From: Nemertoderma westbladi
Taxonomy: Eukaryota; Animalia; Xenacoelomorpha
Length of the DNA: 64,000 nt
Reading direction: 5' to 3'
NCBI GenBank assembly: GCA_032718475.1
Contig: JAUCBJ010004543.1
Span: 1-64,000 of the forward strand
Both the position numbers and the translations under genes were made by a program. The notes below the pieces were generated by a model that did not search any database, was not told the DNA's origin, and worked only from the letters and a program-made list of their open reading frames with translations. Within the stretch, counting starts at the first letter, position 1, and every line of letters starts with the position of its first letter. Positions 1-64,000 of the stretch are shown here, one piece after another.

Positions 1-904
1 GCTATGTCCCAACTGTTGTACCATGGCATCTCACTTGATAAGCAGGCCATCCACCACCCAACAGCGCCTTAGAAAGTGTTCCAATTCACTATTCAGTGCC
101 TTAGGACAATAATTTTTGAAATTTTTTTGCAGCCATTTGATTGGCTAATGGGTTTACCTTGCCTTCTATGGAGATTCAAATCTAGGCCTTTTACTTCCAA
201 CTTTGCTGCCTTTGTTGAGGCAGGGCGAATTGGTTGTAGGTAGATTGTTGACTACTATCCATTATACATTACGGGGTACCGTGCCCTAAACCCTGGAGTG
301 GTTTGTTATCTCGTTTGTGATTGGATAACACATCATAATATTATCCTGTAGGTGACTAAAGCTACTACGTTCCATCCATCCATTTGTTAGTAATTGTATA
401 TTCAGTCAGTCATTTGTGAATCAATTTACGGCACTGCTGCACTTATGTGTATGACGTATGCTGTTTTTTATTAGGCCTATAATTATCATATAAATTTATA
501 ATAATTATTTATTACCGGTATAGGCCTATATCAATTAATTATTATTATTATTATTACCGGTACGTAGTGCGTAGTGAATTAGAATTACGGTAGAATTTAT
601 TCTCATAATATATACTGTAATAGGCCTAGTGAAATTAAGTGTAGCCTATTACCGGCAGCCTACTTGTGCCATTTGGAATATACTGATATATACTATTTAT
701 TATATTATATAATACGATTATCTGATTATATTAATTATTAGGGCCTATATTGAGTGACTGTACTGTTACTCTGAATCACCATAATATTTCTAAATATTTT
801 ATGCACTTATATTCACTTGGTATACAGTATACCGGTATTTGTTATATTGTAATGGCATTTTCATTTTTTTATAAATATAGCTGTACTTTTTATAAAATAA
901 ACTG

Positions 905-1155
905 GACAAATGTTGAATTCTACGTCATTCAATGGCCCATCAGAGCTGTTAGAAATTTATTAGGAATTCGTAATAAGAAACTGATCGGATTCTAACATAT
1001 TTTGTCAGACAAACAAAAACATGACAGACAGACAGACAATATCAGAAGAACGGCTAATTGAATTAAGAAACTATTGTCAGATTCGAATTCCTCGACTTCG
1101 ATTACCCAAAAAAGTGAATCTGTTTCACTTCAAACACAATCCCAATATTTGACGA

Positions 1156-1187
<32 letters not shown>

Positions 1188-1590
1188 TATTGGCTGAACG
1201 GATAAATAATTTAATAATCTGAACCAATGTTTGAATTCTACGTCATTCAGTGCCACTTGGGAGCTGTTAGATGTTTCTTAAGAATTCGTAATAACAAACT
1301 GATTAGATAGTAATATTTTGACAGACAGACATAATAACATGACAGACAGACAGACAATATCAGAAGAACGGCTAATCGAATGAATAAGTTATTGTTAGAT
1401 TCGAATTCCACGGCATTGATTACCCAAAAGGAGATTCAGATTTCAGTTGAAACACAATTTTTCTATTTGACAGACAGACAGACAGACAGACAACAGACAC
1501 ATAAGGAAGGATAGGCTGTACAGAAAAACAGACTTCGGAAATGAAATCTACGGTAAAAACAACCTCATAATTGGGGAAACATAGATTATT
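905..1590. repeat. Diverged ~316-bp tandem duplication with (GACA)n tracts; probable non-autonomous interspersed element
   Basis: ttgaattctacgtcattca..gagctgttaga..gaattcgtaataa..cagacaatatcagaagaacggctaat occurs twice (about 912 and about 1230). Confidence 0.55.
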
Positions 1591-1784
1591 TTGAAAGGAA
1601 GCAAGCCTGTGACATTTGTTGAAGTTTAAGAAATATTTTTATAATTTCATAAAATATATTCAGGTTCTGGAGGTACAAGATATTTTCCAATTCAGTACTA
1701 AAAGGGTTAAGGTTGGTATGAATTAAGGTTGGATCCTTGTTTTTTTTTATGTTTTATAATTGAAGAATTTATTGTCCCATTTAG

Positions 1785-1911
1785 ATTGGAATTGCAGTTT
1801 CAAAAGCTTCTGCAACTCTGGCAACTACGATATTCAAGGCTGGAACGGGATCAAATCAGGTTGAGATTATTAGAGAAAGTCTCTGTCATCAAATCCTGGA
1901 GTGTTGACGAG
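1785..1911 (+). CDS. Plakin-domain exon (phase 2->0)
   Basis: tttag| acceptor; LELQFQKLLQLWQLRYSRLERDQIRLRLLEKVSVIKSWSVDE; gag|gtaagt donor. Confidence 0.85.
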
Positions 1912-2156
1912 GTAAGTAAATCCTGGAGTGTTGTCGAGGTAAGTAAATCCTGGAGTGTTGACGAGGTAAGTAAATCCTGGAGTGTTGTCTAGGTAAGTAA
2001 ATCCTGGAGTGTTGACGAGGTAAGTAAATCCTGGAGTGTTGTCGAGGTAAGTAAATCCTGGAGTTTTGTCTTAAGTAAATCCTGGAGTGTTGTCGAGGTA
2101 AGTAAATCCTGGAGTGTTGTCGAGGTAAATAAATCCTGAAGTTTTGTCTTAAGTAA
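1891..2156 (+). repeat. 27-bp minisatellite (about 10 units) spanning the exon/intron junction
   Basis: unit aaatcctggagtgttg(a/t)cgag|gtaagt. Confidence 0.95.
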
Positions 2157-2248
2157 AACATTAACCATTCGTTTAAAGGGAGTTGACGAAAGGTCTCGAA
2201 CTGAAGCTAAAACAAAACAAAATTATTTTAATAATTGTTGTTTTTCAG

Positions 2249-2432
2249 TTCAATCAAATTTCGGTCGATGAACGTAAAAAAATATTCGACCAACTCAACG
2301 AAGATACCAGGAAACTAATCAAAGATTCCTACGAACCCGGTAGGGCCGTTGAGTTTGATCTCCATCAACTTCAGACCGAGGTGAACAACTGCAATCAACT
2401 GTATGAAGAGTTGGAGAGAGTCAACAGTATCT
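2249..2432 (+). CDS. Plakin-domain exon (phase 0->1)
   Basis: tttttcag| acceptor; FNQISVDERKKIFDQLNEDTRKLIKDSY..LEERVNSI-like helix; ct|gtaagt donor. Confidence 0.85.
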
Positions 2433-2793
2433 GTAAGTCTCCTGGCTATGTAGGTAGAGAAGAGACACTTATATGAGACGGGGGGATTAACTCTAATTGG
2501 TTAATTAATATCTCGTATCAGCGAATTAACATTGTTAATTATAAATTAAGGGAATGGAACAGATTAGAGTTGCATGTCTTTTTAACCAAAACAATAAACG
2601 GGAGTCAATAAGACAGGTCAAAGGTTAATGATCTTCCTCTATAAGTTTAATTATATTTTAGTCGTCACGTGTTACGAGGGTCGGTCCTGTTTACAGTTAC
2701 GTTCTAAAGTGGACGTACATCCGTCATTAATACTTATACCCAAACCCTAATTATAAAAAAAAACTGAAAATAATATTATTGGTTTTATTTTAG

Positions 2794-2937
2794 CTGATGT
2801 GGACGCAAATGACGCGGCTAGATTGATTTCGGAACTCAATTCCTTGCGTCAGGAACTCAGCGAAGTCGATCAGAATCTGGCAGGTGATCTACGAATGTCT
2901 ATACCAGGGGATGTACAAACCTTCAGTCGACTTATTC
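2794..2937 (+). CDS. Plakin-domain exon (phase 1->1)
   Basis: ttttag| acceptor; SDVDANDAARLISELNSLRQELSEVDQNL..SRLI; c|gtaagt donor; this frame is not the one in the ORF track. Confidence 0.8.
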
Positions 2938-3086
2938 GTAAGTGTTTCACGTTATTTTATTCATTTTGTGCATAAATTAAGTGACGGCGTGAGTGGACAC
3001 TATATGAGGACATACACAAAGATACAAACAATTCATTATAGATGTCGATGTTCCTTGATAAATCCACTAATATTTTCTTATTGCAG

Positions 3087-3276
3087 ACAAACAACAATTG
3101 TTACTAGCCAATCTCACATCGACTAAACAGTGCCAATACGATTTACTTCGGGTTAAAGTTGACTTGGTAGTAAACCAGAGGGGCGAGGCTTCTTGTTCGA
3201 GTCTCATACAAACGTTCGCGGGGCTCACTGAGATGTGGAACAGGATATTAACTCTCAGTCAATTATATCTTAGAAA
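3087..3276 (+). CDS. Plakin-domain exon (phase 1->2)
   Basis: ttgcag| acceptor; HKQQLLLANL..TEMWNRILTLSQLYLRK; aa|gttcgt donor. Confidence 0.8.
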
Positions 3277-3403
3277 GTTCGTTTTTTTTCAAGTTATTCG
3301 TAGATAATATTCAAAAATATTAATGTTATCAAGAAGCAGACAGAGTACCACCCCTCTGAGATAACACTGCGAGGTCTCTGCTACTATTACGTTTATTTTT
3401 TAG

Positions 3404-3542
3404 GTTGGAACTAGCCAAAGTCGTTTTGGAATGTATGAATTCAGTTCAAGGGTTCGTCTCTTCATTGGAGGAAATACTTGTGTCCCAAGATGCCACGCCC
3501 AACGACCTTAATCTTCTGAATAGGTTTAAAGATAAGTTAGAG
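3404..3542 (+). CDS. Plakin-domain exon (phase 2->0)
   Basis: tttttag| acceptor; LELAKVVLECMNSVQGFVSSLEEIL..PNDLNLLNRFKDKLE; gag|gtgagt donor. Confidence 0.85.
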
Positions 3543-4128
3543 GTGAGTCTCTGGTTGTAATAAGTAGTAATCGTTTAAATTTACAGGTAAATCATTTACA
3601 ATTGAGAGGTAAAACATCACGCATCATATTATAACTAGGAATGAAAATCCACATTTAACTTTAAGTATTACTAACGACATGTATCATGTGTTCATCACTG
3701 TAACGGGTAACATCACAGACGTAACAACTGAACGTGTTAAAACTATATTTAACTTCTGCAAGTGCGTGGGTGAAATTTAAATATTAGATTTAAATTTCAA
3801 TATTTATATATTAAATATTATTTTTGATCAACTATCTTTCTTTATTAAGACCTATTGTAACTTTTTATCAACAAAATGTTTAATATGTAGTTTTTTCATC
3901 ATTATGCCGTTACACCTGTGCAAGTACTTTACATTGTTTCGATCCTCGTATCCTTATTACCACTCACTCACTACGATCTTCCGTGTAACCAGATCAGTAC
4001 GATGTAAAGTATACTTTACACACTAATGTAAATACTTATTTAGTCTGTAATCTGAGGATCAGCGCACTGCTAAATCCCGGACAGGGTGAATTTATTATAT
4101 ATTATACCTTATAACTTATACCGCGCAG

Positions 4129-4325
4129 GAACTGTCCATGTCTATTCCTCCATACCAAGCGAATGTCGATCAGCTGTTAGAGGATACCGGTAAACTGGAG
4201 GCCGTTGCCTCAGACGAGAAGGACCTCTGTTTGGTCTCCCCGGATGTCGCTATCGTGAAGATCGGAAAGGAAGTCGCCATGACTGTGTCCCGGTGGGAGT
4301 TAGCAGCGGAGCAGATCGAACAGAG
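4129..4325 (+). CDS. Plakin-domain exon (phase 0->2)
   Basis: gcag| acceptor; ELSMSIPPYQANVDQLLED..SRWELAAEQIEQR; ag|gtgagt donor. Confidence 0.85.
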
Positions 4326-7206
4326 GTGAGTCAATGTGTAAACGGAACCCCACCGAGTAGAGGTGAGTCTATGTGTAAACGGAACACCACCGAATAGAGG
4401 TGAGTCAATGTTTAAACGGAACCCCACCAAGCAGAGGTGAGTCAATGTGTAAACGGAACCCCACCGAGCAGAGGTGAGTCAATGTGTAAACGGAACCCCA
4501 CCGAGCAGAGGTGAGTCAATGTTTAAACGGAACCCCACCGAGCAGAGGTGAGTCAATGTGTAAACGGAACCCCACCGAGCAGAGGTGAGTCAATGTTTAA
4601 ACGGAACCCCACCGAGCAGAGGTGAGTCAATGTTTAAACGGAACCCCACCGAGCAGAGGTGAGTCAATGTGTAAACGGAACCCCACCGAGCAGAGGTGAG
4701 TCAATGTGTAAACGGAACCCCACCGAGCAGAGGTGAGTCAATGTGTAAACGGAACCCCACCGAGCAGAGGTGAGTCAATGTTTAAACGGAACCCCACCGA
4801 GCAGAGGTGAGTCAATGTGTAAACGGAACCCCACCGAGCAGAGGTGAGTCAATGTGTAAACGGAACCCCACCGAGCAGAGGTGAGTCAATGTTTAAACGG
4901 AACCCCACCGAGCAGAGGTGAGTCAATGTGTAAACGGAACCCCACCGAGCAGAGGTGAGTCAATGTTTAAACGGAACCCCACCGAGCAGAGGTGAGTCAA
5001 TGTGTAAACGGAACCCCACCGAGCAGAGGTGAGTCAATGTTTAAACGGAACCCCACCGAGCAGAGGTGAGTCAATGTGTAAACGGAACCCCACCGAGCAG
5101 AGGTGAGTCAATGTTTAAACGGAACCCCACCGAGCATAGGTGAGTCAATGTGTAAACGGAACCCCACCGAGCAGAGGTGAGTCAATGTGTAAACGGAACC
5201 CCACCGAGCAGAGGTGAGTCAATGTTTAAACGGAACCCCACCAAGCAGAGGTGAGTCAATGTGTAAACGGAACCCCACCGAGCAGAGGTGAGTCAATGTG
5301 TAAACGGAACCCCACCGAGCAGAGGTGAGTCAATGTTTAAACGGAACCCCACCGAGCAGAGGTGAGTCAATGTGTAAACGGAACCCCACCGAGCAGAGGT
5401 GAGTCAATGTTTAAACGGAACCCCACCGAGCATAGGTGAGTCAATGTGTAAACGGAACCCCACGGAGCAGAGGAGAGTCAATGTGTAAACGGAACCCCAC
5501 CGAGCAGAGGTGAGTCAATGTGTAAACGGAACCCCACCGAGCAGAGGTGAGTCAATGTGTAAACGGAACCCCACCGAGCAGAGGTGAGTCAATGTTTAAA
5601 CGGAACCCCACCGAGCGTAGGTGAGTCAATGTGTAAACGGAACCCCACGGAGCAGAGGAGAGTCAATGTGTAAACGGAACCCCACCGAGCAGAGGTGAGT
5701 CAATGTTTAAACGGAACCCCACCGAGCAGAGGTGAGTCAATGTGTAAACGGAACCCCACCGAGCAGAGGTGAGTCAATGTGTAAACGGAACCCCACCGAG
5801 CAGAGGTGAGTCAATGTGTAAACGGAACCCCACCGAGCAGAGGTGAGTCAATGTTTAAACGGAACCCCACCGAGCAGAGGTGAGTCAATGTGTAAACGGA
5901 ACCCCACCGAGCAGAGGTGAGTCAATGTGTAAACGGAACCCCACCGAGCAGAGGTGAGTCAATGTTTAAACGGAACCCCACCGAGCAGAGGTGAGTCAAT
6001 GTGTAAACGGAACCCCACCGAGCAGAGGTGAGTCAATGTGTAAACGGAACCCCACCGAGCAGAGGTGAGTCAATGTGTAAACGGAGCCCCACCGAGCATA
6101 GGTGAGTCAATGTGTAAACGGAACCCCACCAAGCAGAGGTGACTCAATGTGTAAACGGAACCCCATCGAGCAGAGGTGAGTCAATGTGTAAACGGAACCC
6201 CATCGAGCAGAGGTGAGTCAATGTGTAAACGGAACCCCACGGAGCAGAGGAGAGTCAATGTGTAAACGGAACCCCACGGAGCAGAGGTGAGTCAATGTGT
6301 AAACGGAACCCCACGGAGCAGAGGAGAGTCAATGTGTAAACGGAACCCCACCGAGCAGAGTTGAGTCTATGTGTAAACGGAACCCCACCGAACAGAGGTG
6401 AGTCAATGTGTAAACGGAACCCCACCGAGCAGAGGTGAGTCAATGTGTAAACGGAACCCCACCTAGCAGAGGTGAGTCAATGTGTAAACGGAACCCCATC
6501 GAGCAGAGGTGAGTCAATGTGTAAACGGAACCCCACCTAGCAGAGGTGAGTCAATGTGTAAACGGAACCCCACCTAGCAGAGGTGAGTCAATGTGTAAAC
6601 GGAACCCCACCGAGCAGAGGTGAGTCAATGTGTAAACGGAACCCCACCTAGCAGAGGTGAGTCAATGTGTAAACGGAACCCCATCGAGCAGAGGTGAGTC
6701 AATGTGTAAACGGAACCCCACCTAGCAGAGGTGAGTCAATGTGTAAACGGAACCCCACCGATCAGAGGTGAGTCAATGTGTAAACGGAACCCCACCGAAC
6801 AGAGGTGAGTCAATGTTTAAACGGAACCCCACCGAGCAGAGGAGAGAGTCAATGTGTAAACGGAACCCCACCGATCAGAAGTGAGTCAATGTGTAAACGG
6901 AACCCCACCTAGCAGAGGTGAGTCAATGTGTAAACGGAACCCCACCGAGCAGAGGTGAGTCAATGTGTAAACGGAACCCCACGGAGCAGAGGAGAGAGTC
7001 AATGTGTAAACGGAACCCCACCGATCAGAGGTGAGTCAATGTGTAAACGGAACCCCACCTAGCAGAGGTGAGTCAATGTGTAAACGGAACCCCACCGATC
7101 AGAGGTGAGTCAATGTGTAAACGGAACCCCACCGAACAGAGGTGAGTCAATGTTTAAACGGAACCCCACCGAGCAGAGGTGAGTCAATGTGTAAACGGAA
7201 CCCCAC
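4318..7206 (+). repeat. 37-bp minisatellite (about 78 units) starting at the 5' splice site
   Basis: unit gtgagtcaatgt(g/t)taaacggaaccccaccgagcagag. Confidence 0.95.
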
Positions 7207-7990
7207 TGTACGAAGGTTAGTGGATCTTGGGTACCACGGTTTGTATCGCATTCTGGATGTTGATGTTTAGACTCTAAACTGTTTCTCATTTGGCTATAAA
7301 GGTATACTGGGTGTCACACCAGGTGGCCCTTCACTCCCTAGCAATCTCCAACTCATTAGTAGTGTTGCCACTATGCGAACCATGTGCTGTATTGCTCTTA
7401 TAAATTATTCCAATAACCGCATGTTATTCAGACTGGCGGTAATTCAAAACAATGTAATCAGTACAATTATTAATATGTTATTAGTCTAAAAGTAATAATG
7501 GTTGTTCATATTTATTGAAGTTTTCTAAGATTCATTTGCAGTTTTACTTTCAATTAAGGACATTTTACTTCAGCAGTCTATATCACAAATCATTCGCTCA
7601 TCACGATTTTCCAACATGAAAACCACTTCAGTTATTTCCTCATCAGTAACCTATCAGTATTATATGAATTATTGATTGATTGATTGATTGATATTAATTT
7701 ATTGACAACTGAAATGTTTAAAAAAATCCAAAACAAAATATATCAATGGATGCAAAGATATTCTATACGGATTTCCCATTCAACAGTAGAATTGAATTAT
7801 TTGAAATAACGATGTTAATACTTGACGTGATATTATATAAAATTGTAATTAATATAATTGTAATTAGGCCTATTTAGTTGAATTGTAATCTTTCTTTGGG
7901 GATGTAGTTCTAGCAGATTGCATATGAGTTGGGGGGTTTGTTAACTAGTCACAGACAATCAACCGTCGTATTATTGGTTAACTATTGGCA

Positions 7991-8685
7991 ATGACGGCCA
8001 CTTCTCCCGGCAATGCTATTCCCATGACTACCTCCAATCATTGCTACGAACCGCGCAACACGACAGCCTATAGCCGACTCATCACCTACCGTTGCCAGGG
8101 CGTCGGCACGTTCGCCGTATTGGTTGGTATGGAGTCGCCTATGGATGGTGAGCGAGCAACTCTGAGCGGCCGTCCTATTGGTTGTGTGTTGAACAACGGC
8201 CCCACATTCCACCAATCACAAACTCGCGATGTTCTCCTCAGCTCTTCCCCGGCTATGGTAACCTCGCAGCTATACCTGCTGGAGGCTATTTGTTCCGCCG
8301 TTGTTTGGAATATAGTCAGACAACCCTTTGATGACGTCATTGTATGTAAGGTGTTACCTAGAGCCGGACCATTGAGGATTCACAACGGGGTTGAGTTGAC
8401 CCCAGTTATCGTGAAACCCGACCTGCTTCCTTTCAGTCTCCTTCACCAATACAACTCGCCAACCAGGTGGTTCCGTTCAGCCGCCTACCCAATCAGATTG
8501 GTGGATTTACCGTGCGTTGCCAGTAGCAACATCTGCGTGAGTTCAACCATTGGTAGTGAAATTGAGGCCGCTGATAAGCCATTTCCTATTAATCAGAAGG
8601 TCACTGATCAGATAGTTTCCGACATTCGTGTGGTGATCGTAACCGAGGCTAATCCGTCTTCCTTAGTTACTTCCGTGTCGGAAAA
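7991..8685 (+). CDS. Candidate alternative first (or cassette) exon of the same gene
   Basis: A 232-codon GC-elevated open frame sits in an AT-rich intron. There is an in-frame stop at 7979-7981 and an ATG at 7991. It ends at aa|gtaaga in phase 2, matching the phase-2 acceptor at 9331. Confidence 0.5.
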
Positions 8686-9330
8686 GTAAGAATTGCTAAT
8701 TTTATATTTTTGAAATGATCATAATATTAAACACCCCTACACATATTACACCTCCACCGTTTTTTACCCTAAAATATTGACTTTTACAATATTTCTATAT
8801 GTTATTCAATTCCAATTTAATTAAGTATCATGATACATCACAATGGTTCTAGTTTATAGACTTGGTCATGGTTGGGAAAATATGTCACATAACAGCTGGA
8901 CATTTAATAGCGACGTAGGCTACACAGCTCTAGACGATTAACTTGATAATCTCACTGAACCTGAACCTGAAACATCAAATTAAATTAACAAACTAATCTT
9001 AACTACACAAACAAACTAAACAAACAAATCCTCTTATAATTAATGAATTGAGTTACTAGCTAACACCAACTAGCATATTCGGCTGATACACGCAATTTCG
9101 ATGAAATTTTAAAGAAATTCCACCAAAGATGTTTCATAATATGCTTATTTTTCATCTTCAATAGTTTAGTAAATGTTATAAATAATCTAATTTGGAGATA
9201 AAAATACTTTAATACTCACATAAAGTGAGTAAACATAAAGTGTCCTAATCCTCGTATCTTTATTTCCTCTCACTCACTAAGCTACGTTTTTCGTTTTGTA
9301 AAATGAACTATATTTCTCCCACCTCCTCAG

Positions 9331-9716
9331 GTATTCAAATATGTCCGCGGTATCAGATAGTCTTTCCAAGTATCTGACTGCGTGGGCGGACGAGGTCGAC
9401 TGGGTGGTTGACGCCGAATCGCGTCGTCCAGACGACACGGACTCCGGAACCGAGGATCAACCCGACTCCGGTACCTCCCCGACCGCTCTCGTCGATACCG
9501 CTAACCGACTCGCCAAGCAGTGGGACACCACCAACGATTACTACACGACGCTGACCAACCATCAACCCGCCATCGAGGCTCTCAACCAGACGGCCGATGG
9601 TTTCGTCCGCAGGGCTCAGACGATGGACGCATCGAGCGCGGAGTACCGGAGGAGACTAGAGGAAGTCGCCTATCTACGCTCCGTCGATACCGCAAAGAAA
9701 CCTAAGATTATTAAAG
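9331..9716 (+). CDS. Plakin-domain exon (phase 2->1)
   Basis: ctcctcag| acceptor; YSNMSAVSDSLSKYLTAWADEVDWVVDAE..AKKPKIIK; ag|gtgttt donor. Confidence 0.85.
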
Positions 9717-9960
9717 GTGTTTTAATATATTTTGCTATTATAAACATTAAAAATTGGATTCAGTTGTGAATCACTTTTTTACTGACTTATGAACTCTTTC
9801 TTGCATTACTTTTGTGCGAAACTTTGAGCATTGACTTATGGAATGACTTGTGCGCATTGACTATGACTATGTTCCGTTAACTTTTGCATTGGCTTTGATG
9901 TTTGTTTTGACTTGTCATTGACTTGTTTTGATTGTTAATTGTAGTTGTAATGATATCTTG

Positions 9961-10891
9961 TTTAAATTTCATTTTAATTATAAATACACAACAAATATTA
10001 CAGGCAGTAAATACAAATACGACGTTTCGGGTCCAGCAGGCACCATTATCAATGGTGCTATTAATAAATTCTTATCGCGCGTTCATGAACCACCCCCTGT
10101 TGTAACTACTGTACCTAAACGCCCCGTTACTTTTGTTTTACCCTATACCGGCAACCATACGCTAATATCATTAAGGCTAGACTACAACGTTTGTTTGAAT
10201 CTGTTTTCAGTCATATTTCTATTCGTGTTGGGTTTCGACCTACACGTAGTCTCAGCATTGTTTACCTATAAAGACAGACTACCTCTGCATATGCGCTCCA
10301 GTATTATTTACCATTTTACCTGTAGTAGCTGCTGTAACGCTACTTACGTCGGGAAAACCCGTCGTCACTTTGGAGTGCGTACGACTGAACATCGTGGTGT
10401 CTCTTACGCCGCAGGTAGACCCATAAGGTAGTAGATTCCTCTGTCCTTTCTCACAGTTTGGAATCTGACCATCCAATATCATCGTCTGACTTTAGAATTA
10501 TTACCTCTGCTAACCGCTGGCTAGATCTCTCCATAAAAGAAACTCTTCTCATTAAAGAATATCGACCACTGATCAACATCCAAAAATCATCATCCCTTGA
10601 GTTACGGCTACTGTAGTTATCTTATCCGGTAATCCAATCCTTGTTCACTTAGAACACCTGAATCCCTGATTGATGGTGTGTTTTTGCTTGATAGTATGTA
10701 CTGTACATAACTACTGCGGTAGGCCTCTTTCATTATTTATAATTTAGGTTAATTTTTTTCCCCGTTGTATTTAGTCAGTCTGTATATTGCCTTACTTACT
10801 TGATAATGGTGCCTGCTGGACCCGAAACGTCGTATTTGTATTTACTGCCTGTAACAATTGTTGTGTATATATAATTAAAATGAAATTTAAA
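9961..10891 (+). mobile_element. Penelope-like retroelement fragment (frameshifted GIY-YIG endonuclease) with ~92-bp inverted terminal repeats
   Basis: LPYTG..KDRLP..SSIIYHFTCSSC..YVGKTRRHFGVRTTEH is the GIY-YIG signature typical of Penelope-like elements. Bases 9961-10052 are a near reverse complement of 10800-10891. Confidence 0.85.
10796..10835 (+). ncRNA. Minimal hammerhead-ribozyme-like motif in the Penelope terminal repeat
   Basis: tac-TTGATAA-tggt..accc-GAAAC-GTC-gta: a U3-A8 variant of the CUGANGA core, then GAAA and a GUC cleavage triplet. Confidence 0.55.
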
Positions 10892-11199
10892 TGCGTTGTA
10901 ATTGCTATTGTTTTCTTAATTTCACTGCTAAGATTCCCCACCAATGAACCACTAACTGATATCTTGTTTATTCAATAATTATGTATTTCCTTTTGCTTAT
11001 GTTACTTTTGCATGGTTATAGACTTGTGCAATGGCTTTTGCATTGATTTTTCTTATTGACTTTTCCCATTGAGTTGTGCAGATGCATTAACTTCCACTTT
11101 GACACCATTTCTCAAATTATCTAAATTATTTATTATTACTGCCTTTTTTTGCAGGGAATATTGATAAATAGTACTAATTAATTATCCTATTTATTTTAG

Positions 11200-11315
11200 G
11201 CTGGGAGAATGTTACCACGGAGGCTGAACAGCTGAACAAACGTTACAACAACTTATTACAGGAAACCAGTGATTTACTCCAGGACATTACCTTTAAACTC
11301 CAAATGTCTCATCAG
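11200..11315 (+). CDS. Last plakin-domain exon (phase 1->0)
   Basis: ttttag| acceptor; GWENVTTEAEQLNKRYNNLLQETSDLLQDITFKLQMSHQ; cag|gtattt donor. Confidence 0.85.
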
Positions 11316-11592
11316 GTATTTCTATTTGTGGTGTGAAATATTACGTCGATTTTAAATGGAAGTTGGTGTGTCTCTGTGTCTGTTTTACAATATTTAAATG
11401 TGCATACTACCAGAATTAACCAGCATACTAACCAAAGTATTAAATAAAGCGATATTGAGCACACACAAATAAATTGGCAAGCATTATTTAAATTTAATAA
11501 AACAAGCGCGAAATCGCGAAAGGTCCGGGTCTACTAACGCATGAACTGTCTCCTTGAATGGCTGTACTACCAATCTTACAATAAAAAACATT

Positions 11593-11661
11593 CACCGGAA
11601 TGGGGGATTGAACACGGTACCTAGAGATTCCAAGTCCCACGCTCTACCAACTGAGCTAGGC
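11593..11661 (-). pseudogene. tRNA-derived sequence (tRNA pseudogene or SINE head)
   Basis: The reverse complement reads gcctagctcagttggtagagcgtgggacttggaatctctaggtaccgtgttcaatccc: A box and B box present, stems imperfect. Confidence 0.5.
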
Positions 11662-14102
11662 TTGGGGTGAAACAGACTGCTGGGAGGGGGGGAAAAAAAA
11701 TAAGAAAACCAGCAGGAAAACAAGGAAAAACAGAAAGGGGAAAAGAGGGAAAAGGGAAGAAAAAAAGAAAAAATTGTGAAAACATTAGACATATTGCTGA
11801 AATGATTTATTTTATAAGTAGATAAAAAAAGTATGGTTTTCATTTTTAAATAGGACATTATTTTAACTACTTCCATTGAAACCCCAGTCAAAAAATGTTC
11901 ATGCGTATCGCATGTGGGTCACGCATCTAATTCGCATGCGAATCGCATGGGAAAGTGTCGAGACCTTTAGAAGCGATACGCATGCGGATATCATGCGAAG
12001 TACCCATGCGTATCGCACGTGTCTAGCATGCGATTCTCTTCAGTGTAGAATAAACCAATGGCCATATATGACCAAATAAATTAACCCTATCTGGTCCGGT
12101 CTATTTTACTACTCAATTGGCCCAGGGGGGGAGGGGCAGAGGGGGTCATTTTAGACATTTGTTTATATCTTGGCTCAAAAATTATAATTTCGATGGTTTA
12201 AAGGTTTTCGAGGTCGATGTTTACGATAAAACTTGTTAAAAAAATATTCTGGCAATGCAACCATCATTTTTAGTGCCATCTGGTGCTCCAGAATGAAAAG
12301 TACAAAGTAGCAGAAATTTCAAACTGTTAAATTTTGCCTTTGAGCTAGGGCTGGGGTAAAACAGACTGTAAACAAGGGGGGAAAACAATTACGGGGAAAA
12401 ATGACCAGAGAGGGAGGAAAAACGCAGAAAAAGTAAAAACTCAATAATGTATTTTTGTGCCATACATATTTTTATTATAATTTTTATACATTTGTAAATA
12501 TTGAAACATCAATATTAATATTACAGTATATGAGAACATGTAGTATACATAAAATAGAGCATTGTACATTATAGAGTAACTTAAACAAATTTAACTTATT
12601 CAACTAATAATAAATAGGCCTTGCGAAATCATCTTACACGTTTAGTAAAGTCATTCAGCTCCTTATAGTGTCGTTATATTGTTCCAAAATCGATTTATTA
12701 TCAATGTAACGACATATGGCAGATTGCAGATGGGTCGTGTCCCCTTATAATATTTTTATGAACGAAGCCGTCAGGTATTTTATTGAAGTTTGCAATGTTA
12801 TAGCAGTTAGGGCATCTTCGTTTGTCTCTTATTGGCTCTCATCTATAATACCTCAAGGCCATAAGGTGTAGTCATTTGGGAGCAGCCTATTATATCTAAT
12901 AATTTAATACCACCAACCTCAACTATTGGATCTATTTTACTAAAATATCTTTAGTAAACAATTATCCTTTACGTCTAGCTATCAACGTAGGCTACTCTAC
13001 TCCTAAGACAAGGCTATGTTCATCTCAAAGATCCATTAGTTTTCAGGGCCAACAATATGGATCTCTGTCCCCTCTGCTGCCGTATAAGACATAAAAATCT
13101 AAAATACAGTACCCTTTTCGAAACACTCTAAACGTCACCTTCTAAATATATTAAAGTACACTTTAATCAATCAATCAAACATACATCTTACAAATTTTCC
13201 ATAACCTTTTCAATCCAATATTTTATATTTTATTTATTTCATAACTCGACTCATTAGTTTAGTTTTATATACCTGGAACAGCATCGGAACAACAGTGAAA
13301 CTATGTGCAGGAGATTAACGTAGAATAATTAATTATTTGTGTATTAACAGTAACAATCTCACACCTCACAATTCACATAATAGTAATATCCCACCCCCCC
13401 CCCCCCCCCTCCTTTTTTTTCACGCACTGCACACCACCCCTACCTGCCCGGCACTCCCAGACAATACATTGGGCTATAATACTAGCCTCACCATTGTCCA
13501 AAGTATTATTGTAACTTAACTTTTAATATTGTAATTATACAATATACTGTATATCTTACTCTATATGTGCAATGTGAATATCGGATTACCAATTAAACAA
13601 TAAAATTTAAACAATTGTCTTCTTTAGTCTAAAGTTCGCAACTGTTCGGTGGTCCACCCACACGAGCAAGACCATACACTACTGTACTACATATAGTACA
13701 TGCACGCACGTGTTGCACATGATGGGCGTACTTGACTGCGGGATTGCTGGAAATCCCCCCCCCCCCCCCCCCCCAAATTTATTTATTTATTTTTTTATTT
13801 TTTATTAAATTTATTTGCCCAAGTACATAAATAGTATTTTTTCCATAGTTAGAAAAACATTTCGAAGATATAAATGATAATATATTACACTTCTTTAAAT
13901 TTTTGTTGGTTTAGTTAATAATTTGTTACTAACTAATTTGTTTATTTGTTGGTTATATATATTTAATGTTTCTGTTAACACATATTATTTATATTTTTAA
14001 TTGTTTTTAGTGGGATGAAAGTTGCAGTGAGTTTACACGTTACCATTTTAGACTGTTTGTTTATTATTAATAAATAATTTTTACCAATACGTTGTGTTAC
14101 AG

Positions 14103-14184
14103 GTTGGTGCTACGGCTGGAATCCGCCCCACCATATCGGAGACACCAATCATATCTCGCATCGAACCTAAATCTACGTTTACAG
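14103..14184 (+). CDS. Linker exon (phase 0->1)
   Basis: ttacag| acceptor; VGATAGIRPTISETPIISRIEPKSTFT; ag|gtcagt donor. Confidence 0.7.
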
Positions 14185-14227
14185 GTCAGTTGATTATGTC
14201 ATTACAAATATGGACCAGGTGAGGTCA

Positions 14228-14954
14228 TGTTGAATTACTGGGAGCAAAACTTGGGATAGGAGTAGCGCCCACCCCTACCTTCGGGTAGCAGATAGGAGTA
14301 GCGCCCACCCGTACCTTCGGGTAGCAGATAGGAGTAGCGCCCACCCCTACCTTCGGGTAGCAGATAGGAGTATCGCCCACCCCTACCCTCGGGTAGCAGA
14401 TAGGAGTAGCGCCTACCCCTACCTTCGGGTAGCAGATAGGAGTAGCGCCCACCCCTACCCTCGGGTAGCAGATAGGAGTAGCGCCCACCCCTACCCTCGG
14501 GTAGCAGATAGGAGTAGCGCCCACCCCTACCTTCGGGTAGCAGATAGGAGTAGCGCCCACCCCTACCCTCGGGTAGCAGATAGGAGTAGCGCCTACCCCT
14601 ACCTTCGGGTAGCAGATAGGAGTAGCGCCCACCCCTACCCTCGGGTAGCAGATAGGAGTAGCGCCCACCCCTACCTTCGGGTAGCAGATAGGAGTAGCGC
14701 CCTCGCCTACCCTCGGGTAGCAGATAGGAGTAGCGGCCACCCCTACCCTCGGGTAGCAGATAGGAGTAGCGGCCACCCCTACCCTCGGGTAGCAGATAGG
14801 AGTAGCGGCCACCCCTACCTTCGGGTAGCAGATAGGAGTAGCGCCCACCCCTACCCTCGGGTAGCAGATAGGAGTAACGCCCACCCCTACCCTCGGGTAG
14901 CAGATATCGAGAGAGGAGCCTCCGGGTCGCCGCCGCCGGCCTCGGCCGACTGTT
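14228..14954 (+). mobile_element. 5'-truncated copy of the SINE-like element carrying about 18 x 36-bp tandem units
   Basis: Same left flank (actgggagcaaa-cttgggataggagtagcg) and right flank (atcga-agaggagc..cgggtcgcc..ggccgactgtt) as the 58287-62238 copy. Confidence 0.8.
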
Positions 14955-15002
14955 TTCTTGTTAAGGAAATTAATATGTTTTTATTTTAATTTTTATTCTT
15001 AG

Positions 15003-15075
15003 CTCCGAGTTCCATACCGGGTCGCTCTCAACCTGTATCTGTAGCTATTTCAGCACGTTCTGTTGTGACGTCTAG
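15003..15075 (+). CDS. Linker exon (phase 1->2)
   Basis: ttcttag| acceptor; APSSIPGRSQPVSVAISARSVVTSR; ag|gtaagt donor. Confidence 0.75.
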
Positions 15076-15240
15076 GTAAGTATAACGTGGTAAAACCACA
15101 CATTCATATGATATGCTATAACTTAGGCCTATCTTATAGCGGGGGGGGGGGGGGGGGGGGTACATACCAAGTTTATGCAACTTTAATCATTAATTAATTG
15201 TACGGATATCTGTTAATTCGGTTTAATTTATTTATTCTAG

Positions 15241-15379
15241 ACCTCACCCTCCCACTGTAGTAACCATGGTAACCACTACAGCTACTTCAACACCTACAAC
15301 AACTACGTCCACCACAACGCAAGCGCTATTCTACAAGGTACCGCAGCCACCGCCTGGCTCTATAGTAACGGAAGTAGAG
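15241..15379 (+). CDS. Thr/Pro-rich linker exon (phase 2->0)
   Basis: ttctag| acceptor; PHPPTVVTMVTTTATSTPTTTT..GSIVTEVE; gag|gtgtgt donor (an alternative in-frame donor aag|gtaccg lies near 15337). Confidence 0.7.
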
Positions 15380-15536
15380 GTGTGTAACGATACAGCGGTT
15401 AACGAAAATATATAATCTACTTATACTAAATAATACATTTAAACTTAATTATAATAACTTTCACTTTCTAACTTCTGTAACTTTCTTCTTCAAAAATATT
15501 TTTTTTGCTAATGAATATTTTACTTTTGTATCTCAG

Positions 15537-15674
15537 GAGGTGGAAACTGTCGAGACAGTATCGCACACCATCAAGCGGTTCCCAGTGGAACAATCGACCC
15601 CCGTGCGGGTGCAAAACCTAGATACCCCGCCGGAACGCAAGATGGCGAGGCACACAGCGTCCCACCACCCCCAG
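15537..15674 (+). CDS. Linker exon (phase 0->0)
   Basis: tctcag| acceptor; EVETVETVSHTIKRFP..ASHHPQ; cag|gtaact donor. Confidence 0.75.
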
Positions 15675-15925
15675 GTAACTATGGAAACCGTTACTCATAC
15701 TAGCAATGCTAAATTTAAAATAAAATTTACCAATAATAAATTATACCATTTTAATTAATTAATTTTAATTTAATTAATAAACTATTGGTTATTTAATAAA
15801 AGAACCCTCTTATTTAAGATTATACTGAACTAGAATACGGTTGTTGTCGATATTATTCCAATCTCTGAATCGTTTATTTAACTTATCAATTTGATATAAA
15901 CAAACTCTTCTATTTTTAATATAAG

Positions 15926-16163
15926 GTTGAATCTATACCAGACGAGGATTCCGCTAAGAGACAGACGAGTCGGAATATCAGACAAACTACACGATCCGTG
16001 GAACCGAACACCGGCCCCCCCAAGAAGCTCGCAAGAGCGACTACCGAAACGGAAGGTAGCGAAATCGACGGATTTCCGGAGTCCACGTCGAAGTCGACAA
16101 CGGAGAGACTCGAATCCAGTTCGCAGTCCGTCGTTATCGTAAAGACAGTCGTCGATTCCGAAG
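15926..16163 (+). CDS. Exon (phase 0->1)
   Basis: taag| acceptor; VESIPDEDSAKRQ..VVIVKTVVDSE; ag|gttcgt donor; joins the next exon to complete the motif DSE-GNK. Confidence 0.75.
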
Positions 16164-16486
16164 GTTCGTTTATATCGACGTAATATTTAGGCGGTCGTAG
16201 TCTACCGGATATGATGTAATGTACCTCGTCATACATTAGTGATCATCTTAACCGAATAACCGTCATATCTCCCAGATATGTCGTCATATCTCTCCTCTGT
16301 ACAGTAATATCTCCCTGGTATGTTGTTATGTATCCCTGATATGTTGTCATATCACATTGATATGCCTTTATATCCACTTTTCTTTACTTTACCAAAAGAA
16401 ACCATTTTCCCTTACGAAATCCCAACTGGCTTGGCATGGGATCGAACCAGGGACCTCCCAACTAGAGGAGAAATGAGAATATTTCT

Positions 16487-16822
16487 GAAGTTCGATGTTT
16501 GTCTGTATGTCTGTCTGTTATTTAGTCCGTTTTTGTAGAATTATTCAGACACTTATATCTCAGTCGTTCGTGGACGGATTTGGTTGAAACTTTGTAAGAT
16601 GACTCTGGGCGATGGTGTGCAAGTCAAGAAATAACCGGATTTCCGAAGTTCGATGTCTGTCTGTATGCCTGTCTGTTATTTAGTCCGTTTTTGTAGAATT
16701 ATTCAGACACTTATATCTCAGTCGTTCGTGGACGGATTTGGTTGAAACTTTGTAAGATGACTCTGGGCGATGGTGTGCAAGTCAAGAAATAACCGGATTT
16801 CCGAAGTTCGAATTCTGTCTGT
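16487..16822. repeat. 158-bp near-perfect tandem duplication (about 2.1 copies) with GTCT tracts, reminiscent of Helentron-associated (DINE/HINE-type) repeats
   Basis: gaagttcga starts at 16487, 16645 and 16803. Confidence 0.7.
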
Positions 16823-16857
16823 TATGGATTGATACTGATGGGCCACTAACAAACAGT

Positions 16858-17115
16858 ATTTTTTTTACGAGTGATTTTTTTTGCCAAACTTTTTATAGTT
16901 TTTTTTATGAATTTTTTTATTATATATATATTTTTTATATTTTATTAAATTTTTTATATTTTTATTATTTTTTTTATTTTTATTTTTTTTTTCTTTTTTT
17001 TATTTTTTATTTTTTTTTTTTATTTTTATTATTTTTTTATGAATTTTTTTATTTTTTTTATTTATTTTTTTTTTATATTTTTTTTTATGACTTTTTTTAT
17101 TTTTATTATTTTTTT

Positions 17116-17146
<31 letters not shown>

Positions 17147-17200
17147 TTTTTTATTATATTTATTTTACTATATTTTTTTAATTTTTGTGTATTTCTTTTA
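16858..17200. repeat. T/A low-complexity tract
   Basis: about 340 bp almost entirely T and A. Confidence 0.9.
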
Positions 17201-17343
17201 AAAAGTTGTAATTTAATATGTATTTCTGTGTGATACTCATGGGCTACCATACTACTATATCCCAGCTGATTGTTTCCCCATAAAGTTATGATTATAAAAT
17301 TATATTTCACTTTAGCGAAGAAAGAAATACTTTTTATTTTTAG

Positions 17344-17836
17344 GTAACAAGACGATTATACCCACCCGAGTGTCTGTGGACGACCCAGGTATCGAACAGC
17401 TGGTTGACCGTGGCCTGGTTCCGCCGACGGTGGGCCGGCAGCCGCGCGGAGTCGTCGAGATCACCCGGAGCACGGTAGACGAGGACGGCGCTCGGGTTGA
17501 GGCGAGTTTCTACGAGGCTACGGACCCCGCGGTCGCCTCGTTCCTCGCGGAGTCCGACCGGATCGGGACGGATCGTCGCCGCGTCGAGGACGACCGAACC
17601 GCGGCGGACGAGGGCGGGGATCTCGCCTCCCAATCGGTTCGCTATTCCGAGACCCGGAAGGAATCCTCCGAGCGGTTCGTCATCGTGACTCGGACCGCCA
17701 CCGACGAGGCCGGCAATCAGATAGAGGATCGTAAGAAATACAGAGCGGATGATCCAGAGATAGCGCATCTTCTAGAACTACAACAAACTGGGATCGAACC
17801 CACACCAGAGCCCAAAAGTTTCATTACTACTGATAG
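17344..17836 (+). CDS. Exon with hairpin-helix modules (phase 1->2)
   Basis: tttttag| acceptor; GC-rich ORF 17370-17840; ag|gtaagt donor. Confidence 0.85.
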
Positions 17837-18039
17837 GTAAGTTCATTCATTCCTTCATGTCCCGGCGTAAGGCCCACGTAGCTTTAATTAGTTTAATATA
17901 ATATAAAATAAAGACAAAACAAAGCATCACAGTAAGGTGGTAGGAACAATATTATAAAACGCTTCATCGTTTCAATGTCAAACGTTTCAATGTATGATGT
18001 GGTAGGTCTATAGGTTCCATCTGATTTCTCGTTTCATGG

Positions 18040-19597
18040 TAAATATATGACAAGACACTACCTATAGAAACAGGGGACTTCACACCTGCCGAACTCCAAA
18101 GAAGCATTAAAAGCATGTCCAATAATAAAGCGAATGGATTAGATGAAATCCCAGCGGAGGTATGGAAAACAGGAGTGCTAAACAGACCATTATTGAATGT
18201 TTGCAATCGGATGTTAAAAGGGGAAAAGCCACCACCAATTTGGACTAAAGGTCAACTAAAGCCTCTCCCCAAGAAAGGAGTCCTCGACATACCAACAAAC
18301 TATCGTGGGATCTGTCTGCTTGTGGTAGCTGCCAAAATATACAATAAAATGATTCTATATAGGATTAGGCCTCACATAGAGAAACTACTGCGTGAGAGCC
18401 AAAACGGATTTCGACCAAATAGATCAACAATAGCTCAGATACTTGCACTACGGAGACTGATTGAAGGAATTAAGTCAAAGAATCTCCACGCAGTCATGAC
18501 TTTTGTGGACTTCAAGAAGGCATTCGACTCCATCCATAGAGGTAAAATGCTTGAAATCCTAAGAGCTTATGGAATACCAGAAGTAATTATTGCTGGCATT
18601 GGATTGTTATATTGTGACACAGAAGCGCAGGTACTCTCACCAGATGGCGAAACTGAGTTTTTCTCAATCCTGGCTGGCGTACTGCAAGGCGACACATTAG
18701 CACCATTACTATTTGTAATTGTGCTGGATTACGCAATGAGGACGGCCACAAAGGGTGAAGATCTGGGATTCACACTTCAAGAACGCAGAAGTAGTAGATA
18801 TCCGGCAACTACAGTCACAGACACCGACTTTGCGGATGACATCGCCATGCTCTCTAATTACGCTAGCAGATGCACAGCTTCTACTAAATAAAGTGGAGAG
18901 GGCTGCTAAGGAGGTTGGATTGCATATAAATGCTACAAAAACCGAATTCATGACCTTTAATGTTGATGGAAACTTGACACCATTGATAATTATCAACTAA
19001 GGAAGGTCGACGACTTCCAGTACCTTGGATCATGGATAGAGAGTAGCAAAAAGGACATAGAAGTTAGGAATGCAAAGGCTTGGGTAGCTCTATCAAAAAT
19101 GGATACCATCTGGAAATCAGATCTCTCCAGGCACCTGAAGACTAAGTTCTTTCGAGCCACAGTGGAAAGTGTATTTTTATACGGGGGTGAGACCTGGACA
19201 CTGACTAAATCACTTGAACAACGAATTGATGGTTGCTACACAAGACTACTGAGGGCAGCCCTAAACATCAGCTGGAGACAACACATGACAAACACCGAGC
19301 TTTATGGTACAATACCACCTGTATCAATCACCCTCCGTGAACGCAGATTAAGATTCAGTGGGCACTGCTGGTGAAGTAAAGACGAGGTCATACCAGATCT
19401 ACTTTTCTGGCAACCAACTCATGGAAAGCGTAGTCGTGGATGACCGGCCATAACATATATAGATCAACTTGAAAGGGATACTGAACTCGGGAGAAACGAA
19501 ATTGCGACAACTATGGAGAATCGGGAAGCCTGGAAGGATCTCATTTTCACTGTCCGAGTTCGCTCGACCTAGTAGTAGTAGAGTAGAGTAGTAGTAG
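18040..19597 (+). mobile_element. 5'-truncated, decayed RTE-type non-LTR retrotransposon (reverse transcriptase)
   Basis: NYRGICLL, QNGFRPNRST, FVDFKKAFDSI, GVLQGDTLAPLLF, DFADDI, LYGGETWTLT and RLRFSGH motifs; frameshift near 18860 and internal stops; (AGT)n 3' tail at 19571-19597. Confidence 0.9.
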
Positions 19598-20019
19598 TTC
19601 TTTTAAGGTTATATCTGTGAGTGGCCAAGGATATTAAGGATGGCAATGCTGCCTTCCAATACATCATTAAGTATACGTTATATAATACGCAGTAATAGTC
19701 TCCATTTAGATGTAAACTGAGTAGTCGTCCAAACAGTGTTAGTTTATCATTGTTACTGTTGAAAAGGTTGTATTTTGATCTACATTATGCGCCGAAATCG
19801 CATCGATTAAATCAGGTGTACCGAAGAAGACATTTAGAACCGAATTTTTGACGCTGTTTCCTACCTGCTGAATACTTCGAATTCCTTTCCTACAAGAGAA
19901 TGTTGTTGTTTGCTTGTTAATGGCAGTCAAATTTAGGGAAGAAGATCCGTTGTAGAGAATGCTGGGGATGCAAATTGATATCCAAATTGTCGCAGTAAAG
20001 TATAATATAAAATAATATT

Positions 20020-20267
20020 GGTTATTTATATAGCGCTTTTCTACGCTCAGCATACTCAAAGCGCTTTTATTATCATTACCCTACCCCAGCAAAGCCAGGT
20101 TCCCATTATACCGCTGGGTTGGCGTAGGCACTAATGTCTAAAGTGTCTTGCCGACACAACAGTGCGAAATTTCTACAGCCTTTAGTCGGATTCGAACCTG
20201 CACCACCAAACACTATTGTCAGATTGTGTAAGCAGTTCAGGCGCCGTATCCACTCGGACACTGCGAC
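20020..20267 (-). mobile_element. tRNA-derived SINE
   Basis: On the minus strand: A box (gtgtccgagtgg), B box (ggttcgaatcc), central ggcaagacacttta..aatgggaacc, and an L2-like tail aagcgctttgag..aaagcgctatataaat. Confidence 0.7.
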
Positions 20268-20434
20268 ATCAAAGGCAAAGTAAGTTACTCCGTGGTTTAC
20301 AAAATGGAAACGATTATGTGTATAGTCAGTATTCTTTCAGTATTGTGCTTTCCCATTTTGGGCACACGCACTCGCTTAGGTAGAAGTGATTAATAATTTC
20401 TTCATTATCATATTTATTTTTACTTCATATTTAG

Positions 20435-20952
20435 GTATGTGGAAGTCAGTAAAGTTTCGTACGACGATGCTGGCAAGGAAATTGTCGAGGTGCGAAAGTT
20501 TAAAGCGGATGATCCCGCCATACAGGAGTTCATAGGAGACTCCGTGCTGGAGGAAGAGGTGACCATGACCCGGACATACCAGAACACGATAACAAAATCA
20601 ACCGAGGAGGAATATATCCCATTGAATCAGCTGCGGGAAGGGCCAACCGAGTGGGAAACTAAACTCTCCTTCCGGACGGCGGAAACTCCGGATTCTAGTC
20701 CGCGATCTCCAAGGGACGCTCCCGGGTCGCCACACGTGACTCTGCACGAGACGCAAAGCGTTTCCGAAACTGCGGGAAAGTACCTGGTGCTTACCCGGAC
20801 CTACATCAGCAAGGAAGGCGAGGAAACGTACGAGAGGAGGAAGATTAGTCCAAATGATCCCGAAGTTGCGAAACTTGTTGCCGACGGAGTTTTGGACCGG
20901 GATGATTATGTCGTAACCGACAAATATGTGGAAGTTACACGGACAGTTAAAG
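20435..20952 (+). CDS. Exon with hairpin-helix modules (phase 2->1)
   Basis: tttag| acceptor; YVEVSKVSYDDAGKEIVEVRKFKADDP..VEVTRTVK; ag|gttcgt donor. Confidence 0.85.
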
Positions 20953-21860
20953 GTTCGTAGATTTATCTTACTTGAAAATAGCGACTCCAATTAGTTTTAT
21001 ATGTAGATGAAAATGAGAAAACAAAATTCTAACCCTAAAAGTAAACCTTCAACTTATCCAAAATCATCAATCGTAGGCATAATATTCCACTGATCATCCT
21101 ATTTAATTTCCTCTCTATTTACATTATTTTTATTGTTATGGTTGTTTGGAAACACAACAATAGTGCCCAAAAGCTATGGTTCACTTTTTCATATTGAGGG
21201 ACTGCCCTGCTAAATGTTATTAATGACAGAATCAAATTGACCAAATTGACTTCTATTACAGGAATACAGGCAGAATTACATAGTGGACATCTCACACTTT
21301 CTTTTAACCACTAAATTTCTCAATTTCCGCTTATAGACTATAACTTCTTTAAAAGCCACGACAATGGCAAATTGAATGAAGCAAAAAATGTTTAATTTAG
21401 AGTTTAGAATACAAATTATAATAAATAATTTATATGGTCGATAAGTATGTTTTTGGACGTGTTAGAGTAAAATAAGGTTGTTTTCGAATGAGATAAACTT
21501 TACTGGTATTTTTTGCTGGCAGAATCGCACCGGTTGTCATGAGGCGAAATGAAGCTGTGGACAAATAAATATCGCGTATTTTACAACTTCAAAAATGTAC
21601 ATAATGGCGATAAATTGGAATTTCTAAGAAAATTTGTGCATAAAAATCACAGATAAATAAAACAAGAGGATAGGTAATTAATTTGTCTTTTGTCAACGGA
21701 ACACAGATAATATATTATCAAAACCCGTATTACTTTTTTGTGTTTTCAACCATCAGTTGATTATTTTATATAACGGTGATCGTAGGTCTGTAAAACGCGG
21801 TTCCTGATCCTGTTACGTATTTCATTGAAGAATTTGCGGATCCCAATAGGATCCTCTGAA

Positions 21861-22024
21861 CTTGAGACGCATCTTAAAGGACACTGGCCTTGAAGATGCG
21901 GATGATCGAGCAAATGTCATGGGTGATAGGGAGTTGTGGCGGCGCAATTTTGTCGACAAACCGGCACAGCATTCTTAAACATGCAACTGCAATACAGCAT
22001 GCCGATCCTAGTGTCAGTAGTACT
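21861..22024 (+). mobile_element. Short 3'-end copy of the LINE at 56400-57292
   Basis: cttgagacgcatcttaaaggacactggcc..gccgatcctagt is nearly identical to 57127-57285. Confidence 0.85.
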
Positions 22025-22632
22025 GATCCTAGAAAATGCGGTACCTCAGAGAAAATTAATAGCAATAAATCCATATCCTGGGAAAGCCCAATCTATTAGT
22101 CTAGTTGTATTAGTCTAGTAGTTTGCATTTCCTGTGATACTGAAGCGGCGGCCAAATTGCAGATTATTAATCAATAAAGATTTTACAGCGATGATATTAT
22201 TGAAGACCGACAACACCCGCTGGATAGGTTTAACTTTTTGATCTTTTTATCTTTATGACCTGGAGATTGGCAGCTGCTAACACAGGAATGTAAATCCAAC
22301 TAATAGTTGTGGTTTTCGATTCAGGACTCGTTGAACTATTTCCTCAGTGGATGAGGATGGTTGGTGAGGTCCCTCTGGTTCGTTTGCAATAATTTGGGGC
22401 ATCCCAGTATTATTCTACAGTCTATGGAATAGCGGCTGTATACCTGTATTGCTTTTCAATTAATGTCACAGCCCAATATTAGATCCGTGGATCCGCAGAC
22501 CAACTGAGCTCCGTTAATGCTTCTGTATTATATATCCGTTACACGATCCTTGGATTTTTCTGGGTTCTTCGTTTTGTAGGGGTACCTGTATTTCTTGGTT
22601 TTTATTGCATCTCAAAATCATTTTTCTTGCAG

Positions 22633-25600
22633 ATAGCGATGGTACTGAAGTGACAGAAAAGCGAAAGTACCAGCCAGATGATAAAGAGTTGAAAGAAATC
22701 TTGAAGCAATGCGACGTTGATGAATCTGAATTATTGGAGAAGTCGCAGCAGCCATGTAGCGATTTCCCGTCTGAGGTTTACGACGCTAAGCGGTTTATGG
22801 GGAGTGAATCGCGTTCATTATTCGAGGAATCCCGCAGCTCATCTGGTCACCCGGATGTGCCGCGTCTCGATGACATATCTGGGACATCGACTCCCATATT
22901 GGAGTTCTCCGTTCAAACTGTAAAGATAGGACAAGAAATAGTTGGTGAAGAGCAGAGGTTTTTTATAGTTTCTAGGGTAACAATTGACAGCGAAGGGCGT
23001 AGAGTGGTAGAAAAACGACGTTGTGTTGATAGTGACCCGGAATTACTAATATTAATTAACCAAGGTAAACTGGGAAAGGTATCATCTCCCAGTGGCAATC
23101 GAGTTTATTGTGAAGAGGAATACGTGGAAGTTTGCTCTGTGACTACTGACAGTGAGGGTCGTCGGCTAATTGATTCCCAGAGATTCGCTTGTGACGATCC
23201 CCAACTTGAGTCTGTACTGAATTCGAATGCGGAATTCCGTCGGCGTCTGCAGGAACTTCGGAGTGACGCTGAACATTCCCAGGATCTCCTCGATGTTGGC
23301 GACTTGGCCGTCAGTCCTGATGGTGATTCCGGATTTACTTCACCCAGAGCGCGATTATTCCCAGTGAAGCAGTTGGAAAGCCCCGACGGCATTCCTGCCT
23401 CAGAGTTAGATATTGTAAAGGTTTCCATACAGTTAATCACTTTATCTCAGGAAGATCCTTCAGAAGGTTGGATTGTTCATACTCGAATCCTTATCGATGA
23501 TTCTAGCAAGTTTATTGTTCGGAAGAAACGATATCGACCTAATGATCCTGAGCTGGTAAAACTATTAGAATCTTCTCAAAGCAAACTCTATCGAAATCTC
23601 ACAAAAGATGAACTAGTTGAAGTAACTATGTATTATAATGCTGCTAAGAATAAAGAGGCCATAGTTGATACGAAACTTTATAGATTTGATGATCCTGACC
23701 TTAAGACTATTATAGTAAATAATGATTTGCAACAACAACTCAAGGAATTAAGGGGTTATCTTGCCTCACAATCTGAAAAAGACATTGACATTGCCAACTT
23801 AGATGGCACCAGACAACCTTCAGCCCCAATTAGTTTCAGTGATGCGGAGATTACACGTGAGCAATCTCATGTAACATCAATTTCTGTAATGGATAGTGTC
23901 AGTGATTCCGGCGAAAAGGTTGTATGCGTTCAAAAAATTATTGAGTGCATATCAGGTGAGAAGAAGGTAGTTCGCGACGATTATCCACCGGATCATGAAG
24001 TGGTTCGTGAACTCGAATCAAAAGGAATGATACCCAATCATCGTCCGTCTGGCGTACTATTTGATACTGGACCTTTACGAGATGGTCTTCCTTTGTTGAA
24101 AGACCAGTGGGTGCAGCGTAATGATCTACAGGAAGATCAATATGGACTTCAAGTCCAATTTCAAACTGTAACTATTGAGGAAGAAATTACAGAAATAGGC
24201 GAGCAAACTGTTTATTTCCGAAGGCCTTCCACACCACCCCAATATTCTGATTGGGGAGGTGATGGACCACATGGCGCCAGTCCAGATGGAGGACACATAG
24301 TTGATGCAGAAGGAGATATTGAACCTAATGTGGAATTTCGGTCCAAATTTGTTACTGAAGAAAATATAAGTCATTACGAACAAGAGATTAATCTTTCTTC
24401 TCCTGACGATTCCCATAGAGTGGTGGAGGAGGAACTTCCGGCAGGAATTTCTATTTCAAAACATAAATTATCTGCCTCTCCCCTCAATGAAATTCATATA
24501 AAAAGTTTGAAACTCCCATCATTACCTCAAATTATATCACCTCTAAATTTGTCTAATGATATTGAAGATGCTGATACTTCAGTTGATGTGGAGGTTACAG
24601 TCCAAACCTTGAGAACTGATGACCAATTTGTATTGGATGCTGGTGAAGAAATTGATGATGATAATGTTGAGTACGAGATAGAGTTTACAATTCAGACAAT
24701 AAAATCTACAGGTGAACGAGTCATTTTTCCTGAAAAGCTTTGCACTTTAAAGAAAATAAAACCTAATCCTGATGGACGGTTGGACGAATATATTTACCAT
24801 ATGTCTCACACAAGTGAAGAATTGCAGAATTTGATAAGATCAAATAAATTGCCATATTATACTTCAGAATTGATTATTGAAGTGCAACAACCCTTTGAAG
24901 GCCCTACAAGTGTTCAAACTGGTCGAATATTTGAAAAAATCACACATGACATTAAAGCTGTACGAGAGCTTTTTAAACTTAATGACAACATTAATCTTTC
25001 TGCAGAGTATACTATCCAAAAACTGAGAATTTGTGAAGATCATACTGAGGTTTCTGGTCAGATTGTATCTGTAAAAGTGAAATCTGACTCTCAAACTTTT
25101 GTTGAAGATATTTTCACAACTGATCATTTTGTTGTTTCTAATCTTATTGAAATAGGTATGTTCTCTGGTGATATTGTCGCACAAGATACTCCACTAGAGC
25201 CCAATGTTCTAGAAATGCGTTCTATTCAAGGAGATTTGGAAATTATGTCATCTAAGTGTTCTGTTAAACTGGTAAAGCCGGAGGAAATTTCTAATTTTTT
25301 TACTAAATTAAATCGAGCCTGGTCTAAAGACAAAGCCCCTCCTATTCATGTACCAACTGAAATACGTATTGAATCTCTCCAAGTGGCTCCAAAATCACCA
25401 ATCGAATCAGAACTGGATGACAGTGTGGTTGATGAATCAATAGACTACGACATTGAAATTTCAGTACAAACTAAGAAATTCACACAATTTAAACAGGGGG
25501 AACCTATCAGAGATCAATCACCATTGGAAAGTAATATTCCAGAGGTTGTGGAGGTAGAGATAAAACATCATGTTCATGAAACATTTGAACAATACCATGT

Positions 25601-28600
25601 TGAAACTGATATTGATAATGCCGAACATGCGAATAAGATATACAAAGTAGATCATAGTTCTATTGAAAAAGCAGTTTATCCAGAAGTGGCTACAGATGGA
25701 GTTTTGAAGCCGGAACATTTTAAACAGCCAGCTTTTTCTACTATAGATATTCGATCAGTAAAAGTTCCTGCACAACAGGCCATTTTGTTAGAAAATCCTC
25801 CATCTGATGATGTATTTGAAGAGGATGACACTGAATATGAGCTGATAATTACAGTCATGACATTAAAGAAAGATGTACTATCAGGTGTTCCTTTACGTAA
25901 AGTGATTTTAAAATCAACTGATAAAGGTGTTTCAAAAGAGAAAGATGTTGATATTGATAACCATGAGTTGGATGACTTAGAAATGATAGGTAGCCTCCCA
26001 AAGAATATAAGTGAACTCATTCTACGGAAAGAAAATATATGGCCTCTTTATAATTCGTCCATGACAGAAAGAGTGTTTGGATGTGTTAGTCAAGAGTTTC
26101 AATCCGTCTGTCAACGTTTGCAATCATTAACTCCTGAAAAAGTTATTCCCGTGCGATATGAAACGTATTTGGGTGAATCGGAGCGCTATGATATTGAAGT
26201 TGTCAAATTTCCACATCTAGAATTAACTGGGGATATTGACATTCCTGATAAATTAGTAGTAACTAGAGCTGTTATCCTGGACAATGACAAAGTGCAAGTC
26301 TCTCAAAGACATTCGCCGCAATCTCCACTTGTTCAATCATTTCTATCAGAATCTGTTTTGCAAAAATTAGATTTTGAAGAGCCTATTAACTACACTAATG
26401 TTGTTGAAGTTACACATGTATCAGCAACTTCCGAAGACATTACTACTACAGTGAAGATTAAGCCTTTCAAATCAACTCGAGATTTAATTCAATTTTTTCA
26501 AAGTTATGACGAGTATGAGTATACATTTAGTGTTGTGGAAACAACTATGACTCAGTCTGATAATGTTTCTGTTTTGATTCCAAAAAGAAATGTTTCCATT
26601 CAACCAATTGATATTCGTTCTGTGAAACGACCTCTCACACCGGACGTAGTTCCCGATTTTGAAGATCATGAGGCTATCATTGTAGATGATGAAGATTATG
26701 AATGTGAAATCACTGTTCTTACAATTAGGAGTGACACGAAGCCTGTTGAACCTTTAGGGTCTATAACATTGAAGCAAAAACATCATCAGGCAACTAAAGA
26801 TATTTTACTTCAACCTTTTGGCGATGAAATTAAAGGATATGAAACTCAAGGTAAAATTCCAAAGTTTACATCTGAGCTTATGGTAGGTACTAAAAATGTG
26901 TGGCAAAGTACAAAGCCTGAAATTAGTGCAAGCAAAGTCTTCGAAAGCATTGTAAGGGAAATCCACACTGTCAAGGAACTTCAAAATAGTGGAAATGTTT
27001 CATGTCAATTACAATTGGCCGATGAGGAATGTTCCATCGATATATATCGTTTTCCACAATCCCTTCATGATGAGTTTAATGAAGAAAAGGTTATTGTGAT
27101 ATCGTTAAATACAATTGATGAAAAAGGCCAACAAGTTTTTTTGCGAGAGCGTTATGCACCAGAATCAGCTCCTATCCAGGATCTGGTTTCAGAAGGTATT
27201 ATTCCCCTTGATATACTCAATCCCCAACTGGCTGTTGCTAATGTTTTTGAAACTACACACATTTTAATTACCCCTGAAGTAATTGAAGCAAGTGTTTCAA
27301 TAAAATCTGCCAGCTCTGAGACCTCAGTATCTAAATTGAAAGAATTATGTCAGATGTCAATGCAAGGTTCTTGTTTTGAGGAGCATAGTATTGATGAGAC
27401 AATTGAACATAAATATGAAGAAGTAGAATATGATGAGAAGATTTCAAAAGCGGAAGTAGATCTATTATTACCATCTGAAGTGGAAATGGCATTAACAAAA
27501 CCAGTATTAATGAGCCCCACTAAAGTTATGCTAAGAAGTGTTCGCCGTGGAGATGTTAATATTGATAATTCAGCACCTCCTGATACAACAAACATTAGTG
27601 ATTATGATGACTATGATATGACAATAACTGTACATACTAAAAGGGTTGAAGATGATATTGAGGAAGAGCTTATATTAGTAACAAAGCATGAAAGGGACGA
27701 GTTTGGTGAGCTTGTTGAACATCAAGAAGAATTTAAATATGATGACAAAGAACATCAAGAAAATTATACAACTCAGTTATTGGTTGATGTTCATCATAAG
27801 GAACATGCAGAATTATTAAGACGTAAGAAAGTGTATGAATTGATAGTTATTGATATGCTTAAAAGTGTTGAACTAACAGCTGCATTGGAACCTCAGTTGT
27901 TTCCACCATTACAGGAAATGAAAGCACACATACCGTGCAATATTGATGTTAGTGTTGTGACACAAACATCAATTGATTTAAGTGAACCACCAAAACAATT
28001 ATTTATTTTGGATGCTGATTTGGGTGCAGGATTATCTGTGAGGCGTAAATACAATATTAGTTATATAGATGTCAAGTCCTTAGTAGCTGAGGGTGCTATT
28101 TCACAAGAATTATTGCAAATCATTCCCCCTGAACCTAGTACACTACAGACTACTACCATTTCTACAACCCATGATGTAATTACTTCAAGAATCACATTAA
28201 AGTCAGGTATTGATGCAACGGAATTGTTTAACAGTTTAGTTGATATCCCTGAAGAACGAATTACATTTAAACCTTTGCAAGGTGAACAGGAAGTATATAT
28301 GACCTGCGTTTCTTCTGGCACAAATACTTTGTTACTTCATGGTCCAGGTGAAGTTCAAACAGAACAACTAATTGTCGAGGGTTCATATCCTCTATTTGGG
28401 CAACATATAGTTTCGGACCAGGTTACTTCTTCGCGAGTTCCAGATATCAAAGGTCCTATTATACCAATATCATCTATAAAGCATGGTAAAGCAGATATGA
28501 AATCTGTTGTAGTTGATAATACATCTATGATTTCTCACCCACCATTATCTTTAGAGTCAACAACAGTCACAAAACAGGCGGCTATAGCATCAGATAATGC

Positions 28601-31600
28601 TATTGAATTATGTATTGAAAGGGGTATGCCACATTTTGAATCGATTTCTATCAATGCTTCAGAACCATTTATTTCCAAACCTACTGAGATCCAGGAACTT
28701 TCATCTTCTACTATGCGTGATGTCTCTTTTACCTCAAATTTACAAACGCCTGATGCCAGAGCATTCGCTCTTCCAGATGGTATTCCTATTGAAGAATCTC
28801 ATAGTATTCCAGAAGAAGCAACATTAGTTGATTCTTCTATTGAAACATTTGAACCTCGAGCTCTTCCTCCTATTGTTCCAGAAGAAGTTTCTTCTAGAGG
28901 AATTTCAAAGGTGGAGGCAGTTCCTATTGAAGGTGTTGAGATTCAAGCTGAACCTCATATTGCAACTGAATATGTTTCCCAAATATTACAACCTGTTACT
29001 GAAGAGAGAGGTATACCTGAACAAGCGAAGCTTAGGGGACAACCAGTTCCACAACAATTAGAAACATTTGATGTTGAGCATCTTCCACAGCAGGTCACAG
29101 AGATGGATACTACTTCTCCAACACATATATCATCTGTGTTTACTGAACCGATTTCACAACATGAAACTGTATTGGGAGCTCCTCTACCAGAGCATGTTGA
29201 TATTGACAGTACAACTCCATTATATGAGACACCAGTAGATTTGAATAAATCGCTTTATTCTGATATCCATGACACTACTGAAGAAGCACATCCTGTGAAA
29301 CCAGTTGTAGAAGGCATGGCAGAATCTGATATTGTACAACTTACAGAATCATCCATCATTCCCAAACAATTAATGAAGTATGAACAAACTGTTTCGGAAA
29401 AAGTATTACATGATGTTAAACAGCCACATGTGCAACAACATTTAATTTTAGGTGAATATGAACCAGAACAAGTTCCAGTAGAAGGATTAGAGCCATTACC
29501 TAAACACCAGGTTTTATCTGAAGAGGTTAGTTCGTCTAGGTTACCCAATATAAAGGAGCCAGTTAATCCATTGAAAGCTACTGAATATGGAAAAGGAGAG
29601 CCTAAATCTATTCCAGTTGCTCATGCAGCTGATATTCCTCAAGTGCCAATCTCTTTTGAGTCAACCACAGAGTCGAAACTACCTCCTGTAGAATCAGATA
29701 AATTTGTTGAAATATGCACTGAAAGGGGTCTTCCACATTCTGAATCGATTTATATAGATGCATCAGAACCATTTATTTCCAAACCTACTGAGGTCCAGGA
29801 ACTTCCATCTTCTATTATCCGTGATGACACTTTAACCTCATATTTACAAATGCCTGATGCGAGAGCATTAGCTCTTCCAGAAGGTATTCCTATTGAAGAA
29901 TCTACTAGTATTCCTGCAGAAGTAACATTAGTTGATTCTTCTATTGAAACATTTGAACCTCGAGCTCTTCCTCCTATTGTTCCAGAAGAAGTTTCTTCTC
30001 ATGGAATTTCGAAATTGGAAACAGTCCCTATTGAAGGTGTTGAGCCTCAAGCTGAACCTCATATTGCAACTGAATATGTTTCCAAAATGTTACAACCTGT
30101 TACTGAAGAGAGAGGTATACCTGAACAAGCAAAGCTTAGGGGACAACCAGTTCCACAACAATTAGAAACATTTGATGTTGAGCATCTTCCACAGCAGGTC
30201 ACAGAGATGGATACTACTTCTCCAACACATATATCATCTGTGTTTACTGAACCGATTTCACAACATGAAACTATATTGGGAACCCCTCTACCAGAACATG
30301 TGGATATTGAAGGGACAACTCCATTATATGAGACACCAGTAGATTTGAATAAATTACTTTATTCTGATATCCATGACACTACTGAAGAAGCACATCCCGT
30401 CAAACCAGTTGTAGAAGGCATGGCAGAATCTGTTATGGTACAACTTACAGAATCAACCATTATTCCCAAACAATCATTGAGTTATGAAGAAACTGTTTCT
30501 GAAAAAGTATTGCCTGATATCAAGCATCCTCAGTTGGAACAGCCATTAATTTACGGACAATATGAACTGGAACAAGTACCAGTAGAAGGGTCAGAGCCAT
30601 TACCTAAACATCAGGTTTTATCTGAAGAGGTTAGTTCGTCTAGGTTACCCAATATAAAGGAGCCAGTTACTCCATTGAAAGCTACTGAATATGGAAAAGG
30701 AGAGCCTAAATCTATTCCAGTTGCTCATGCAGCTGATATTCCTCAAGTGCCAATCTCTTTTGAGTCAACCACGGAGTCGAAACTACCTCCTGTAGAATCA
30801 GATAAATTTATTGAAATATGCACTGAAAGGGGTCTTCCACAGTCTGAATCAATTTCCATTGATGCAGCAGAACCATTTATTTCCAAACCTACTGAAATCC
30901 AGGAACTTTCATCTTCTACTATGCGTGATGTCACTTTATCCTCAAATTTACAAACGCCTGATGCGAGAGCATTAGCTCTTCCAGAAGGTATTCCTATTGA
31001 AGAATCTACTAGTATTCCTGCAGAAGTAACATTAGTTGATTCTTCTATTGAAACATTTGAACCTCGAGCTCTTCCTCCTATTGTTCCAGAAGAAGTTTCT
31101 TCTCATGGAATTTCGAAATTGGAAACAGTCCCTATTGAAGGTGTTGAGCCTCAAGCTGAACCTCATATTGCAACTGAATATGTTTCCCAAATATTACAAC
31201 CTGTTACTGAAGAGAGAGGTAGACCTGAACAAGCGAAGCTTAGGGGACAACCAGTTCCACAACAATTAGAAACATTTGATGTTGAGCATCTTCCACAGCA
31301 GGTCACAGAGATGGATACTACTTCTCCAACACATATATCATCTGTGTTTACTGAACCGATTTCACAACATGAAACTATATTGGGAACCCCTCTACCAAAA
31401 CATGTGGATATTGAAGGTACAACTCCATTATATGAGACACCAGTAGATTTGAATAAATTGCTTTATTCTGATATCCATGACACTACTGAAGAAGCACATC
31501 CCGTGAAACCTGTTATAGAAGGCATGGCAGAATCTGTTACGGTACAACTTACAGAATCAACCATCATTCCCAAACAATCATTGAGTTATGAAGAAACTGT

Positions 31601-34600
31601 TTCTGAAAAAGTATTACCTGATATCAAGCATCCTCAGTTGGAACAGCCATTAATTTACGGACAATATGAACCGGAACAAGTACCACTAGAAGGGTCAGAG
31701 CCATTACCTAAACATCAGGTTTTATCTGAAGAGGTTAGTTCGTCTAGGTTACCCAATATAAAGGAGCCAGTTACTCCATTGAAAGCTACTGAATATGGAA
31801 AAGGAGAGCCTAAATCTATTCCAGTTGCTCATGCAGCTGATATTCCTCAAGTGCCAATCTCTTTTGAGTCAACCACGGAGTCGAAACTACCTCCTGTAGA
31901 ATCAGATAAATTTATTGAAATATGCACTGAAAGGGGTCTTCCACAGTCTGAATCAATTTCCATTGATGCAGCAGAACCATTTATTTCCAAACCTACTGAA
32001 ATCCAGGAACTTTCATCTTCTACTATGCGTGATGTCACTTTATCCTCAAATTTACAAACGCCTGATGCGAGAGCATTAGCTCTTCCAGAAGGTATTCCTA
32101 TTGAAGAATCTACTAGTATTCCTGCAGAAGTAACATTAGTTGATTCTTCTATTGAAACATTTGAACCTCGAGCTCTTCCTCCTATTGTTCCAGAAGAAGT
32201 TTCTTCTCATGGAATTTCGAAATTGGAAACAGTCCCTATTGAAGGTGTTGAGCCTCAAGCTGAACCTCATATTGCAACTGAATATGTTTCCCAAATATTA
32301 CAACCTGTTACTGAAGAGAGAGGTAGACCTGAACAAGCGAAGCTTAGGGGACAACCAGTTCCACAACAATTAGAAACATTTGATGTTGAGCATCTTCCAC
32401 AGCAGGTCACAGAGATGGATACTACTTCTCCAACACATATATCATCTGTGTTTACTGAACCGATTTCACAACATGAAACTATATTGGGAACCCCTCTACC
32501 AAAACATGTGGATATTGAAGGTACAACTCCATTATATGAGACACCAGTAGATTTGAATAAATTGCTTTATTCTGATATCCATGACACTACTGAAGAAGCA
32601 CATCCCGTGAAACCTGTTATAGAAGGCATGGCAGAATCTGTTACGGTACAACTTACAGAATCAACCATCATTCCCAAACAATCATTGAGTTATGAAGAAA
32701 CTGTTTCTGAAAAAGTATTACCTGATATCAAGCATCCTCAGTTGGAACAGCCATTAATTTACGGACAATATGAACCGGAACAAGTACCACTAGAAGGGTC
32801 AGAGCCATTACCTAAACATCAGGTTTTATCTGAAGAGGTTAGTTCGTCTAGGTTACCCAATATAAAGGAGCCAGTTACTCCATTGAAAGCTACTGAATAT
32901 GGAAAAGGAGAGCCTAAATCTATTCCAGTTGCTCATGCAGCTGATATTCCTCAAGTGCCAATCTCTTTTGAGTCAACCACAGAGTCGAAACTACCTCCTG
33001 TAGAATCAGATAAATTTATTGAAATATGCACTGAAAGGGGTCTTCCACAGTCTGAATCAATTTCCATCGATGCAGCAGAACCATTTATTTCCAAACCTAC
33101 TGAAATCCAGGAACTTTCATCTTCTACTATGCGTGATGTCACTTTATCCTCAAATTTACAAATGCCTGATGCGAGAGCATTAGCTCTTCCAGAAGGTATT
33201 CCTATTGAAGAATCTACTAGTATTCCTGCAGAAGTAACATTAGTTGATTCTTCTATTGAAACATTTGAACCTCGAGCTCTTCCTCCTATTGTTCCAGAAG
33301 AAGTTTCTTCTCATGGAATTTCGAAATTGGAAACAGTCCCTATTGAAGGTGTTGAGCCTCAAGCTGAACCTCATATTGCAACTGAATATGTTTCCAAAAT
33401 GTTACAACCTGTTACTGAAGAGAGAGGTATACCTGAACAAGCAAAGCTTAGGGGACAACCAGTTCCACAACAATTAGAAACATTTGATGTTGAGCATCTT
33501 CCACAGCAGGTCACAGAGATGGATACTACTTCTCCAACACATATATCATCTGTGTTTACTGAACCGATTTCACAACATGAAACTATATTGGGAACCCCTC
33601 TACCAGAACATGTGGATATTGAAGGGACAACTCCATTATATGAGACACCAGTAGATTTGAATAAATTACTTTATTCTGATATCCATGACACTACTGAAGA
33701 AGCACATCCCGTCAAACCAGTTGTAGAAGGCATGGCAGAATCTGTTATGGTACAACTTACAGAATCAACCATTATTCCCAAACAATCATTGAGTTATGAA
33801 GAAACTGTTTCTGAAAAAGTATTGCCTGATATCAAGCATCCTCAGTTGGAACAGCCATTAATTTTAGGAAAATATGAACCAGAACAAGTACCAGTAGAAG
33901 GATCAGAGCCATTACCTAAACATCAGGTTTTATCTGAAGAGGTTAGTTCGTCTAGGTTACCCAATATAAAGGAGCCAGTTACTCCATTGAAAGCTACTGA
34001 ATATGGAAAAGGAGAGCCTAAATCTATTCCAGTTGCTCATGCAGCTGATATTCCTCAAGTGCCAATCTCTTTTGAGTCAACCACGGAGTCGAAACTACCT
34101 CCTGTAGAATCAGATAAATTTATTGAAATATGCACTGAAAGGGGTCTTCCACAGTCTGAATCAATTTCCATTGATGCAGCAGAACCATTTATTTCCAAAC
34201 CTTCTGAAATCCAGGAACTTTCATCTTCTACTATGCGTGATGTCACTTTATCCTCAAATTTACAAACGCCTGATGCGAGAGCATTAGCTCTTCCAGAAGG
34301 TATTCCTATTGAAGAATCTACTAGTATTCCTGCAGAAGTAACATTAGTTGATTCTTCTATTGAAACATTTGAACCTCGAGCTCTTCCTCCTATTGTTCCA
34401 GAAGAAGTTTCTTCTCATGGAATTTCGAAATTGGAAACAGTCCCTATTGAAGGTGTTGAGCCTCAAGCTGAACCTCATATTGCAACTGAATATGTTTCCA
34501 AAATGTTACAACCTGTTACTGAAGAGAGAGGTATACCTGAACAAGCAAAGCTTAGGGGACAACCAGTTCCACAACAATTAGAAACATTTGATGTTGAGCA

Positions 34601-37600
34601 TCTTCCACAGCAGGTCACAGAGATGGATACTACTTCTCCAACACATATATCATCTGTGTTTACTGAACCGATTTCACAACATGAAACTATATTGGGAACC
34701 CCTCTACCAGAACATGTGGATATTGAAGGGACAACTCCATTATATGAGACACCAGTAGATTTGAATAAATTACTTTATTCTGATATCCATGACACTACTG
34801 AAGAAGCACATCCTGTCAAACCAGTTGTAGAAGGCATGGCAGAATCTGTTACGGTACAACTTACAGAATCAACCATCATTCCCAAACAATCATTGAGTTA
34901 TGAAGAAACTGTTTCTGAAAAAGTATTACCTGATATCAAGCATCCTCAGTTGGAACAGCCATTAATTTACGGACAATATGAACCGGAACAAGTACCACTA
35001 GAAGGGTCAGAGCCATTACCTAAACATCAGGTTTTATCTGAAGAGGTTAGTTCGTCTAGGTTACCCAATATAAAGGAGCCAGTTACTCCATTGAAAGCTA
35101 CTGAATATGGAAAAGGAGAGCCTAAATCTATTCCAGTTGCTCATGCAGCTGATATTCCTCAAGTGCCAATCTCTTTTGAGTCAACCACAGAGTCGAAACT
35201 ACCTCCTGTAGAATCAGATAAATTTATTGAAATATGCACTGAAAGGGGTCTTCCACAGTCTGAATCAATTTCCATCGATGCAGCAGAACCATTTATTTCC
35301 AAACCTACTGAAATCCAGGAACTTTCATCTTCTACTATGCGTGATGTCACTTTATCCTCAAATTTACAAATGCCTGATGCGAGAGCATTAGCTCTTCCAG
35401 AAGGTATTCCTATTGAAGAATCTACTAGTATTCCTGCAGAAGTAACATTAGTTGATTCTTCTATTGAAACATTTGAACCTCGAGCTCTTCCTCCTATTGT
35501 TCCAGAAGAAGTTTCTTCTCATGGAATTTCGAAATTGGAAACAGTCCCTATTGAAGGTGTTGAGCCTCAAGCTGAACCTCATATTGCAACTGAATATGTT
35601 TCCAAAATGTTACAACCTGTTACTGAAGAGAGAGGTATACCTGAACAAGCAAAGCTTAGGGGACAACCAGTTCCACAACAATTAGAAACATTTGATGTTG
35701 AGCATCTTCCACAGCAGGTCACAGAGATGGATACTACTTCTCCAACACATATATCATCTGTGTTTACTGAACCGATTTCACAACATGAAACTATATTGGG
35801 AACCCCTCTACCAGAACATGTGGATATTGAAGGGACAACTCCATTATATGAGACACCAGTAGATTTGAATAAATTACTTTATTCTGATATCCATGACACT
35901 ACTGAAGAAGCACATCCCGTCAAACCAGTTGTAGAAGGCATGGCAGAATCTGTTATGGTACAACTTACAGAATCAACCATTATTCCCAAACAATCATTGA
36001 GTTATGAAGAAACTGTTTCTGAAAAAGTATTGCCTGATATCAAGCATCCTCAGTTGGAACAGCCATTAATTTTAGGAAAATATGAACCAGAACAAGTACC
36101 AGTAGAAGGATCAGAGCCATTACCTAAACATCAGGTTTTATCTGAAGAGGTTAGTTCGTCTAGGTTACCCAATATAAAGGAGCCAGTTACTCCATTGAAA
36201 GCTACTGAATATGGAAAAGGAGAGCCTAAATCTATTCCAGTTGCTCATGCAGCTGATATTCCTCAAGTGCCAATCTCTTTTGAGTCAACCACGGAGTCGA
36301 AACTACCTCCTGTAGAATCAGATAAATTTATTGAAATATGCACTGAAAGGGGTCTTCCACAGTCTGAATCAATTTCCATTGATGCAGCAGAACCATTTAT
36401 TTCCAAACCTTCTGAAATCCAGGAACTTTCATCTTCTACTATGCGTGATGTCACTTTATCCTCAAATTTACAAACGCCTGATGCGAGAGCATTAGCTCTT
36501 CCAGAAGGTATTCCTATTGAAGAATCTACTAGTATTCCTGCAGAAGTAACATTAGTTGATTCTTCTATTGAAACATTTGAACCTCGAGCTCTTCCTCCTA
36601 TTGTTCCAGAAGAAGTTTCTTCTCATGGAATTTCGAAATTGGAAACAGTCCCTATTGAAGGTGTTGAGCCTCAAGCTGAACCTCATATTGCAACTGAATA
36701 TGTTTCCAAAATGTTACAACCTGTTACTGAAGAGAGAGGTATACCTGAACAAGCAAAGCTTAGGGGACAACCAGTTCCACAACAATTAGAAACATTTGAT
36801 GTTGAGCATCTTCCACAGCAGGTCACAGAGATGGATACTACTTCTCCAACACATATATCATCTGTGTTTACTGAACCGATTTCACAACATGAAACTATAT
36901 TGGGAACCCCTCTACCAGAACATGTGGATATTGAAGGGACAACTCCATTATATGAGACACCAGTAGATTTGAATAAATTACTTTATTCTGATATCCATGA
37001 CATTACTGAAGAAGCACATCCCGTCAAACCAGTTGTAGAAGGCATGGCAGAATCTGTTATGGTACAACTTACAGAATCAACCATTATTCCCAAACAATCA
37101 TTGAGTTATGAAGAAACTGTTTCTGAAAAAGTATTGCCTGATATCAAGCATCCTCAGTTGGAACAGCCATTAATTTTAGGAAAATATGAACCAGAACAAG
37201 TACCAGTAGAAGGATCAGAGCCATTACCTAAACATCAGGTTTTATCTGAAGAGGTTAGTTCGTCTAGGTTACCCAATATAAAGGAGCCAGTTACTCCATT
37301 GAAAGCTACTGAATATGGAAAAGGAGAGCCTAAATCTATTCCAGTTGCTCATGCAGCTGATATTCCTCACGTGCCAATCTATTTTGAGTCAACCACAGAG
37401 TCAAAACTACCCCCTGTAGAATCAGATAAATTTGTTGAAATATGCACTGAAAGGGGTCTTCCACATTCTGAATCGATTTATATAGATGCATCAGAACCAT
37501 TTATTTCCAAGCATACTGAGGTCCAGGAACTTCCATCTTCTATTATCCGTGATGACACTTTAACCTCATATTTACAAATGCCTGATGCGAGAGCATTAGC

Positions 37601-40600
37601 TCTTCCAGAAGGTATTCCTATTGAAGAATCTACTAGTATTCCTGCAGAAGTAACATTAGTTGATTCTTCTATTGAAACATTTGAACATCGAGCTCTTCCT
37701 CCTATTGTTCCAGAAGAAGTTTCTTCTCATGGAATTTCGAAATTGGAAACAGTCCCTATAGAAGGTGTTGAGCCTCAAGCTGAACCTCATATTGCAACTG
37801 AATATGTTTCCCAAATATTACAACCTGTTACTGAAGAGAGAGGTAGACCTGAACAAGCGAAGCTTAGGGGACAACCAGTTCCACAACAATTAGAAACATT
37901 TGATGTTGAGCATCTTCCACAGCAGGTCACAGAGATGGATACTACTTCTCCGACACATATATCATCTGTGTTTACTGAACCGATTTCACAACATGAAACT
38001 ATATTGGGAACCCCTCTACCAGAACATGTGGATATTGAAGGTACAACTCCATTATATGAGACACCAGTAGATTTGAATAAATTGCTTTATTCTGATATCC
38101 ATGACACTACTGAAGAAGCACATCCCGTGAAACCAGTTATAGAAGGCATGGCAGAATCTGTTACGGTACAACTTACAGAATCAACCAGCATTCCCAAACA
38201 ATCATTGAGTTATGAAGAAACTGTTTCTGAAAAAGTATTACCTGATATCAAGCATCCTCAGTTGGAACAGCCATTAATTTACGGACAATATGAACTGGAA
38301 CAAGTACCAGTAGAAGGGTCAGAGCCATTACCTAAACATCAGGTTTTATCTGAAGAGGTTAGTTCGTCTAGGTTACCCAATATAAAGGAGCCAGTTACTC
38401 CATTGAAAGCTACTGAATATGGAAAAGGAGAGCCTAAATCTATTCCAGTTGCTCATGCAGCTGATATTCCTCAAGTGCCAATCTCTTTTGAGTCAACCAC
38501 GGAGTCGAAACTACCTCCTGTAGAATCAGATAAATTTATTCAAATATGCACTGAAAGGGGTCTTCCACAGTCTGAATCAATTTCCATTGATGCAGCAGAA
38601 CCATTTATTTCCAAACCTACTGAAATCCAGGAACTTTCATCTTCTACTATGCGTGATGTCACTTTATCCTCAAATTTACAAACGCCTGATGCGAGAGCAT
38701 TAGCTCTTCCAGAAGGTATTCCTATTGAAGAATCTACTAGTATTCCTGCAGAAGTAACATTAGTTGATTCTTCTATTGAAACATTTGAACCTCGAGCTCT
38801 TCCTCCTATTGTTCCAGAAGAAGTTTCTTCTCATGGAATTTCGAAATTGGAAACAGTCCCTATTGAAGGTGTTGAGCCTCAAGCTGAACCTCATATTGCA
38901 ACTGAATATGTTTCCAAAATGTTACAACCTGTTACTGAAGAGAGAGGTATACCTGAACAAGCAAAGCTTAGGGGACAACCAGTTCCACAACAATTAGAAA
39001 CATTTGATGTTGAGCATCTTCCACAGCAGGTCACAGAGATGGATACTACTTCTCCAACACATATATCATCTGTGTTTACTGAACCGATTTTACAACATGA
39101 AACTATATTGGGAACCCCTCAACCAGAACATGTGGATATTGAAGGGACAACTCCATTATATGAGACACCAGTAGATTTGAATAAATTACTTTATTCTGAT
39201 ATCCATGACACTACTGAAGAAGCACATCCCGTCAAACCAGTTGTAGAAGGCATGGCAGAATCTGTTATGGTACAACTTACAGAATCAACCATTATTCCCA
39301 AACAATCATTGAGTTATGAAGAAACTGTTTCTGAAATAGTATTGCCTGATATCAAGCATCCTCAGTTGGAACAGCCATTAATTTTAGGACAATATGAACC
39401 AGAACAAGTACCAGTAGAAGGATCAGAGCCATTACCTAAACATCAGGTTTTATCTGAAGAGGTTAGTTCGTCTAGGTTACCCGATATAAAGGAGCCAGTT
39501 ACTCCATTGAAAGCTACTGAATATGGAAAAGGAGAGCCTAAATCTATTCCAGTTGCTCATGCAGCTGATATTCCTCAAGTGCCAATCTCTTTTGAGTCAA
39601 CCACAGAGTCAAAACTACCCCCTGTAGAATCAGATAAATTTGTAGAAATATGCACTGAAAGGGGTCTTCCACTTTCTGAATCGATTTCTATTGATGCATC
39701 AGAACCAGTTATTTCCAAACCTACTGAGATCCAGGAACTTTCATCTTCTATTATACGTGATGAAACTTTGACCTCAAATTTACAAACGCCTGATGCTAGA
39801 GCATTTGGTCTTCCAGGTGGTATTCCTATTGAAGAATCTACTAGTATTCCTAAAGAAGCAACATTAGTTGATTCTTCTATTGAAACATTTGAACCTCAAG
39901 CGTTTCCTCCTATTGTTCCAGATGAAGTTTCTTCTAGAGGAATATCAAAGATGGAGGCAGTTCCTATTGAAGATGTGGAGATTCAAATGAAGCCATATAT
40001 TGCAACTGAATATGTTTCAATGAAGTCAATGCCATTCGCTGAAGAAAGAAGTTTACTTAGTAATAAGTCTGAACAATGGGGAAGACCTGCTCCACACAAT
40101 TTAGAAACGTTTGATGTACAACATCTTTCACAAGATGTATTAGAAATGGATGCCACTTCCCCAACTCAGATTGTTTCAGTATGTTCTAAACCCTCCACAC
40201 AACTTGAAGTCGTTTTGGGAGCTCCTCTTCCAGAAACCATTGTTATTGAAGGAACTACACCATTTAATGAAATGCCAGTTGATTTGAATAAATTGCTTTA
40301 TTATAATATCCATGACACTACTGAAGAGGCACAGCATGCCAAACCAATAGTGGAAGGCATTGCAGAATCTGATATGGTACAACTTACAGAATCATCCATC
40401 ATTCCCAAACAATTAATGAAGTATGAACAAACTGTTTCGGAAAAAGTATTACATGATGTTAAACAGCCACATGTGCAACAACATTTAATTTTAGGTGAAT
40501 ATGAACCAGAACAAGTTCCAGTAGAAGGATTAGAGCCATTACCTAAACACCAGGTTTTATCTGAAGAGGTTAGTTCGTCTAGGTTACCTGATATAAAAGA

Positions 40601-43600
40601 GCCAGTTACTCCATTGAAAGCTACTGAATATGGAAAAGGAGAGTCTAAATCTATTCCAGTTGCTCATGCAGCTGATATTCCTCAAGTGCCAATTTATTTT
40701 GAGTCAACAACAGAGTCAAAACTACCCCCTGTAGAATCAGATAAATTTGTTGAAATATGCACTGAAAGGGGTCTTCCACATTCTGAATCGATTTCTATTG
40801 ATGCATCAGAACCATTTATTTCCAAACCTACTGAAATCCAGGAACTTTCATCTTCTACTATGCTTGATATCACTTTATCCTCAAATTTACAAACGCCTGA
40901 TGCTAGAGCATTTGGTCTTCCAGATGGTATTCCTATTGAAGAATCTACTAGTATTCCTAAAGAAGCAACATTAATTGATTCTTCTATTGAAACATTTGAA
41001 CCTCGAGCTCTTCCTCCTATTGTTCCAGAAGAAGTTTCTTCAAGAGGAATTTCAAAGGTGGAGGCAGTTCCTCTTGAAGGTGTTGAGCCTCAAGCTGAAC
41101 CTCATATTGCAACTGAATATGTTTCCAAAATGTTACAACCTGTTACTGAAGAGAGAGGTATACCTGAACAAGCGAAGCTTAGGGGACAACCAGTTCCACA
41201 ACAATTAGAAACATTTGATGTTGAGCATCTTCCAAAGCAGGTCACAGAGATGGATACCACTTCTCCGACACATATATCATCTGTGTTTACTGAACCGATT
41301 TCACAACATGAAACTATATTGGGAACCCCTCTACCAGAACATGTGAATATTGAAGGGACAACTCCATTATATGAGACACCAGTAGATTTGAATAAATTGC
41401 TTTATTCTGATATCCATGACACTACTGAAGAAGCACATCCCGTGAAACCAGTTGTAGAAGGCATGGCAGAATCTGTTACGGTACAACTTACAGAATCAAC
41501 CATTATTCCCAAACAATCATTGAGTTATGAAGAAACTGTTTCTGAAAAAGTATTGCCTGATATCAAGCATCCTCAGTTGGAACAGCCATTAGTTTTAGGA
41601 CAATATGAACCAGAACAAGTTCCAGTAGAAGGATCAGAGCCATTACCTAAACACCAGGTTTTATCTGAAGAGGTTAGTTCGTCTAGGTTACCCGATATAA
41701 AGGAGCCAGTTACTCCATTGAAAGCTACTGAATATGGAAAAGGAGAGCCTAAATCTATTCCAGTGGCTCATGCAGCTGATATTCCTCAAGTGCCAATCTA
41801 TTTTGAGTCAACCACAGAGTCGAAACTACCTCCTGTAGAATCAGATAAATTTGTTGAAATATGCACTGAAAGGGGTCTTCCACATTCTGAATCGATTTCT
41901 ATTGATGCTTCAGAACCATTTGTTTCCAAACCTACTGAGGTCCAGGAACTTTCATCTTCTACTATGCGTGATGTCACTTTATCCTCAAATTTACAAACGC
42001 CTGATGCCAGAGCATTCGCTCTTCCAGATGGTATTCCTATTGAAGAATCTACTAGTATTCCTAAAGAAGTAACATTAGTTGATTCTTCTATTGAAACATT
42101 TGAACCTCAAGCGTTATCTCCTATTGTTCCAGAAGAAGTTTCTTCTAGAGGAATTTCAAAGGTTGTTGCAGTTCCTATTGAAGATGTGGAGATTCAAATG
42201 AAGCCATATATTGCAACTGAATATGTTTCGATGAAGTCAATGCCACTCGCTGAAGAAAGAAGTTTACTTAGTAATAAGTCTGAACAATGGGGAAGATCTG
42301 CTCCACACCATTTAGAAACGTTTGATGTACAACATCTTTCACAAGATGTATTAGAAATGGATGCCACTTCCCCAACTCAGATAGTTTCAGTATGTTCTAA
42401 ACCCTCCACACAACTTGAAGTCGTTTTGGGAGCTCCTCTTCCAGAAACCATTGTTATTGAAGGAACTACACCATTTAATGAAATGCCAGTTGATTTGAAT
42501 AAATTGCTTTATTATAATATCCATGACACTACTGAAGAGGCACAGCTTGCCAAACCAATAGTGGAAGGCATTGCAGAATCTGATATGGTACAACTTACAG
42601 AATCATCCATCATTCCCAAACAATTAATGAAGTATGAACAAACTGTTTCGGAAAAAGTATTACATGATGTTAAACAGCCACATGTGCAACAACATTTAAT
42701 TTTAGGTGAATATGAACTAGAACAAGTTCCAGTAGAAGGATTAGAGCCATTACCTAAATACCAGGTTTTATCTGAAGAGGTTAGTTCGTCTAGGTTACCT
42801 GATATAAAGGAGCCAGTTACTCCATTGAAAGCTACTGAATTTGGAAAAGGAGAGCCTAAATCTATTCCAGTTGCTCATGCAGCTGATATTCCTCAAGTAC
42901 CAATATCTTTTGAGTTAACCACAGAGTCAAAACTACCCCCTGTAGAATCAGATAAATTTGTTGAAATATGCACTGAAAGGGGTCTTCCACATTCTGAATC
43001 GATTTCTATTGATGCATTAGAACCATTTATTTCCAAACCTACTGAAATCCAGGAACTTTCATCTTCTACTATGCGTGATATCACTTTATCCTCAAATTTA
43101 CAAACGCCTGATGCCAGAGCATTTGGTCTTCCAGATGGTATTCCTATTGAAGAATCTACTAGTATTCCTAAAGAAGTAACATTAGTTGATTCTTCCATTG
43201 AAACATTTGAACCTCGAGCTCTTCCTCCTATTGTTCCAGAAGAAGTTTCTTCTAGAGGAATTTCAAAGGTGGAGGCAGTTCCTCTTGAAGGTGTTGAGCC
43301 TCAAGCTGAACCTCATAGTGCAACTGAATATGTTTCCAAAATGTTACAACCTGTTACTGAAGAGAGAGGTATACCTGAACAAGCGAAGCTTAGGGGACAA
43401 CCAGTTCCACAACAATTAGAAACATTTGATGTTGAGCATCTTCCAAAGCAAGTCACAGAGATGGATACCACTTCTCCGACACATATATCATCTGTGTTTA
43501 CTGAACCGATTTCACAACATGAAACTGTATTGGGAACCCCTCTACCAGAACATGTGAATATTGAAGGGACAACTCCATTATATGAGACACCAGTAGATTT

Positions 43601-46600
43601 GAATAAATTGCTTTATTCTGATATCCATGACACTACTGAAGAAGCACATCCCGTGAAACCAGTTATAGAAGGCATGGCAGAATCTGTTACGGTACAACTT
43701 ACAGAATCAACCATTATTCCCAAACAATCATTGAGTTATGAAGAAACTGTTTCTGAAAAAGTATTGCCTGATATCAAGCATCCTCAGTTGGAACAGCCAT
43801 TAATTTTAGGACAATATGAATCAGAACAAGTACCAGTAGAAGGATCAGAGCCATTACCTAAACATCAGGTTTTATCTGAAGAGGTTAGTTCGTCTAGGTT
43901 ACCAGATATAAGGGAGCCAGTTACTCCATTGAAAGCTACTGAATATGGAAAAGGAGAGCCTAAATCTATTCCAGTTGCTCATGCAGCTGATATTCCTCAA
44001 GTGCCAATATCTTTTGAGTCAACCATAGAGTCAAAACTACCACCTGTAAAATCAGATAAATTTGTTGAAATATGCACTGAAAGGGGTCTTCCACATTCTG
44101 AATCGATTTCTATTGATGCTTCAGAACCATTTATTTCCAAACCTACTGAGATCCAGGAACTTTCATCTTCTACTATGCGTGATATCTCTTTCACCTCTAA
44201 TTTACAAACGCCTGATGCCAGAGCATTCGCTCTTCCAGATGGTATTCCTATTGAAGAATCTACTAGTATTCCTAAAGAAGTAACATTAGTTGATTCTTCT
44301 ATTGAAACATTTGAACCTCAAGCGTTTCCTCCTATTGTTCCAAATGAAGTTTCTTCTAGAGGAATATCAAAGATGGAGGCAGTTCCTATTGAAGATGTGG
44401 AGATTCAAATGAAGCCATATATTGCAACTGAATATGTTTCAATGACGTCAATGCCATTCGCTGAAGAAAGAAGTTTACTTAGTAATAAGTCTGAACAATG
44501 GGGAAGACCTGTTCCACACAATTTAGACTCTTTTGATGTACAACATCTTTCACAAGAGGTAATAGAAATGGATGCCACTTCCCCAACTCAGATAGTTTCA
44601 GTATGTTCTAAACCTTCCGCACAACTTGAAGTCGTTTTGGGAGCTCCTCTTCCAGAAACTATTGTTATTGAAGGAACTACACCATTTAATGAAATGCCAG
44701 TAGATTTGAATAAATTGCTTTATTTCGATATCAATGACACTACTGAAGAAGCACATCATGTGAAACCAGTTGTAGAAGGCATGGCAGAATCTGTTATGGT
44801 ACAACTTACAGAATCAACCATCATTCCCAAACAATCACTGAGTTATGAAGAAACTGTTTCGGAAAAAGTGTTGCCTGATATCAAGCATCCTCAGTTGGAA
44901 CAGCCATTAATTTTAGGACAATATGAACCAGAACAAGTTCCAGTAGAAGGATCAGAGCCATTACCTAAACATCAGGTTTTATCTGAAGAGGTTAGTTCAT
45001 CTAAGTTACCTGATATAAAAGAGCCAGTTACTCCATTGAAAGCAACAGAATATGGTCAGGCATATGCTGAAAGTATTCCAGTTGATGGATCGGAACCACT
45101 TGATTCACATTTCAAGGTTGATGAGCTTTCACCAACACCGGTTCATAGTGTTAGTGAAGCTATTGCTATTTGTGAAACAAAATTTCCTTCCATGGGTAAA
45201 CCAAAAATGGACATTGTCTTTGTAGAGGGTGTTGAACCTCATATACAGCCACATGTTGCACAAGAATATGCTTCTCAGCTATCTGAAATTCTTACTAAGC
45301 AACAAATTGGTCCAACAAAGCCAGAGCTTAGAGGTCACCCCGTTCCTGATAAGTTAGCAACTGTCAATTCAAAGCATCTTCCTCATCAGGTTATTGAGAT
45401 TAATACAATTTCCCCCGAAATGATTTCTTCTATACTTTCAGAACCAACTGCTCATCATGAAGTAGTTATGGGAGTGCCTCATTTGGAGCACATTAAAATA
45501 GAAGACGTTCTACCACTTGTTGATGCACCTGTAGATTTAAATAACTTGTTATACACTTCAGTCTTTGATACCAAAAATACTGCAACATCTAGTAAACCAC
45601 ATATTGATAGTCTGGCAGAAGTCATTAATATTCATCTGAATGAAACTGAAACTTTGCCAGTAACTACAATTCCATTATCTGAAATTTCAAGTGAAAGAGT
45701 TTCTAGTGATTCCCGGGAAGCTAAAGTGGATTATCCAATATTTATGGGTGCACCCAAGAGAGATAATCTTGAATTAGAAACATTGCCTAGATTATCCAAA
45801 CCTAATTTTAAAGTTGAGAGAATTACTCAATTTGGATGCCCTGATTTGGCAGAGTCTGCATTGCAGCAGCAACCTACAGGGAGAGGACTTCCAGCATCTG
45901 AAAATATTATAATTGAGAAACCATTAGGGATCACTGACTTGCCTATTGAAAGCAATTTTTCCTTTAAGTCAAATATTCCAGTTTTTGAACCAGCACCATT
46001 GCAGATAGCAGAGCCAATGGAATTGCACATTCTTCAACAAAGTGGCAGTGAGAGTGTGCATATTTCTAGTTTGGTCAATGAATCAAATTTCTACTCTGAT
46101 GTTTCATACACAAAAAGCGAAGATGTTTTCAGGGAAGAAGCCATGGATAAAGATGTGGAATCTTTTATAAAGCAGAAAGGAACATCTTTCAAGGTGTCAA
46201 AGAATATCATTCTTTGTGAGGAAATTCCCAGCTTGTTGACAGTAAATAATGAACGTTCTCATGTACGTTCTATAGATGTTAAGGCAATCAGGTCTTCCAC
46301 ATTGGAAGAGCAGTTGAGTAATTCAGATATTAATTGTATAGAAGTTGCTGCTTATTCTCCTCCATTACCATTGCCACTTACAATTAAACAAGTTAAACAA
46401 GGAGCAGGGCAGTTTCTAACAACTTATGAACACTCAGATTATCATTCTAAATTTTCTTCTTTGGTCACAGATATTCAAGAATCCATTGAATGTCATAAAA
46501 TTCGTCATGTAATTCCCACTTTGGAAGCTCTTCCTTTTGATTCAATTCCAGAAGTCCAATCAACTCCTCAATTCAGGTTGCAAGATTCTTCGATTTTTGG

Positions 46601-49600
46601 TACACAGTTTGTTGTGACATCACAGATCACGGTCACTGGAAATAGTCAACCTATAATTCAGGAAAAGTACTACCCAGTACAACCTGAAGGTCTCCAATAT
46701 GTGATGGACAATATGGAAATACCGGAAGTATGGCTACCAAGTGAGGTTCGATTAACACCAATGACGCAACTGCACCCAGAAACACCCTCTCTTTCTAAGA
46801 TCTCCGAACATCCGAATGTATCTGAAATAAAACTGCACCAGTTGTCTTCAGATTCAAATGAAAAGTATTTAATTTTAACTAAGAAAAGTATTTCCACTGC
46901 CGGGGAAGAAATTATAGAAAGACGCCGATACAATACATTTTTACCTGTGGACATGCATCGTTTGAAACAAGGAGCTGTACCAGAAGCCTCAGAACCAGAT
47001 ATAATTGAAAAAGAATTAAGTGATATTTGTAATTATACCCTCGGTGGTGTTTCAATTGGTGACATTGATATGGAACCTTCTTTTCATATTCGTGCATCAA
47101 AAGATGAAAGTGAGTATATAATCTCGAGTGCGCAGGTACCAACACAATTGGGAGCATTTGTGGAAGAAATATATTACCAATCTACTGCAGAAAATTGGGT
47201 ATCTATACATAATGAAGGACATTTACCTTCTCAAGCTGAGCCTGTTCGAGTAAATGTTTTTCCTATTGAGAATATTTCCACACCTTATTATCATCCTTCA
47301 AGCTATACATGTAATTCTATTAATATTAGTGATTATATTGTTGATATTGATGAACTCAACAAAACCTTATTAGTTCAAAGATCAACTGTTACACATGATG
47401 ATGCAAAGGTCACAGAATTGATTCAGTTCATTGACTGTTCTACGAATTCAATGGAAAATGCTGTGGAAGGAAGACTTCCAGACAGCGATTCAGCCTCACA
47501 CTATAGTCGGTATGTGGATTCTGTTGAGTTGGAGTCTCAATATCTCTCAACAATTAGGCCACCTTCTAATGGTGTGCCTGTTTATCAAACAGAGGGTAAT
47601 AATATATGGTCGAGTATCGAAGAAGTTGTTCTTGATTCCAGAGTCAGTTATCTCAAAACGTCCTTTCAAATGGACACAGAAACACTAAAGGAGTTCTTTG
47701 CGACTTCAGTTATTCCATCCACAGCCCGGGTAATCAACAGTCATGAGACAGCAACATTTGATGAATTTACCGCAGCACCAATAGTGTCATTTGATGCATC
47801 GACATCGGTAATGACCGTTACTTCTTCATTGACAATGGCGGCTCTTCCTGTAATAGAAACAAAAACGTATAAATTAAACGAGGAGACAATTCATTCACTT
47901 ACTGCTGGTGAGGACATTCAGGAACTACCAGTAAGTGTAAAGCGGTCTGTTTCTCAACGTCTTCCAGTATTTAAAACACAAAAATTACATGTGTCAATGC
48001 CTTATCTCATTCAACCGAGATATTTTGTGCATCAAAATTCTGACGATCCTGACAACTTGATTAATATTACTTATCAATCTATTGAAAATGATAGACAACT
48101 CATTGAGACGAATGTATATGAAATTTCTCATGAGGTTGATGAAGCAATTTCAAAGAGACTTATACCACCTGATAGTGTGCAACCAAGGATTTATAAGATG
48201 ACATCATTGCCTTTACTTCCTATTAACGAGATACCACTTCATTATTATGGTGATGATACCATCAATATTAAAGAAAATCCAGAGTTAACATATATTTCTG
48301 ATAATTATTCGCAAGAAAAATTTGTTGTCATTACAAAAACTGTTATTGATAATATTGGGTCAGATGTCATTGAGAAGAGGGTATACAGATGTAACAATCC
48401 ACACTCCGTGGATTATGTCAGGCAAGGAATAATCCCCCCAACTGCTGAATTGTGTTATACCGACACCGTTCCTTTGCTAACGACTACTGTGCTGCCAGTA
48501 GTAGGTGGAACTTCTGAACAATTAGAAACGAGTTTGGTCAAAATAGAGGAATCCCTTGAGACCTATGTGATTACTAAGCGTTTAATTCAAGCTTCAAATT
48601 CGGAGACTTACAGAGAGACAGCACGTTTCCGAGTTGAGAATCCTGTTCAGCTTCGATTTCTTCAAAATGGGGAATTCCCGCAGGACCTAAGACCTATAGA
48701 GATGATACGCATCCCTGTTTCATCCATTTTAGATTCCATTTTATGCTCGAGTGAAAATTTTTCAGCATCTATAATTCAATATAATAAGGTCGATTGTGTT
48801 CAGATAATAACTAACTCTGTGATCAATAGCCGTCACGTCACAGAATTCAGAACATATGAAAATACGCCTGAAGTACAAGATGCAGTTAAATCAGTTTCTT
48901 TTCCTTTAAAGGCTGTACCATTAGAGAGCAAAGTGATATCAACAATGTTGCCATCAGACGATTTGAACGAAGACATTGTTGCTAATCCAGAAGTAACCGT
49001 TGTCTTGAGAGGTTCATCGGAGTGTTTTACAGTTTTGACAACTACTCTTATTATTAATAAAGAGCAGCAAGTTCTTAAACGGCAGAAATACCGCTTGCCA
49101 GCTCCTGAAACCGAAAATATTATTCGCACTGGAGAAGTTCCATCGGGGTTTGACCCCATTGAAATCAGTCAGCACGTATTTGCACCAGTTGAGGTCGAAT
49201 CCAAGAAACAACCAATTTCTACTGTTTATCTTTATGATACCAATGACACGTATGTTCTTGACGCCCAACCTGATGTTTCTGATCAATCAAAAATATTTTT
49301 TACAACTTATCGTGTGGACACTTTACAACAAAAGTTGGAGTTATCTAAGGGAACTATACCATCCAATGCCGTTCCTATTGAATCTTCTTTGTCTGTACAC
49401 GGAACATATTCTTCGGGTTTGAGAATTTGGCCTAAACGCCCCTCCAATTTCACACCAATTATACCCAATATATCGATTGATGAAATGCAAGAACAGCAGT
49501 ACGTAGTCGTTTCCCAAACATGGCCATCCCCTAAGGGCGAGTATATGGAGAGTATTTATTACAAACCAAATCAACACCTAGATCCTGAGATAGAAGACAT

Positions 49601-52600
49601 AGATCATCTTCAAATTGACGACTTACCAGTTGTTGCTGTTAAACACCACAATTTGGTACCTTTATCTCAATCACAAAGTCTAGTTTATATGGGAGAAGAG
49701 ATGTCAGTTACTCTAGTTGCCAATGTTGAGAATAAAGAACAATTCTTTGTAAGCTCAAGAAATGTAAATTATGAAAATGCATCTGCCCTAGAAAAGCAAA
49801 GATGGTTGGCGGATTCATCTCTTGTTGATATTATCAATTCAAGTGGGTGTATACCTGAATCATTCAGGCCTGTTGAGATAACATTATACCCTGTTGTAGA
49901 GTCATCAGTGAGCCAGGATGATGAGGAAATGTTAAACCATGCACCATTGCTAATGGAAACTATACAGGATGGTACTGGTTGTAAGTTTATAAAGACATTG
50001 AAATATTTGGTTTTGGAGGATGGGAAAGAAGTTTCTGAGGAATGTAAATATGAATTTAGTAACGAGTTGTTAAATACGTTAACTTCATTAAATTATTGTG
50101 ATACGTTACCCTTGGAGACACGAAGAACAATTCGTCAGTGTCTCTTTTTCTCCCAGCCTATAAGCCTAGCTGATGTTGGTGAGATTGATGATGGTACCAC
50201 AGATATTCACATTGAAAATATTCCTGAAACTAATGAATCTTACATCACCTTAACAAAAACTATGGTTACCGAAGAGCAACTGCAGTTTATAAAGAAAAGA
50301 AGATTTAGTATTCCAACTAATGCGGAATCTCCTATTCAACAAAAGGGCGATTCCATAGCGAAACCGATATCCAGTTATCCTGTTAATAGAGCATTTGAGG
50401 TCGAAGATAATGTTGATGATAATCAGGTGGTAGTTACAAAGATGACATTATCAGGTGATGGTGTAGAAATGGTCAACGTTGATGTTTATGATGCCACTCC
50501 GGAGTATAAAGTTTATAAAGATGTCGATGAACTTCATATGCCAGTTTATTCCGCATTGATCCCACTACAACCTTTAGCACCAATCTCCAGTTTAAAGTTT
50601 ATGGAACTTGAGTCTGGGCAACTAGAAATTCCTGAAATGAAGTGGGGTGAAATTGATTCAGATTCTGATGAGAAATTTTTAGTGATAACTAGAACTGCAT
50701 CAGATGATAACTACGTGACTAGAGTACGATATAAAGCAGATATGAGCGATATCGACGAGATACGACAATGTGGCTACCTACCAGACAGGATGAGTCCTGT
50801 TGAGATTAGAAAGGATTTTATGGAAGATGTAACAAAGGTAAAGTTCGATACTCCCATTTACATGAAAGATGTTGATGAATATATTCCTGAGGTTGATGTA
50901 TATAAGGTGCGTGACACATCAGAAACCTTTGTCATTTTGAATCGTACTTGCATTGATGAGGAAGGTCAGGAAATTGTAGAGCACCGTAGATACAGGCTCA
51001 GGCATAATGAACTTAATAAACCTCTAAAGGAGGTACTTGATGATATGCAACCTGTGGAAATTTCCCGAATTGTTAATGATAAATTTCAGGAAGAAGGTGA
51101 CGATAGTGACGATAGTACAGATATTGTTATATTAGATACTGATAATGTAGCAATGAAAAAGGTAGTATCCACTGTTATGGTTGCAAACGTAAATGAAGTA
51201 AATCTTGTCCGCCAGAAATACATTTTACCTTCAAACATAGCTCAAGTAATATCAAAGGCAAATAAAATACCTGACCATTATGAACCCAACGAGGTTGAGG
51301 TTATTAGTGTCAACCCTGTTGGACAAATTGGAGAAATCTGTCCGTTTAAAGTTTCCAGTACTGAGGAAGCTATTCCGGAACTCGGATTGGCTGTTTTCAG
51401 CCAATCAGACGAGATGTTCCTTATTGTAACATCAACATTCCCAGACAGCCACCGACTCCGCAGACGGCGTTTCCGGTTACAGGCGCCGGATCTGGAGGTT
51501 GTTAAGCAAGAAGGTCGAATTCCCGCGGGAATACACCCTGTGGAAACTCAGCGCTTAACTCTGGATGAAGCGACTACTTTGCGATTCTCTCCAGCGGTAC
51601 TGCGTCAGTTCGACTGGGAAGGTTGCAACGTCTTCCAACAGCGATGCACTGCCACCGGGGAAAATTTTATTCTTGTATCCAGATGCGAAGAATATGATGA
51701 TATGGGGAAACCGGTTGAAGAACGCGTTCGGTACAGAGTTGGCGATGAAGAAGTTGAGGAAATTGTTCGAGGATTTGTTCCGAGACTATTTGAAGCAGCT
51801 GAGATATACAGGACTGTAAAGGCGGATATTGAGTCTATAAAGGTTGTAGCTGGTGAGGATAACCTTCCTGACATGGAGGATATAACACATGTGGATATTC
51901 CTGGCAGCCATGATAAGTTTGTTATTCATACAGTGACCTGCATCTCGGAGCAGGGAACCATGGTACTAGAGAAACGGCAGTACCGGTTGCCTAGGGTTGA
52001 GGTGGATGAAATCGAACGAAAGAGGCAGGTTCCGAGAGGACTCCACCCAGAAAGTGTCAGTAGGAGTCCGACAATCTCGGTGCCCAGATTCGCCTCGCCC
52101 GTGGAGATCGCCCCGGGCATCCGAGGTTATCCGGACTTACGAACAGTGACTACTGGCGCTCCCGAATCCTCCCACGGAAGTTTCCTTGTTTTTTCGCAGC
52201 CGGATGCGGACGAGGATGTAATTGTGCGCGTTCGGACTCCGATCCAACGCGCCCAACTGGAGACCATCACATCCACTTGTCAACTCCCCGATGAGATGCC
52301 ATTGGTAGAAATTCGCAACCTCTGCGTCGCTGACTCGCTTATAGTCCCTTGTGTTCCGCCGTTCCAAGATGAAATCCCCGTAGAAGTGCGAATCCAATCT
52401 GTAGCCAATTCTCCTGAGAGATTTATATTGGTTACTAAGTCGGTAGTTGATACCCAAGGTAGTAAGGTGATAACGAGGATGCGTTACCGAGCCAATCCGC
52501 GAGAGCTGAACAACTTAGTGACTGATCAGCGGCTACCTGACCGCGAACCTGACGAAATGATATTTATTCGACCCCAGGGAGAAGCCATTTCCCTTCCCTA

Positions 52601-52987
52601 CGAAGAGGTTTGCGCCTACAAATACGAGACTGATGACGTCACTGGAAATGAGAGCCTCGTTGTGACTCTCAAATTGGTGGACGATGACGGCAACGTGTTC
52701 GTCGAACACAAACGCTGGAGTGTGACGTCACCTGAGGCGTTGCAGTCTGCGAGTCGGGGTCGGTTTCCCCAGGGGGATCCGCAAGTTATCGACCGTGTCC
52801 CCATGGATCTCTACCACGACTCAGATATTTTCCCGGTAGACCCAACCATCATTGCCTCTCCCTTTTCCTACGAGGAATTCCCCGACAAGGACGACGTCTA
52901 TCTCCTCGTAAAGAGACTCATATGTGGCGATCCTGACGCCAAGGATATGTTGGAGACCCTCACCTATAAAGATGATTCTAGTGTGAG
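22633..52987 (+). CDS. Giant 30,355-bp exon (about 10,118 aa; acidic, Glu/Pro/Ser/Val-rich, repeat-based) (phase 1->2)
   Basis: Uninterrupted ORF 22605-52991. The acceptor ttttcttgcag| continues TRTVK-DSDGTEVTEKRKY from the previous exon. The donor is ag|gtgagt, and its TGA is the apparent ORF stop. Confidence 0.9.
28347..44915 (+). repeat. Coding tandem array: 15 units of 1104 bp (368 aa), three of them 1107 bp; diverged sub-repeats continue to about 46020
   Basis: Unit starts at 28347, 29451, 30555 and so on to 44916 (15 x 1104 + 3 x 3). The shadow ORFs in the track recur at 1104-bp spacing. Confidence 0.95.
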
Positions 52988-53301
52988 GTGAGTTTATGTA
53001 ATGTAATTCAGTTCCACTTTCTAATTGGCTACATCATTAGTGTTGTTTTTCTGTTACTTTACTATTTAGACTAATTGATTTCCAACTCTGGGAACAGCAA
53101 TAAAACGATTCGTATTTCCCTCCAAAAAAGTTGATGGGAAGGTGGTGTTGTGTGGGTGGGGCCGGTGCACGGGCAGCTGACACGCTGCCCGTGGGTTCCA
53201 GGGGGAATTTCAAATTTTTCATAAATTTTTTTATTGTGTTTAACCTGAAAGCCTATTATTACTAATTACCCATACTGAACTACCGACTTTATCGCCCATA
53301 G

Positions 53302-53462
53302 AGATTCCTTGAGTTCTGGGACGCTACCGTTGGATCTACCGTTCCGTATTCTTCGTCAACCGGTTCAGCAACTACTCTACCTCCAACCGGTTACCGCCGC
53401 TGAGCTAACCAAGCCTGTGGATGAACTACCGGACGCTGAATGGGAAGAAACTGATGAGACAG
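53302..53462 (+). CDS. Exon (phase 2->1)
   Basis: cccatag| acceptor; DSLSSGTLPLDLP..EWEETDET; ag|gtaagg donor. Confidence 0.8.
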
Positions 53463-54107
53463 GTAAGGGGGAGTTTTTTTTAGTAATTATTTAGTGATTA
53501 CTTATATTTCTGCTGCAAAAGTCCCCAGTTCAGTGTGCTTGCTTTGCAGCAAAAACAATAAATTGTAAAAAAATATGTGAATGGTGGTAGGATTGGAACT
53601 GGGGACGTATAGTATGTAGGTTTAACGTTGTACAAGATTCGTTATCTCTTTTATTCAACTAAGAAGCACATTTGTATAATTATTATTGAAGTATATATTG
53701 AGTGATAAAAACATTAAAGTCAGGCAACCTACTATCAATTTGCAGTAGGAATGGTTTAATTATATTTTATTAATATATTACATTCATTTTAATGAGTAAC
53801 TCTAATTATGTCATAAAATGCTTAAAACTCCATTAAGTACCCACTATCCACTACTTCCATTGAAACGAAAGTGTATTATTTTTAAGATTAGCTAAGAAAA
53901 AAAATAGTAAAGTTTTCTTCAGCCGTTAGGCCATGGATTACGCACAAAAACGAATTATTTCCATTCCAGAGCAGTTCACCCAGAACTATACTCCCCAGAG
54001 GAAACTCCAGTACTCATTTAGTGACAGTTTATGAGCTTTCTTCCCTTTAAGAGTTCCGTCCCTTTAAACTTCCGCCCTATTCGAACCCACGTTACGTTCC
54101 AAAGTTC

Positions 54108-55807
54108 CCGAACCGAAGTTACATCCCATTCGAACCGAAGTTACATCCCATTCGAACCGAAGTTACATCCCATTCGAACCGAAGTTACATCCCATTCGAA
54201 CCGAAGTTGCATCCCATTCGAACCGAAGTTACATCCCATTCGAACCGAAGTTACATCCCATTCGAACCGAAGTTACATCCCATTCGAACCCTAGTTACAT
54301 CCCATTCGAACCGAAGTTGCGTCCCATTCGAACCGAAGTTACGTCCCATTCGAACCGAAGTTACGTCCCATCGAACCGAAGTTACGTCCCATTCGAACCG
54401 AAGTTACATCCCATTCGAACCGAAGTTACGTCCCATTCGAACCGAAGTTACATCCCATTCGAACCGAAGTTACATCCCATTCGAACCGAAGTTACGTCCC
54501 ATTCGAACCGAAGTTGCGTCCCATTCGAACCGAAGTTACGTCCCATTCGAACCGAAGTTACATCCCATTCGAACCGAAGTTACGTCCAATTCGAACCGAA
54601 GTTGCGTCCCATTCGAACCGAAGTTACGTCCCATTCAAACCTAAGTTACGCACCTTTCGAACCGAAGTTACGTCCCATTCGAACCGAAGTTACGTCCCAT
54701 CGAACCGAAGTTATGTCCCATTCGAACCGAAGTTGCGTCCCATTCGAACCGAAGTTACGTCCCATTCGAACCGAAGTTACATCCCATTCGAACCGAAGTT
54801 ACGTCCCATTCGAACTGAAGTTACGTCCCATTCGAACCGAAGTTACGTCCCATTCGAACCGAAGTTACGTCCCATTCGAACCGAAGTTACATCCCATTCG
54901 AACCGAAGTTACATCCCATTCGAACCGAAGTTACGTCCCATTCGAACCGAAGTTGCGTCCCATACGAACCGAAGTTACGTCCCATTCGAACCGAAGTTAC
55001 ATCCCATTCGAACCGAAGTTACGTCCAATTCGAACCGAAGTTGCGTCCCATTCGAACCGAAGTTACGTCCCATTCAAACCTAAGTTACGCACCTTTCGAA
55101 CCGAAGTTACGTCCCATTCGAACCGAAGTTACGTCCCATCGAACCGAAGTTATGTCCCATTCGAACCGAAGTTGCGTCCCATTCGAACCGAAGTTACGTC
55201 CCATTCGAACCGAAGTTACATCCCATTCGAACCGAAGTTACGTCCCATTCGAACTGAAGTTACGTCCCATTCGAACCGAAGTTACGTCCCATTCGAACCG
55301 AAGTTACGTCCCATTCGAACTGAAGTTACGTCCCATTCGAACCGAAGTTACGTCCCATTCGAACCGAAGTTACGTCCCATTCGAACCGAAGTTACATCCC
55401 ATTCGAACCGAAGTTACGTCCCATTCGAACTGAAGTTACGTCCCATTCGAACCGAAGTTACGTCCCATTCGAACCGAAGTTACGTCCCATTCGAACCGAA
55501 GTTACGTCCCATTCGAACCGAAGTTGCATCCCATTCGAACCGAAGTTACGTCCCATTCGAACCGAAGTTACATCCCATTCGAACCGAAGTTACATCCCAT
55601 TCGAACCGAAGTTACGCACCTTTCGAACCGAAGTTACGTCCCATTTGAACCGAAGTTACGTCCCATTCGAACCGAAGTTACGTCCCATTCGAACCGAAGT
55701 TACGTCCCATTCGAACCGAAGGTTACGTCCCATTCAAACCTAAGTTACGCACCTTTCGAACCGAAGTTACGTCCCATTCGAACCGAAGTTACGTCCCATT
55801 CGAACCG
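54108..55807. repeat. 22-bp satellite (about 77 units)
   Basis: unit cgaaccgaagttac(g/a)tcccatt. Confidence 0.95.
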
Positions 55808-56399
55808 ATGTTTTATATTATCTTCTGTTCTAAATATAACCAATGTCAATTAATTATTAATCATAACAAAGTGTTACATAACTTTTGTCCCTAAGTTTTT
55901 AAATGATACTTTATGTGTAGTGACTAATTACTATTTTCCTGGGCTCACTAAATACATCAGCTGGTGTTCCTTGGGGTATCACTACTGCTTATTCGCTTCC
56001 ATAACATATTGAATAATAGGCAATAGCATCTCAACCACAATATGGTTGGTTGAAACAGATGGTGTTTCATTCATAGCTAACTACTTGTTTAGTGTTAGTG
56101 CATGCCACCGCGCCAAGAGTTATTAGTATGTTTATAAAAATTTCCCCTTTAATAATTATAAGTAGGTTTACATTATTGTAGTTTATTATTATATATTATG
56201 GTTGTCTTGTTTGATATAATTTTGTTTGCATTAGCAATAGCTATTCTATCAATTATAATTACATGGTTGTTATGGAGATCTCCTATCGGTAGGTTTTATT
56301 GCTGATTATATTGGAATGGGAGGGGCGCGGGGGTGGAGTGGATATTGACGCAAATAGATAAACGAGAATCAGTAAATCAGTAAACAATAATTGATAACA

Positions 56400-57292
56400 A
56401 CCTCCACCTACTGGCTCCAGAAGGCGAGGAAATCCTGCCAAGTACCTATCTGATCTAGACTTTGCTGATGACTTAGGAGTACTCTCAGAATCATTAGAGG
56501 GAGTCCAACGGCTCCTCAGCTCATTAGAACATGCTGCTTCTAGTGTTGGTCTTTTTGATAACTCCAAAAAGACCAAAATGTTGACAGTTGACTTTGAAAG
56601 TCCTCAGCAAGTCTTCGACCGGATGAGCATATGCTCAAAGTATGGTATGCTTGAGCATGGGGGACTTATGTTACCTGGTATCATGAATCCGGAAGTTAGG
56701 TGAGGACCTTCGAATACGTAAGGGAAAGGCATGGGCAGCCTTGAATAGGCTTTCCAGGATTTGGAAGTCACATAGAATTAATCGGAAACTTAAGGTCCGA
56801 TTATTTAGAGCAGCAGTAGTTCCAGGCAGTACTCCACTATGGGAGTCCAAACTGGGCTCTATCTGCCGAGGGCACCAAATCTCGGGAAGACACATTCACA
56901 AGAATGCTACGCCGGGTTCACTGTGTCAAGTACAATGCACACATCTTCAAGCAGACATTATATAACGTTGGAGGTGTCCCATTGGTTCCCCCAAGCTTGG
57001 CACTAGAACAAAGCCGCCTCCGCTTTGCAGGACATTGCTTTCGCCGTGAGGACCAGCCAGTGCATAATCTTGTGCTTTGGCGGCCTCATGGATTGAATAA
57101 GCATGGTGTACAGCCCGTATGACTTTCTTGAGACGCATCTTAAAGGACACTGGCCTTGAAGATGCGGATGATCTAGCAAATGACATGGGTGATAGGGAGT
57201 TGTGGCGGCGCAATTTTGTCGACAGGCCGGCACAGCATTCTTAAAAATGCAGCTGCAATGCAGCATGCCGATCCTAGTAGTACTAGTAGACA
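56400..57292 (+). mobile_element. Decayed 5'-truncated RTE-type LINE fragment (second family)
   Basis: AKYLSDLDFADDLGVLSESLEGVQRLL, LKVRLFRAAV and RLRFAGHCFR motifs with frameshifts; tagtagtactagtag tail. Confidence 0.85.
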
Positions 57293-57738
57293 ACAAGTAT
57301 AAGTTTGTTTGCTATTATTATTTAAATTGCAAAACCATTTCTGTACCCGCACATATTATGAAATGTTCTGTTTTTAGGGGGACAGAATATTTATGTTTTT
57401 TGCTTCTGTAAGATGCTTTTGCCCTTTCAATGATTTACATTTTTAATTCACCGAGATGGGAATTGCGTCCACCCCCCCCCCCCCCCCTCCCCTCCCCCCT
57501 GACTCGAAATTTGTAAACAATTTAATTAATTAATTAGTAACTTTAGGTGAATATAAAATTACTTTTTATTACTATGACCCTATTTGTCTATTGCATTACA
57601 CCACTTGGTTTCCTTTCATGTATTATGTGTTTCATATCAAATGTTTCATATGTGGTAAGTTCATTGGTTTCAGCAGCGGGTTTGCGGGTTTGCGGGTTTG
57701 CGGGTTTCATTGCTAACTACTTGTCGAATTTCCTGCAG

Positions 57739-58181
57739 GTCAAAAAATTGTCGTCATAACAACTTCCTTTGTTGACGATGTCGGCAAAACTGTCATTCAA
57801 CGGCGCCGTTTCCGAAGCAACGCTCAAGAGCTTGATTCCATGGTGAACAATGACGTCATTTCTGACAACTTCCGGCCTATTGGCGAGGTGCAACCGAGTC
57901 CGTACATCGACGTCACTAATATCATTCTAGACGATAACGACGGCTCTCGAATATTCCAAAAGCTCGCGGTTCCCCCGGACTGTCTGGATTACAACGCCAT
58001 CTGTCGCCGGTCTAAGGAACACCTATCCACCGATCAATCGCCTCAAATGGTGGATAATAATTCCTCCAAAGGGTCGTTAGATGGTGCAACTCGCATTACC
58101 GACGCGCAACTTGAGGAGTTCCATCCGTCGGGCGAATCGTTTGTTGTACTAACTATGCAGCAAGAGTGTCTTAGTAATCAG
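57739..58181 (+). CDS. Exon with hairpin-helix module (phase 1->0)
   Basis: cctgcag| acceptor; GQKIVVITTSFVDDVGKTVIQRRRF..QQECLSNQ; cag|gttagt donor. Confidence 0.85.
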
Positions 58182-58286
58182 GTTAGTTTAATAATGTGCT
58201 ACAGTCACTTTATTACTTGTAACTACCAAGACTTGCAGGTCTTTTCATATTATTTTGTATTTTTGTGCCTTTTGAGTTAAATTCAC

Positions 58287-61200
58287 GGGATAGCTCAGTT
58301 GGTTGAGCGCCGGTCCTGTAATCTATTGGTTCTAGGTTCAGCCCCGCCAGGGTCCACTCAGCCTTTCATCCACTGGGGTCGATAAAATGAGTACCAGTTA
58401 AATAACTGGGAGCAAATCTTGGGATAGGAGTAGCGTCCACCCCTACCTTTTGGGTAGCAGATAGGAGTAGCGCCCACCCCTACCATCGGGTAGCAGATAG
58501 GAGAAGCGCCCACCCCTACCTTCGGGTAGCAGATAGGAGTAGCGCCCACTTCTACCCTCGGGTAGCAGATAGGAGTAGCGCCCACCCCTACCCTCGGATA
58601 GCAGATAGGAGTAGCCCCCACCCCTACCTTCGGGTAGCAGTTAGGAGTAGCGCCCACCCCTACCTTCGGGTAGCAGATAGGAGTAGCGCCCACCCCTACC
58701 TTCGGGTAGCAGATAGGAGTAGCGCCCACCCCTACCTTCGGGTAACAGATGAAGTAGCGCCCACCCCTACCTTCGGGTAGCAGATAGGAGTATCGCCCAC
58801 CCCTACCTTCGGGTAGCAGAAATAAGTAGCACCCCACCCCCCCCCCCTACCTTCGGGTAGCAGATAGGAGTAGCGCCCGCCCCTACCCTCAGGTGGCAGA
58901 TAGGAGTAGCGCCCACCCCTACCCTCGGATAGCAGATAGGAGTTGCGCGCATCCCTACCTTCGGGTAGCAGATAGGAGTAGCGCCCACCCCTACCATCGG
59001 ATAGCAGATAGGAGTAGCGCCCACCCCTACCTTCGGGTAGCAGATAGGAGTAGCGCCCACCCCTACCCTCGGGTAGCAGATAGGAGTAGCGCTTACCCCT
59101 ACCCTCGGGTAGCAGATAGGAGTAGCGCCCATCCCTTCCTTCGGGTAGCAGATAGAAGTAGCGCTCACCCCTACCTTCGGGTAGCAGATAGGAGTAGCGC
59201 CCATCCCTACCTTCGGGTAGCAGATAAGAGTAGCGCCGCCCACCCCTACCTTCGGGTAGCAGATAGAGAAGCCCCCACCCCTACCTACGGGTAGCAGATA
59301 GAAGTATCGCCCATCCCTACCTTCGGGTAGCAGATAGGAGTAGCGCCCACCCCTACCCTCGGATAGCAGATAGGAGTAGCGCCCACCCCTACCTTCGGGT
59401 AGCAGATAAGAGTAGCGCCCACCCCTACCCTTGGGTAGCAGATAGGAGTAGCGCCAACCCCTACCCTCGGGTAGCAGATAGGAGTAGCGCCCACCCCTAC
59501 CTTCGGGTAGCAGATAGGAGTAGCGCCCACCTCTACCTTCGGGTAGCAGATAGGAGTAGCGCCAACCCCTACCCTCGGGTAGCAGATAGGAGTAGCGCCC
59601 ACCCCTACCTTCGGGTAGCAGATATGAGTAGCGCCCACCCCTACCTTCGGGTAGCAGATAGGAGTAGCGCCAACCCCACCCTCGGGTAGAAGATAGGAGT
59701 AGCGCCCACCCCTACCTTCGGGTAGCAGATAGGAGTAGCGCCCACCCCCACGTTCGGGTAGCAGATAGGAGTAGCGTCCACCCCTACCTTTTGGGTAGCA
59801 GATAGGAGTAGCGCCCACCCCTACCATCGGGTAGCAGATAGGAGAAGCGCCCACCCCTACCTTCGGGTAGCAGATAGGAGTAGCGCCCACTTCTACCCTC
59901 GGGTAGCAGATAGGAGTAGCGCCCACCCCTACCCTCGGATAGCAGATAGGAGTAGCCCCCACCCCTACCTTCGGGTAGCAGTTAGGAGTAGCGCCCACCC
60001 CTACCTTCGGGTAGCAGATAGGAGTAGCGCCCACCCCTACCTTCGGGTAGCAGATAGGAGTAGCGCCCACCCCTACCTTCGGGTAACAGATGAAGTAGCG
60101 CCCACCCCTACCTTCGGGTAGCAGATAGGAGTATCGCCCACCCCTACCTTCGGGTAGCAGAAATAAGTAGCACCCCCCCCCCCCCCCCTACCTTCGGGTA
60201 GCAGATAGGAGTAGCGCCCGCCCCTACCCTCAGGTGGCAGATAGGAGTAGCGCCCACCCCTACCCTCGGATAGCAGATAGGAGTTGCGCGCATCCCTACC
60301 TTCGGGTAGCAGATAGGAGTAGCGCCCACCCCTACCATCGGATAGCAGATAGGAGTAGCGCCCACCCCTACCTTCGGGTAGCAGATAGGAGTAGCGCCCA
60401 CCCCTACCCTCGGGTAGCAGATAGGAGTAGCGCCCACCCCTACCCTCGGGTAGCAGATAGGAGTAGCGCCCATCCCTACCTTCGGGTAGCAGATAGGAGT
60501 AGCGCCCATCCCTACCTTCGGGTAGCAGATAGGAGTAGCGCCCACCCCTACCTTCGGGTAGCAGATAGGAGTAGCGCCCACCCTACCTTCGGGTAGCAGA
60601 TAGAAGTAGCGCCCATCCCTACCTTCGGGTAGCAGATAGGAGTAGCGCCCACCCCTACCTTCGGGTAGCAGATAGGAGTAGCGCCCACCCCTACCTTCGG
60701 GTAGCAGATAGAGTAGCGCCCACCCCTACCTTCGGGTAGCAGATAGGAGTAGCGCCCACCCCTACCTCTCGGGTAGCAGATAGGAGTAGCGCCCACCCCT
60801 ACCCTTCGGGTAGCAGATAGGAGTAGCGCCCACCCCTACCTTCGGGTAGCAGATAGGAGTAGCGCCCACCCCTACCTTCGGGTAGCAGATAGGAGTAGCG
60901 CCCACCCCTACCTTCGGGTAGCAGATAGGAGTAGCGCCCACCCCTACCTTCGGGTAGCAGATAGGAGTAGCGCCCACCCCTACCTTCGGGTAGCAGATAG
61001 AAGTATCGCCCATCCCTACCTTCGGGTAGCAGATAGGAGTAGCGCCCACCCCTACCCTCGGGTAGCAGATAGGAGTAGCGCCCACCCCTACCTTCGGGTA
61101 GCAGATAAGAGTAGCGCCCACCCCTACCCTTGGGTAGCAGATAGGAGTAGCGCCAACCCCTACCCTCGGGTAGCAGATAGGAGTAGCGCCCACCCCTACC

Positions 61201-62238
61201 TTCGGGTAGCAGATAGGAGTAGCGCCCACCTCTACCTTCGGGTAGCAGATAGGAGTAGCGCCAACCCCTACCCTCGGGTAGCAGATAGGAGTAGCGCCCA
61301 CCCCTACCTTCGGGTAGCAGATATGAGTAGCGCCCACCCCTACCTTCGGGTAGCAGATAGGAGTAGCGCCAACCCCACCCTCGGGTAGAAGATAGGAGTA
61401 GCGCCCACCCCTACCTTCGGGTAGCAGATAGGAGTAGCGCCCACCCCCACGTTCGGGTAGCAGATAGGAGTAGCGCCCACCCCTACCCTCGGGTAGCAGA
61501 TATATGTAATGTCCCCCCCCCCCCCTACCTTCGGGTAGCAGATAGGAGTAGCGCCCACCCCTACCTTCGGGTAACAGATAGCCCACCCCTACCTTCGGGT
61601 AACAGATAGGAGTAGCGCCCACCCCTACTTTCGGGTAGCAGATAGGAGTAGCGCCCACCCCTACCTTCGGGTAGCAGATAGGAGTAGCGCCCACCCCTAC
61701 CCTCGGGTACCAGACAGGTGTAGCGCCCGCCCCTACCCTCGGGTAGCAGATAGGAGTAGCGCCCGCCCCTACCTTCGGGTAGCAGATAGGAGTAGCGCCC
61801 ACCCCTACCTTCGGGTAACAGATAGGAGTAGCGCCCACCCCCACCTTCAGGTTAGCAGATAGGAGTAGCGCCCACCCCTACCCTCGGGTAGCAGATAGGA
61901 TGTAATGTCCCCCCCCCCCCCCTACCTTCGGGTAGCAGATAGGAGTACCGCCCACCCCTACCTTCGGGTAACAGATAGGAGTAGCGCCCACCCCTACCTT
62001 CGGTTAGCAGATAGGAGTAGCGCCCACCCCTACCTTCGGGTAGCAGATAGGAGTAGCGCCCACCCCTACCTTCGGTTAGCAGATAGGAGTAGCGCCCACC
62101 CCTACCTTCGGGTAACAGATAGGAGTAGCGCCCACCCCTACCTTCGGTTAGCAGATAGGAGTAGCGCCCACCCCTACCTTCGGTTAGCGTCTATCGAAAG
62201 AGGAGCTTTCGGGTCGCCTCCAGCTTTGGCCGACTGTT
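58287..62238 (+). mobile_element. tRNA-headed SINE-like element whose internal 36-bp unit is expanded to about 105 copies (58422-62188)
   Basis: Head gggatagctcagttggttgagcgc..ggttcagcccc; central actcagcctttcatcc..ggggtcgataaaatgagtaccag; unit gataggagtagcgcccacccctaccttcgggtagca; unique 3' end shared with the 14228 copy. Confidence 0.8.
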
Positions 62239-63268
62239 AGCATGCTTTAGTTCAATTGGTGCATCAGGGCAATTCGCAAACTTTATTGTTGGTATAAATA
62301 AACTCACATTGATATATTTGTTATTCGTAAAATGATGGAGCTTTGCCAATATTAATTATTGAGAAAACAAAATAATATAATAATATATTTTATAATAAAA
62401 TAAAATAAATATGTTTAGATGTAATACGTTATTCTACAAAATTACCACCCCCCCCCCCCCCCCCCACCCCCCCTGGGTCGCAGTAAACCATAGTATATAC
62501 CAAAACAATAAAATAGGACATGGGGTCTACATGGGGACATAGTTTATACCGGTATATAGAAGATTTTGTAATCGTTATGGATCCATTCACACTTTGCTTC
62601 CAGGAACTACCGGAAGTCGTTTCCGCCATTAGCATGGTTATTTTGGTGTCATTGATAGCCTAAATATCTGAAATGTCAAAATGCCAATTGCTGATTGATG
62701 GCACTCATTGTAGGTGTTTAGCAGTATAAGCACGCGGTACAGAATCGTCCGCCATTTTTAGAAAAATATGCCAATGTATTTGAGGATAAAAATATACCTT
62801 TATATATAGGAAAATGAGCTGCATTGATCACTATTGGCTTTTTTTCGTATAATTGCATAACTCATAAATCCCATTTTTTATTTTTATGTGAACCCCATAC
62901 CCATAATCACTGTCTGAAACCATAATACCGGTATCTGGTACCACAAATACTTTTCGAAATATTGTATTTGGACTGGCACGGGAGTGTTTCAGGTGCTCTA
63001 CATCTACAGTGTAGGAACTGTTAATAAAACATTCATGGGTTTCTGTGGAATAGATAGTAAAGTTTTAACAGAAACTTTTTATTTCACAATTCCCCCTCCT
63101 ATGTTGTTCCTTGATTTGAATGATTTATATAAGTTTCAGTACATGCTATACAGTATATGTTTCAGTATATTATGTTCCTGTATTTCCGGTCAATACTGTC
63201 ATAACTTTGTAAACGAGTGACTTGACTGTGTATTTCTTATTAATCAATTGTATAATTATTTTTCTTAG

Positions 63269-64000
63269 AGTTCACCTCAATTCACTCGTAAGCGGCTTCC
63301 AACAACAGACAAGGAAGTTGATTTACTGGTTCAGAGAGGCGTGCTGCCAGCCAAGCTGAGAGATTGGGATGGCAAAGCACGTGCAATTGAAGTATCCCGG
63401 CATATAGTGGATGACGAGGGTAGGGAAGTGACAGAACAAAGGCAATTTAAGCCAGGTGATGTTAAACTGGCGAACTTTATCAAAGAAACCCAGCAACGTG
63501 GGGAAAAACCCTTGTTTAAGACCATCTACGATTTGACCATTAATCACGGTGGAGAACTCTCACCAATATCAACTGCATCTACTGCTCCTGCATTGCGGAG
63601 GCTCAAAACCATGGCGACTGAGTCATCTCGAACATTAACTACCCCAATTCCATTAGATGAAGAAGTCTCATTGCGACCCTCCCAGTTTTTTGATAAACTG
63701 ATAAACTTGGATCACATTCAAATATCGCATTCACCTAGAACTGACAATCATATTGCTGTGACATTGACTAAGGTCTCTAGTAGAAATGAAAACACCGTCG
63801 TTGAGCAAAGAGTCTATGTGGCTTATGATGTTAAGCGATCTTTGAAATATCCTTCGCAGGTAGAAAATTCCGGGTCTTCACAAACTCATCAATATTTCGA
63901 ACTTTTTATGAAAACTTTGAGAGAAGATGGATCCGCTGATATATTGCGAAAGATATATAAAAAGTCAGACCCTGAATTATATTCCTTGATTGACGAAGAT
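63269..64000 (+). CDS. Exon running off the window end (phase 0 start)
   Basis: tttcttag| acceptor; SSPQFTRKRLPTTDKEVDLLVQRGVLP..IEVSRHIVDDEGREVTEQRQF; open to 64000; absent from the ORF track because there is no stop. Confidence 0.85.

What the first reader, a model, noticed from the sequence alone, without database searches (positions are those of the whole stretch)
4318..7206. About 78 tandem copies of a consensus 5' splice site directly behind the true donor
Seen: the 37-bp unit includes the last exon bases plus the donor (cagag|gtgagt), so most units are equal-strength U1 sites. Reading past the first donor gives AGG-TGA, so using any downstream donor introduces a premature stop. Inference: the spliceosome must select the first of dozens of near-identical donors. 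The array may act as a U1 decoy, a copy-number-dependent NMD rheostat, or protection against premature polyadenylation in a very long transcript.
Basis: partly seen in the sequence, partly recalled or inferred. Interest (0 to 1): 0.7.

Follow-up and report, generated by a model that had tools for sequence, protein, structure and literature searches.

The report
Repeated splice donor in plectin-like gene
A 37-base piece covering the end of one exon and its splice signal is repeated 78 times in a row in an animal plectin-like gene; the cell likely keeps using the first signal, so this is probably a near-harmless new example of a repeat type already known from human and lancelet genes.

Summary
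The array is real: 4317-7206, 78 head-to-tail units of 9 exon + 28 intron bases; 71 keep GT and 65 read GAG|GTGAGT. The host is a plectin-like (plakin-domain) gene. Donor 4325 joined to acceptor 9331 aligns without gaps to a hemichordate relative, and any later donor retains an in-frame TGA. The architecture is known: human F7 (also 37 bp), ABCA7 (12-427 copies) and amphioxus 'mirages'. This scan has also noted it on other DNA (25 findings, at least 11 genomes). The proposed functions get no support. Donor columns carry 5 of 17 variant alleles (4.1 expected; low power). The intron has only two polyadenylation hexamers, 1.5 kb past the array. In ABCA7, second-donor use and NMD did not change with copy number. 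Best reading: a young, drifting minisatellite tolerated because the first donor wins and leaks go to NMD. No RNA could be examined, so donor use is inferred. Residual interest: the donors are near-consensus at a spacing where downstream sites can compete; a second, in-frame 27-bp donor array lies at 1891; and a possible internal first exon lies 0.8 kb downstream.

The parts
4317..7206 (+). Donor-spanning minisatellite: 78 units (76 x 37 bp, 2 x 39 bp), each 9 exon bases + 28 intron bases; 71 intact GT donors
4129..4325 (+). Coding exon (6th in the window) whose last 9 bases seed the unit; authentic donor after 4325, phase 2
4327..4329 (+). In-frame TGA retained if any later donor is used
9331..9716 (+). 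Next coding exon; its junction with 4325 is gap-free against the plectin-like relative P0001
1891..2157 (+). Second donor-spanning array: 10 units of 27 bp (21 exon + 6 intron bases), 8 with GT; donors 2 and 3 are in frame (+9, +18 residues), unit 4 carries a stop
7991..8685 (+). Candidate internal first (or cassette) exon: ATG-started open frame ending on a donor-like site in phase with exon 9331, CCAAT-rich; unproven
1785..64000 (+). Host gene: plectin-like plakin-domain exons followed by a 30,355-base exon (22633-52987); incomplete at both window ends

Best explanation
The array is a minisatellite made of 78 tandem copies of the last 9 exon bases and first 28 intron bases of a plectin-like gene; it likely arose by local duplication and slippage, the spliceosome likely keeps using the first donor, and rare use of a later donor would give a stop-containing mRNA predicted to be removed by nonsense-mediated decay, so the array is probably close to neutral. 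Shown: the unit anatomy, local origin of the unit, the stop codon, the conserved 4325-9331 junction, and no excess conservation of the donor. Inferred: duplication and expansion mechanism, first-donor use (by analogy with F7 and amphioxus), NMD of leaks, neutrality.
For: The unit equals the exon-intron junction and ends exactly at a unit border; it occurs nowhere else in the window. Variants are clustered along the array as in ordinary turnover: -8 G>T only in units 59-75, -6 G>T only in 67-76, and a 9-unit block repeated at units 9 and 38. Divergence is 2.3% per base, like the non-donor arrays at 3.8% and 2.8%. Donor columns are neither protected nor purged: 5 of 17 alleles in 9 columns (4.1 expected), with no dead donor among units 2-31 or 74-78. 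The first-donor product aligns gap-free across the junction to P0001 (190 bits, E 9e-58), named Saccoglossus plectin-like. Precedent: F7 37-bp VNTR uses only the most upstream functional donor (PMC1557585); ABCA7 tolerates 12-427 units (PMC5954066); amphioxus mirages do not disturb regular splicing (PMC3087553).
Against: No transcript was seen, so first-donor use is unproven. The donors are near-consensus, one base from the CAG/gtgagt sites that took about 70-90% of splicing from a weak upstream site in F7. With two strong donors, use of the intron-proximal one rises beyond about 30 nt and is about 100% at 45 nt or more (PMC3413131); 37 nt lies in that zone. Counted as changed bases, donor columns vary somewhat less than the rest (1.33-1.44 vs 1.90-1.93 per column), mostly because of one common variant at +13. 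The conservation test has only 17 alleles. Two of 18 donors carry arrays, more than uniform placement predicts (P about 0.002-0.004, post hoc), which simple drift does not explain. An intact reading frame says little about an array this young.
Confidence: 0.72

Rival explanations
1. The array is unselected but leaky. Near-consensus donors at 37-nt spacing divert a real share of splicing to later donors or cause exon skipping, all out of frame, so the long plakin isoform is reduced by NMD, perhaps more with more copies.
For: Donor strength and spacing. Second and third donors are used in 6-16 and CBS (second-hand, Introduction of PMC1557585). ABCA7 shows low second-donor use and length-dependent skipping of the next exon. 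Skipping exon 4129-4325 or 9331-9716 would shift the frame (phases).
Against: In ABCA7, second-donor use and NMD were independent of length. Costly leakage should favour donor-killing variants near the start or the end of the array, and none are there. LMNB2 (100 bp) and PDGF (81 bp) arrays use only the authentic donor despite wide spacing (second-hand).
Confidence: 0.17
2. The array acts at the DNA level. Each unit carries a TGAGTCA heptamer (AP-1 consensus, recalled) overlapping the donor, so about 70 tandem sites would enhance a candidate internal promoter and first exon 0.8 kb downstream that encodes a short isoform lacking most of the plakin domain.
For: 70 of the window's 85 TGA(G/C)TCA matches lie in the array. 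The +5 variant in unit 50 keeps the heptamer while weakening the donor (n=1). The frame at 7982-8689 is longer than in 1000 of 1000 shuffles, ends on a donor-like site in phase with exon 9331, and holds 10 CCAAT/ATTGG words in 761 bases, the window maximum (mean 2.0). Plakin genes use alternative promoters (PMC4914211).
Against: The heptamer follows almost automatically from GTGAGT plus two bases, and it is broken in 8 of 78 units. The candidate exon has no homologue or family. Its donor scores only 2.2 on the window matrix and is not among the top 8 GT sites of 7210-9300; the phase match has a 1-in-3 chance. No transcript evidence.
Confidence: 0.05
3. The array was selected as a U1 landing strip: a decoy, or protection against premature polyadenylation in a very long transcript.
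For: 65 near-consensus U1 sites exist in a gene of more than 62 kb with a 30-kb exon; changed-base counts are slightly lower in donor columns.
Against: No excess conservation by alleles. Only two ATTAAA in the intron (8726, 8979), beyond the roughly 500-1000 nt range quoted in PMC4889658. The giant exon (35 hexamers) and intron 11316-14102 (13) have no array.
Confidence: 0.03
4. Each unit is formally a 37-base GT...AG intron, so the array could be removed by recursive (ratchet) splicing that regenerates the donor.
For: Every intact unit runs from GT to an AG directly followed by GT.
Against: No U-rich tract: U fraction 0-0.06 vs 0.25-0.69 at 19 authentic acceptors. Matrix scores of -8.5 to -15.8 sit at the 22nd-50th percentile of 1506 ordinary intronic AGs and below all leave-one-out authentic scores (minimum -5.3).
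Confidence: 0.01

Closest known systems
Human F7 intron 7 VNTR (Borensztajn et al. 2006, PMC1557585; seen: abstract, Introduction, sections 6, 9, 12, 13)
   Same: 37-bp unit whose first copy spans the exon-intron boundary; identical pseudo-donors follow the authentic one.
   Different: 5-9 copies vs 78; 4 exon bases vs 9; weak donor (consensus value 74) vs near-consensus here; first-donor use was shown there and is only inferred here. The sequences were not compared; the equal unit length is taken as coincidence.
Human ABCA7 intron 18 VNTR (De Roeck et al. 2018, PMC5954066; seen: passages and section 21)
   Same: Donor repeated in every unit; large copy numbers (about 12-427); use of the second donor gives a premature stop and NMD.
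   Different: 25-bp unit starting at GT; length affects skipping of the next exon and expression. No such data here.
Amphioxus 'mirage' minisatellites (Adh3, globins BflGb6/BflGb9; PMC3087553; seen: passages)
   Same: Tandem duplications of exon-intron boundaries in an invertebrate, found at several loci; Adh3 units of 10-72 bp; no interference with regular splicing reported.
   Different: Globin units are 150-160 bp with few copies and include acceptor-side arrays; here 2 of 18 donors and 0 of 18 acceptors carry arrays.
CBS intron 13, interferon-inducible 6-16, LMNB2 and PDGF minisatellites (second-hand, from the Introduction of PMC1557585)
   Same: Boundary-spanning minisatellites with 10-25 repeated donors.
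   Different: In CBS and 6-16 two further donors are used; unknown here.

Membership tests
Donor-spanning minisatellite (F7 type / mirage) | Head-to-tail array whose first unit spans an authentic exon-intron boundary | tested here: met
   Unit 1 = 4317-4353 spans donor 4325; the junction is supported by the gene model and homology
Donor-spanning minisatellite (F7 type / mirage) | Donor sequence reiterated intact in the intron | tested here: met
   71 of 78 GT, 65 of 78 GAG|GTGAGT
Donor-spanning minisatellite (F7 type / mirage) | Unit derived from the local sequence, not from a dispersed element | tested here: met
   Unit includes the coding exon end; no copy elsewhere in the window. The whole genome is not held, so only the window was checked
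Donor-spanning minisatellite (F7 type / mirage) | Copy number varies between alleles (VNTR) | not testable with these tools
   One haplotype only; no genome and no runs were available. Clustered variants suggest turnover
Donor-spanning minisatellite (F7 type / mirage) | Transcripts use mainly the most upstream donor | not testable with these tools
   No RNA run was listed; only the first donor gives an open, homologous frame
Recursive splice sites | AG|GT preceded by a functional polypyrimidine tract | tested here: not met
Selected U1 telescripting element | Conserved U1 sites within about 1 kb upstream of polyadenylation signals | tested here: not met
   No excess conservation by alleles (low power); nearest AATAAA/ATTAAA is 1.5 kb downstream
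Plakin family (host gene) | Plakin-domain spectrin repeats homologous to plectin | tested here: met
   Exons align to P0001 at E 9e-58; P0001 matches solved plectin chains at E 4.7e-29 and Pfam Spectrin, SR_plectin_7 and Spectrin_2
Spectraplakin (host gene) | Actin-binding domain at the N-terminus; spectrin rod, EF hands and GAS2 domain at the C-terminus | not testable with these tools
   Both gene ends lie outside the window; three scanned pieces of the long exons gave no plectin-repeat hit

The most novel reading that the evidence does not exclude
The array is a copy-number dial on plakin isoforms: its near-consensus donors leak the long isoform into NMD, while its roughly 70 AP-1-like sites drive an internal first exon at 7991-8685 that bypasses the array, so repeat length sets the ratio of full-length to plakin-domain-less protein. 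Two donor arrays in one gene would then point to a lineage-wide bias for amplifying donors.
Probability: 0.07. Interest if true: 0.65.

Novelty: new member of a known kind. Interest (0 to 1): 0.22.

Why it matters
As read here it is ordinary: one more donor-spanning minisatellite, within the copy-number range known from ABCA7. Its modest value is as a natural test case. The F7 sections I read describe no construct with a long run of equal, near-consensus donors, and published rules disagree for that case (first-donor scanning in PMC1557585, intron-proximal preference for strong sites in PMC3413131). One RNA data set from this species would show which rule holds in vivo. The in-frame 27-bp array in the same gene is an internal control, because its leak products would escape NMD.

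Tried and rejected
1) RNA evidence: no RNA holder was listed for exon 9300-9760; this is no evidence either way, and no reads could be laid. 2) No whole genome is held, so no genome-wide count of donor arrays was possible. 3) Hairpin masking of later donors (CACC of one unit pairing with the next donor): rejected. Opening energy is 4.53 kcal for the first donor vs a median of 4.65 for the other 77, and 48% of 500 shuffled units cost as much or more. Local folding did show the first donor somewhat more open (0.043 vs median 0.007), but within the range of the others (0.001-0.107). 4) Recursive splicing: rejected. 5) Origin from a dispersed element: no copy elsewhere in the window and no exact match in metagenome contigs (a weak test for an animal). 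6) Known RNA family: none in 4000-9400. 7) Single-exon searches mostly failed: PDB, homologue search, Atlas. The full HMMER search gave 2 hits, P0001 (true relative) and P0002 (dropped: unrelated repeat protein). 8) An older degenerate unit just after the array (7207-7245): P = 0.056 against shuffles, not accepted. 9) ORF 7991-8686: no family or homologue; its codon score is driven by stops in other frames and was not used. 10) PMC10078293 and PMC2812944 (passages only) added only that repeats at exon-intron boundaries can alter splicing. No supplements were read; they might list further arrays of this kind.

Full report
Observation. The array is present at 4317-7206 with period 37, 78.0 copies and 95% matches. 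Cut into units, 76 of 78 are 37 bp and 2 are 39 bp; there are 21 unit types and the commonest has 29 copies. Each unit is the last 9 bases of exon 4129-4325 plus the first 28 intron bases, and the array ends exactly at a unit border with no shared bases at the breakpoints. 65 of 78 units read GAG|GTGAGT, 71 keep GT, and units 32, 37, 53, 55, 56, 69 and 73 have lost it. GAG|GTGAGT ties for the top score on a matrix built from the gene's own 18 donors and matches 8 of 9 positions of the consensus given in PMC1557585. Reading through the first donor gives AGG TGA.

Host gene. A 19-exon model from 1785 to the window end is GT-AG throughout and open for 11,618 codons, including one exon of 30,355 bases. 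Exon 2249-2431 has a sub-threshold Pfam Spectrin_2 hit. A full HMMER search with it returned 2 proteins. P0001 is Saccoglossus plectin-like and matches solved plectin chains at E 4.7e-29; P0002 is unrelated and was dropped. The first ten exons align to P0001 over 499 columns (26% identity, E 9e-58), without a gap across the 4325-9331 junction or the 1911-2249 junction. So the first donor is the ancestral one. The gene is a plakin; 'spectraplakin' is likely from the giant exon after the plakin domain but was not testable. The species was not identified.

Is the donor selected? Among 17 distinct substitution alleles, 5 fall in -3..+6 (4.1 expected), 3 in +1..+6 (2.8 expected) and 2 in GT (0.9 expected); the 2-base insertion in two dead donors is not counted. 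Counted as changed bases, donor columns vary a little less than the rest (1.33-1.44 vs 1.90-1.93 per column), largely because of one variant at +13 carried by 18 units; GT itself varies more (3.5 vs 1.7). Twelve of 17 alleles lie in 14 columns covering the exon-derived part and donor (scan-corrected P about 0.05), which is opposite to donor protection. Nor are donors purged where they would matter most: units 2-31 and 74-78 are all intact. Power is low. Variants cluster along the array (-8 G>T in units 59-75, P < 0.001; -6 G>T in 67-76, P = 0.003), a 9-unit block recurs, and divergence (2.3% over 75 units) resembles the 22-bp array (3.8%, 73 units) and the short 36-bp array (2.8%, 17 units); my parse of the long 36-bp array recovered only 10 units and was not used. 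This is ordinary minisatellite turnover.

Mechanisms tested. Structure does not single out the first donor: opening energy is 4.53 vs a median of 4.65 kcal, with 48% of 500 shuffles as high. Local folding makes the first donor somewhat more open but within the range of the others. The unit's AGs lack a U-rich tract and score like ordinary intronic AGs, so recursive splicing is unlikely. Intron 4326-9330 has no AATAAA and two ATTAAA, at 8726 and 8979, more than 1.5 kb past the array; the giant exon has 35 such hexamers and intron 11316-14102 has 13, without arrays. The protective range of U1 is quoted as about 500-1000 nt (PMC4889658, passages). Telescripting is therefore a poor fit.

Comparison with known cases. 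PMC1557585 (abstract, Introduction, sections 6, 9, 12, 13) describes the human F7 37-bp VNTR with the same layout: only the most upstream functional donor is used, later ones take over in order when it is mutated, and only perfect sites compete (about 70-90%). Its Introduction lists 6-16, CBS, LMNB2 and PDGF (second-hand). PMC5954066 (passages, section 21) reports 12-427 donor-bearing units in ABCA7, with low second-donor use leading to NMD that is independent of length, and length-dependent skipping of the next exon. PMC3087553 (passages) describes amphioxus 'mirages' that do not disturb regular splicing; I took that label from this scan's earlier notes and checked it in the paper. Those notes hold 25 similar findings in at least 11 other genomes (unchecked AI notes), and none for this genome or sequence. 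Neither the layout nor the copy number is new.

What speaks against the simple reading. No transcript could be examined, so first-donor use is inferred. PMC3413131 (passages) reports that with two strong donors the intron-proximal one gains beyond about 30 nt and wins at 45 nt or more. The donors here are one base from the perfect F7 test site and 37 nt apart, so some leak is plausible. All leak products, and skipping of either flanking exon, are out of frame (phases) with many junctions downstream, so NMD is expected from general knowledge. The assembled copy number could not be checked against reads.

A second array. At 1891-2157 the donor of the first exon is repeated in 10 units of 27 bp (21 exon + 6 intron bases), 8 with GT. 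Donors 2 and 3 stay in frame and add 9 or 18 residues that appear as gaps against P0001 (85.1, 77.4, 73.9 bits); unit 4 has a stop. Two of 18 donors and 0 of 18 acceptors carry such repeats. With 4-6 arrays in the window, two at donors has P about 0.002-0.004 under uniform or GC-matched placement, post hoc and from one gene. This hints at a bias in origin or survival, as suggested for amphioxus, but not at function.

A possible internal first exon. 7991-8685 is an ATG-started open frame (235 codons stop to stop, longer than in all 1000 shuffles) ending on a donor-like site in phase with exon 9331, in the most CCAAT-rich stretch of the window. It has no homologue or family and its donor scores low on the window matrix. 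A candidate acceptor at 8437 would make an in-frame cassette instead. 70 units contain TGA(G/C)TCA, recalled as the AP-1 consensus. Plakin genes use alternative promoters (PMC4914211, passages). This supports only a low-probability rival.

Verdict. A real, young donor-spanning minisatellite of a known kind, most likely tolerated rather than selected (0.72). A leaky, dosage-affecting version is the main rival (0.17). Interest 0.22.

Noticed in passing
window 1891-2157: Second donor-spanning array (27 bp x 10) in the same gene; donors 2 and 3 are in frame and would add 9 or 18 residues; AAA is shared at both breakpoints.
   Followed up: yes
window 7982-8689: 235-codon open frame in the intron, ending on a donor-like site in phase with exon 9331, with 10 CCAAT/ATTGG words; candidate internal first exon or cassette (acceptor 8437); no homologue found.
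   Followed up: partly
window 22633-52987: Single coding exon of 30,355 bases (about 10,118 codons) with an internal array of repeats of about 368 residues (1104-base period); no convincing Pfam hit in the two end pieces scanned.
   Followed up: partly
window 14255-14906 and 58423-62188: The same 36-bp minisatellite (18 and 104 copies) with shared flanks on both sides, so it is carried inside a dispersed element; the second copy is preceded by a tRNA-like head by eye (about 58288-58360), which ARAGORN did not call.
   Followed up: partly
window 54109-55812: 22-bp intronic minisatellite, 77.5 copies, not at a splice site; used as a neutral control.
   Followed up: partly
window 18043-19560: LINE-like element fragment with a reverse transcriptase hit (RVT_1, E 8.7e-25) in an intron; similar-looking pieces near 56400-57260.
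   Followed up: no
window 9920-10900: Insertion flanked by an inverted sequence (about 9990-10050 and 10800-10880, by eye) with a 169-codon frame resembling the end of a retroelement by recall; no Pfam hit.
   Followed up: no
window 7207-7245: A donor-like site at 7215 just after the array may be an older degenerate unit; P = 0.056 against shuffles.
   Followed up: yes

Follow-up and report, generated by a model that had tools for sequence, protein, structure and literature searches.

The window analyzed here, a stretch of 64,000 nucleotides from Nemertoderma westbladi, carries a 19-exon gene model (1785..64000, plus strand) that encodes 11,604 aa with 0 stops and is unclosed at the window end, in keeping with the more than 11,600 aa given for it in a preliminary description. 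The product of its giant predicted exon has a calculated mass of ~1.13 MDa and a pI of ~4.5, and the modelled protein so far reaches 1.29 MDa. The features of the locus are as follows.

1785..11315, plus strand: eight small exons (1785-1911, 2249-2432, 2794-2937, 3087-3276, 3404-3542, 4129-4325, 9331-9716, 11200-11315), 494 aa
14103..16163, plus strand: Ser/Thr/Pro-rich linker of five small exons (aa 495-703, 50% PEST residues), start of the insert
17344..20952, plus strand: first ~55-aa modules, in two exons (17344-17836, 20435-20952), copies crossing the joints
22633..52987, plus strand: giant predicted exon, 30,355 nt, in-frame model
22633..28475, plus strand: exon part 1 (1,947 aa), with 5 ~55-aa modules by profile and a third module of ~190 aa in 4-5 diverged copies
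28338-28475, plus strand: single old 46-aa repeat
28476..45044, plus strand: array of 15 units of 1,104/1,107 bp (368/369 aa), 120 repeats of 46 aa
29523..29531 (first; the last ends at 44990 +6), plus strand: phase-0 donor-like site at the identical place in 15/15 units
45045..46013, plus strand: older degenerate unit copy, 28% identity
46599..52987, plus strand: exon part 3, with 15 ~55-aa modules by profile, spaced ~85 aa
53302..64000, plus strand: three later exons (53302-53462, 57739-58181, 63269-end) with more ~55-aa modules, frame unclosed

The first reading of the sequence had passed over the 46-aa base repeat, the module predicted to fold and the donor-like site of each unit.

The open frame and its splice sites

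The giant exon consists of 10,118 codons without a stop and lies in a stop-to-stop frame of 10,157 codons (22518-52991), and the other five frames of the identical bases contain 327-1204 stops each. An AG directly precedes 22633 and a GT directly follows 52987. The exon is entered in phase 1 and left in phase 2, matching the upstream donor at 20952 (phase 1) and the acceptor at 53302 (phase 2), which bears out the earlier description of an uninterrupted frame between a phase-compatible acceptor and donor. Because 4,594 codons outside the array are also stop-free, compared with ~0.06 stops per codon in the flanking introns, the open frame is not due to chance, and 13.8 kb of it is left when the array is removed. 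Skipping the exon by itself would shift the frame (phases 1 and 2), and it is thus no simple cassette. The frame and its splice signals are confirmed; from these we infer that 22633-52987 is retained in the mRNA as a single exon.

The 5' joint (20952/22633) is well supported, because the acceptor at 22633 scores 11.7 (median 10.5) on a matrix trained on the 18-19 sites of this gene model itself, and because a ~55-aa module is completed across the splice. With a module profile built without joint-spanning copies, the joined sequence scores 46.4 bits versus 27.2 and 10.1 for the separate sides. At the 3' end the donor at 52987 is strong (11.4); its partner acceptor at 53302 has the lowest score among the 19 (-4.6) and gains no support from the repeat profile. 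Over the terminal 300 nt, GC3 is 0.49 at the 5' end and 0.63 at the 3' end of the exon, against 0.12-0.25 in the interior, and the trend from the exon ends holds with the array excluded (rho -0.14, p 8e-19). This inward fall without an inner peak would fit one old exon, as judged within this gene.

The frame might also be translated from mRNAs that mostly do not keep it as one exon, with unit donors joined to inner acceptors in an exitron-like manner to give length variants. Of 1,474 GT sites inside the exon, 17 score at or above the donor median, and 15 of these are the same phase-0 site, one per unit, with a score of 11.6 versus 11.4 for the real donor at 52987. Phase-0 acceptor-like sites lie at 52200 (score 10.7) and 50157 and at exon 63269, and phase-1 sites compatible with the donor at 20952 lie at 29452, 40495, 42706 and 48733. 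Internal splicing is therefore possible, given the unit donor-like sites and the phase-compatible site at 52200. However, codon-shuffled units contain such a donor by chance in 15.5% of cases, and once present it would be copied along with the unit; the best acceptors within the array are out of phase with it, and GC3 does not rise at any of the inner sites. As no part of the frame is closed, each must be coding in at least one transcript. We consider predominant internal splicing improbable and keep to the single exon.

The array of 46-aa repeats

Each 368-aa unit comprises eight gapless 46-aa repeats, as read from autocorrelation, and with the older copies there are ~125 repeats overall. The duplication is nested, from 46 to 92, 184 and 368 aa and then to 15 units, with a homogenised middle and diverged edges. 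Units U3 and U4 are identical, as are U5 and U7; U11, U13 and U15 form a diverged type, and 13 of the 15 units differ. The eight repeat types share just 4-15 of 46 residues, and the 46-aa register runs gapless over 120 copies. At 9-33% identity, the repeats are all of one length and retain a Gly and a set of hydrophobic columns: among 35 distinct repeats, Ile/Leu/Val/Met/Phe occupy columns 11, 13 and 19 at 91-100%, and Gly occupies column 4 at 91%.

That the array is no assembly expansion is supported by data from two DNA studies, one of which possibly supplied the assembly itself. Single contigs span the array end in both (44969-53262 in X1, 44981-54006 in X2). Array contigs have 15-18x the unique depth, and the bin that opens the last unit has 15.8x that of the unique part in both studies, which serves as a rough check, summed contig depth being no copy number. 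Of 23 listed variant letters in the array, 22 are also present in assembled units, and three letters carried by 2 of the 15 units sit on an X1 contig at 2.1x depth. From a further run of uncertain kind (X5) came just two short contigs, one of 218 nt at 51466-51683 and one of 236 nt in the array, and from run X6 none, so that both runs are uninformative. The identical unit pairs and the longest exact repeats (2,175 bp and 1,294 bp) could be the outcome of a shorter array having been expanded in assembly, and because of these pairs and the 2,175-bp repeat the unit count may be off by one or two. Against expansion as the source of the giant length stand the 13 distinct units, the depth of the array contigs in both studies, the match of variant letters to units and the 13.8 kb that is open without the array. 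An assembly artefact is unlikely, and we regard this origin of the giant length as highly improbable.

Selection is shown to keep the units coding. Changes among units are 119 synonymous versus 220 replacement (pN/pS 0.56, p 7e-7), mean pairwise dN/dS is 0.45, and the 312 variable unit columns contain 0 stops, for which the chance is ~1e-7 under a uniform model. Indels among units are whole codons. Between individuals, none of the 16 listed exon substitutions leads to a stop, the single exon indel listed measures 6 nt, and the frame-shifting indels among those listed are intronic.

The array is composed of 11% Pro, 43% PEST, 4% aromatic and 24% Ile/Val/Leu residues, with a net charge of -0.11 and a FoldIndex of 0.017, near zero. 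AlphaFold2 on a two-repeat alignment, shallow at 23 rows from four repeat-pair types, gave a pTM of 0.13 and no secondary structure. The 46-aa repeats are predicted to be unfolded, with disorder that is not clear-cut. Pfam matches of the array to IglE_N (E 6e-9) and Ldl_recept_b had 0 passing stretches and were gone on single units, and were dismissed as a summing artefact.

The ~55-aa module and the third module

Twenty copies of the ~55-aa module (5 + 15 by profile) flank the array within the giant exon. This one module is common to the exons at 17344-20952 and 53302-64000 as well; the insert reaches past the giant exon and is multi-exon. The structural model of the module (pLDDT 89) places strands at 6-15 and 21-30, a helix at 35-40 and a strand at 49-57, and the module is thus predicted to be a small folded beta-beta-alpha-beta domain. 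Profile comparison found it unrelated to the 46-aa repeat (probability 0.2). A third module of ~190 aa consists of an acidic stretch followed by a Y-E-I-x-I-T-V-x-T-like strand; its copies have pairwise z of 4-18 for most pairs and 0.8-2.4 for three pairs.

By sequence search the ~55-aa module is without a Pfam family, and a Pfam scan of 24 copies gave no match to the Plectin family. Foldseek with the module model gave no match at E<=0.001, and VIA-align gave none at Z>=5; its best hits, a designed binder and cystatin-like folds, had a Z of 4.4 and an rmsd of 4.2-4.7 across 49-50 residues. Neither search shows the fold to be new. Hairpin matches to TEAD from the module profile against PDB sequences (E>=0.027) were rejected. 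Word-based homolog searches found none for the module alignment (lengths 112-2000) or for the C-terminal part of the exon (lengths 859-2734), both weak evidence, and the ESM Atlas gave no usable match for 50640-52985, which speaks for neither absence nor novelty. The module is here predicted as a hairpin, one short helix and a third strand, and a plectin repeat is a hairpin with two helices; a remote kinship through a hairpin-helix-Gly pattern may exist.

Probable plakin identity of the upstream exons

The eight small exons at 1785..11315 likely encode the C-terminal half of a plakin domain, an identity based on one sub-threshold Pfam match and a likeness to plakin repeats SR5-SR9. With exons scanned one at a time, PF18373 (Spectrin_2) matched the single 61-aa exon at 2249-2431 over profile positions 22-75 of 78, with E 3.6e-4 and 21 bits, short of the Pfam cut-off of 26.4; none of the seven remaining exons, each scanned alone, gave a plakin-family match. 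We take PF18373 to be a plakin-specific family, and the order of helical segments presumably agrees with plakin SR5-SR9. PDB sequence searches with the exons at 1786, 2249, 2796, 3089, 3405, 4129 and 9332 found no plakin. For the exon at 9331-9716, a word-based homolog search of 9320-9700 (lengths 224-2000) found none, which is weak evidence, and the ESM Atlas gave no usable match for 9332-9715, which again speaks for neither absence nor novelty.

If the plakin assignment holds, the insert starts at the exon following the last helical exon (11200-11315), and thus straight after a plakin-like domain as first described. It begins in phase 0, and the window closes before the insert does; CH, SH3, spectrin rod, EF-hand and GAS2 parts would fall outside as well. 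The proposal that the giant exon is a positional counterpart of the large spectraplakin exon stands as to the slot but not as to this exon alone, the occupant being a multi-exon insert from ~14103 to beyond 64000.

The upstream exons might also be spectrin-like in a gene that is no spectraplakin but a plakin terminating in this insert in the manner of VAB-10A, or another spectrin-repeat giant of nesprin or SESTD1/zormin type, in which case the internal-counterpart reading fails. We find this quite improbable, as three further in-frame exons bear the same ~55-aa module and both PF18373 and the helical order are presumably those of plakins. It is favored by the single sub-threshold plakin-type match, by a frame that ends 4 bases past the donor at 52987 with the rod region beyond the window, and by the worm vab-10 plakin-domain isoform, which is reported to terminate in its own repeat exons (PMC2199363).

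Comparison with known giant exons

The plakin-repeat exon of Shot is 10,497 nt and thus ~3x shorter than the 30,355 nt found here, as the preliminary description had anticipated; it is internal, lengthens the protein and directs it to adherens junctions (PMC2173965). The insert resembles the repeat regions of Shot-PH, MACF1b and dystonin in having a huge exon right after a plakin domain, here a likely one, in a giant isoform, and small repeats with spacers, here predicted to be beta-hairpin-based (PMC2173965, 10.1101/122010, PMC4914211). It differs in that the module is predicted as beta-beta-alpha-beta instead of a hairpin with two helices, half of the giant exon is a young homogenised tandem array, and the insert comprises at least 11 exons, with a giant exon not skippable alone and the rod beyond the window. 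The Pfam Plectin family is absent from 22635-37001, 39516-40622 and 43800-52988, and together with its absence from the 24 module copies this agrees with the suggested lineage-specific content. In the literature on spectraplakin giant exons no such insert was found, most subscription papers lying outside the search.

C. elegans ANC-1 is likewise a cytoskeletal linker extended by near-identical coding macro-repeats, and of its 903-aa repeats, six in number, several are required for function (PMC8139857). However, ANC-1 is a nesprin with helical repeats, whereas the present gene is plakin-like with 15 non-helical 368-aa units of nested 46-aa repeats. The giant ankyrins of vertebrates and flies are cytoskeletal scaffolds with mostly unstructured giant exons of short repeats, and such exons arose independently more than once (PMC7401806, PMC12798937). 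Giant ankyrin-B binds microtubules through these disordered repeats, which are 12 aa long and basic, and the ankyrin-G exon is 7.8 kb; the repeats here are 46 aa, acidic and of another family (PMC7401806).

With titin and the mucins the exon shares its size class, tandem coding repeats and richness in Pro/Glu/Ser/Thr. The largest titin exon is 17,106 bp and all titin exons amount to 38,138 aa, so that the term titin-scale was generous for the 1.29 MDa seen (PMC12198301). Among mucin VNTR exons, MUC16 exceeds 21 kb and a MUC4 allele has 27,843 bp (PMC3467050, PMC13345508). MUC12 reaches 23,080 aa with alleles called the largest human exon, and 22633-52987 is no record exon because these alleles are larger (PMC13345508). 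No Ig or Fn3 domain of the kind that accompanies the PEVK spring in titin was found above the Pfam threshold in the scanned parts, and PEVK residues amount to 38%. Ser+Thr make up 18% and Asp+Glu 17%, unlike the Ser/Thr-dominated repeats of the secreted or membrane-bound mucins, and the 11,604 aa, whose N-terminus is outside the window, have no hydrophobic segment (maximum 19-residue hydropathy 1.3). By context, the protein is probably intracellular.

Proposed role of the insert

We propose that the frame is one genuine 30.4-kb exon forming the core of an insert after a likely plakin domain, and that its array would be an extensible tether between predicted docking modules, a reading that we hold with even confidence. 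The predicted-unfolded, acidic array of ~125 46-aa repeats would act as the long tether, and the two flanking clusters of small predicted-folded modules would serve docking, possibly taking over the protein-binding role of the plectin repeats in this slot of Shot, MACF1b and dystonin. Unit number, altered by unequal crossing-over, would set the reach of the linker. The contour length of the 5,523-aa array is ~2 micrometres; as a coil it would span some tens of nanometres.

The exact repeat length, the Gly and the hydrophobic columns that are kept exceed what a plain spring needs. The exon could be real and its array a multivalent binding track instead of a passive spring, taking up a fold when bound to a partner of periodic structure, such as a filament or a small hub protein that contributes beta strands. 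This is possible though rather unlikely. It accords with a gapless register kept by such dissimilar repeat types, with the hydrophobic and Gly columns, with purifying selection on the units, and with the microtubule-binding disordered repeats of ankyrin-B (PMC7401806), but at a pI of 4.5 the array is strongly acidic, as opposed to the basic ankyrin-B repeats. Motifs of the type [ST]x[IL]P number 5, 2 and 4 in three units versus ~1 expected (p 0.009, 0.26 and 0.016); SxIP motifs require positive flanks (10.1101/122010), and with the acidic flanks here they are unlikely to be EB-binding sites; no partner is indicated.

Taking the tether reading further, an animal spectraplakin may have swapped its plectin-repeat region for two undescribed repeat families, a ~55-aa beta-beta-alpha-beta docking domain (at least 29 copies) and a 46-aa repeat with nested doubling (~125 copies), in one 30.4-kb internal exon spliced whole despite a strong decoy donor per unit. 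It would then be the largest known cytolinker (>1.3 MDa before the rod), its reach tuned by copy number or donor choice. This fuller statement is tentative, and we rate it somewhat below even.

The exon lends itself to asking how the limits of a 30-kb internal exon are set when it is no mucin exon and holds 15 decoy donors, and its U-shaped GC3/CpG profile is a DNA-only sign of exon ends. The ~55-aa module adds a small, confidently predicted domain without a Pfam family. The role of the spectraplakin internal repeat region is little understood (10.1101/122010), and a slot that is kept while its whole content is swapped and its length tripled suggests that length and multivalent docking, and not the plectin fold, may be what matters there.

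Open frame and exon structure

The giant open frame is a real feature of this contig. The frame 22518-52991 (+) runs for 10,157 codons without a stop, and the remaining five frames over the same bases hold 327-1204 stops. The predicted giant exon within it, bounded by AG before 22633 and GT after 52987, measures 30,355 nt. A 19-exon model, drawn by eye on three-frame translations from 1785 to the window end, gives a product of 11,604 aa with 0 stops, and every intron is GT-AG. This agrees with the preliminary description of an uninterrupted frame with phase-compatible acceptor and donor and over 11,600 aa. The giant exon has phase 1 in and 2 out, and its lone skipping would therefore break the frame.

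The further claim of a single 30.4-kb exon found support from repeat profiles at the upstream joint but not at the downstream one. Using a profile of the module, a ~55-aa repeat, built without copies that span joints, the product of 20952/22633 scored 46.4 bits from both sides, compared to 27.2 for downstream only, 10.1 for upstream only and 9.7 for read-through. Acceptor 22633 ranks 5th of 158 AG sites for module completion, and the remaining five of the six best match whole downstream module copies, using no upstream residues. The 52987/53302 joint reached only 1.1 bits with the module profile, and acceptor 53302 is the weakest acceptor. These values count against a single exon, as do a phase-0 donor-like site (score 11.6) in 15/15 units of the array and a phase-0 acceptor-like site at 52200 (score 10.7). 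However, the unit donor turns up in 15.5% of codon-shuffled units and therefore may be a chance site copied 15 times; we regard division of the frame by internal splicing as improbable.

Codon use may also bear the mark of exon edges, in favour of one exon. GC3 is 0.49 in the first 300 nt of the giant exon and 0.63 in the last 300 nt, declining inward without an inner peak (0.20 and 0.27 at 4.5-7 kb; 0.12-0.25 across the array), and CpG observed/expected drops in parallel. Overall, GC3 is 0.18-0.32 in the giant exon against 0.55-0.58 in the same gene's small exons, and at least 0.40 in 15 of the 18 other exons. We read these U-shaped GC3 and CpG profiles as a long-standing exon-edge effect.

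Elements around the coding exons

1891-2148: intronic tandem array, 27 bp x 9.7, beginning at an exon end; each unit copies donor 1911
4317-7206: intronic tandem array, 37 bp x 78, beginning at an exon end; each unit copies donor 4325
7982-8689: intronic open frame of 235 codons, no Pfam family, outside the gene model
9922-10891: broken ORF, no Pfam match, presumably GIY-YIG/Penelope-like; inverted 92-bp copies at 9961-10052 and 10800-10891
14255-14906 and 58423-62188: one 36-bp satellite in two introns 44 kb apart, flanks 92% identical over 687 bp
16890-17200: T-rich low-complexity stretch of ~300 bp, 5' of exon 17344
18043-19560: intronic broken non-LTR retroelement reverse transcriptase (Pfam RVT_1, E 9e-25)
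21861-22022 and 57127-57288: common 163-bp tail
~53900-54030: dispersed high-copy element, ahead of the 22-bp satellite
54109-55812: 22-bp satellite, 77 copies, with spurious long ORFs in three frames
56398-57200: intronic broken non-LTR retroelement reverse transcriptase (Pfam RVT_1, E 4e-4)

The 27-bp and 37-bp arrays make many putative decoy donors close 3' of the real ones, and the 36-bp satellite and its flanks suggest carriage by a mobile element. The retroelements, the introns and a loss of CpG along the gene body mark the DNA as that of an animal.

The array of 46-aa repeats

28476-45044 (+): array of 15 units (U1-U15) of 1,104 or 1,107 bp

Units differ pairwise by 0-203 nt, with U3=U4 and U5=U7 identical. 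U2-U10 are homogenised, U1 has diverged, U11/U13/U15 alternate with U12/U14 at the 3' edge, and an older copy (28% identity) lies directly 3'. Such homogenisation with diverged edges is what unequal crossing-over would be expected to leave.

Read contigs of two studies, X1 and X2, one possibly the assembly source, were compared over 43938-54030. Single contigs cover 44969-53262 in X1 (depth 56) and 44981-54006 in X2 (depth 47), and array contigs reach 15-18x their depth (first bin 15.8x in both), a rough check as summed contig depth is, by the tool's warning, no copy number. Additionally, 22 of the 23 array variant letters listed also occur in assembled units. An assembly expansion, against which the preliminary description had cautioned, is thus not what these contigs suggest, and an artefactual array length is hardly credible. 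Since two unit pairs are identical and the longest exact repeat is 2,175 bp, the unit count is uncertain by one or two. Among the differences listed, the unique part carries at least 16 substitutions (10 replacement, 6 synonymous, 0 stop) and the giant exon one indel, of 6 nt; frame-shifting indels are intronic.

Inter-unit changes comprise 220 replacement and 119 synonymous (pN/pS 0.56, p 7e-7, the units not being independent). The 312 variable columns contain 0 stops, where random changes would yield a stop in 5%. At the sequence level, selection evidently keeps the array repeats coding.

One-unit autocorrelation has maxima at 46, 92, 138 and 184 aa (z 8.1-12.2 versus 2.4-3.2 for the ten printed shuffle maxima). 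Each unit consists of eight 46-aa repeats without gaps, any pair having 4-15 residues in common. The position matrix found 125 repeats (1 before the array, 120 inside, 4 after), with a maximum of 3.1 on reversed sequence. In a set of 35 different repeats, Gly occupies column 4 in 91%, and columns 11, 13 and 19 are aliphatic in 91-100%. The array is 11% Pro, 43% PEST and 4% aromatic (net charge -0.11, FoldIndex 0.017), and AlphaFold2 predicted no secondary structure for 92 aa of it (23-row alignment, pLDDT 63, pTM 0.13). With such regular columns, the array might instead bind a periodic partner along its length and take up its fold there, a reading that we find rather unlikely.

The module and the identity of the gene

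An iterated profile seeded with two motif matches found 26 module copies, and a looser one 29. The lowest of these scored 34 bits, with members included in the training set, and neither reversed nor shuffled controls exceeded 5.0. Of the 29, 20 begin inside the giant exon (5 ahead of the array, 15 behind it, 0 within) and the other nine in the exons on either side (16118-63523), and the insert that follows the plakin-like part is therefore multi-exon and passes the window end. Further, more degenerate copies are recognisable by eye; the profile scan found none in the plakin-like part. A third module of ~190 aa has 4-5 copies in the first part of the giant exon. The giant exon had been proposed as the positional counterpart of the large plakin exon; with modules also in flanking exons, the counterpart would be the multi-exon insert and not this exon alone.

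AlphaFold2 predicted strand-strand-helix-strand for the module (24 copies, pLDDT 89, pTM 0.66). No Pfam family fits it (best E 0.044, in 1/24 copies), and by sequence the 46-aa repeat and the module are two families without a Pfam match. The plectin repeat has 38 aa forming a hairpin and two helices (10.1101/122010). The modelled module resembles it in hairpin, helix and Gly after the helix, while it would differ in its longer strands and third strand; the module may or may not derive from plectin repeats. Pfam scans of 22635-37001, 39516-40622, 43800-52988 and 24 module copies gave no Plectin family, and the insert is therefore not filed as a plakin-repeat region.

The first eight exons (494 aa) look helical, with 2% Pro, and resemble, we assume, plakin SR5-SR9. 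Exon 2249-2432 matches Pfam Spectrin_2 (PF18373), which we take to be plakin-specific, at E 3.6e-4 (21 bits, under the 26.4-bit cut-off), aligned with positions 22-75 of the 78-position profile; the absent profile start would lie in the preceding exon. The Pfam scan gave no plakin-family match in the other seven. The gene is likely a plakin and may be a spectraplakin, with the places of CH, SH3, rod, EF-hand and GAS2 beyond the window; another gene type, or a terminal insert, is very unlikely.

Comparison and proposed mechanism

Shot has an exon of 10,497 nt and an isoform of 8,846 aa (PMC2173965), titin's largest exon is 17,106 bp (PMC12198301) and MUC16 exon 3 exceeds 21 kb (PMC3467050). The giant exon is larger than the titin and MUC16 exons and smaller than MUC12 alleles (PMC13345508, preprint). 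It would work like the internal plakin-repeat region of Shot (PMC2173965), MACF1b (PMC4914211) and dystonin (10.1101/122010), like ANC-1 macro-repeats (PMC8139857) and like giant ankyrin exons (PMC7401806). The Shot region directs the protein to adherens junctions (PMC2173965).

By analogy with the Shot internal repeats, the two module clusters may dock on partners, the plakin end would anchor at a junction, and the acidic array between the clusters would form an extensible tether. Its contour is estimated at ~2 micrometres and its coil, by a general scaling law, at ~56 nm. We give this combination of junction anchor, docking clusters and extensible tether an even chance of being right; the number of units may then set the reach of the tether.

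What the first reader, a model, noticed from the sequence alone, without database searches (positions are those of the whole stretch)
28347..46022. Hidden hierarchical super-repeat: each 368-aa unit is exactly 8 x 46 aa (about 128 sub-repeats)
Seen: counted by hand, the unit splits without gaps into eight 46-residue blocks. They begin GKYEPEQVPVEGSEP, GKGEPKSIPVAHAAD, GLPQSESISIDAAEP, ALALPEGIPIEESTS, GISKLETVPIEGVEP, GQPVPQQLETFDVEH, GTPLPEHVDIEGTTP and GMAESVMVQLTESTI (consensus G-x4-E-x-[IV]-x-[IV]-x4-P). The blocks are highly diverged from one another yet length-invariant, and the register persists in the old diverged tail (starts 45195, 45333, 45471, 45609, 45747, 45885). Known: nebulin (7 x ~35 aa) and titin use super-repeats matched to filament periodicity, and Drosophila Ank2-XL uses a repeat tract as a spacer. 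Inference: strict length conservation points to a periodic binding or ruler element, or a solenoid, attached to a plakin cytolinker. I do not recognise this repeat family.
Basis: partly seen in the sequence, partly recalled or inferred. Interest (0 to 1): 0.9.

Follow-up and report, generated by a model that had tools for sequence, protein, structure and literature searches.

The report
Length-locked 46-residue array, giant cytolinker exon
A 30-kilobase exon of what is likely an animal cytoskeleton-linker (plakin-type) gene encodes 128 very diverged copies of a 46-residue repeat that almost never change length, which likely act as a flexible spacer carrying evenly spaced docking sites, while the eight-copy 'super-repeat' is likely just the most recently copied block.

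Summary
Window 28347-46022 encodes 128 blocks, 124 of 46 aa and 4 of 47 aa, in one stop-free 30,355-nt exon. The period is far beyond chance (z 17.7 against shuffles; each of 8 block types matches the other seven, z 4.5-7.6). It is kept at protein level: second codon positions agree (z 17.5) while four-fold sites are saturated. Blocks 17% identical keep their length better than a folded module in the same exon, so 46 is probably selected. The 8x level looks historical: units are 78-100% identical DNA mosaics, 3 of 15 are 369 aa, and the old tail breaks the eight-block order. No relative was found in Pfam, the PDB or 1.84 billion proteins. The array is acidic and 11% proline, with no confident fold. 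Upstream exons look like a plakin domain (weak Pfam hit), and the exon sits where Shot's large exon sits. Best reading: a mostly unfolded giant-exon spacer, like Ank2-XL's, with one short strand-type docking motif every 46 residues. The partner is unknown. A filament ruler or a solenoid is not excluded and not shown. No RNA evidence was obtained.

The parts
28347..46022 (+). Array of 128 blocks (124 x 46 aa, 4 x 47 aa), 5,892 aa; pattern G1, acidic 6, hydrophobic 8 and 10, acidic 11, hydrophobic 16, 21, 23, acidic 24, hydrophobic 31, Pro 32
28347..29450 (+). Unit 0, diverged 5' edge unit (78-85% DNA identity to the others; blocks 0-1 old, block 7 of B type)
29451..39386 (+). Units 1-9, homogeneous A-type 1,104-nt units, 95.7-100% identical
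39387..44915 (+). Units 10-14, B/A alternation (1,107 + 1,104 nt); B units carry the 47-aa type-4 block
44916..46022 (+). Old tail: type 0, one 47-aa unassigned block, types 4-7, two unassigned blocks; 46 register kept, 8-block order broken
22633..52987 (+). Giant exon, 30,355 nt, AG/GT ends, about 10,117 codons without a stop; length is not a multiple of 3, so it cannot be skipped alone in frame
   Evidence: splice model from sequence only, no RNA
22633..28346 (+). N flank (about 1,900 aa): dispersed ~72-aa modules and 4-5 copies of a second, acidic strand-rich repeat
46023..52987 (+). C flank (about 2,320 aa): 12 or more dispersed ~72-aa modules at variable spacing
50871..51086 (+). Example ~72-aa module; predicted four strands and one helix, pLDDT 89.5; no clear known fold
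2249..11315 (+). Seven small exons (2249-2453, 2794-2937, 3087-3276, 3404-3542, 4129-4325, 9331-9716, 11200-11315) splicing in frame to 459 helical residues; likely the C-terminal half of a plakin domain
14103..20952 (+). Six linking exons (14103-14218 is only a phase-compatible candidate; 15241-15379, 15537-15674, 15926-16163, 17344-17836, 20435-20952); the last three carry ~72-aa modules
53302..64000 (+). Downstream exons 53302-53462, 57739-58181 and 63269 to the window end; more ~72-aa modules; gene runs off the window

Best explanation
The array is 128 copies of a 46-residue block in one giant exon of a likely plakin-family cytolinker gene, and it likely works as a mostly unfolded, acidic, proline-rich spacer that presents one short strand-like docking motif every 46 residues. 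Shown: the period, its retention at protein level, the near-fixed length and the in-frame exon chain. Inferred: the motif (G-x4-E-x-hydrophobic-x-hydrophobic-E-x4-hydrophobic-P) would add as an edge strand to a repeated partner, in the manner of a tandem beta-zipper (concept recalled). Many weak sites would give avid, stretchable binding, and the partner's lattice would fix the spacing at about 14-17 nm when extended. The 8-block (368-aa) and 16-block levels likely record the last rounds of unequal crossing-over and are not matched to anything. The partner is probably a cytoskeletal polymer but is not identified.
For: Period real. Similarity between 10 block types sits at codon position 2 (z 17.5) and 1 (z 7.1); four-fold sites agree at 0.385 against 0.382 expected, so this is selection on protein and not leftover DNA likeness. 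dN/dS between copies is 0.30-0.62 over 13 unit pairs; G1 and column 10 hardly change (pN 0.03 and 0.02 against 0.18 overall). Two +1 length changes over a tree of 24-29 substitutions per site, against core lengths of 55-62 in 13 folded modules of the same exon over a tree of similar length (Levene p 0.0004). In simulation, 0-1 of 6,000 runs stay this uniform at 1 indel per 100 substitutions or more often, and 55 of 6,000 at 1 per 100 with the tree halved. Composition: Pro 11%, net charge -0.10 per residue, aromatic 3.8%, S+E 23%, close to giant-ankyrin long exons (about 25% S+E; PMC5135030). AlphaFold2 on one unit without alignment: pLDDT 41, no fold. 8-block level recent and mosaic.
Against: No partner, expression or protein evidence. 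Disorder is not proven: the model had no alignment, V+I+L is about 24%, and FoldIndex is about 0 and does not separate the array (0.021) from the folded modules (0.031). Constraint is not confined to the motif half: dN/dS is 0.54, 0.48 and 0.64 for columns 1-17, 18-31 and 32-46, and hydrophobic columns recur through the whole block, which suits a fold as well. The indel test against the module weakens if fewer of its 13 gap patterns are real events (p 0.007, 0.05, 0.19 for 13, 9, 6). The simulation's indel rates are my assumptions and branch lengths are saturated. An array with indels would be less likely to be noticed at all. Plakin identity rests on one Pfam hit under the curated cut-off.
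Confidence: 0.5

Rival explanations
1. Plain entropic spacer: only total length and composition matter, as proposed for Ank2-XL, and the 46-aa regularity is a relic of an old tandem duplication.
For: Giant-exon repeat arrays of 12-76 aa arise independently in many lineages, are recognisable only between close species, and only part of the Ank2-XL array is needed (PMC5135030 passages and Table S4). dN/dS is a relaxed 0.55. The hierarchy 23-46-92/184-368-737 reads as successive doublings.
Against: Synonymous sites between types are saturated while the residue pattern and the length persist. A pure spacer has no reason to hold G1 and columns 8, 10 and 16 in 10-11 of 11 types.
Confidence: 0.2
2. 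Folded repeat: each block forms two 23-residue coils of a beta-solenoid or a small stacked module, giving a stiff rod hundreds of nanometres long.
For: Fixed length is typical of solenoids (established knowledge). A 23-aa half-period (p about 0.01) matches the coil size of beta-helices (recalled). Hydrophobic content is high, and constraint is spread along the block.
Against: Pro is 11% and sits between the two core hydrophobics in 5 of 11 types; there are no Asn, Cys or aromatic ladders. Period-2 hydrophobicity is not significant (z 1.1). The single-sequence model shows no strands (weak evidence).
Confidence: 0.15
3. Nebulin-type ruler: 46 matches a filament subunit and 8 x 46 matches a longer filament repeat, so the array measures or templates a filament.
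For: Extended lengths fall near known lattices: 46 aa = 14.3 nm at 0.31 nm per residue (myosin crown spacing, recalled), 23 aa = 8.0 nm at 0.35 nm (tubulin dimer, recalled), 368 aa = 114-129 nm. Block types keep their identity across A, B and tail copies.
Against: These matches depend on the rise chosen. The 8-block order fails in the oldest part, 3 of 15 units are 369 aa, and units are recent mosaics. Nebulin's super-repeat is always seven modules in 53 species and carries fixed motifs (PMC7754682 passages); 0 such motifs occur here. The chain is acidic, like the actin and tubulin surfaces (recalled).
Confidence: 0.12
4. Not translated, or an assembly artefact.
For: No transcript was seen here; the exact copy number rests on the window's assembly alone.
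Against: About 10,117 codons without a stop, canonical splice sites in frame with 16 other exons, dN/dS under 1, independent contigs at both ends with no net frameshift listed in the exon.
Confidence: 0.03

Closest known systems
Repeat arrays in giant-ankyrin long exons, e.g. Drosophila Ank2-XL (93 x 76 aa; PMC5135030)
   Same: One very long exon in a cytoskeletal scaffold gene; Ser/Glu-rich (23% here, about 25% there); tandem array without detectable relatives outside close species; proposed spacer.
   Different: Host is plakin-like, not an ankyrin. None of the listed ankyrin repeats is 46 aa (Table S4). Ank2-XL repeats are highly alike, whereas here the basic blocks are 17% identical yet length-locked, under a younger 8-block unit.
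Large plakin-repeat exon of spectraplakins: Drosophila Shot B (10,497 nt, 33 dispersed repeats; PMC2173965), BPAG1b, MACF1b, VAB-10A (PMC3352950)
   Same: Large exon placed right after a plakin-like helical domain, with dispersed hairpin-plus-helix modules at variable spacing.
   Different: Three times longer. Modules do not match the Pfam plectin repeat or plakin structures and are predicted as four strands plus one helix. A 5,892-aa 46-mer array is inserted among them. The modules continue over several exons, and the exon cannot be skipped alone.
Nebulin super-repeats (7 x ~30-35 aa; PMC7754682)
   Same: Diverged simple repeats grouped in a higher-order unit whose copy number can vary.
   Different: 46 not 35 aa, eight not seven, no SDxxYK or WLKGIGW, Pro-rich, single exon; the higher-order unit is recent and is not kept along the array.
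MAP6 Mc modules (PMC8131560; length 46 aa is recalled, not seen in the passages read)
   Same: Tandem repeats of variable copy number in a cytoskeletal protein; the same recalled length.
   Different: Mammal-specific, 1-6 copies, calmodulin-binding; not found by the 46-mer profile.
Tandem beta-zipper repeats of bacterial fibronectin-binding proteins (recalled)
   Same: Unfolded, acidic, Gly-anchored repeats with short alternating hydrophobic motifs at fixed spacing that bind a periodic partner as edge strands.
   Different: No sequence relation; an analogy for mechanism only.

Membership tests
Plakin / spectraplakin | Plakin domain of spectrin repeats | tested here: inconclusive
   PF18373 Spectrin_2 on exon 2249-2452, E 3-5e-4, 21 bits against cut-off 26.4; the other 6 of 7 exons give no plakin family; 459 spliced residues show 3.5-residue helical periodicity, z 7.8; 3 exons searched against the PDB gave no plakin. 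Exon order resembles the later plectin repeats by recall only.
Plakin / spectraplakin | Actin-binding CH pair and SH3 insert upstream; spectrin rod, EF hands and GAR domain downstream | not testable with these tools
   Outside the window; no genome is held for it.
Plakin / spectraplakin | Large exon directly after the plakin domain | tested here: met
   17-exon chain in frame, 11,570 aa, 0 stops, with one candidate linking exon; Shot arrangement from PMC2173965 section 5.
Plakin repeat domain (38-aa hairpin plus two helices) | Pfam or structural match of the dispersed ~72-aa module | tested here: inconclusive
   0 of 18 members match a plectin family; PDB profile searches give no plakin; model has four strands and one helix; best structural Z 4.9, no plakin listed.
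Nebulin super-repeat | 30-35-aa modules with SDxxYK | tested here: not met
   Blocks are 46 aa; 0 SDxxYK in 5,892 aa (definition).
Nebulin super-repeat | Seven-module unit with WLKGIGW, kept along the array | tested here: not met
   Eight blocks, 0 motif matches, order broken in the tail.
Giant ankyrin | Ankyrin repeats, ZU5-ZU5-UPA, death domain | tested here: not met
   No such Pfam family on any exon scanned within the window; the gene's ends lie outside the window.
Giant-ankyrin-type long-exon spacer (works like) | S+E about 25%, S/E/T/D/K/P over 55% | tested here: inconclusive
   Array: 23.4% and 51.0%; flanks 18-20% and 43-45% (reference). Close, slightly under.
Titin PEVK | About 70% P, E, V, K (recalled) | tested here: not met
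   38.6%.
Beta-solenoid | Proline-free stacked strands with inward ladders | tested here: inconclusive
   Pro 11%, no ladders; single-sequence model not confident.
MAP6 Mc modules | Sequence similarity; mammal-restricted | tested here: not met
   The 46-mer profile found 1 protein at E up to 0.001 among 1.84 billion, and it is not MAP6.

The most novel reading that the evidence does not exclude
An undescribed periodic filament-binding repeat: 128 motifs spaced 46 (2 x 23) residues apart lie along a cytoskeletal polymer, one per 14-16 nm lattice step. This would let a plakin-family cytolinker coat or measure up to about 2 micrometres of filament, flanked by dozens of copies of a small domain of no known fold that has replaced the plakin repeats.
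Probability: 0.2. Interest if true: 0.85.

Novelty: new variant of a known kind. Interest (0 to 1): 0.5.

Why it matters
Giant-exon repeat tracts of cytoskeletal scaffolds are usually treated as lineage-specific filler whose sequence does not matter. This one keeps a residue pattern and an exact length after its synonymous sites have saturated, which points to a periodic partner or a fold. It gives a clean test of whether such spacers are passive. If the motif binds a filament, it would be a new multivalent binding element in the plakin family. The same exon also carries a well-predicted small domain with no clear known fold where plakin repeats are expected. Against that, no relative, partner or transcript is in hand, and hierarchical amplification of coding repeats is common.

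Tried and rejected
Homology searches that found nothing: Pfam on the array, flanks and all 21 aligned blocks; PDB sequences with the 46-mer profile; word-index searches with one unit, the C flank and the module alignment (only proteins up to 2,000 aa were candidates, so weak); metagenome contigs with the unit and the C flank. The profile search of 1.84 billion representatives gave 1 hit (E 1e-5), a bacterial protein with a long repetitive helical-type tract matched on profile positions 16-39 only; rejected as compositional. The ESM Atlas could not read the sequence. No whole genome is held. No RNA holder listed. Self-association of four copies of one block gave no verdict: score 0.00, alignment not used; this is no evidence either way. 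A module-plus-block complex was not run. Fold searches of the ~72-aa module listed no plakin chain and nothing above Z 4.9, which does not exclude a relation. A 7.7-residue hydrophobic sub-period seen by eye was not significant. Known linear motifs: SxIP-like 5 per unit against 1.4 shuffled (p 0.012, one of four motifs tried); 11 pass a strict no-acid filter recalled from the EB1 literature, 9 of them in type-0 blocks, so they do not explain the 46 period; LC8, PxIxIT and LIR patterns were not enriched. Hidden compensated indels: 3 of 45 type pairs prefer a shifted second half at p under 0.05, about what chance gives. Alignment A1 was discarded because overlapping rows were staggered. Literature: 10 searches found no description of a 46-aa repeat array in a plakin; the library lacks most subscription journals. 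Earlier scan notes: none for this genome or sequence.
Full report
What is there. The + strand has a frame open from 22518 to 52988. Splice-site inspection gives an exon 22633-52987 (30,355 nt, AG/GT). It chains in frame with 12 upstream and 3 downstream exons to 11,570 aa with 0 stops; one linking exon (14103-14218) is only a phase-compatible candidate, and without it the chain breaks. The gene runs off both ends of the window. The introns hold minisatellites and retroelement fragments. With the small spliced exons, this marks an animal genome (inference); no genome or name is held.

The observation. 28347-46022 splits into 128 blocks, 124 of 46 aa and 4 of 47 aa: 15 full 8-block units and an 8-block tail. 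On one unit, 46 is the best of all periods from 15 to 184 (z 18.1). The gapless alignment of the eight types scores 437 against -885 +/- 75 for shuffles and -878 +/- 91 for rotated blocks, with 0 of 20,000 reaching it in each control. Each type matches the other seven at z 4.5-7.6. Over 11 independent types the kept columns are G1 (10 of 11), acidic 6, 11 and 24 (8 of 11 each), hydrophobic 8 (11), 10 (10), 16 (10), 31 (8), 21, 23 and 39 (7 each), and Pro 32 (6). The profile finds no further copy in the flanks. Short-read contigs of runs X1-X3 (2 samples, 2 studies; one may be the window's source) run from the N flank into unit 0 and from the tail through the C flank. The array is collapsed at about 7-16 times flank depth. 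The only listed length change in the unique exon parts is an in-frame 6-nt insertion. A fourth run, X5, covered 4 of 30 bins and adds little.

Is 46 selected? Among 10 types (eight plus two tail blocks), identity exceeds codon-shuffled controls at position 2 (0.459 against 0.291, z 17.5) and position 1 (z 7.1) but hardly at position 3 (z 2.2). Four-fold sites agree in 72 of 187 cases (0.385; 0.382 expected). The DNA likeness has therefore decayed and the pattern is held at protein level. dN/dS between unit copies is 0.30-0.62 (13 pairs). A tree of 20-21 distinct blocks is 24-29 substitutions per site long and needs two +1 length changes. As an internal control, 13 copies of a folded module from the same exon, on a tree of 21 substitutions per site, have core lengths 55-62 and 13 gap patterns. 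The spread differs at p 0.0004 (Levene); the event-count test gives p 0.007, 0.05 or 0.19 if 13, 9 or 6 of those patterns are real events. Simulated with assumed indel rates, the observed uniformity arises in 0-1 of 6,000 runs at 1 indel per 100 substitutions or more often, 0.9% at 1 per 200 and 10% at 1 per 400; with the tree halved it is 0.9%, 11% and 35% at 100, 200 and 400. I take selection on length as likely but not proven.

Is 8 x 46 functional? Probably not. Units 1-9 are 95.7-100% identical in DNA. Units 10, 12 and 14 are a 369-aa variant alternating with 368-aa units. Unit 0 and unit 14 are mosaics of A and B blocks. The oldest part, the tail, reads type 0, one unassigned block, types 4-7 (18, 22, 21 and 11 of 46 identical; grouped with those types at bootstrap 76-87), then two unassigned blocks. 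Blocks four and two apart are more alike than odd neighbours (p 0.03), and a 23-aa half-period shows weakly (p about 0.01). This is the trace of successive doublings, 23-46-92/184-368-737. Nebulin, by contrast, always has seven modules per super-repeat in 53 species, with SDxxYK and WLKGIGW (PMC7754682, passages); neither motif occurs here.

Shape. The array is 11% Pro, 3.8% aromatic, net -0.10 per residue, pI 4.4, PEVK 39%. AlphaFold2 without alignment gives pLDDT 41 and no fold, which is weak evidence. Proline lies between the two core hydrophobics in 5 of 11 types. That is bad for a stacked beta-solenoid but tolerated in an edge strand bound to a partner (established knowledge). Extended, a block spans 14-17.5 nm and the array 1.8-2.2 micrometres; as a coil, about 35 nm radius of gyration by a recalled scaling law.

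Host gene. The first seven exons give 459 residues with strong 3.5-residue helical periodicity (z 7.8). The first hits Pfam Spectrin_2 (PF18373) at E 3-5e-4, below the curated cut-off. PDB sequence searches with 3 of these exons gave no plakin. That the exon series resembles the later repeats of the plectin plakin domain is my recall. In Drosophila shot a 10,497-nt exon right after the plakin domain encodes 33 dispersed hairpin-helix repeats (PMC2173965, passages and section 5; other spectraplakins in PMC3352950, passages). Here the same position holds a dispersed ~72-aa module: 24 of 35 hits were kept by an iterated profile, 17 of them in the giant frame (E-values circular). With a 21-row alignment it folds confidently (pLDDT 89.5; four strands, one helix), yet matches no Pfam family and no solved chain above Z 4.9 of 48,161. 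It may be a far-diverged or replacement plakin repeat; that is unresolved. 'Plakin cytolinker' is thus likely, not established.

Relatives. None found: Pfam, PDB, word-index searches limited to 2,000 aa, metagenome contigs. The profile search of 1.84 billion representatives returned 1 protein, a bacterial repeat protein hit on part of the profile, rejected. Giant eukaryotic proteins may be under-represented in these collections, so absence is moderate evidence. Jegla et al. (PMC5135030, passages and Table S4) report that giant-ankyrin long exons often hold arrays of 12-76 aa units recognisable only among close species, with about 25% S+E; none listed is 46 aa. MAP6 Mc modules (PMC8131560, passages) are mammal-specific; their 46-aa length is recalled. 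PMC6141585 was seen only as a search listing. Ten literature searches found no 46-aa array in a plakin.

Mechanism and verdict. Most likely (0.5) the array is a mostly unfolded giant-exon spacer with a selected motif spacing: about 128 weak strand-type sites binding a periodic partner with avidity, between clusters of small folded modules, downstream of a plakin-like rod. Rivals: passive spacer (0.2), solenoid (0.15), nebulin-type 8 x 46 ruler (0.12), untranslated or artefact (0.03). It works like the Ank2-XL spacer and sits like the Shot large exon; it is a member of neither repeat family. Novelty: new variant of a known kind, with an undescribed repeat. Interest 0.5.

Noticed in passing
window 15926-64000 (24 kept hits; e.g. 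50871-51086): Dispersed ~72-aa module, predicted four strands plus one helix at pLDDT 89.5, with no Pfam, PDB-sequence or clear fold match; it sits where plakin repeats are expected. May deserve its own follow-up.
   Followed up: partly
window 24480, 25347, 25731, 26595, weakly 27519: A second repeat in the N flank, 4-5 copies: a basic-hydrophobic strand, an acidic stretch, then an alternating hydrophobic strand ending in Thr.
   Followed up: partly
window 4317-7206: 37-bp minisatellite, 78 copies, starting at the donor of exon 4129-4325; its consensus unit contains the donor-like word GAG/GTGAGT, so the intron begins with a long run of possible 5' splice sites.
   Followed up: no
window 14255-14906 and 58423-62188; 54109-55812; 1891-2148: Intronic minisatellites: the same 36-bp unit at two places (18 and 104 copies), a 22-bp unit (77 copies) and a 27-bp unit (10 copies); they create long spurious open frames.
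   Followed up: no
window 18043-19371 and 56398-57241: Broken non-LTR retrotransposon reverse-transcriptase fragments in introns (RVT_1, E 9e-25 and 4e-4).
   Followed up: no
window 9922-10613: Fragments that look like a GIY-YIG endonuclease end of a Penelope-type element by recall; Pfam gave no hit.
   Followed up: partly
type-0 blocks, columns 27-35 (e.g. within 33867-34004): Nine copies of an SxLP site in a Ser-rich, non-acidic context, a possible EB-binding motif; later units carry Asp next to it.
   Followed up: partly
window 24705-24726 and 46778: All three deep runs differ from the window at five clustered bases (24705-24726); two runs carry an in-frame 6-nt insertion behind 46778. Of 25 listed C-flank differences, 10 are synonymous and 15 are not.
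   Followed up: no
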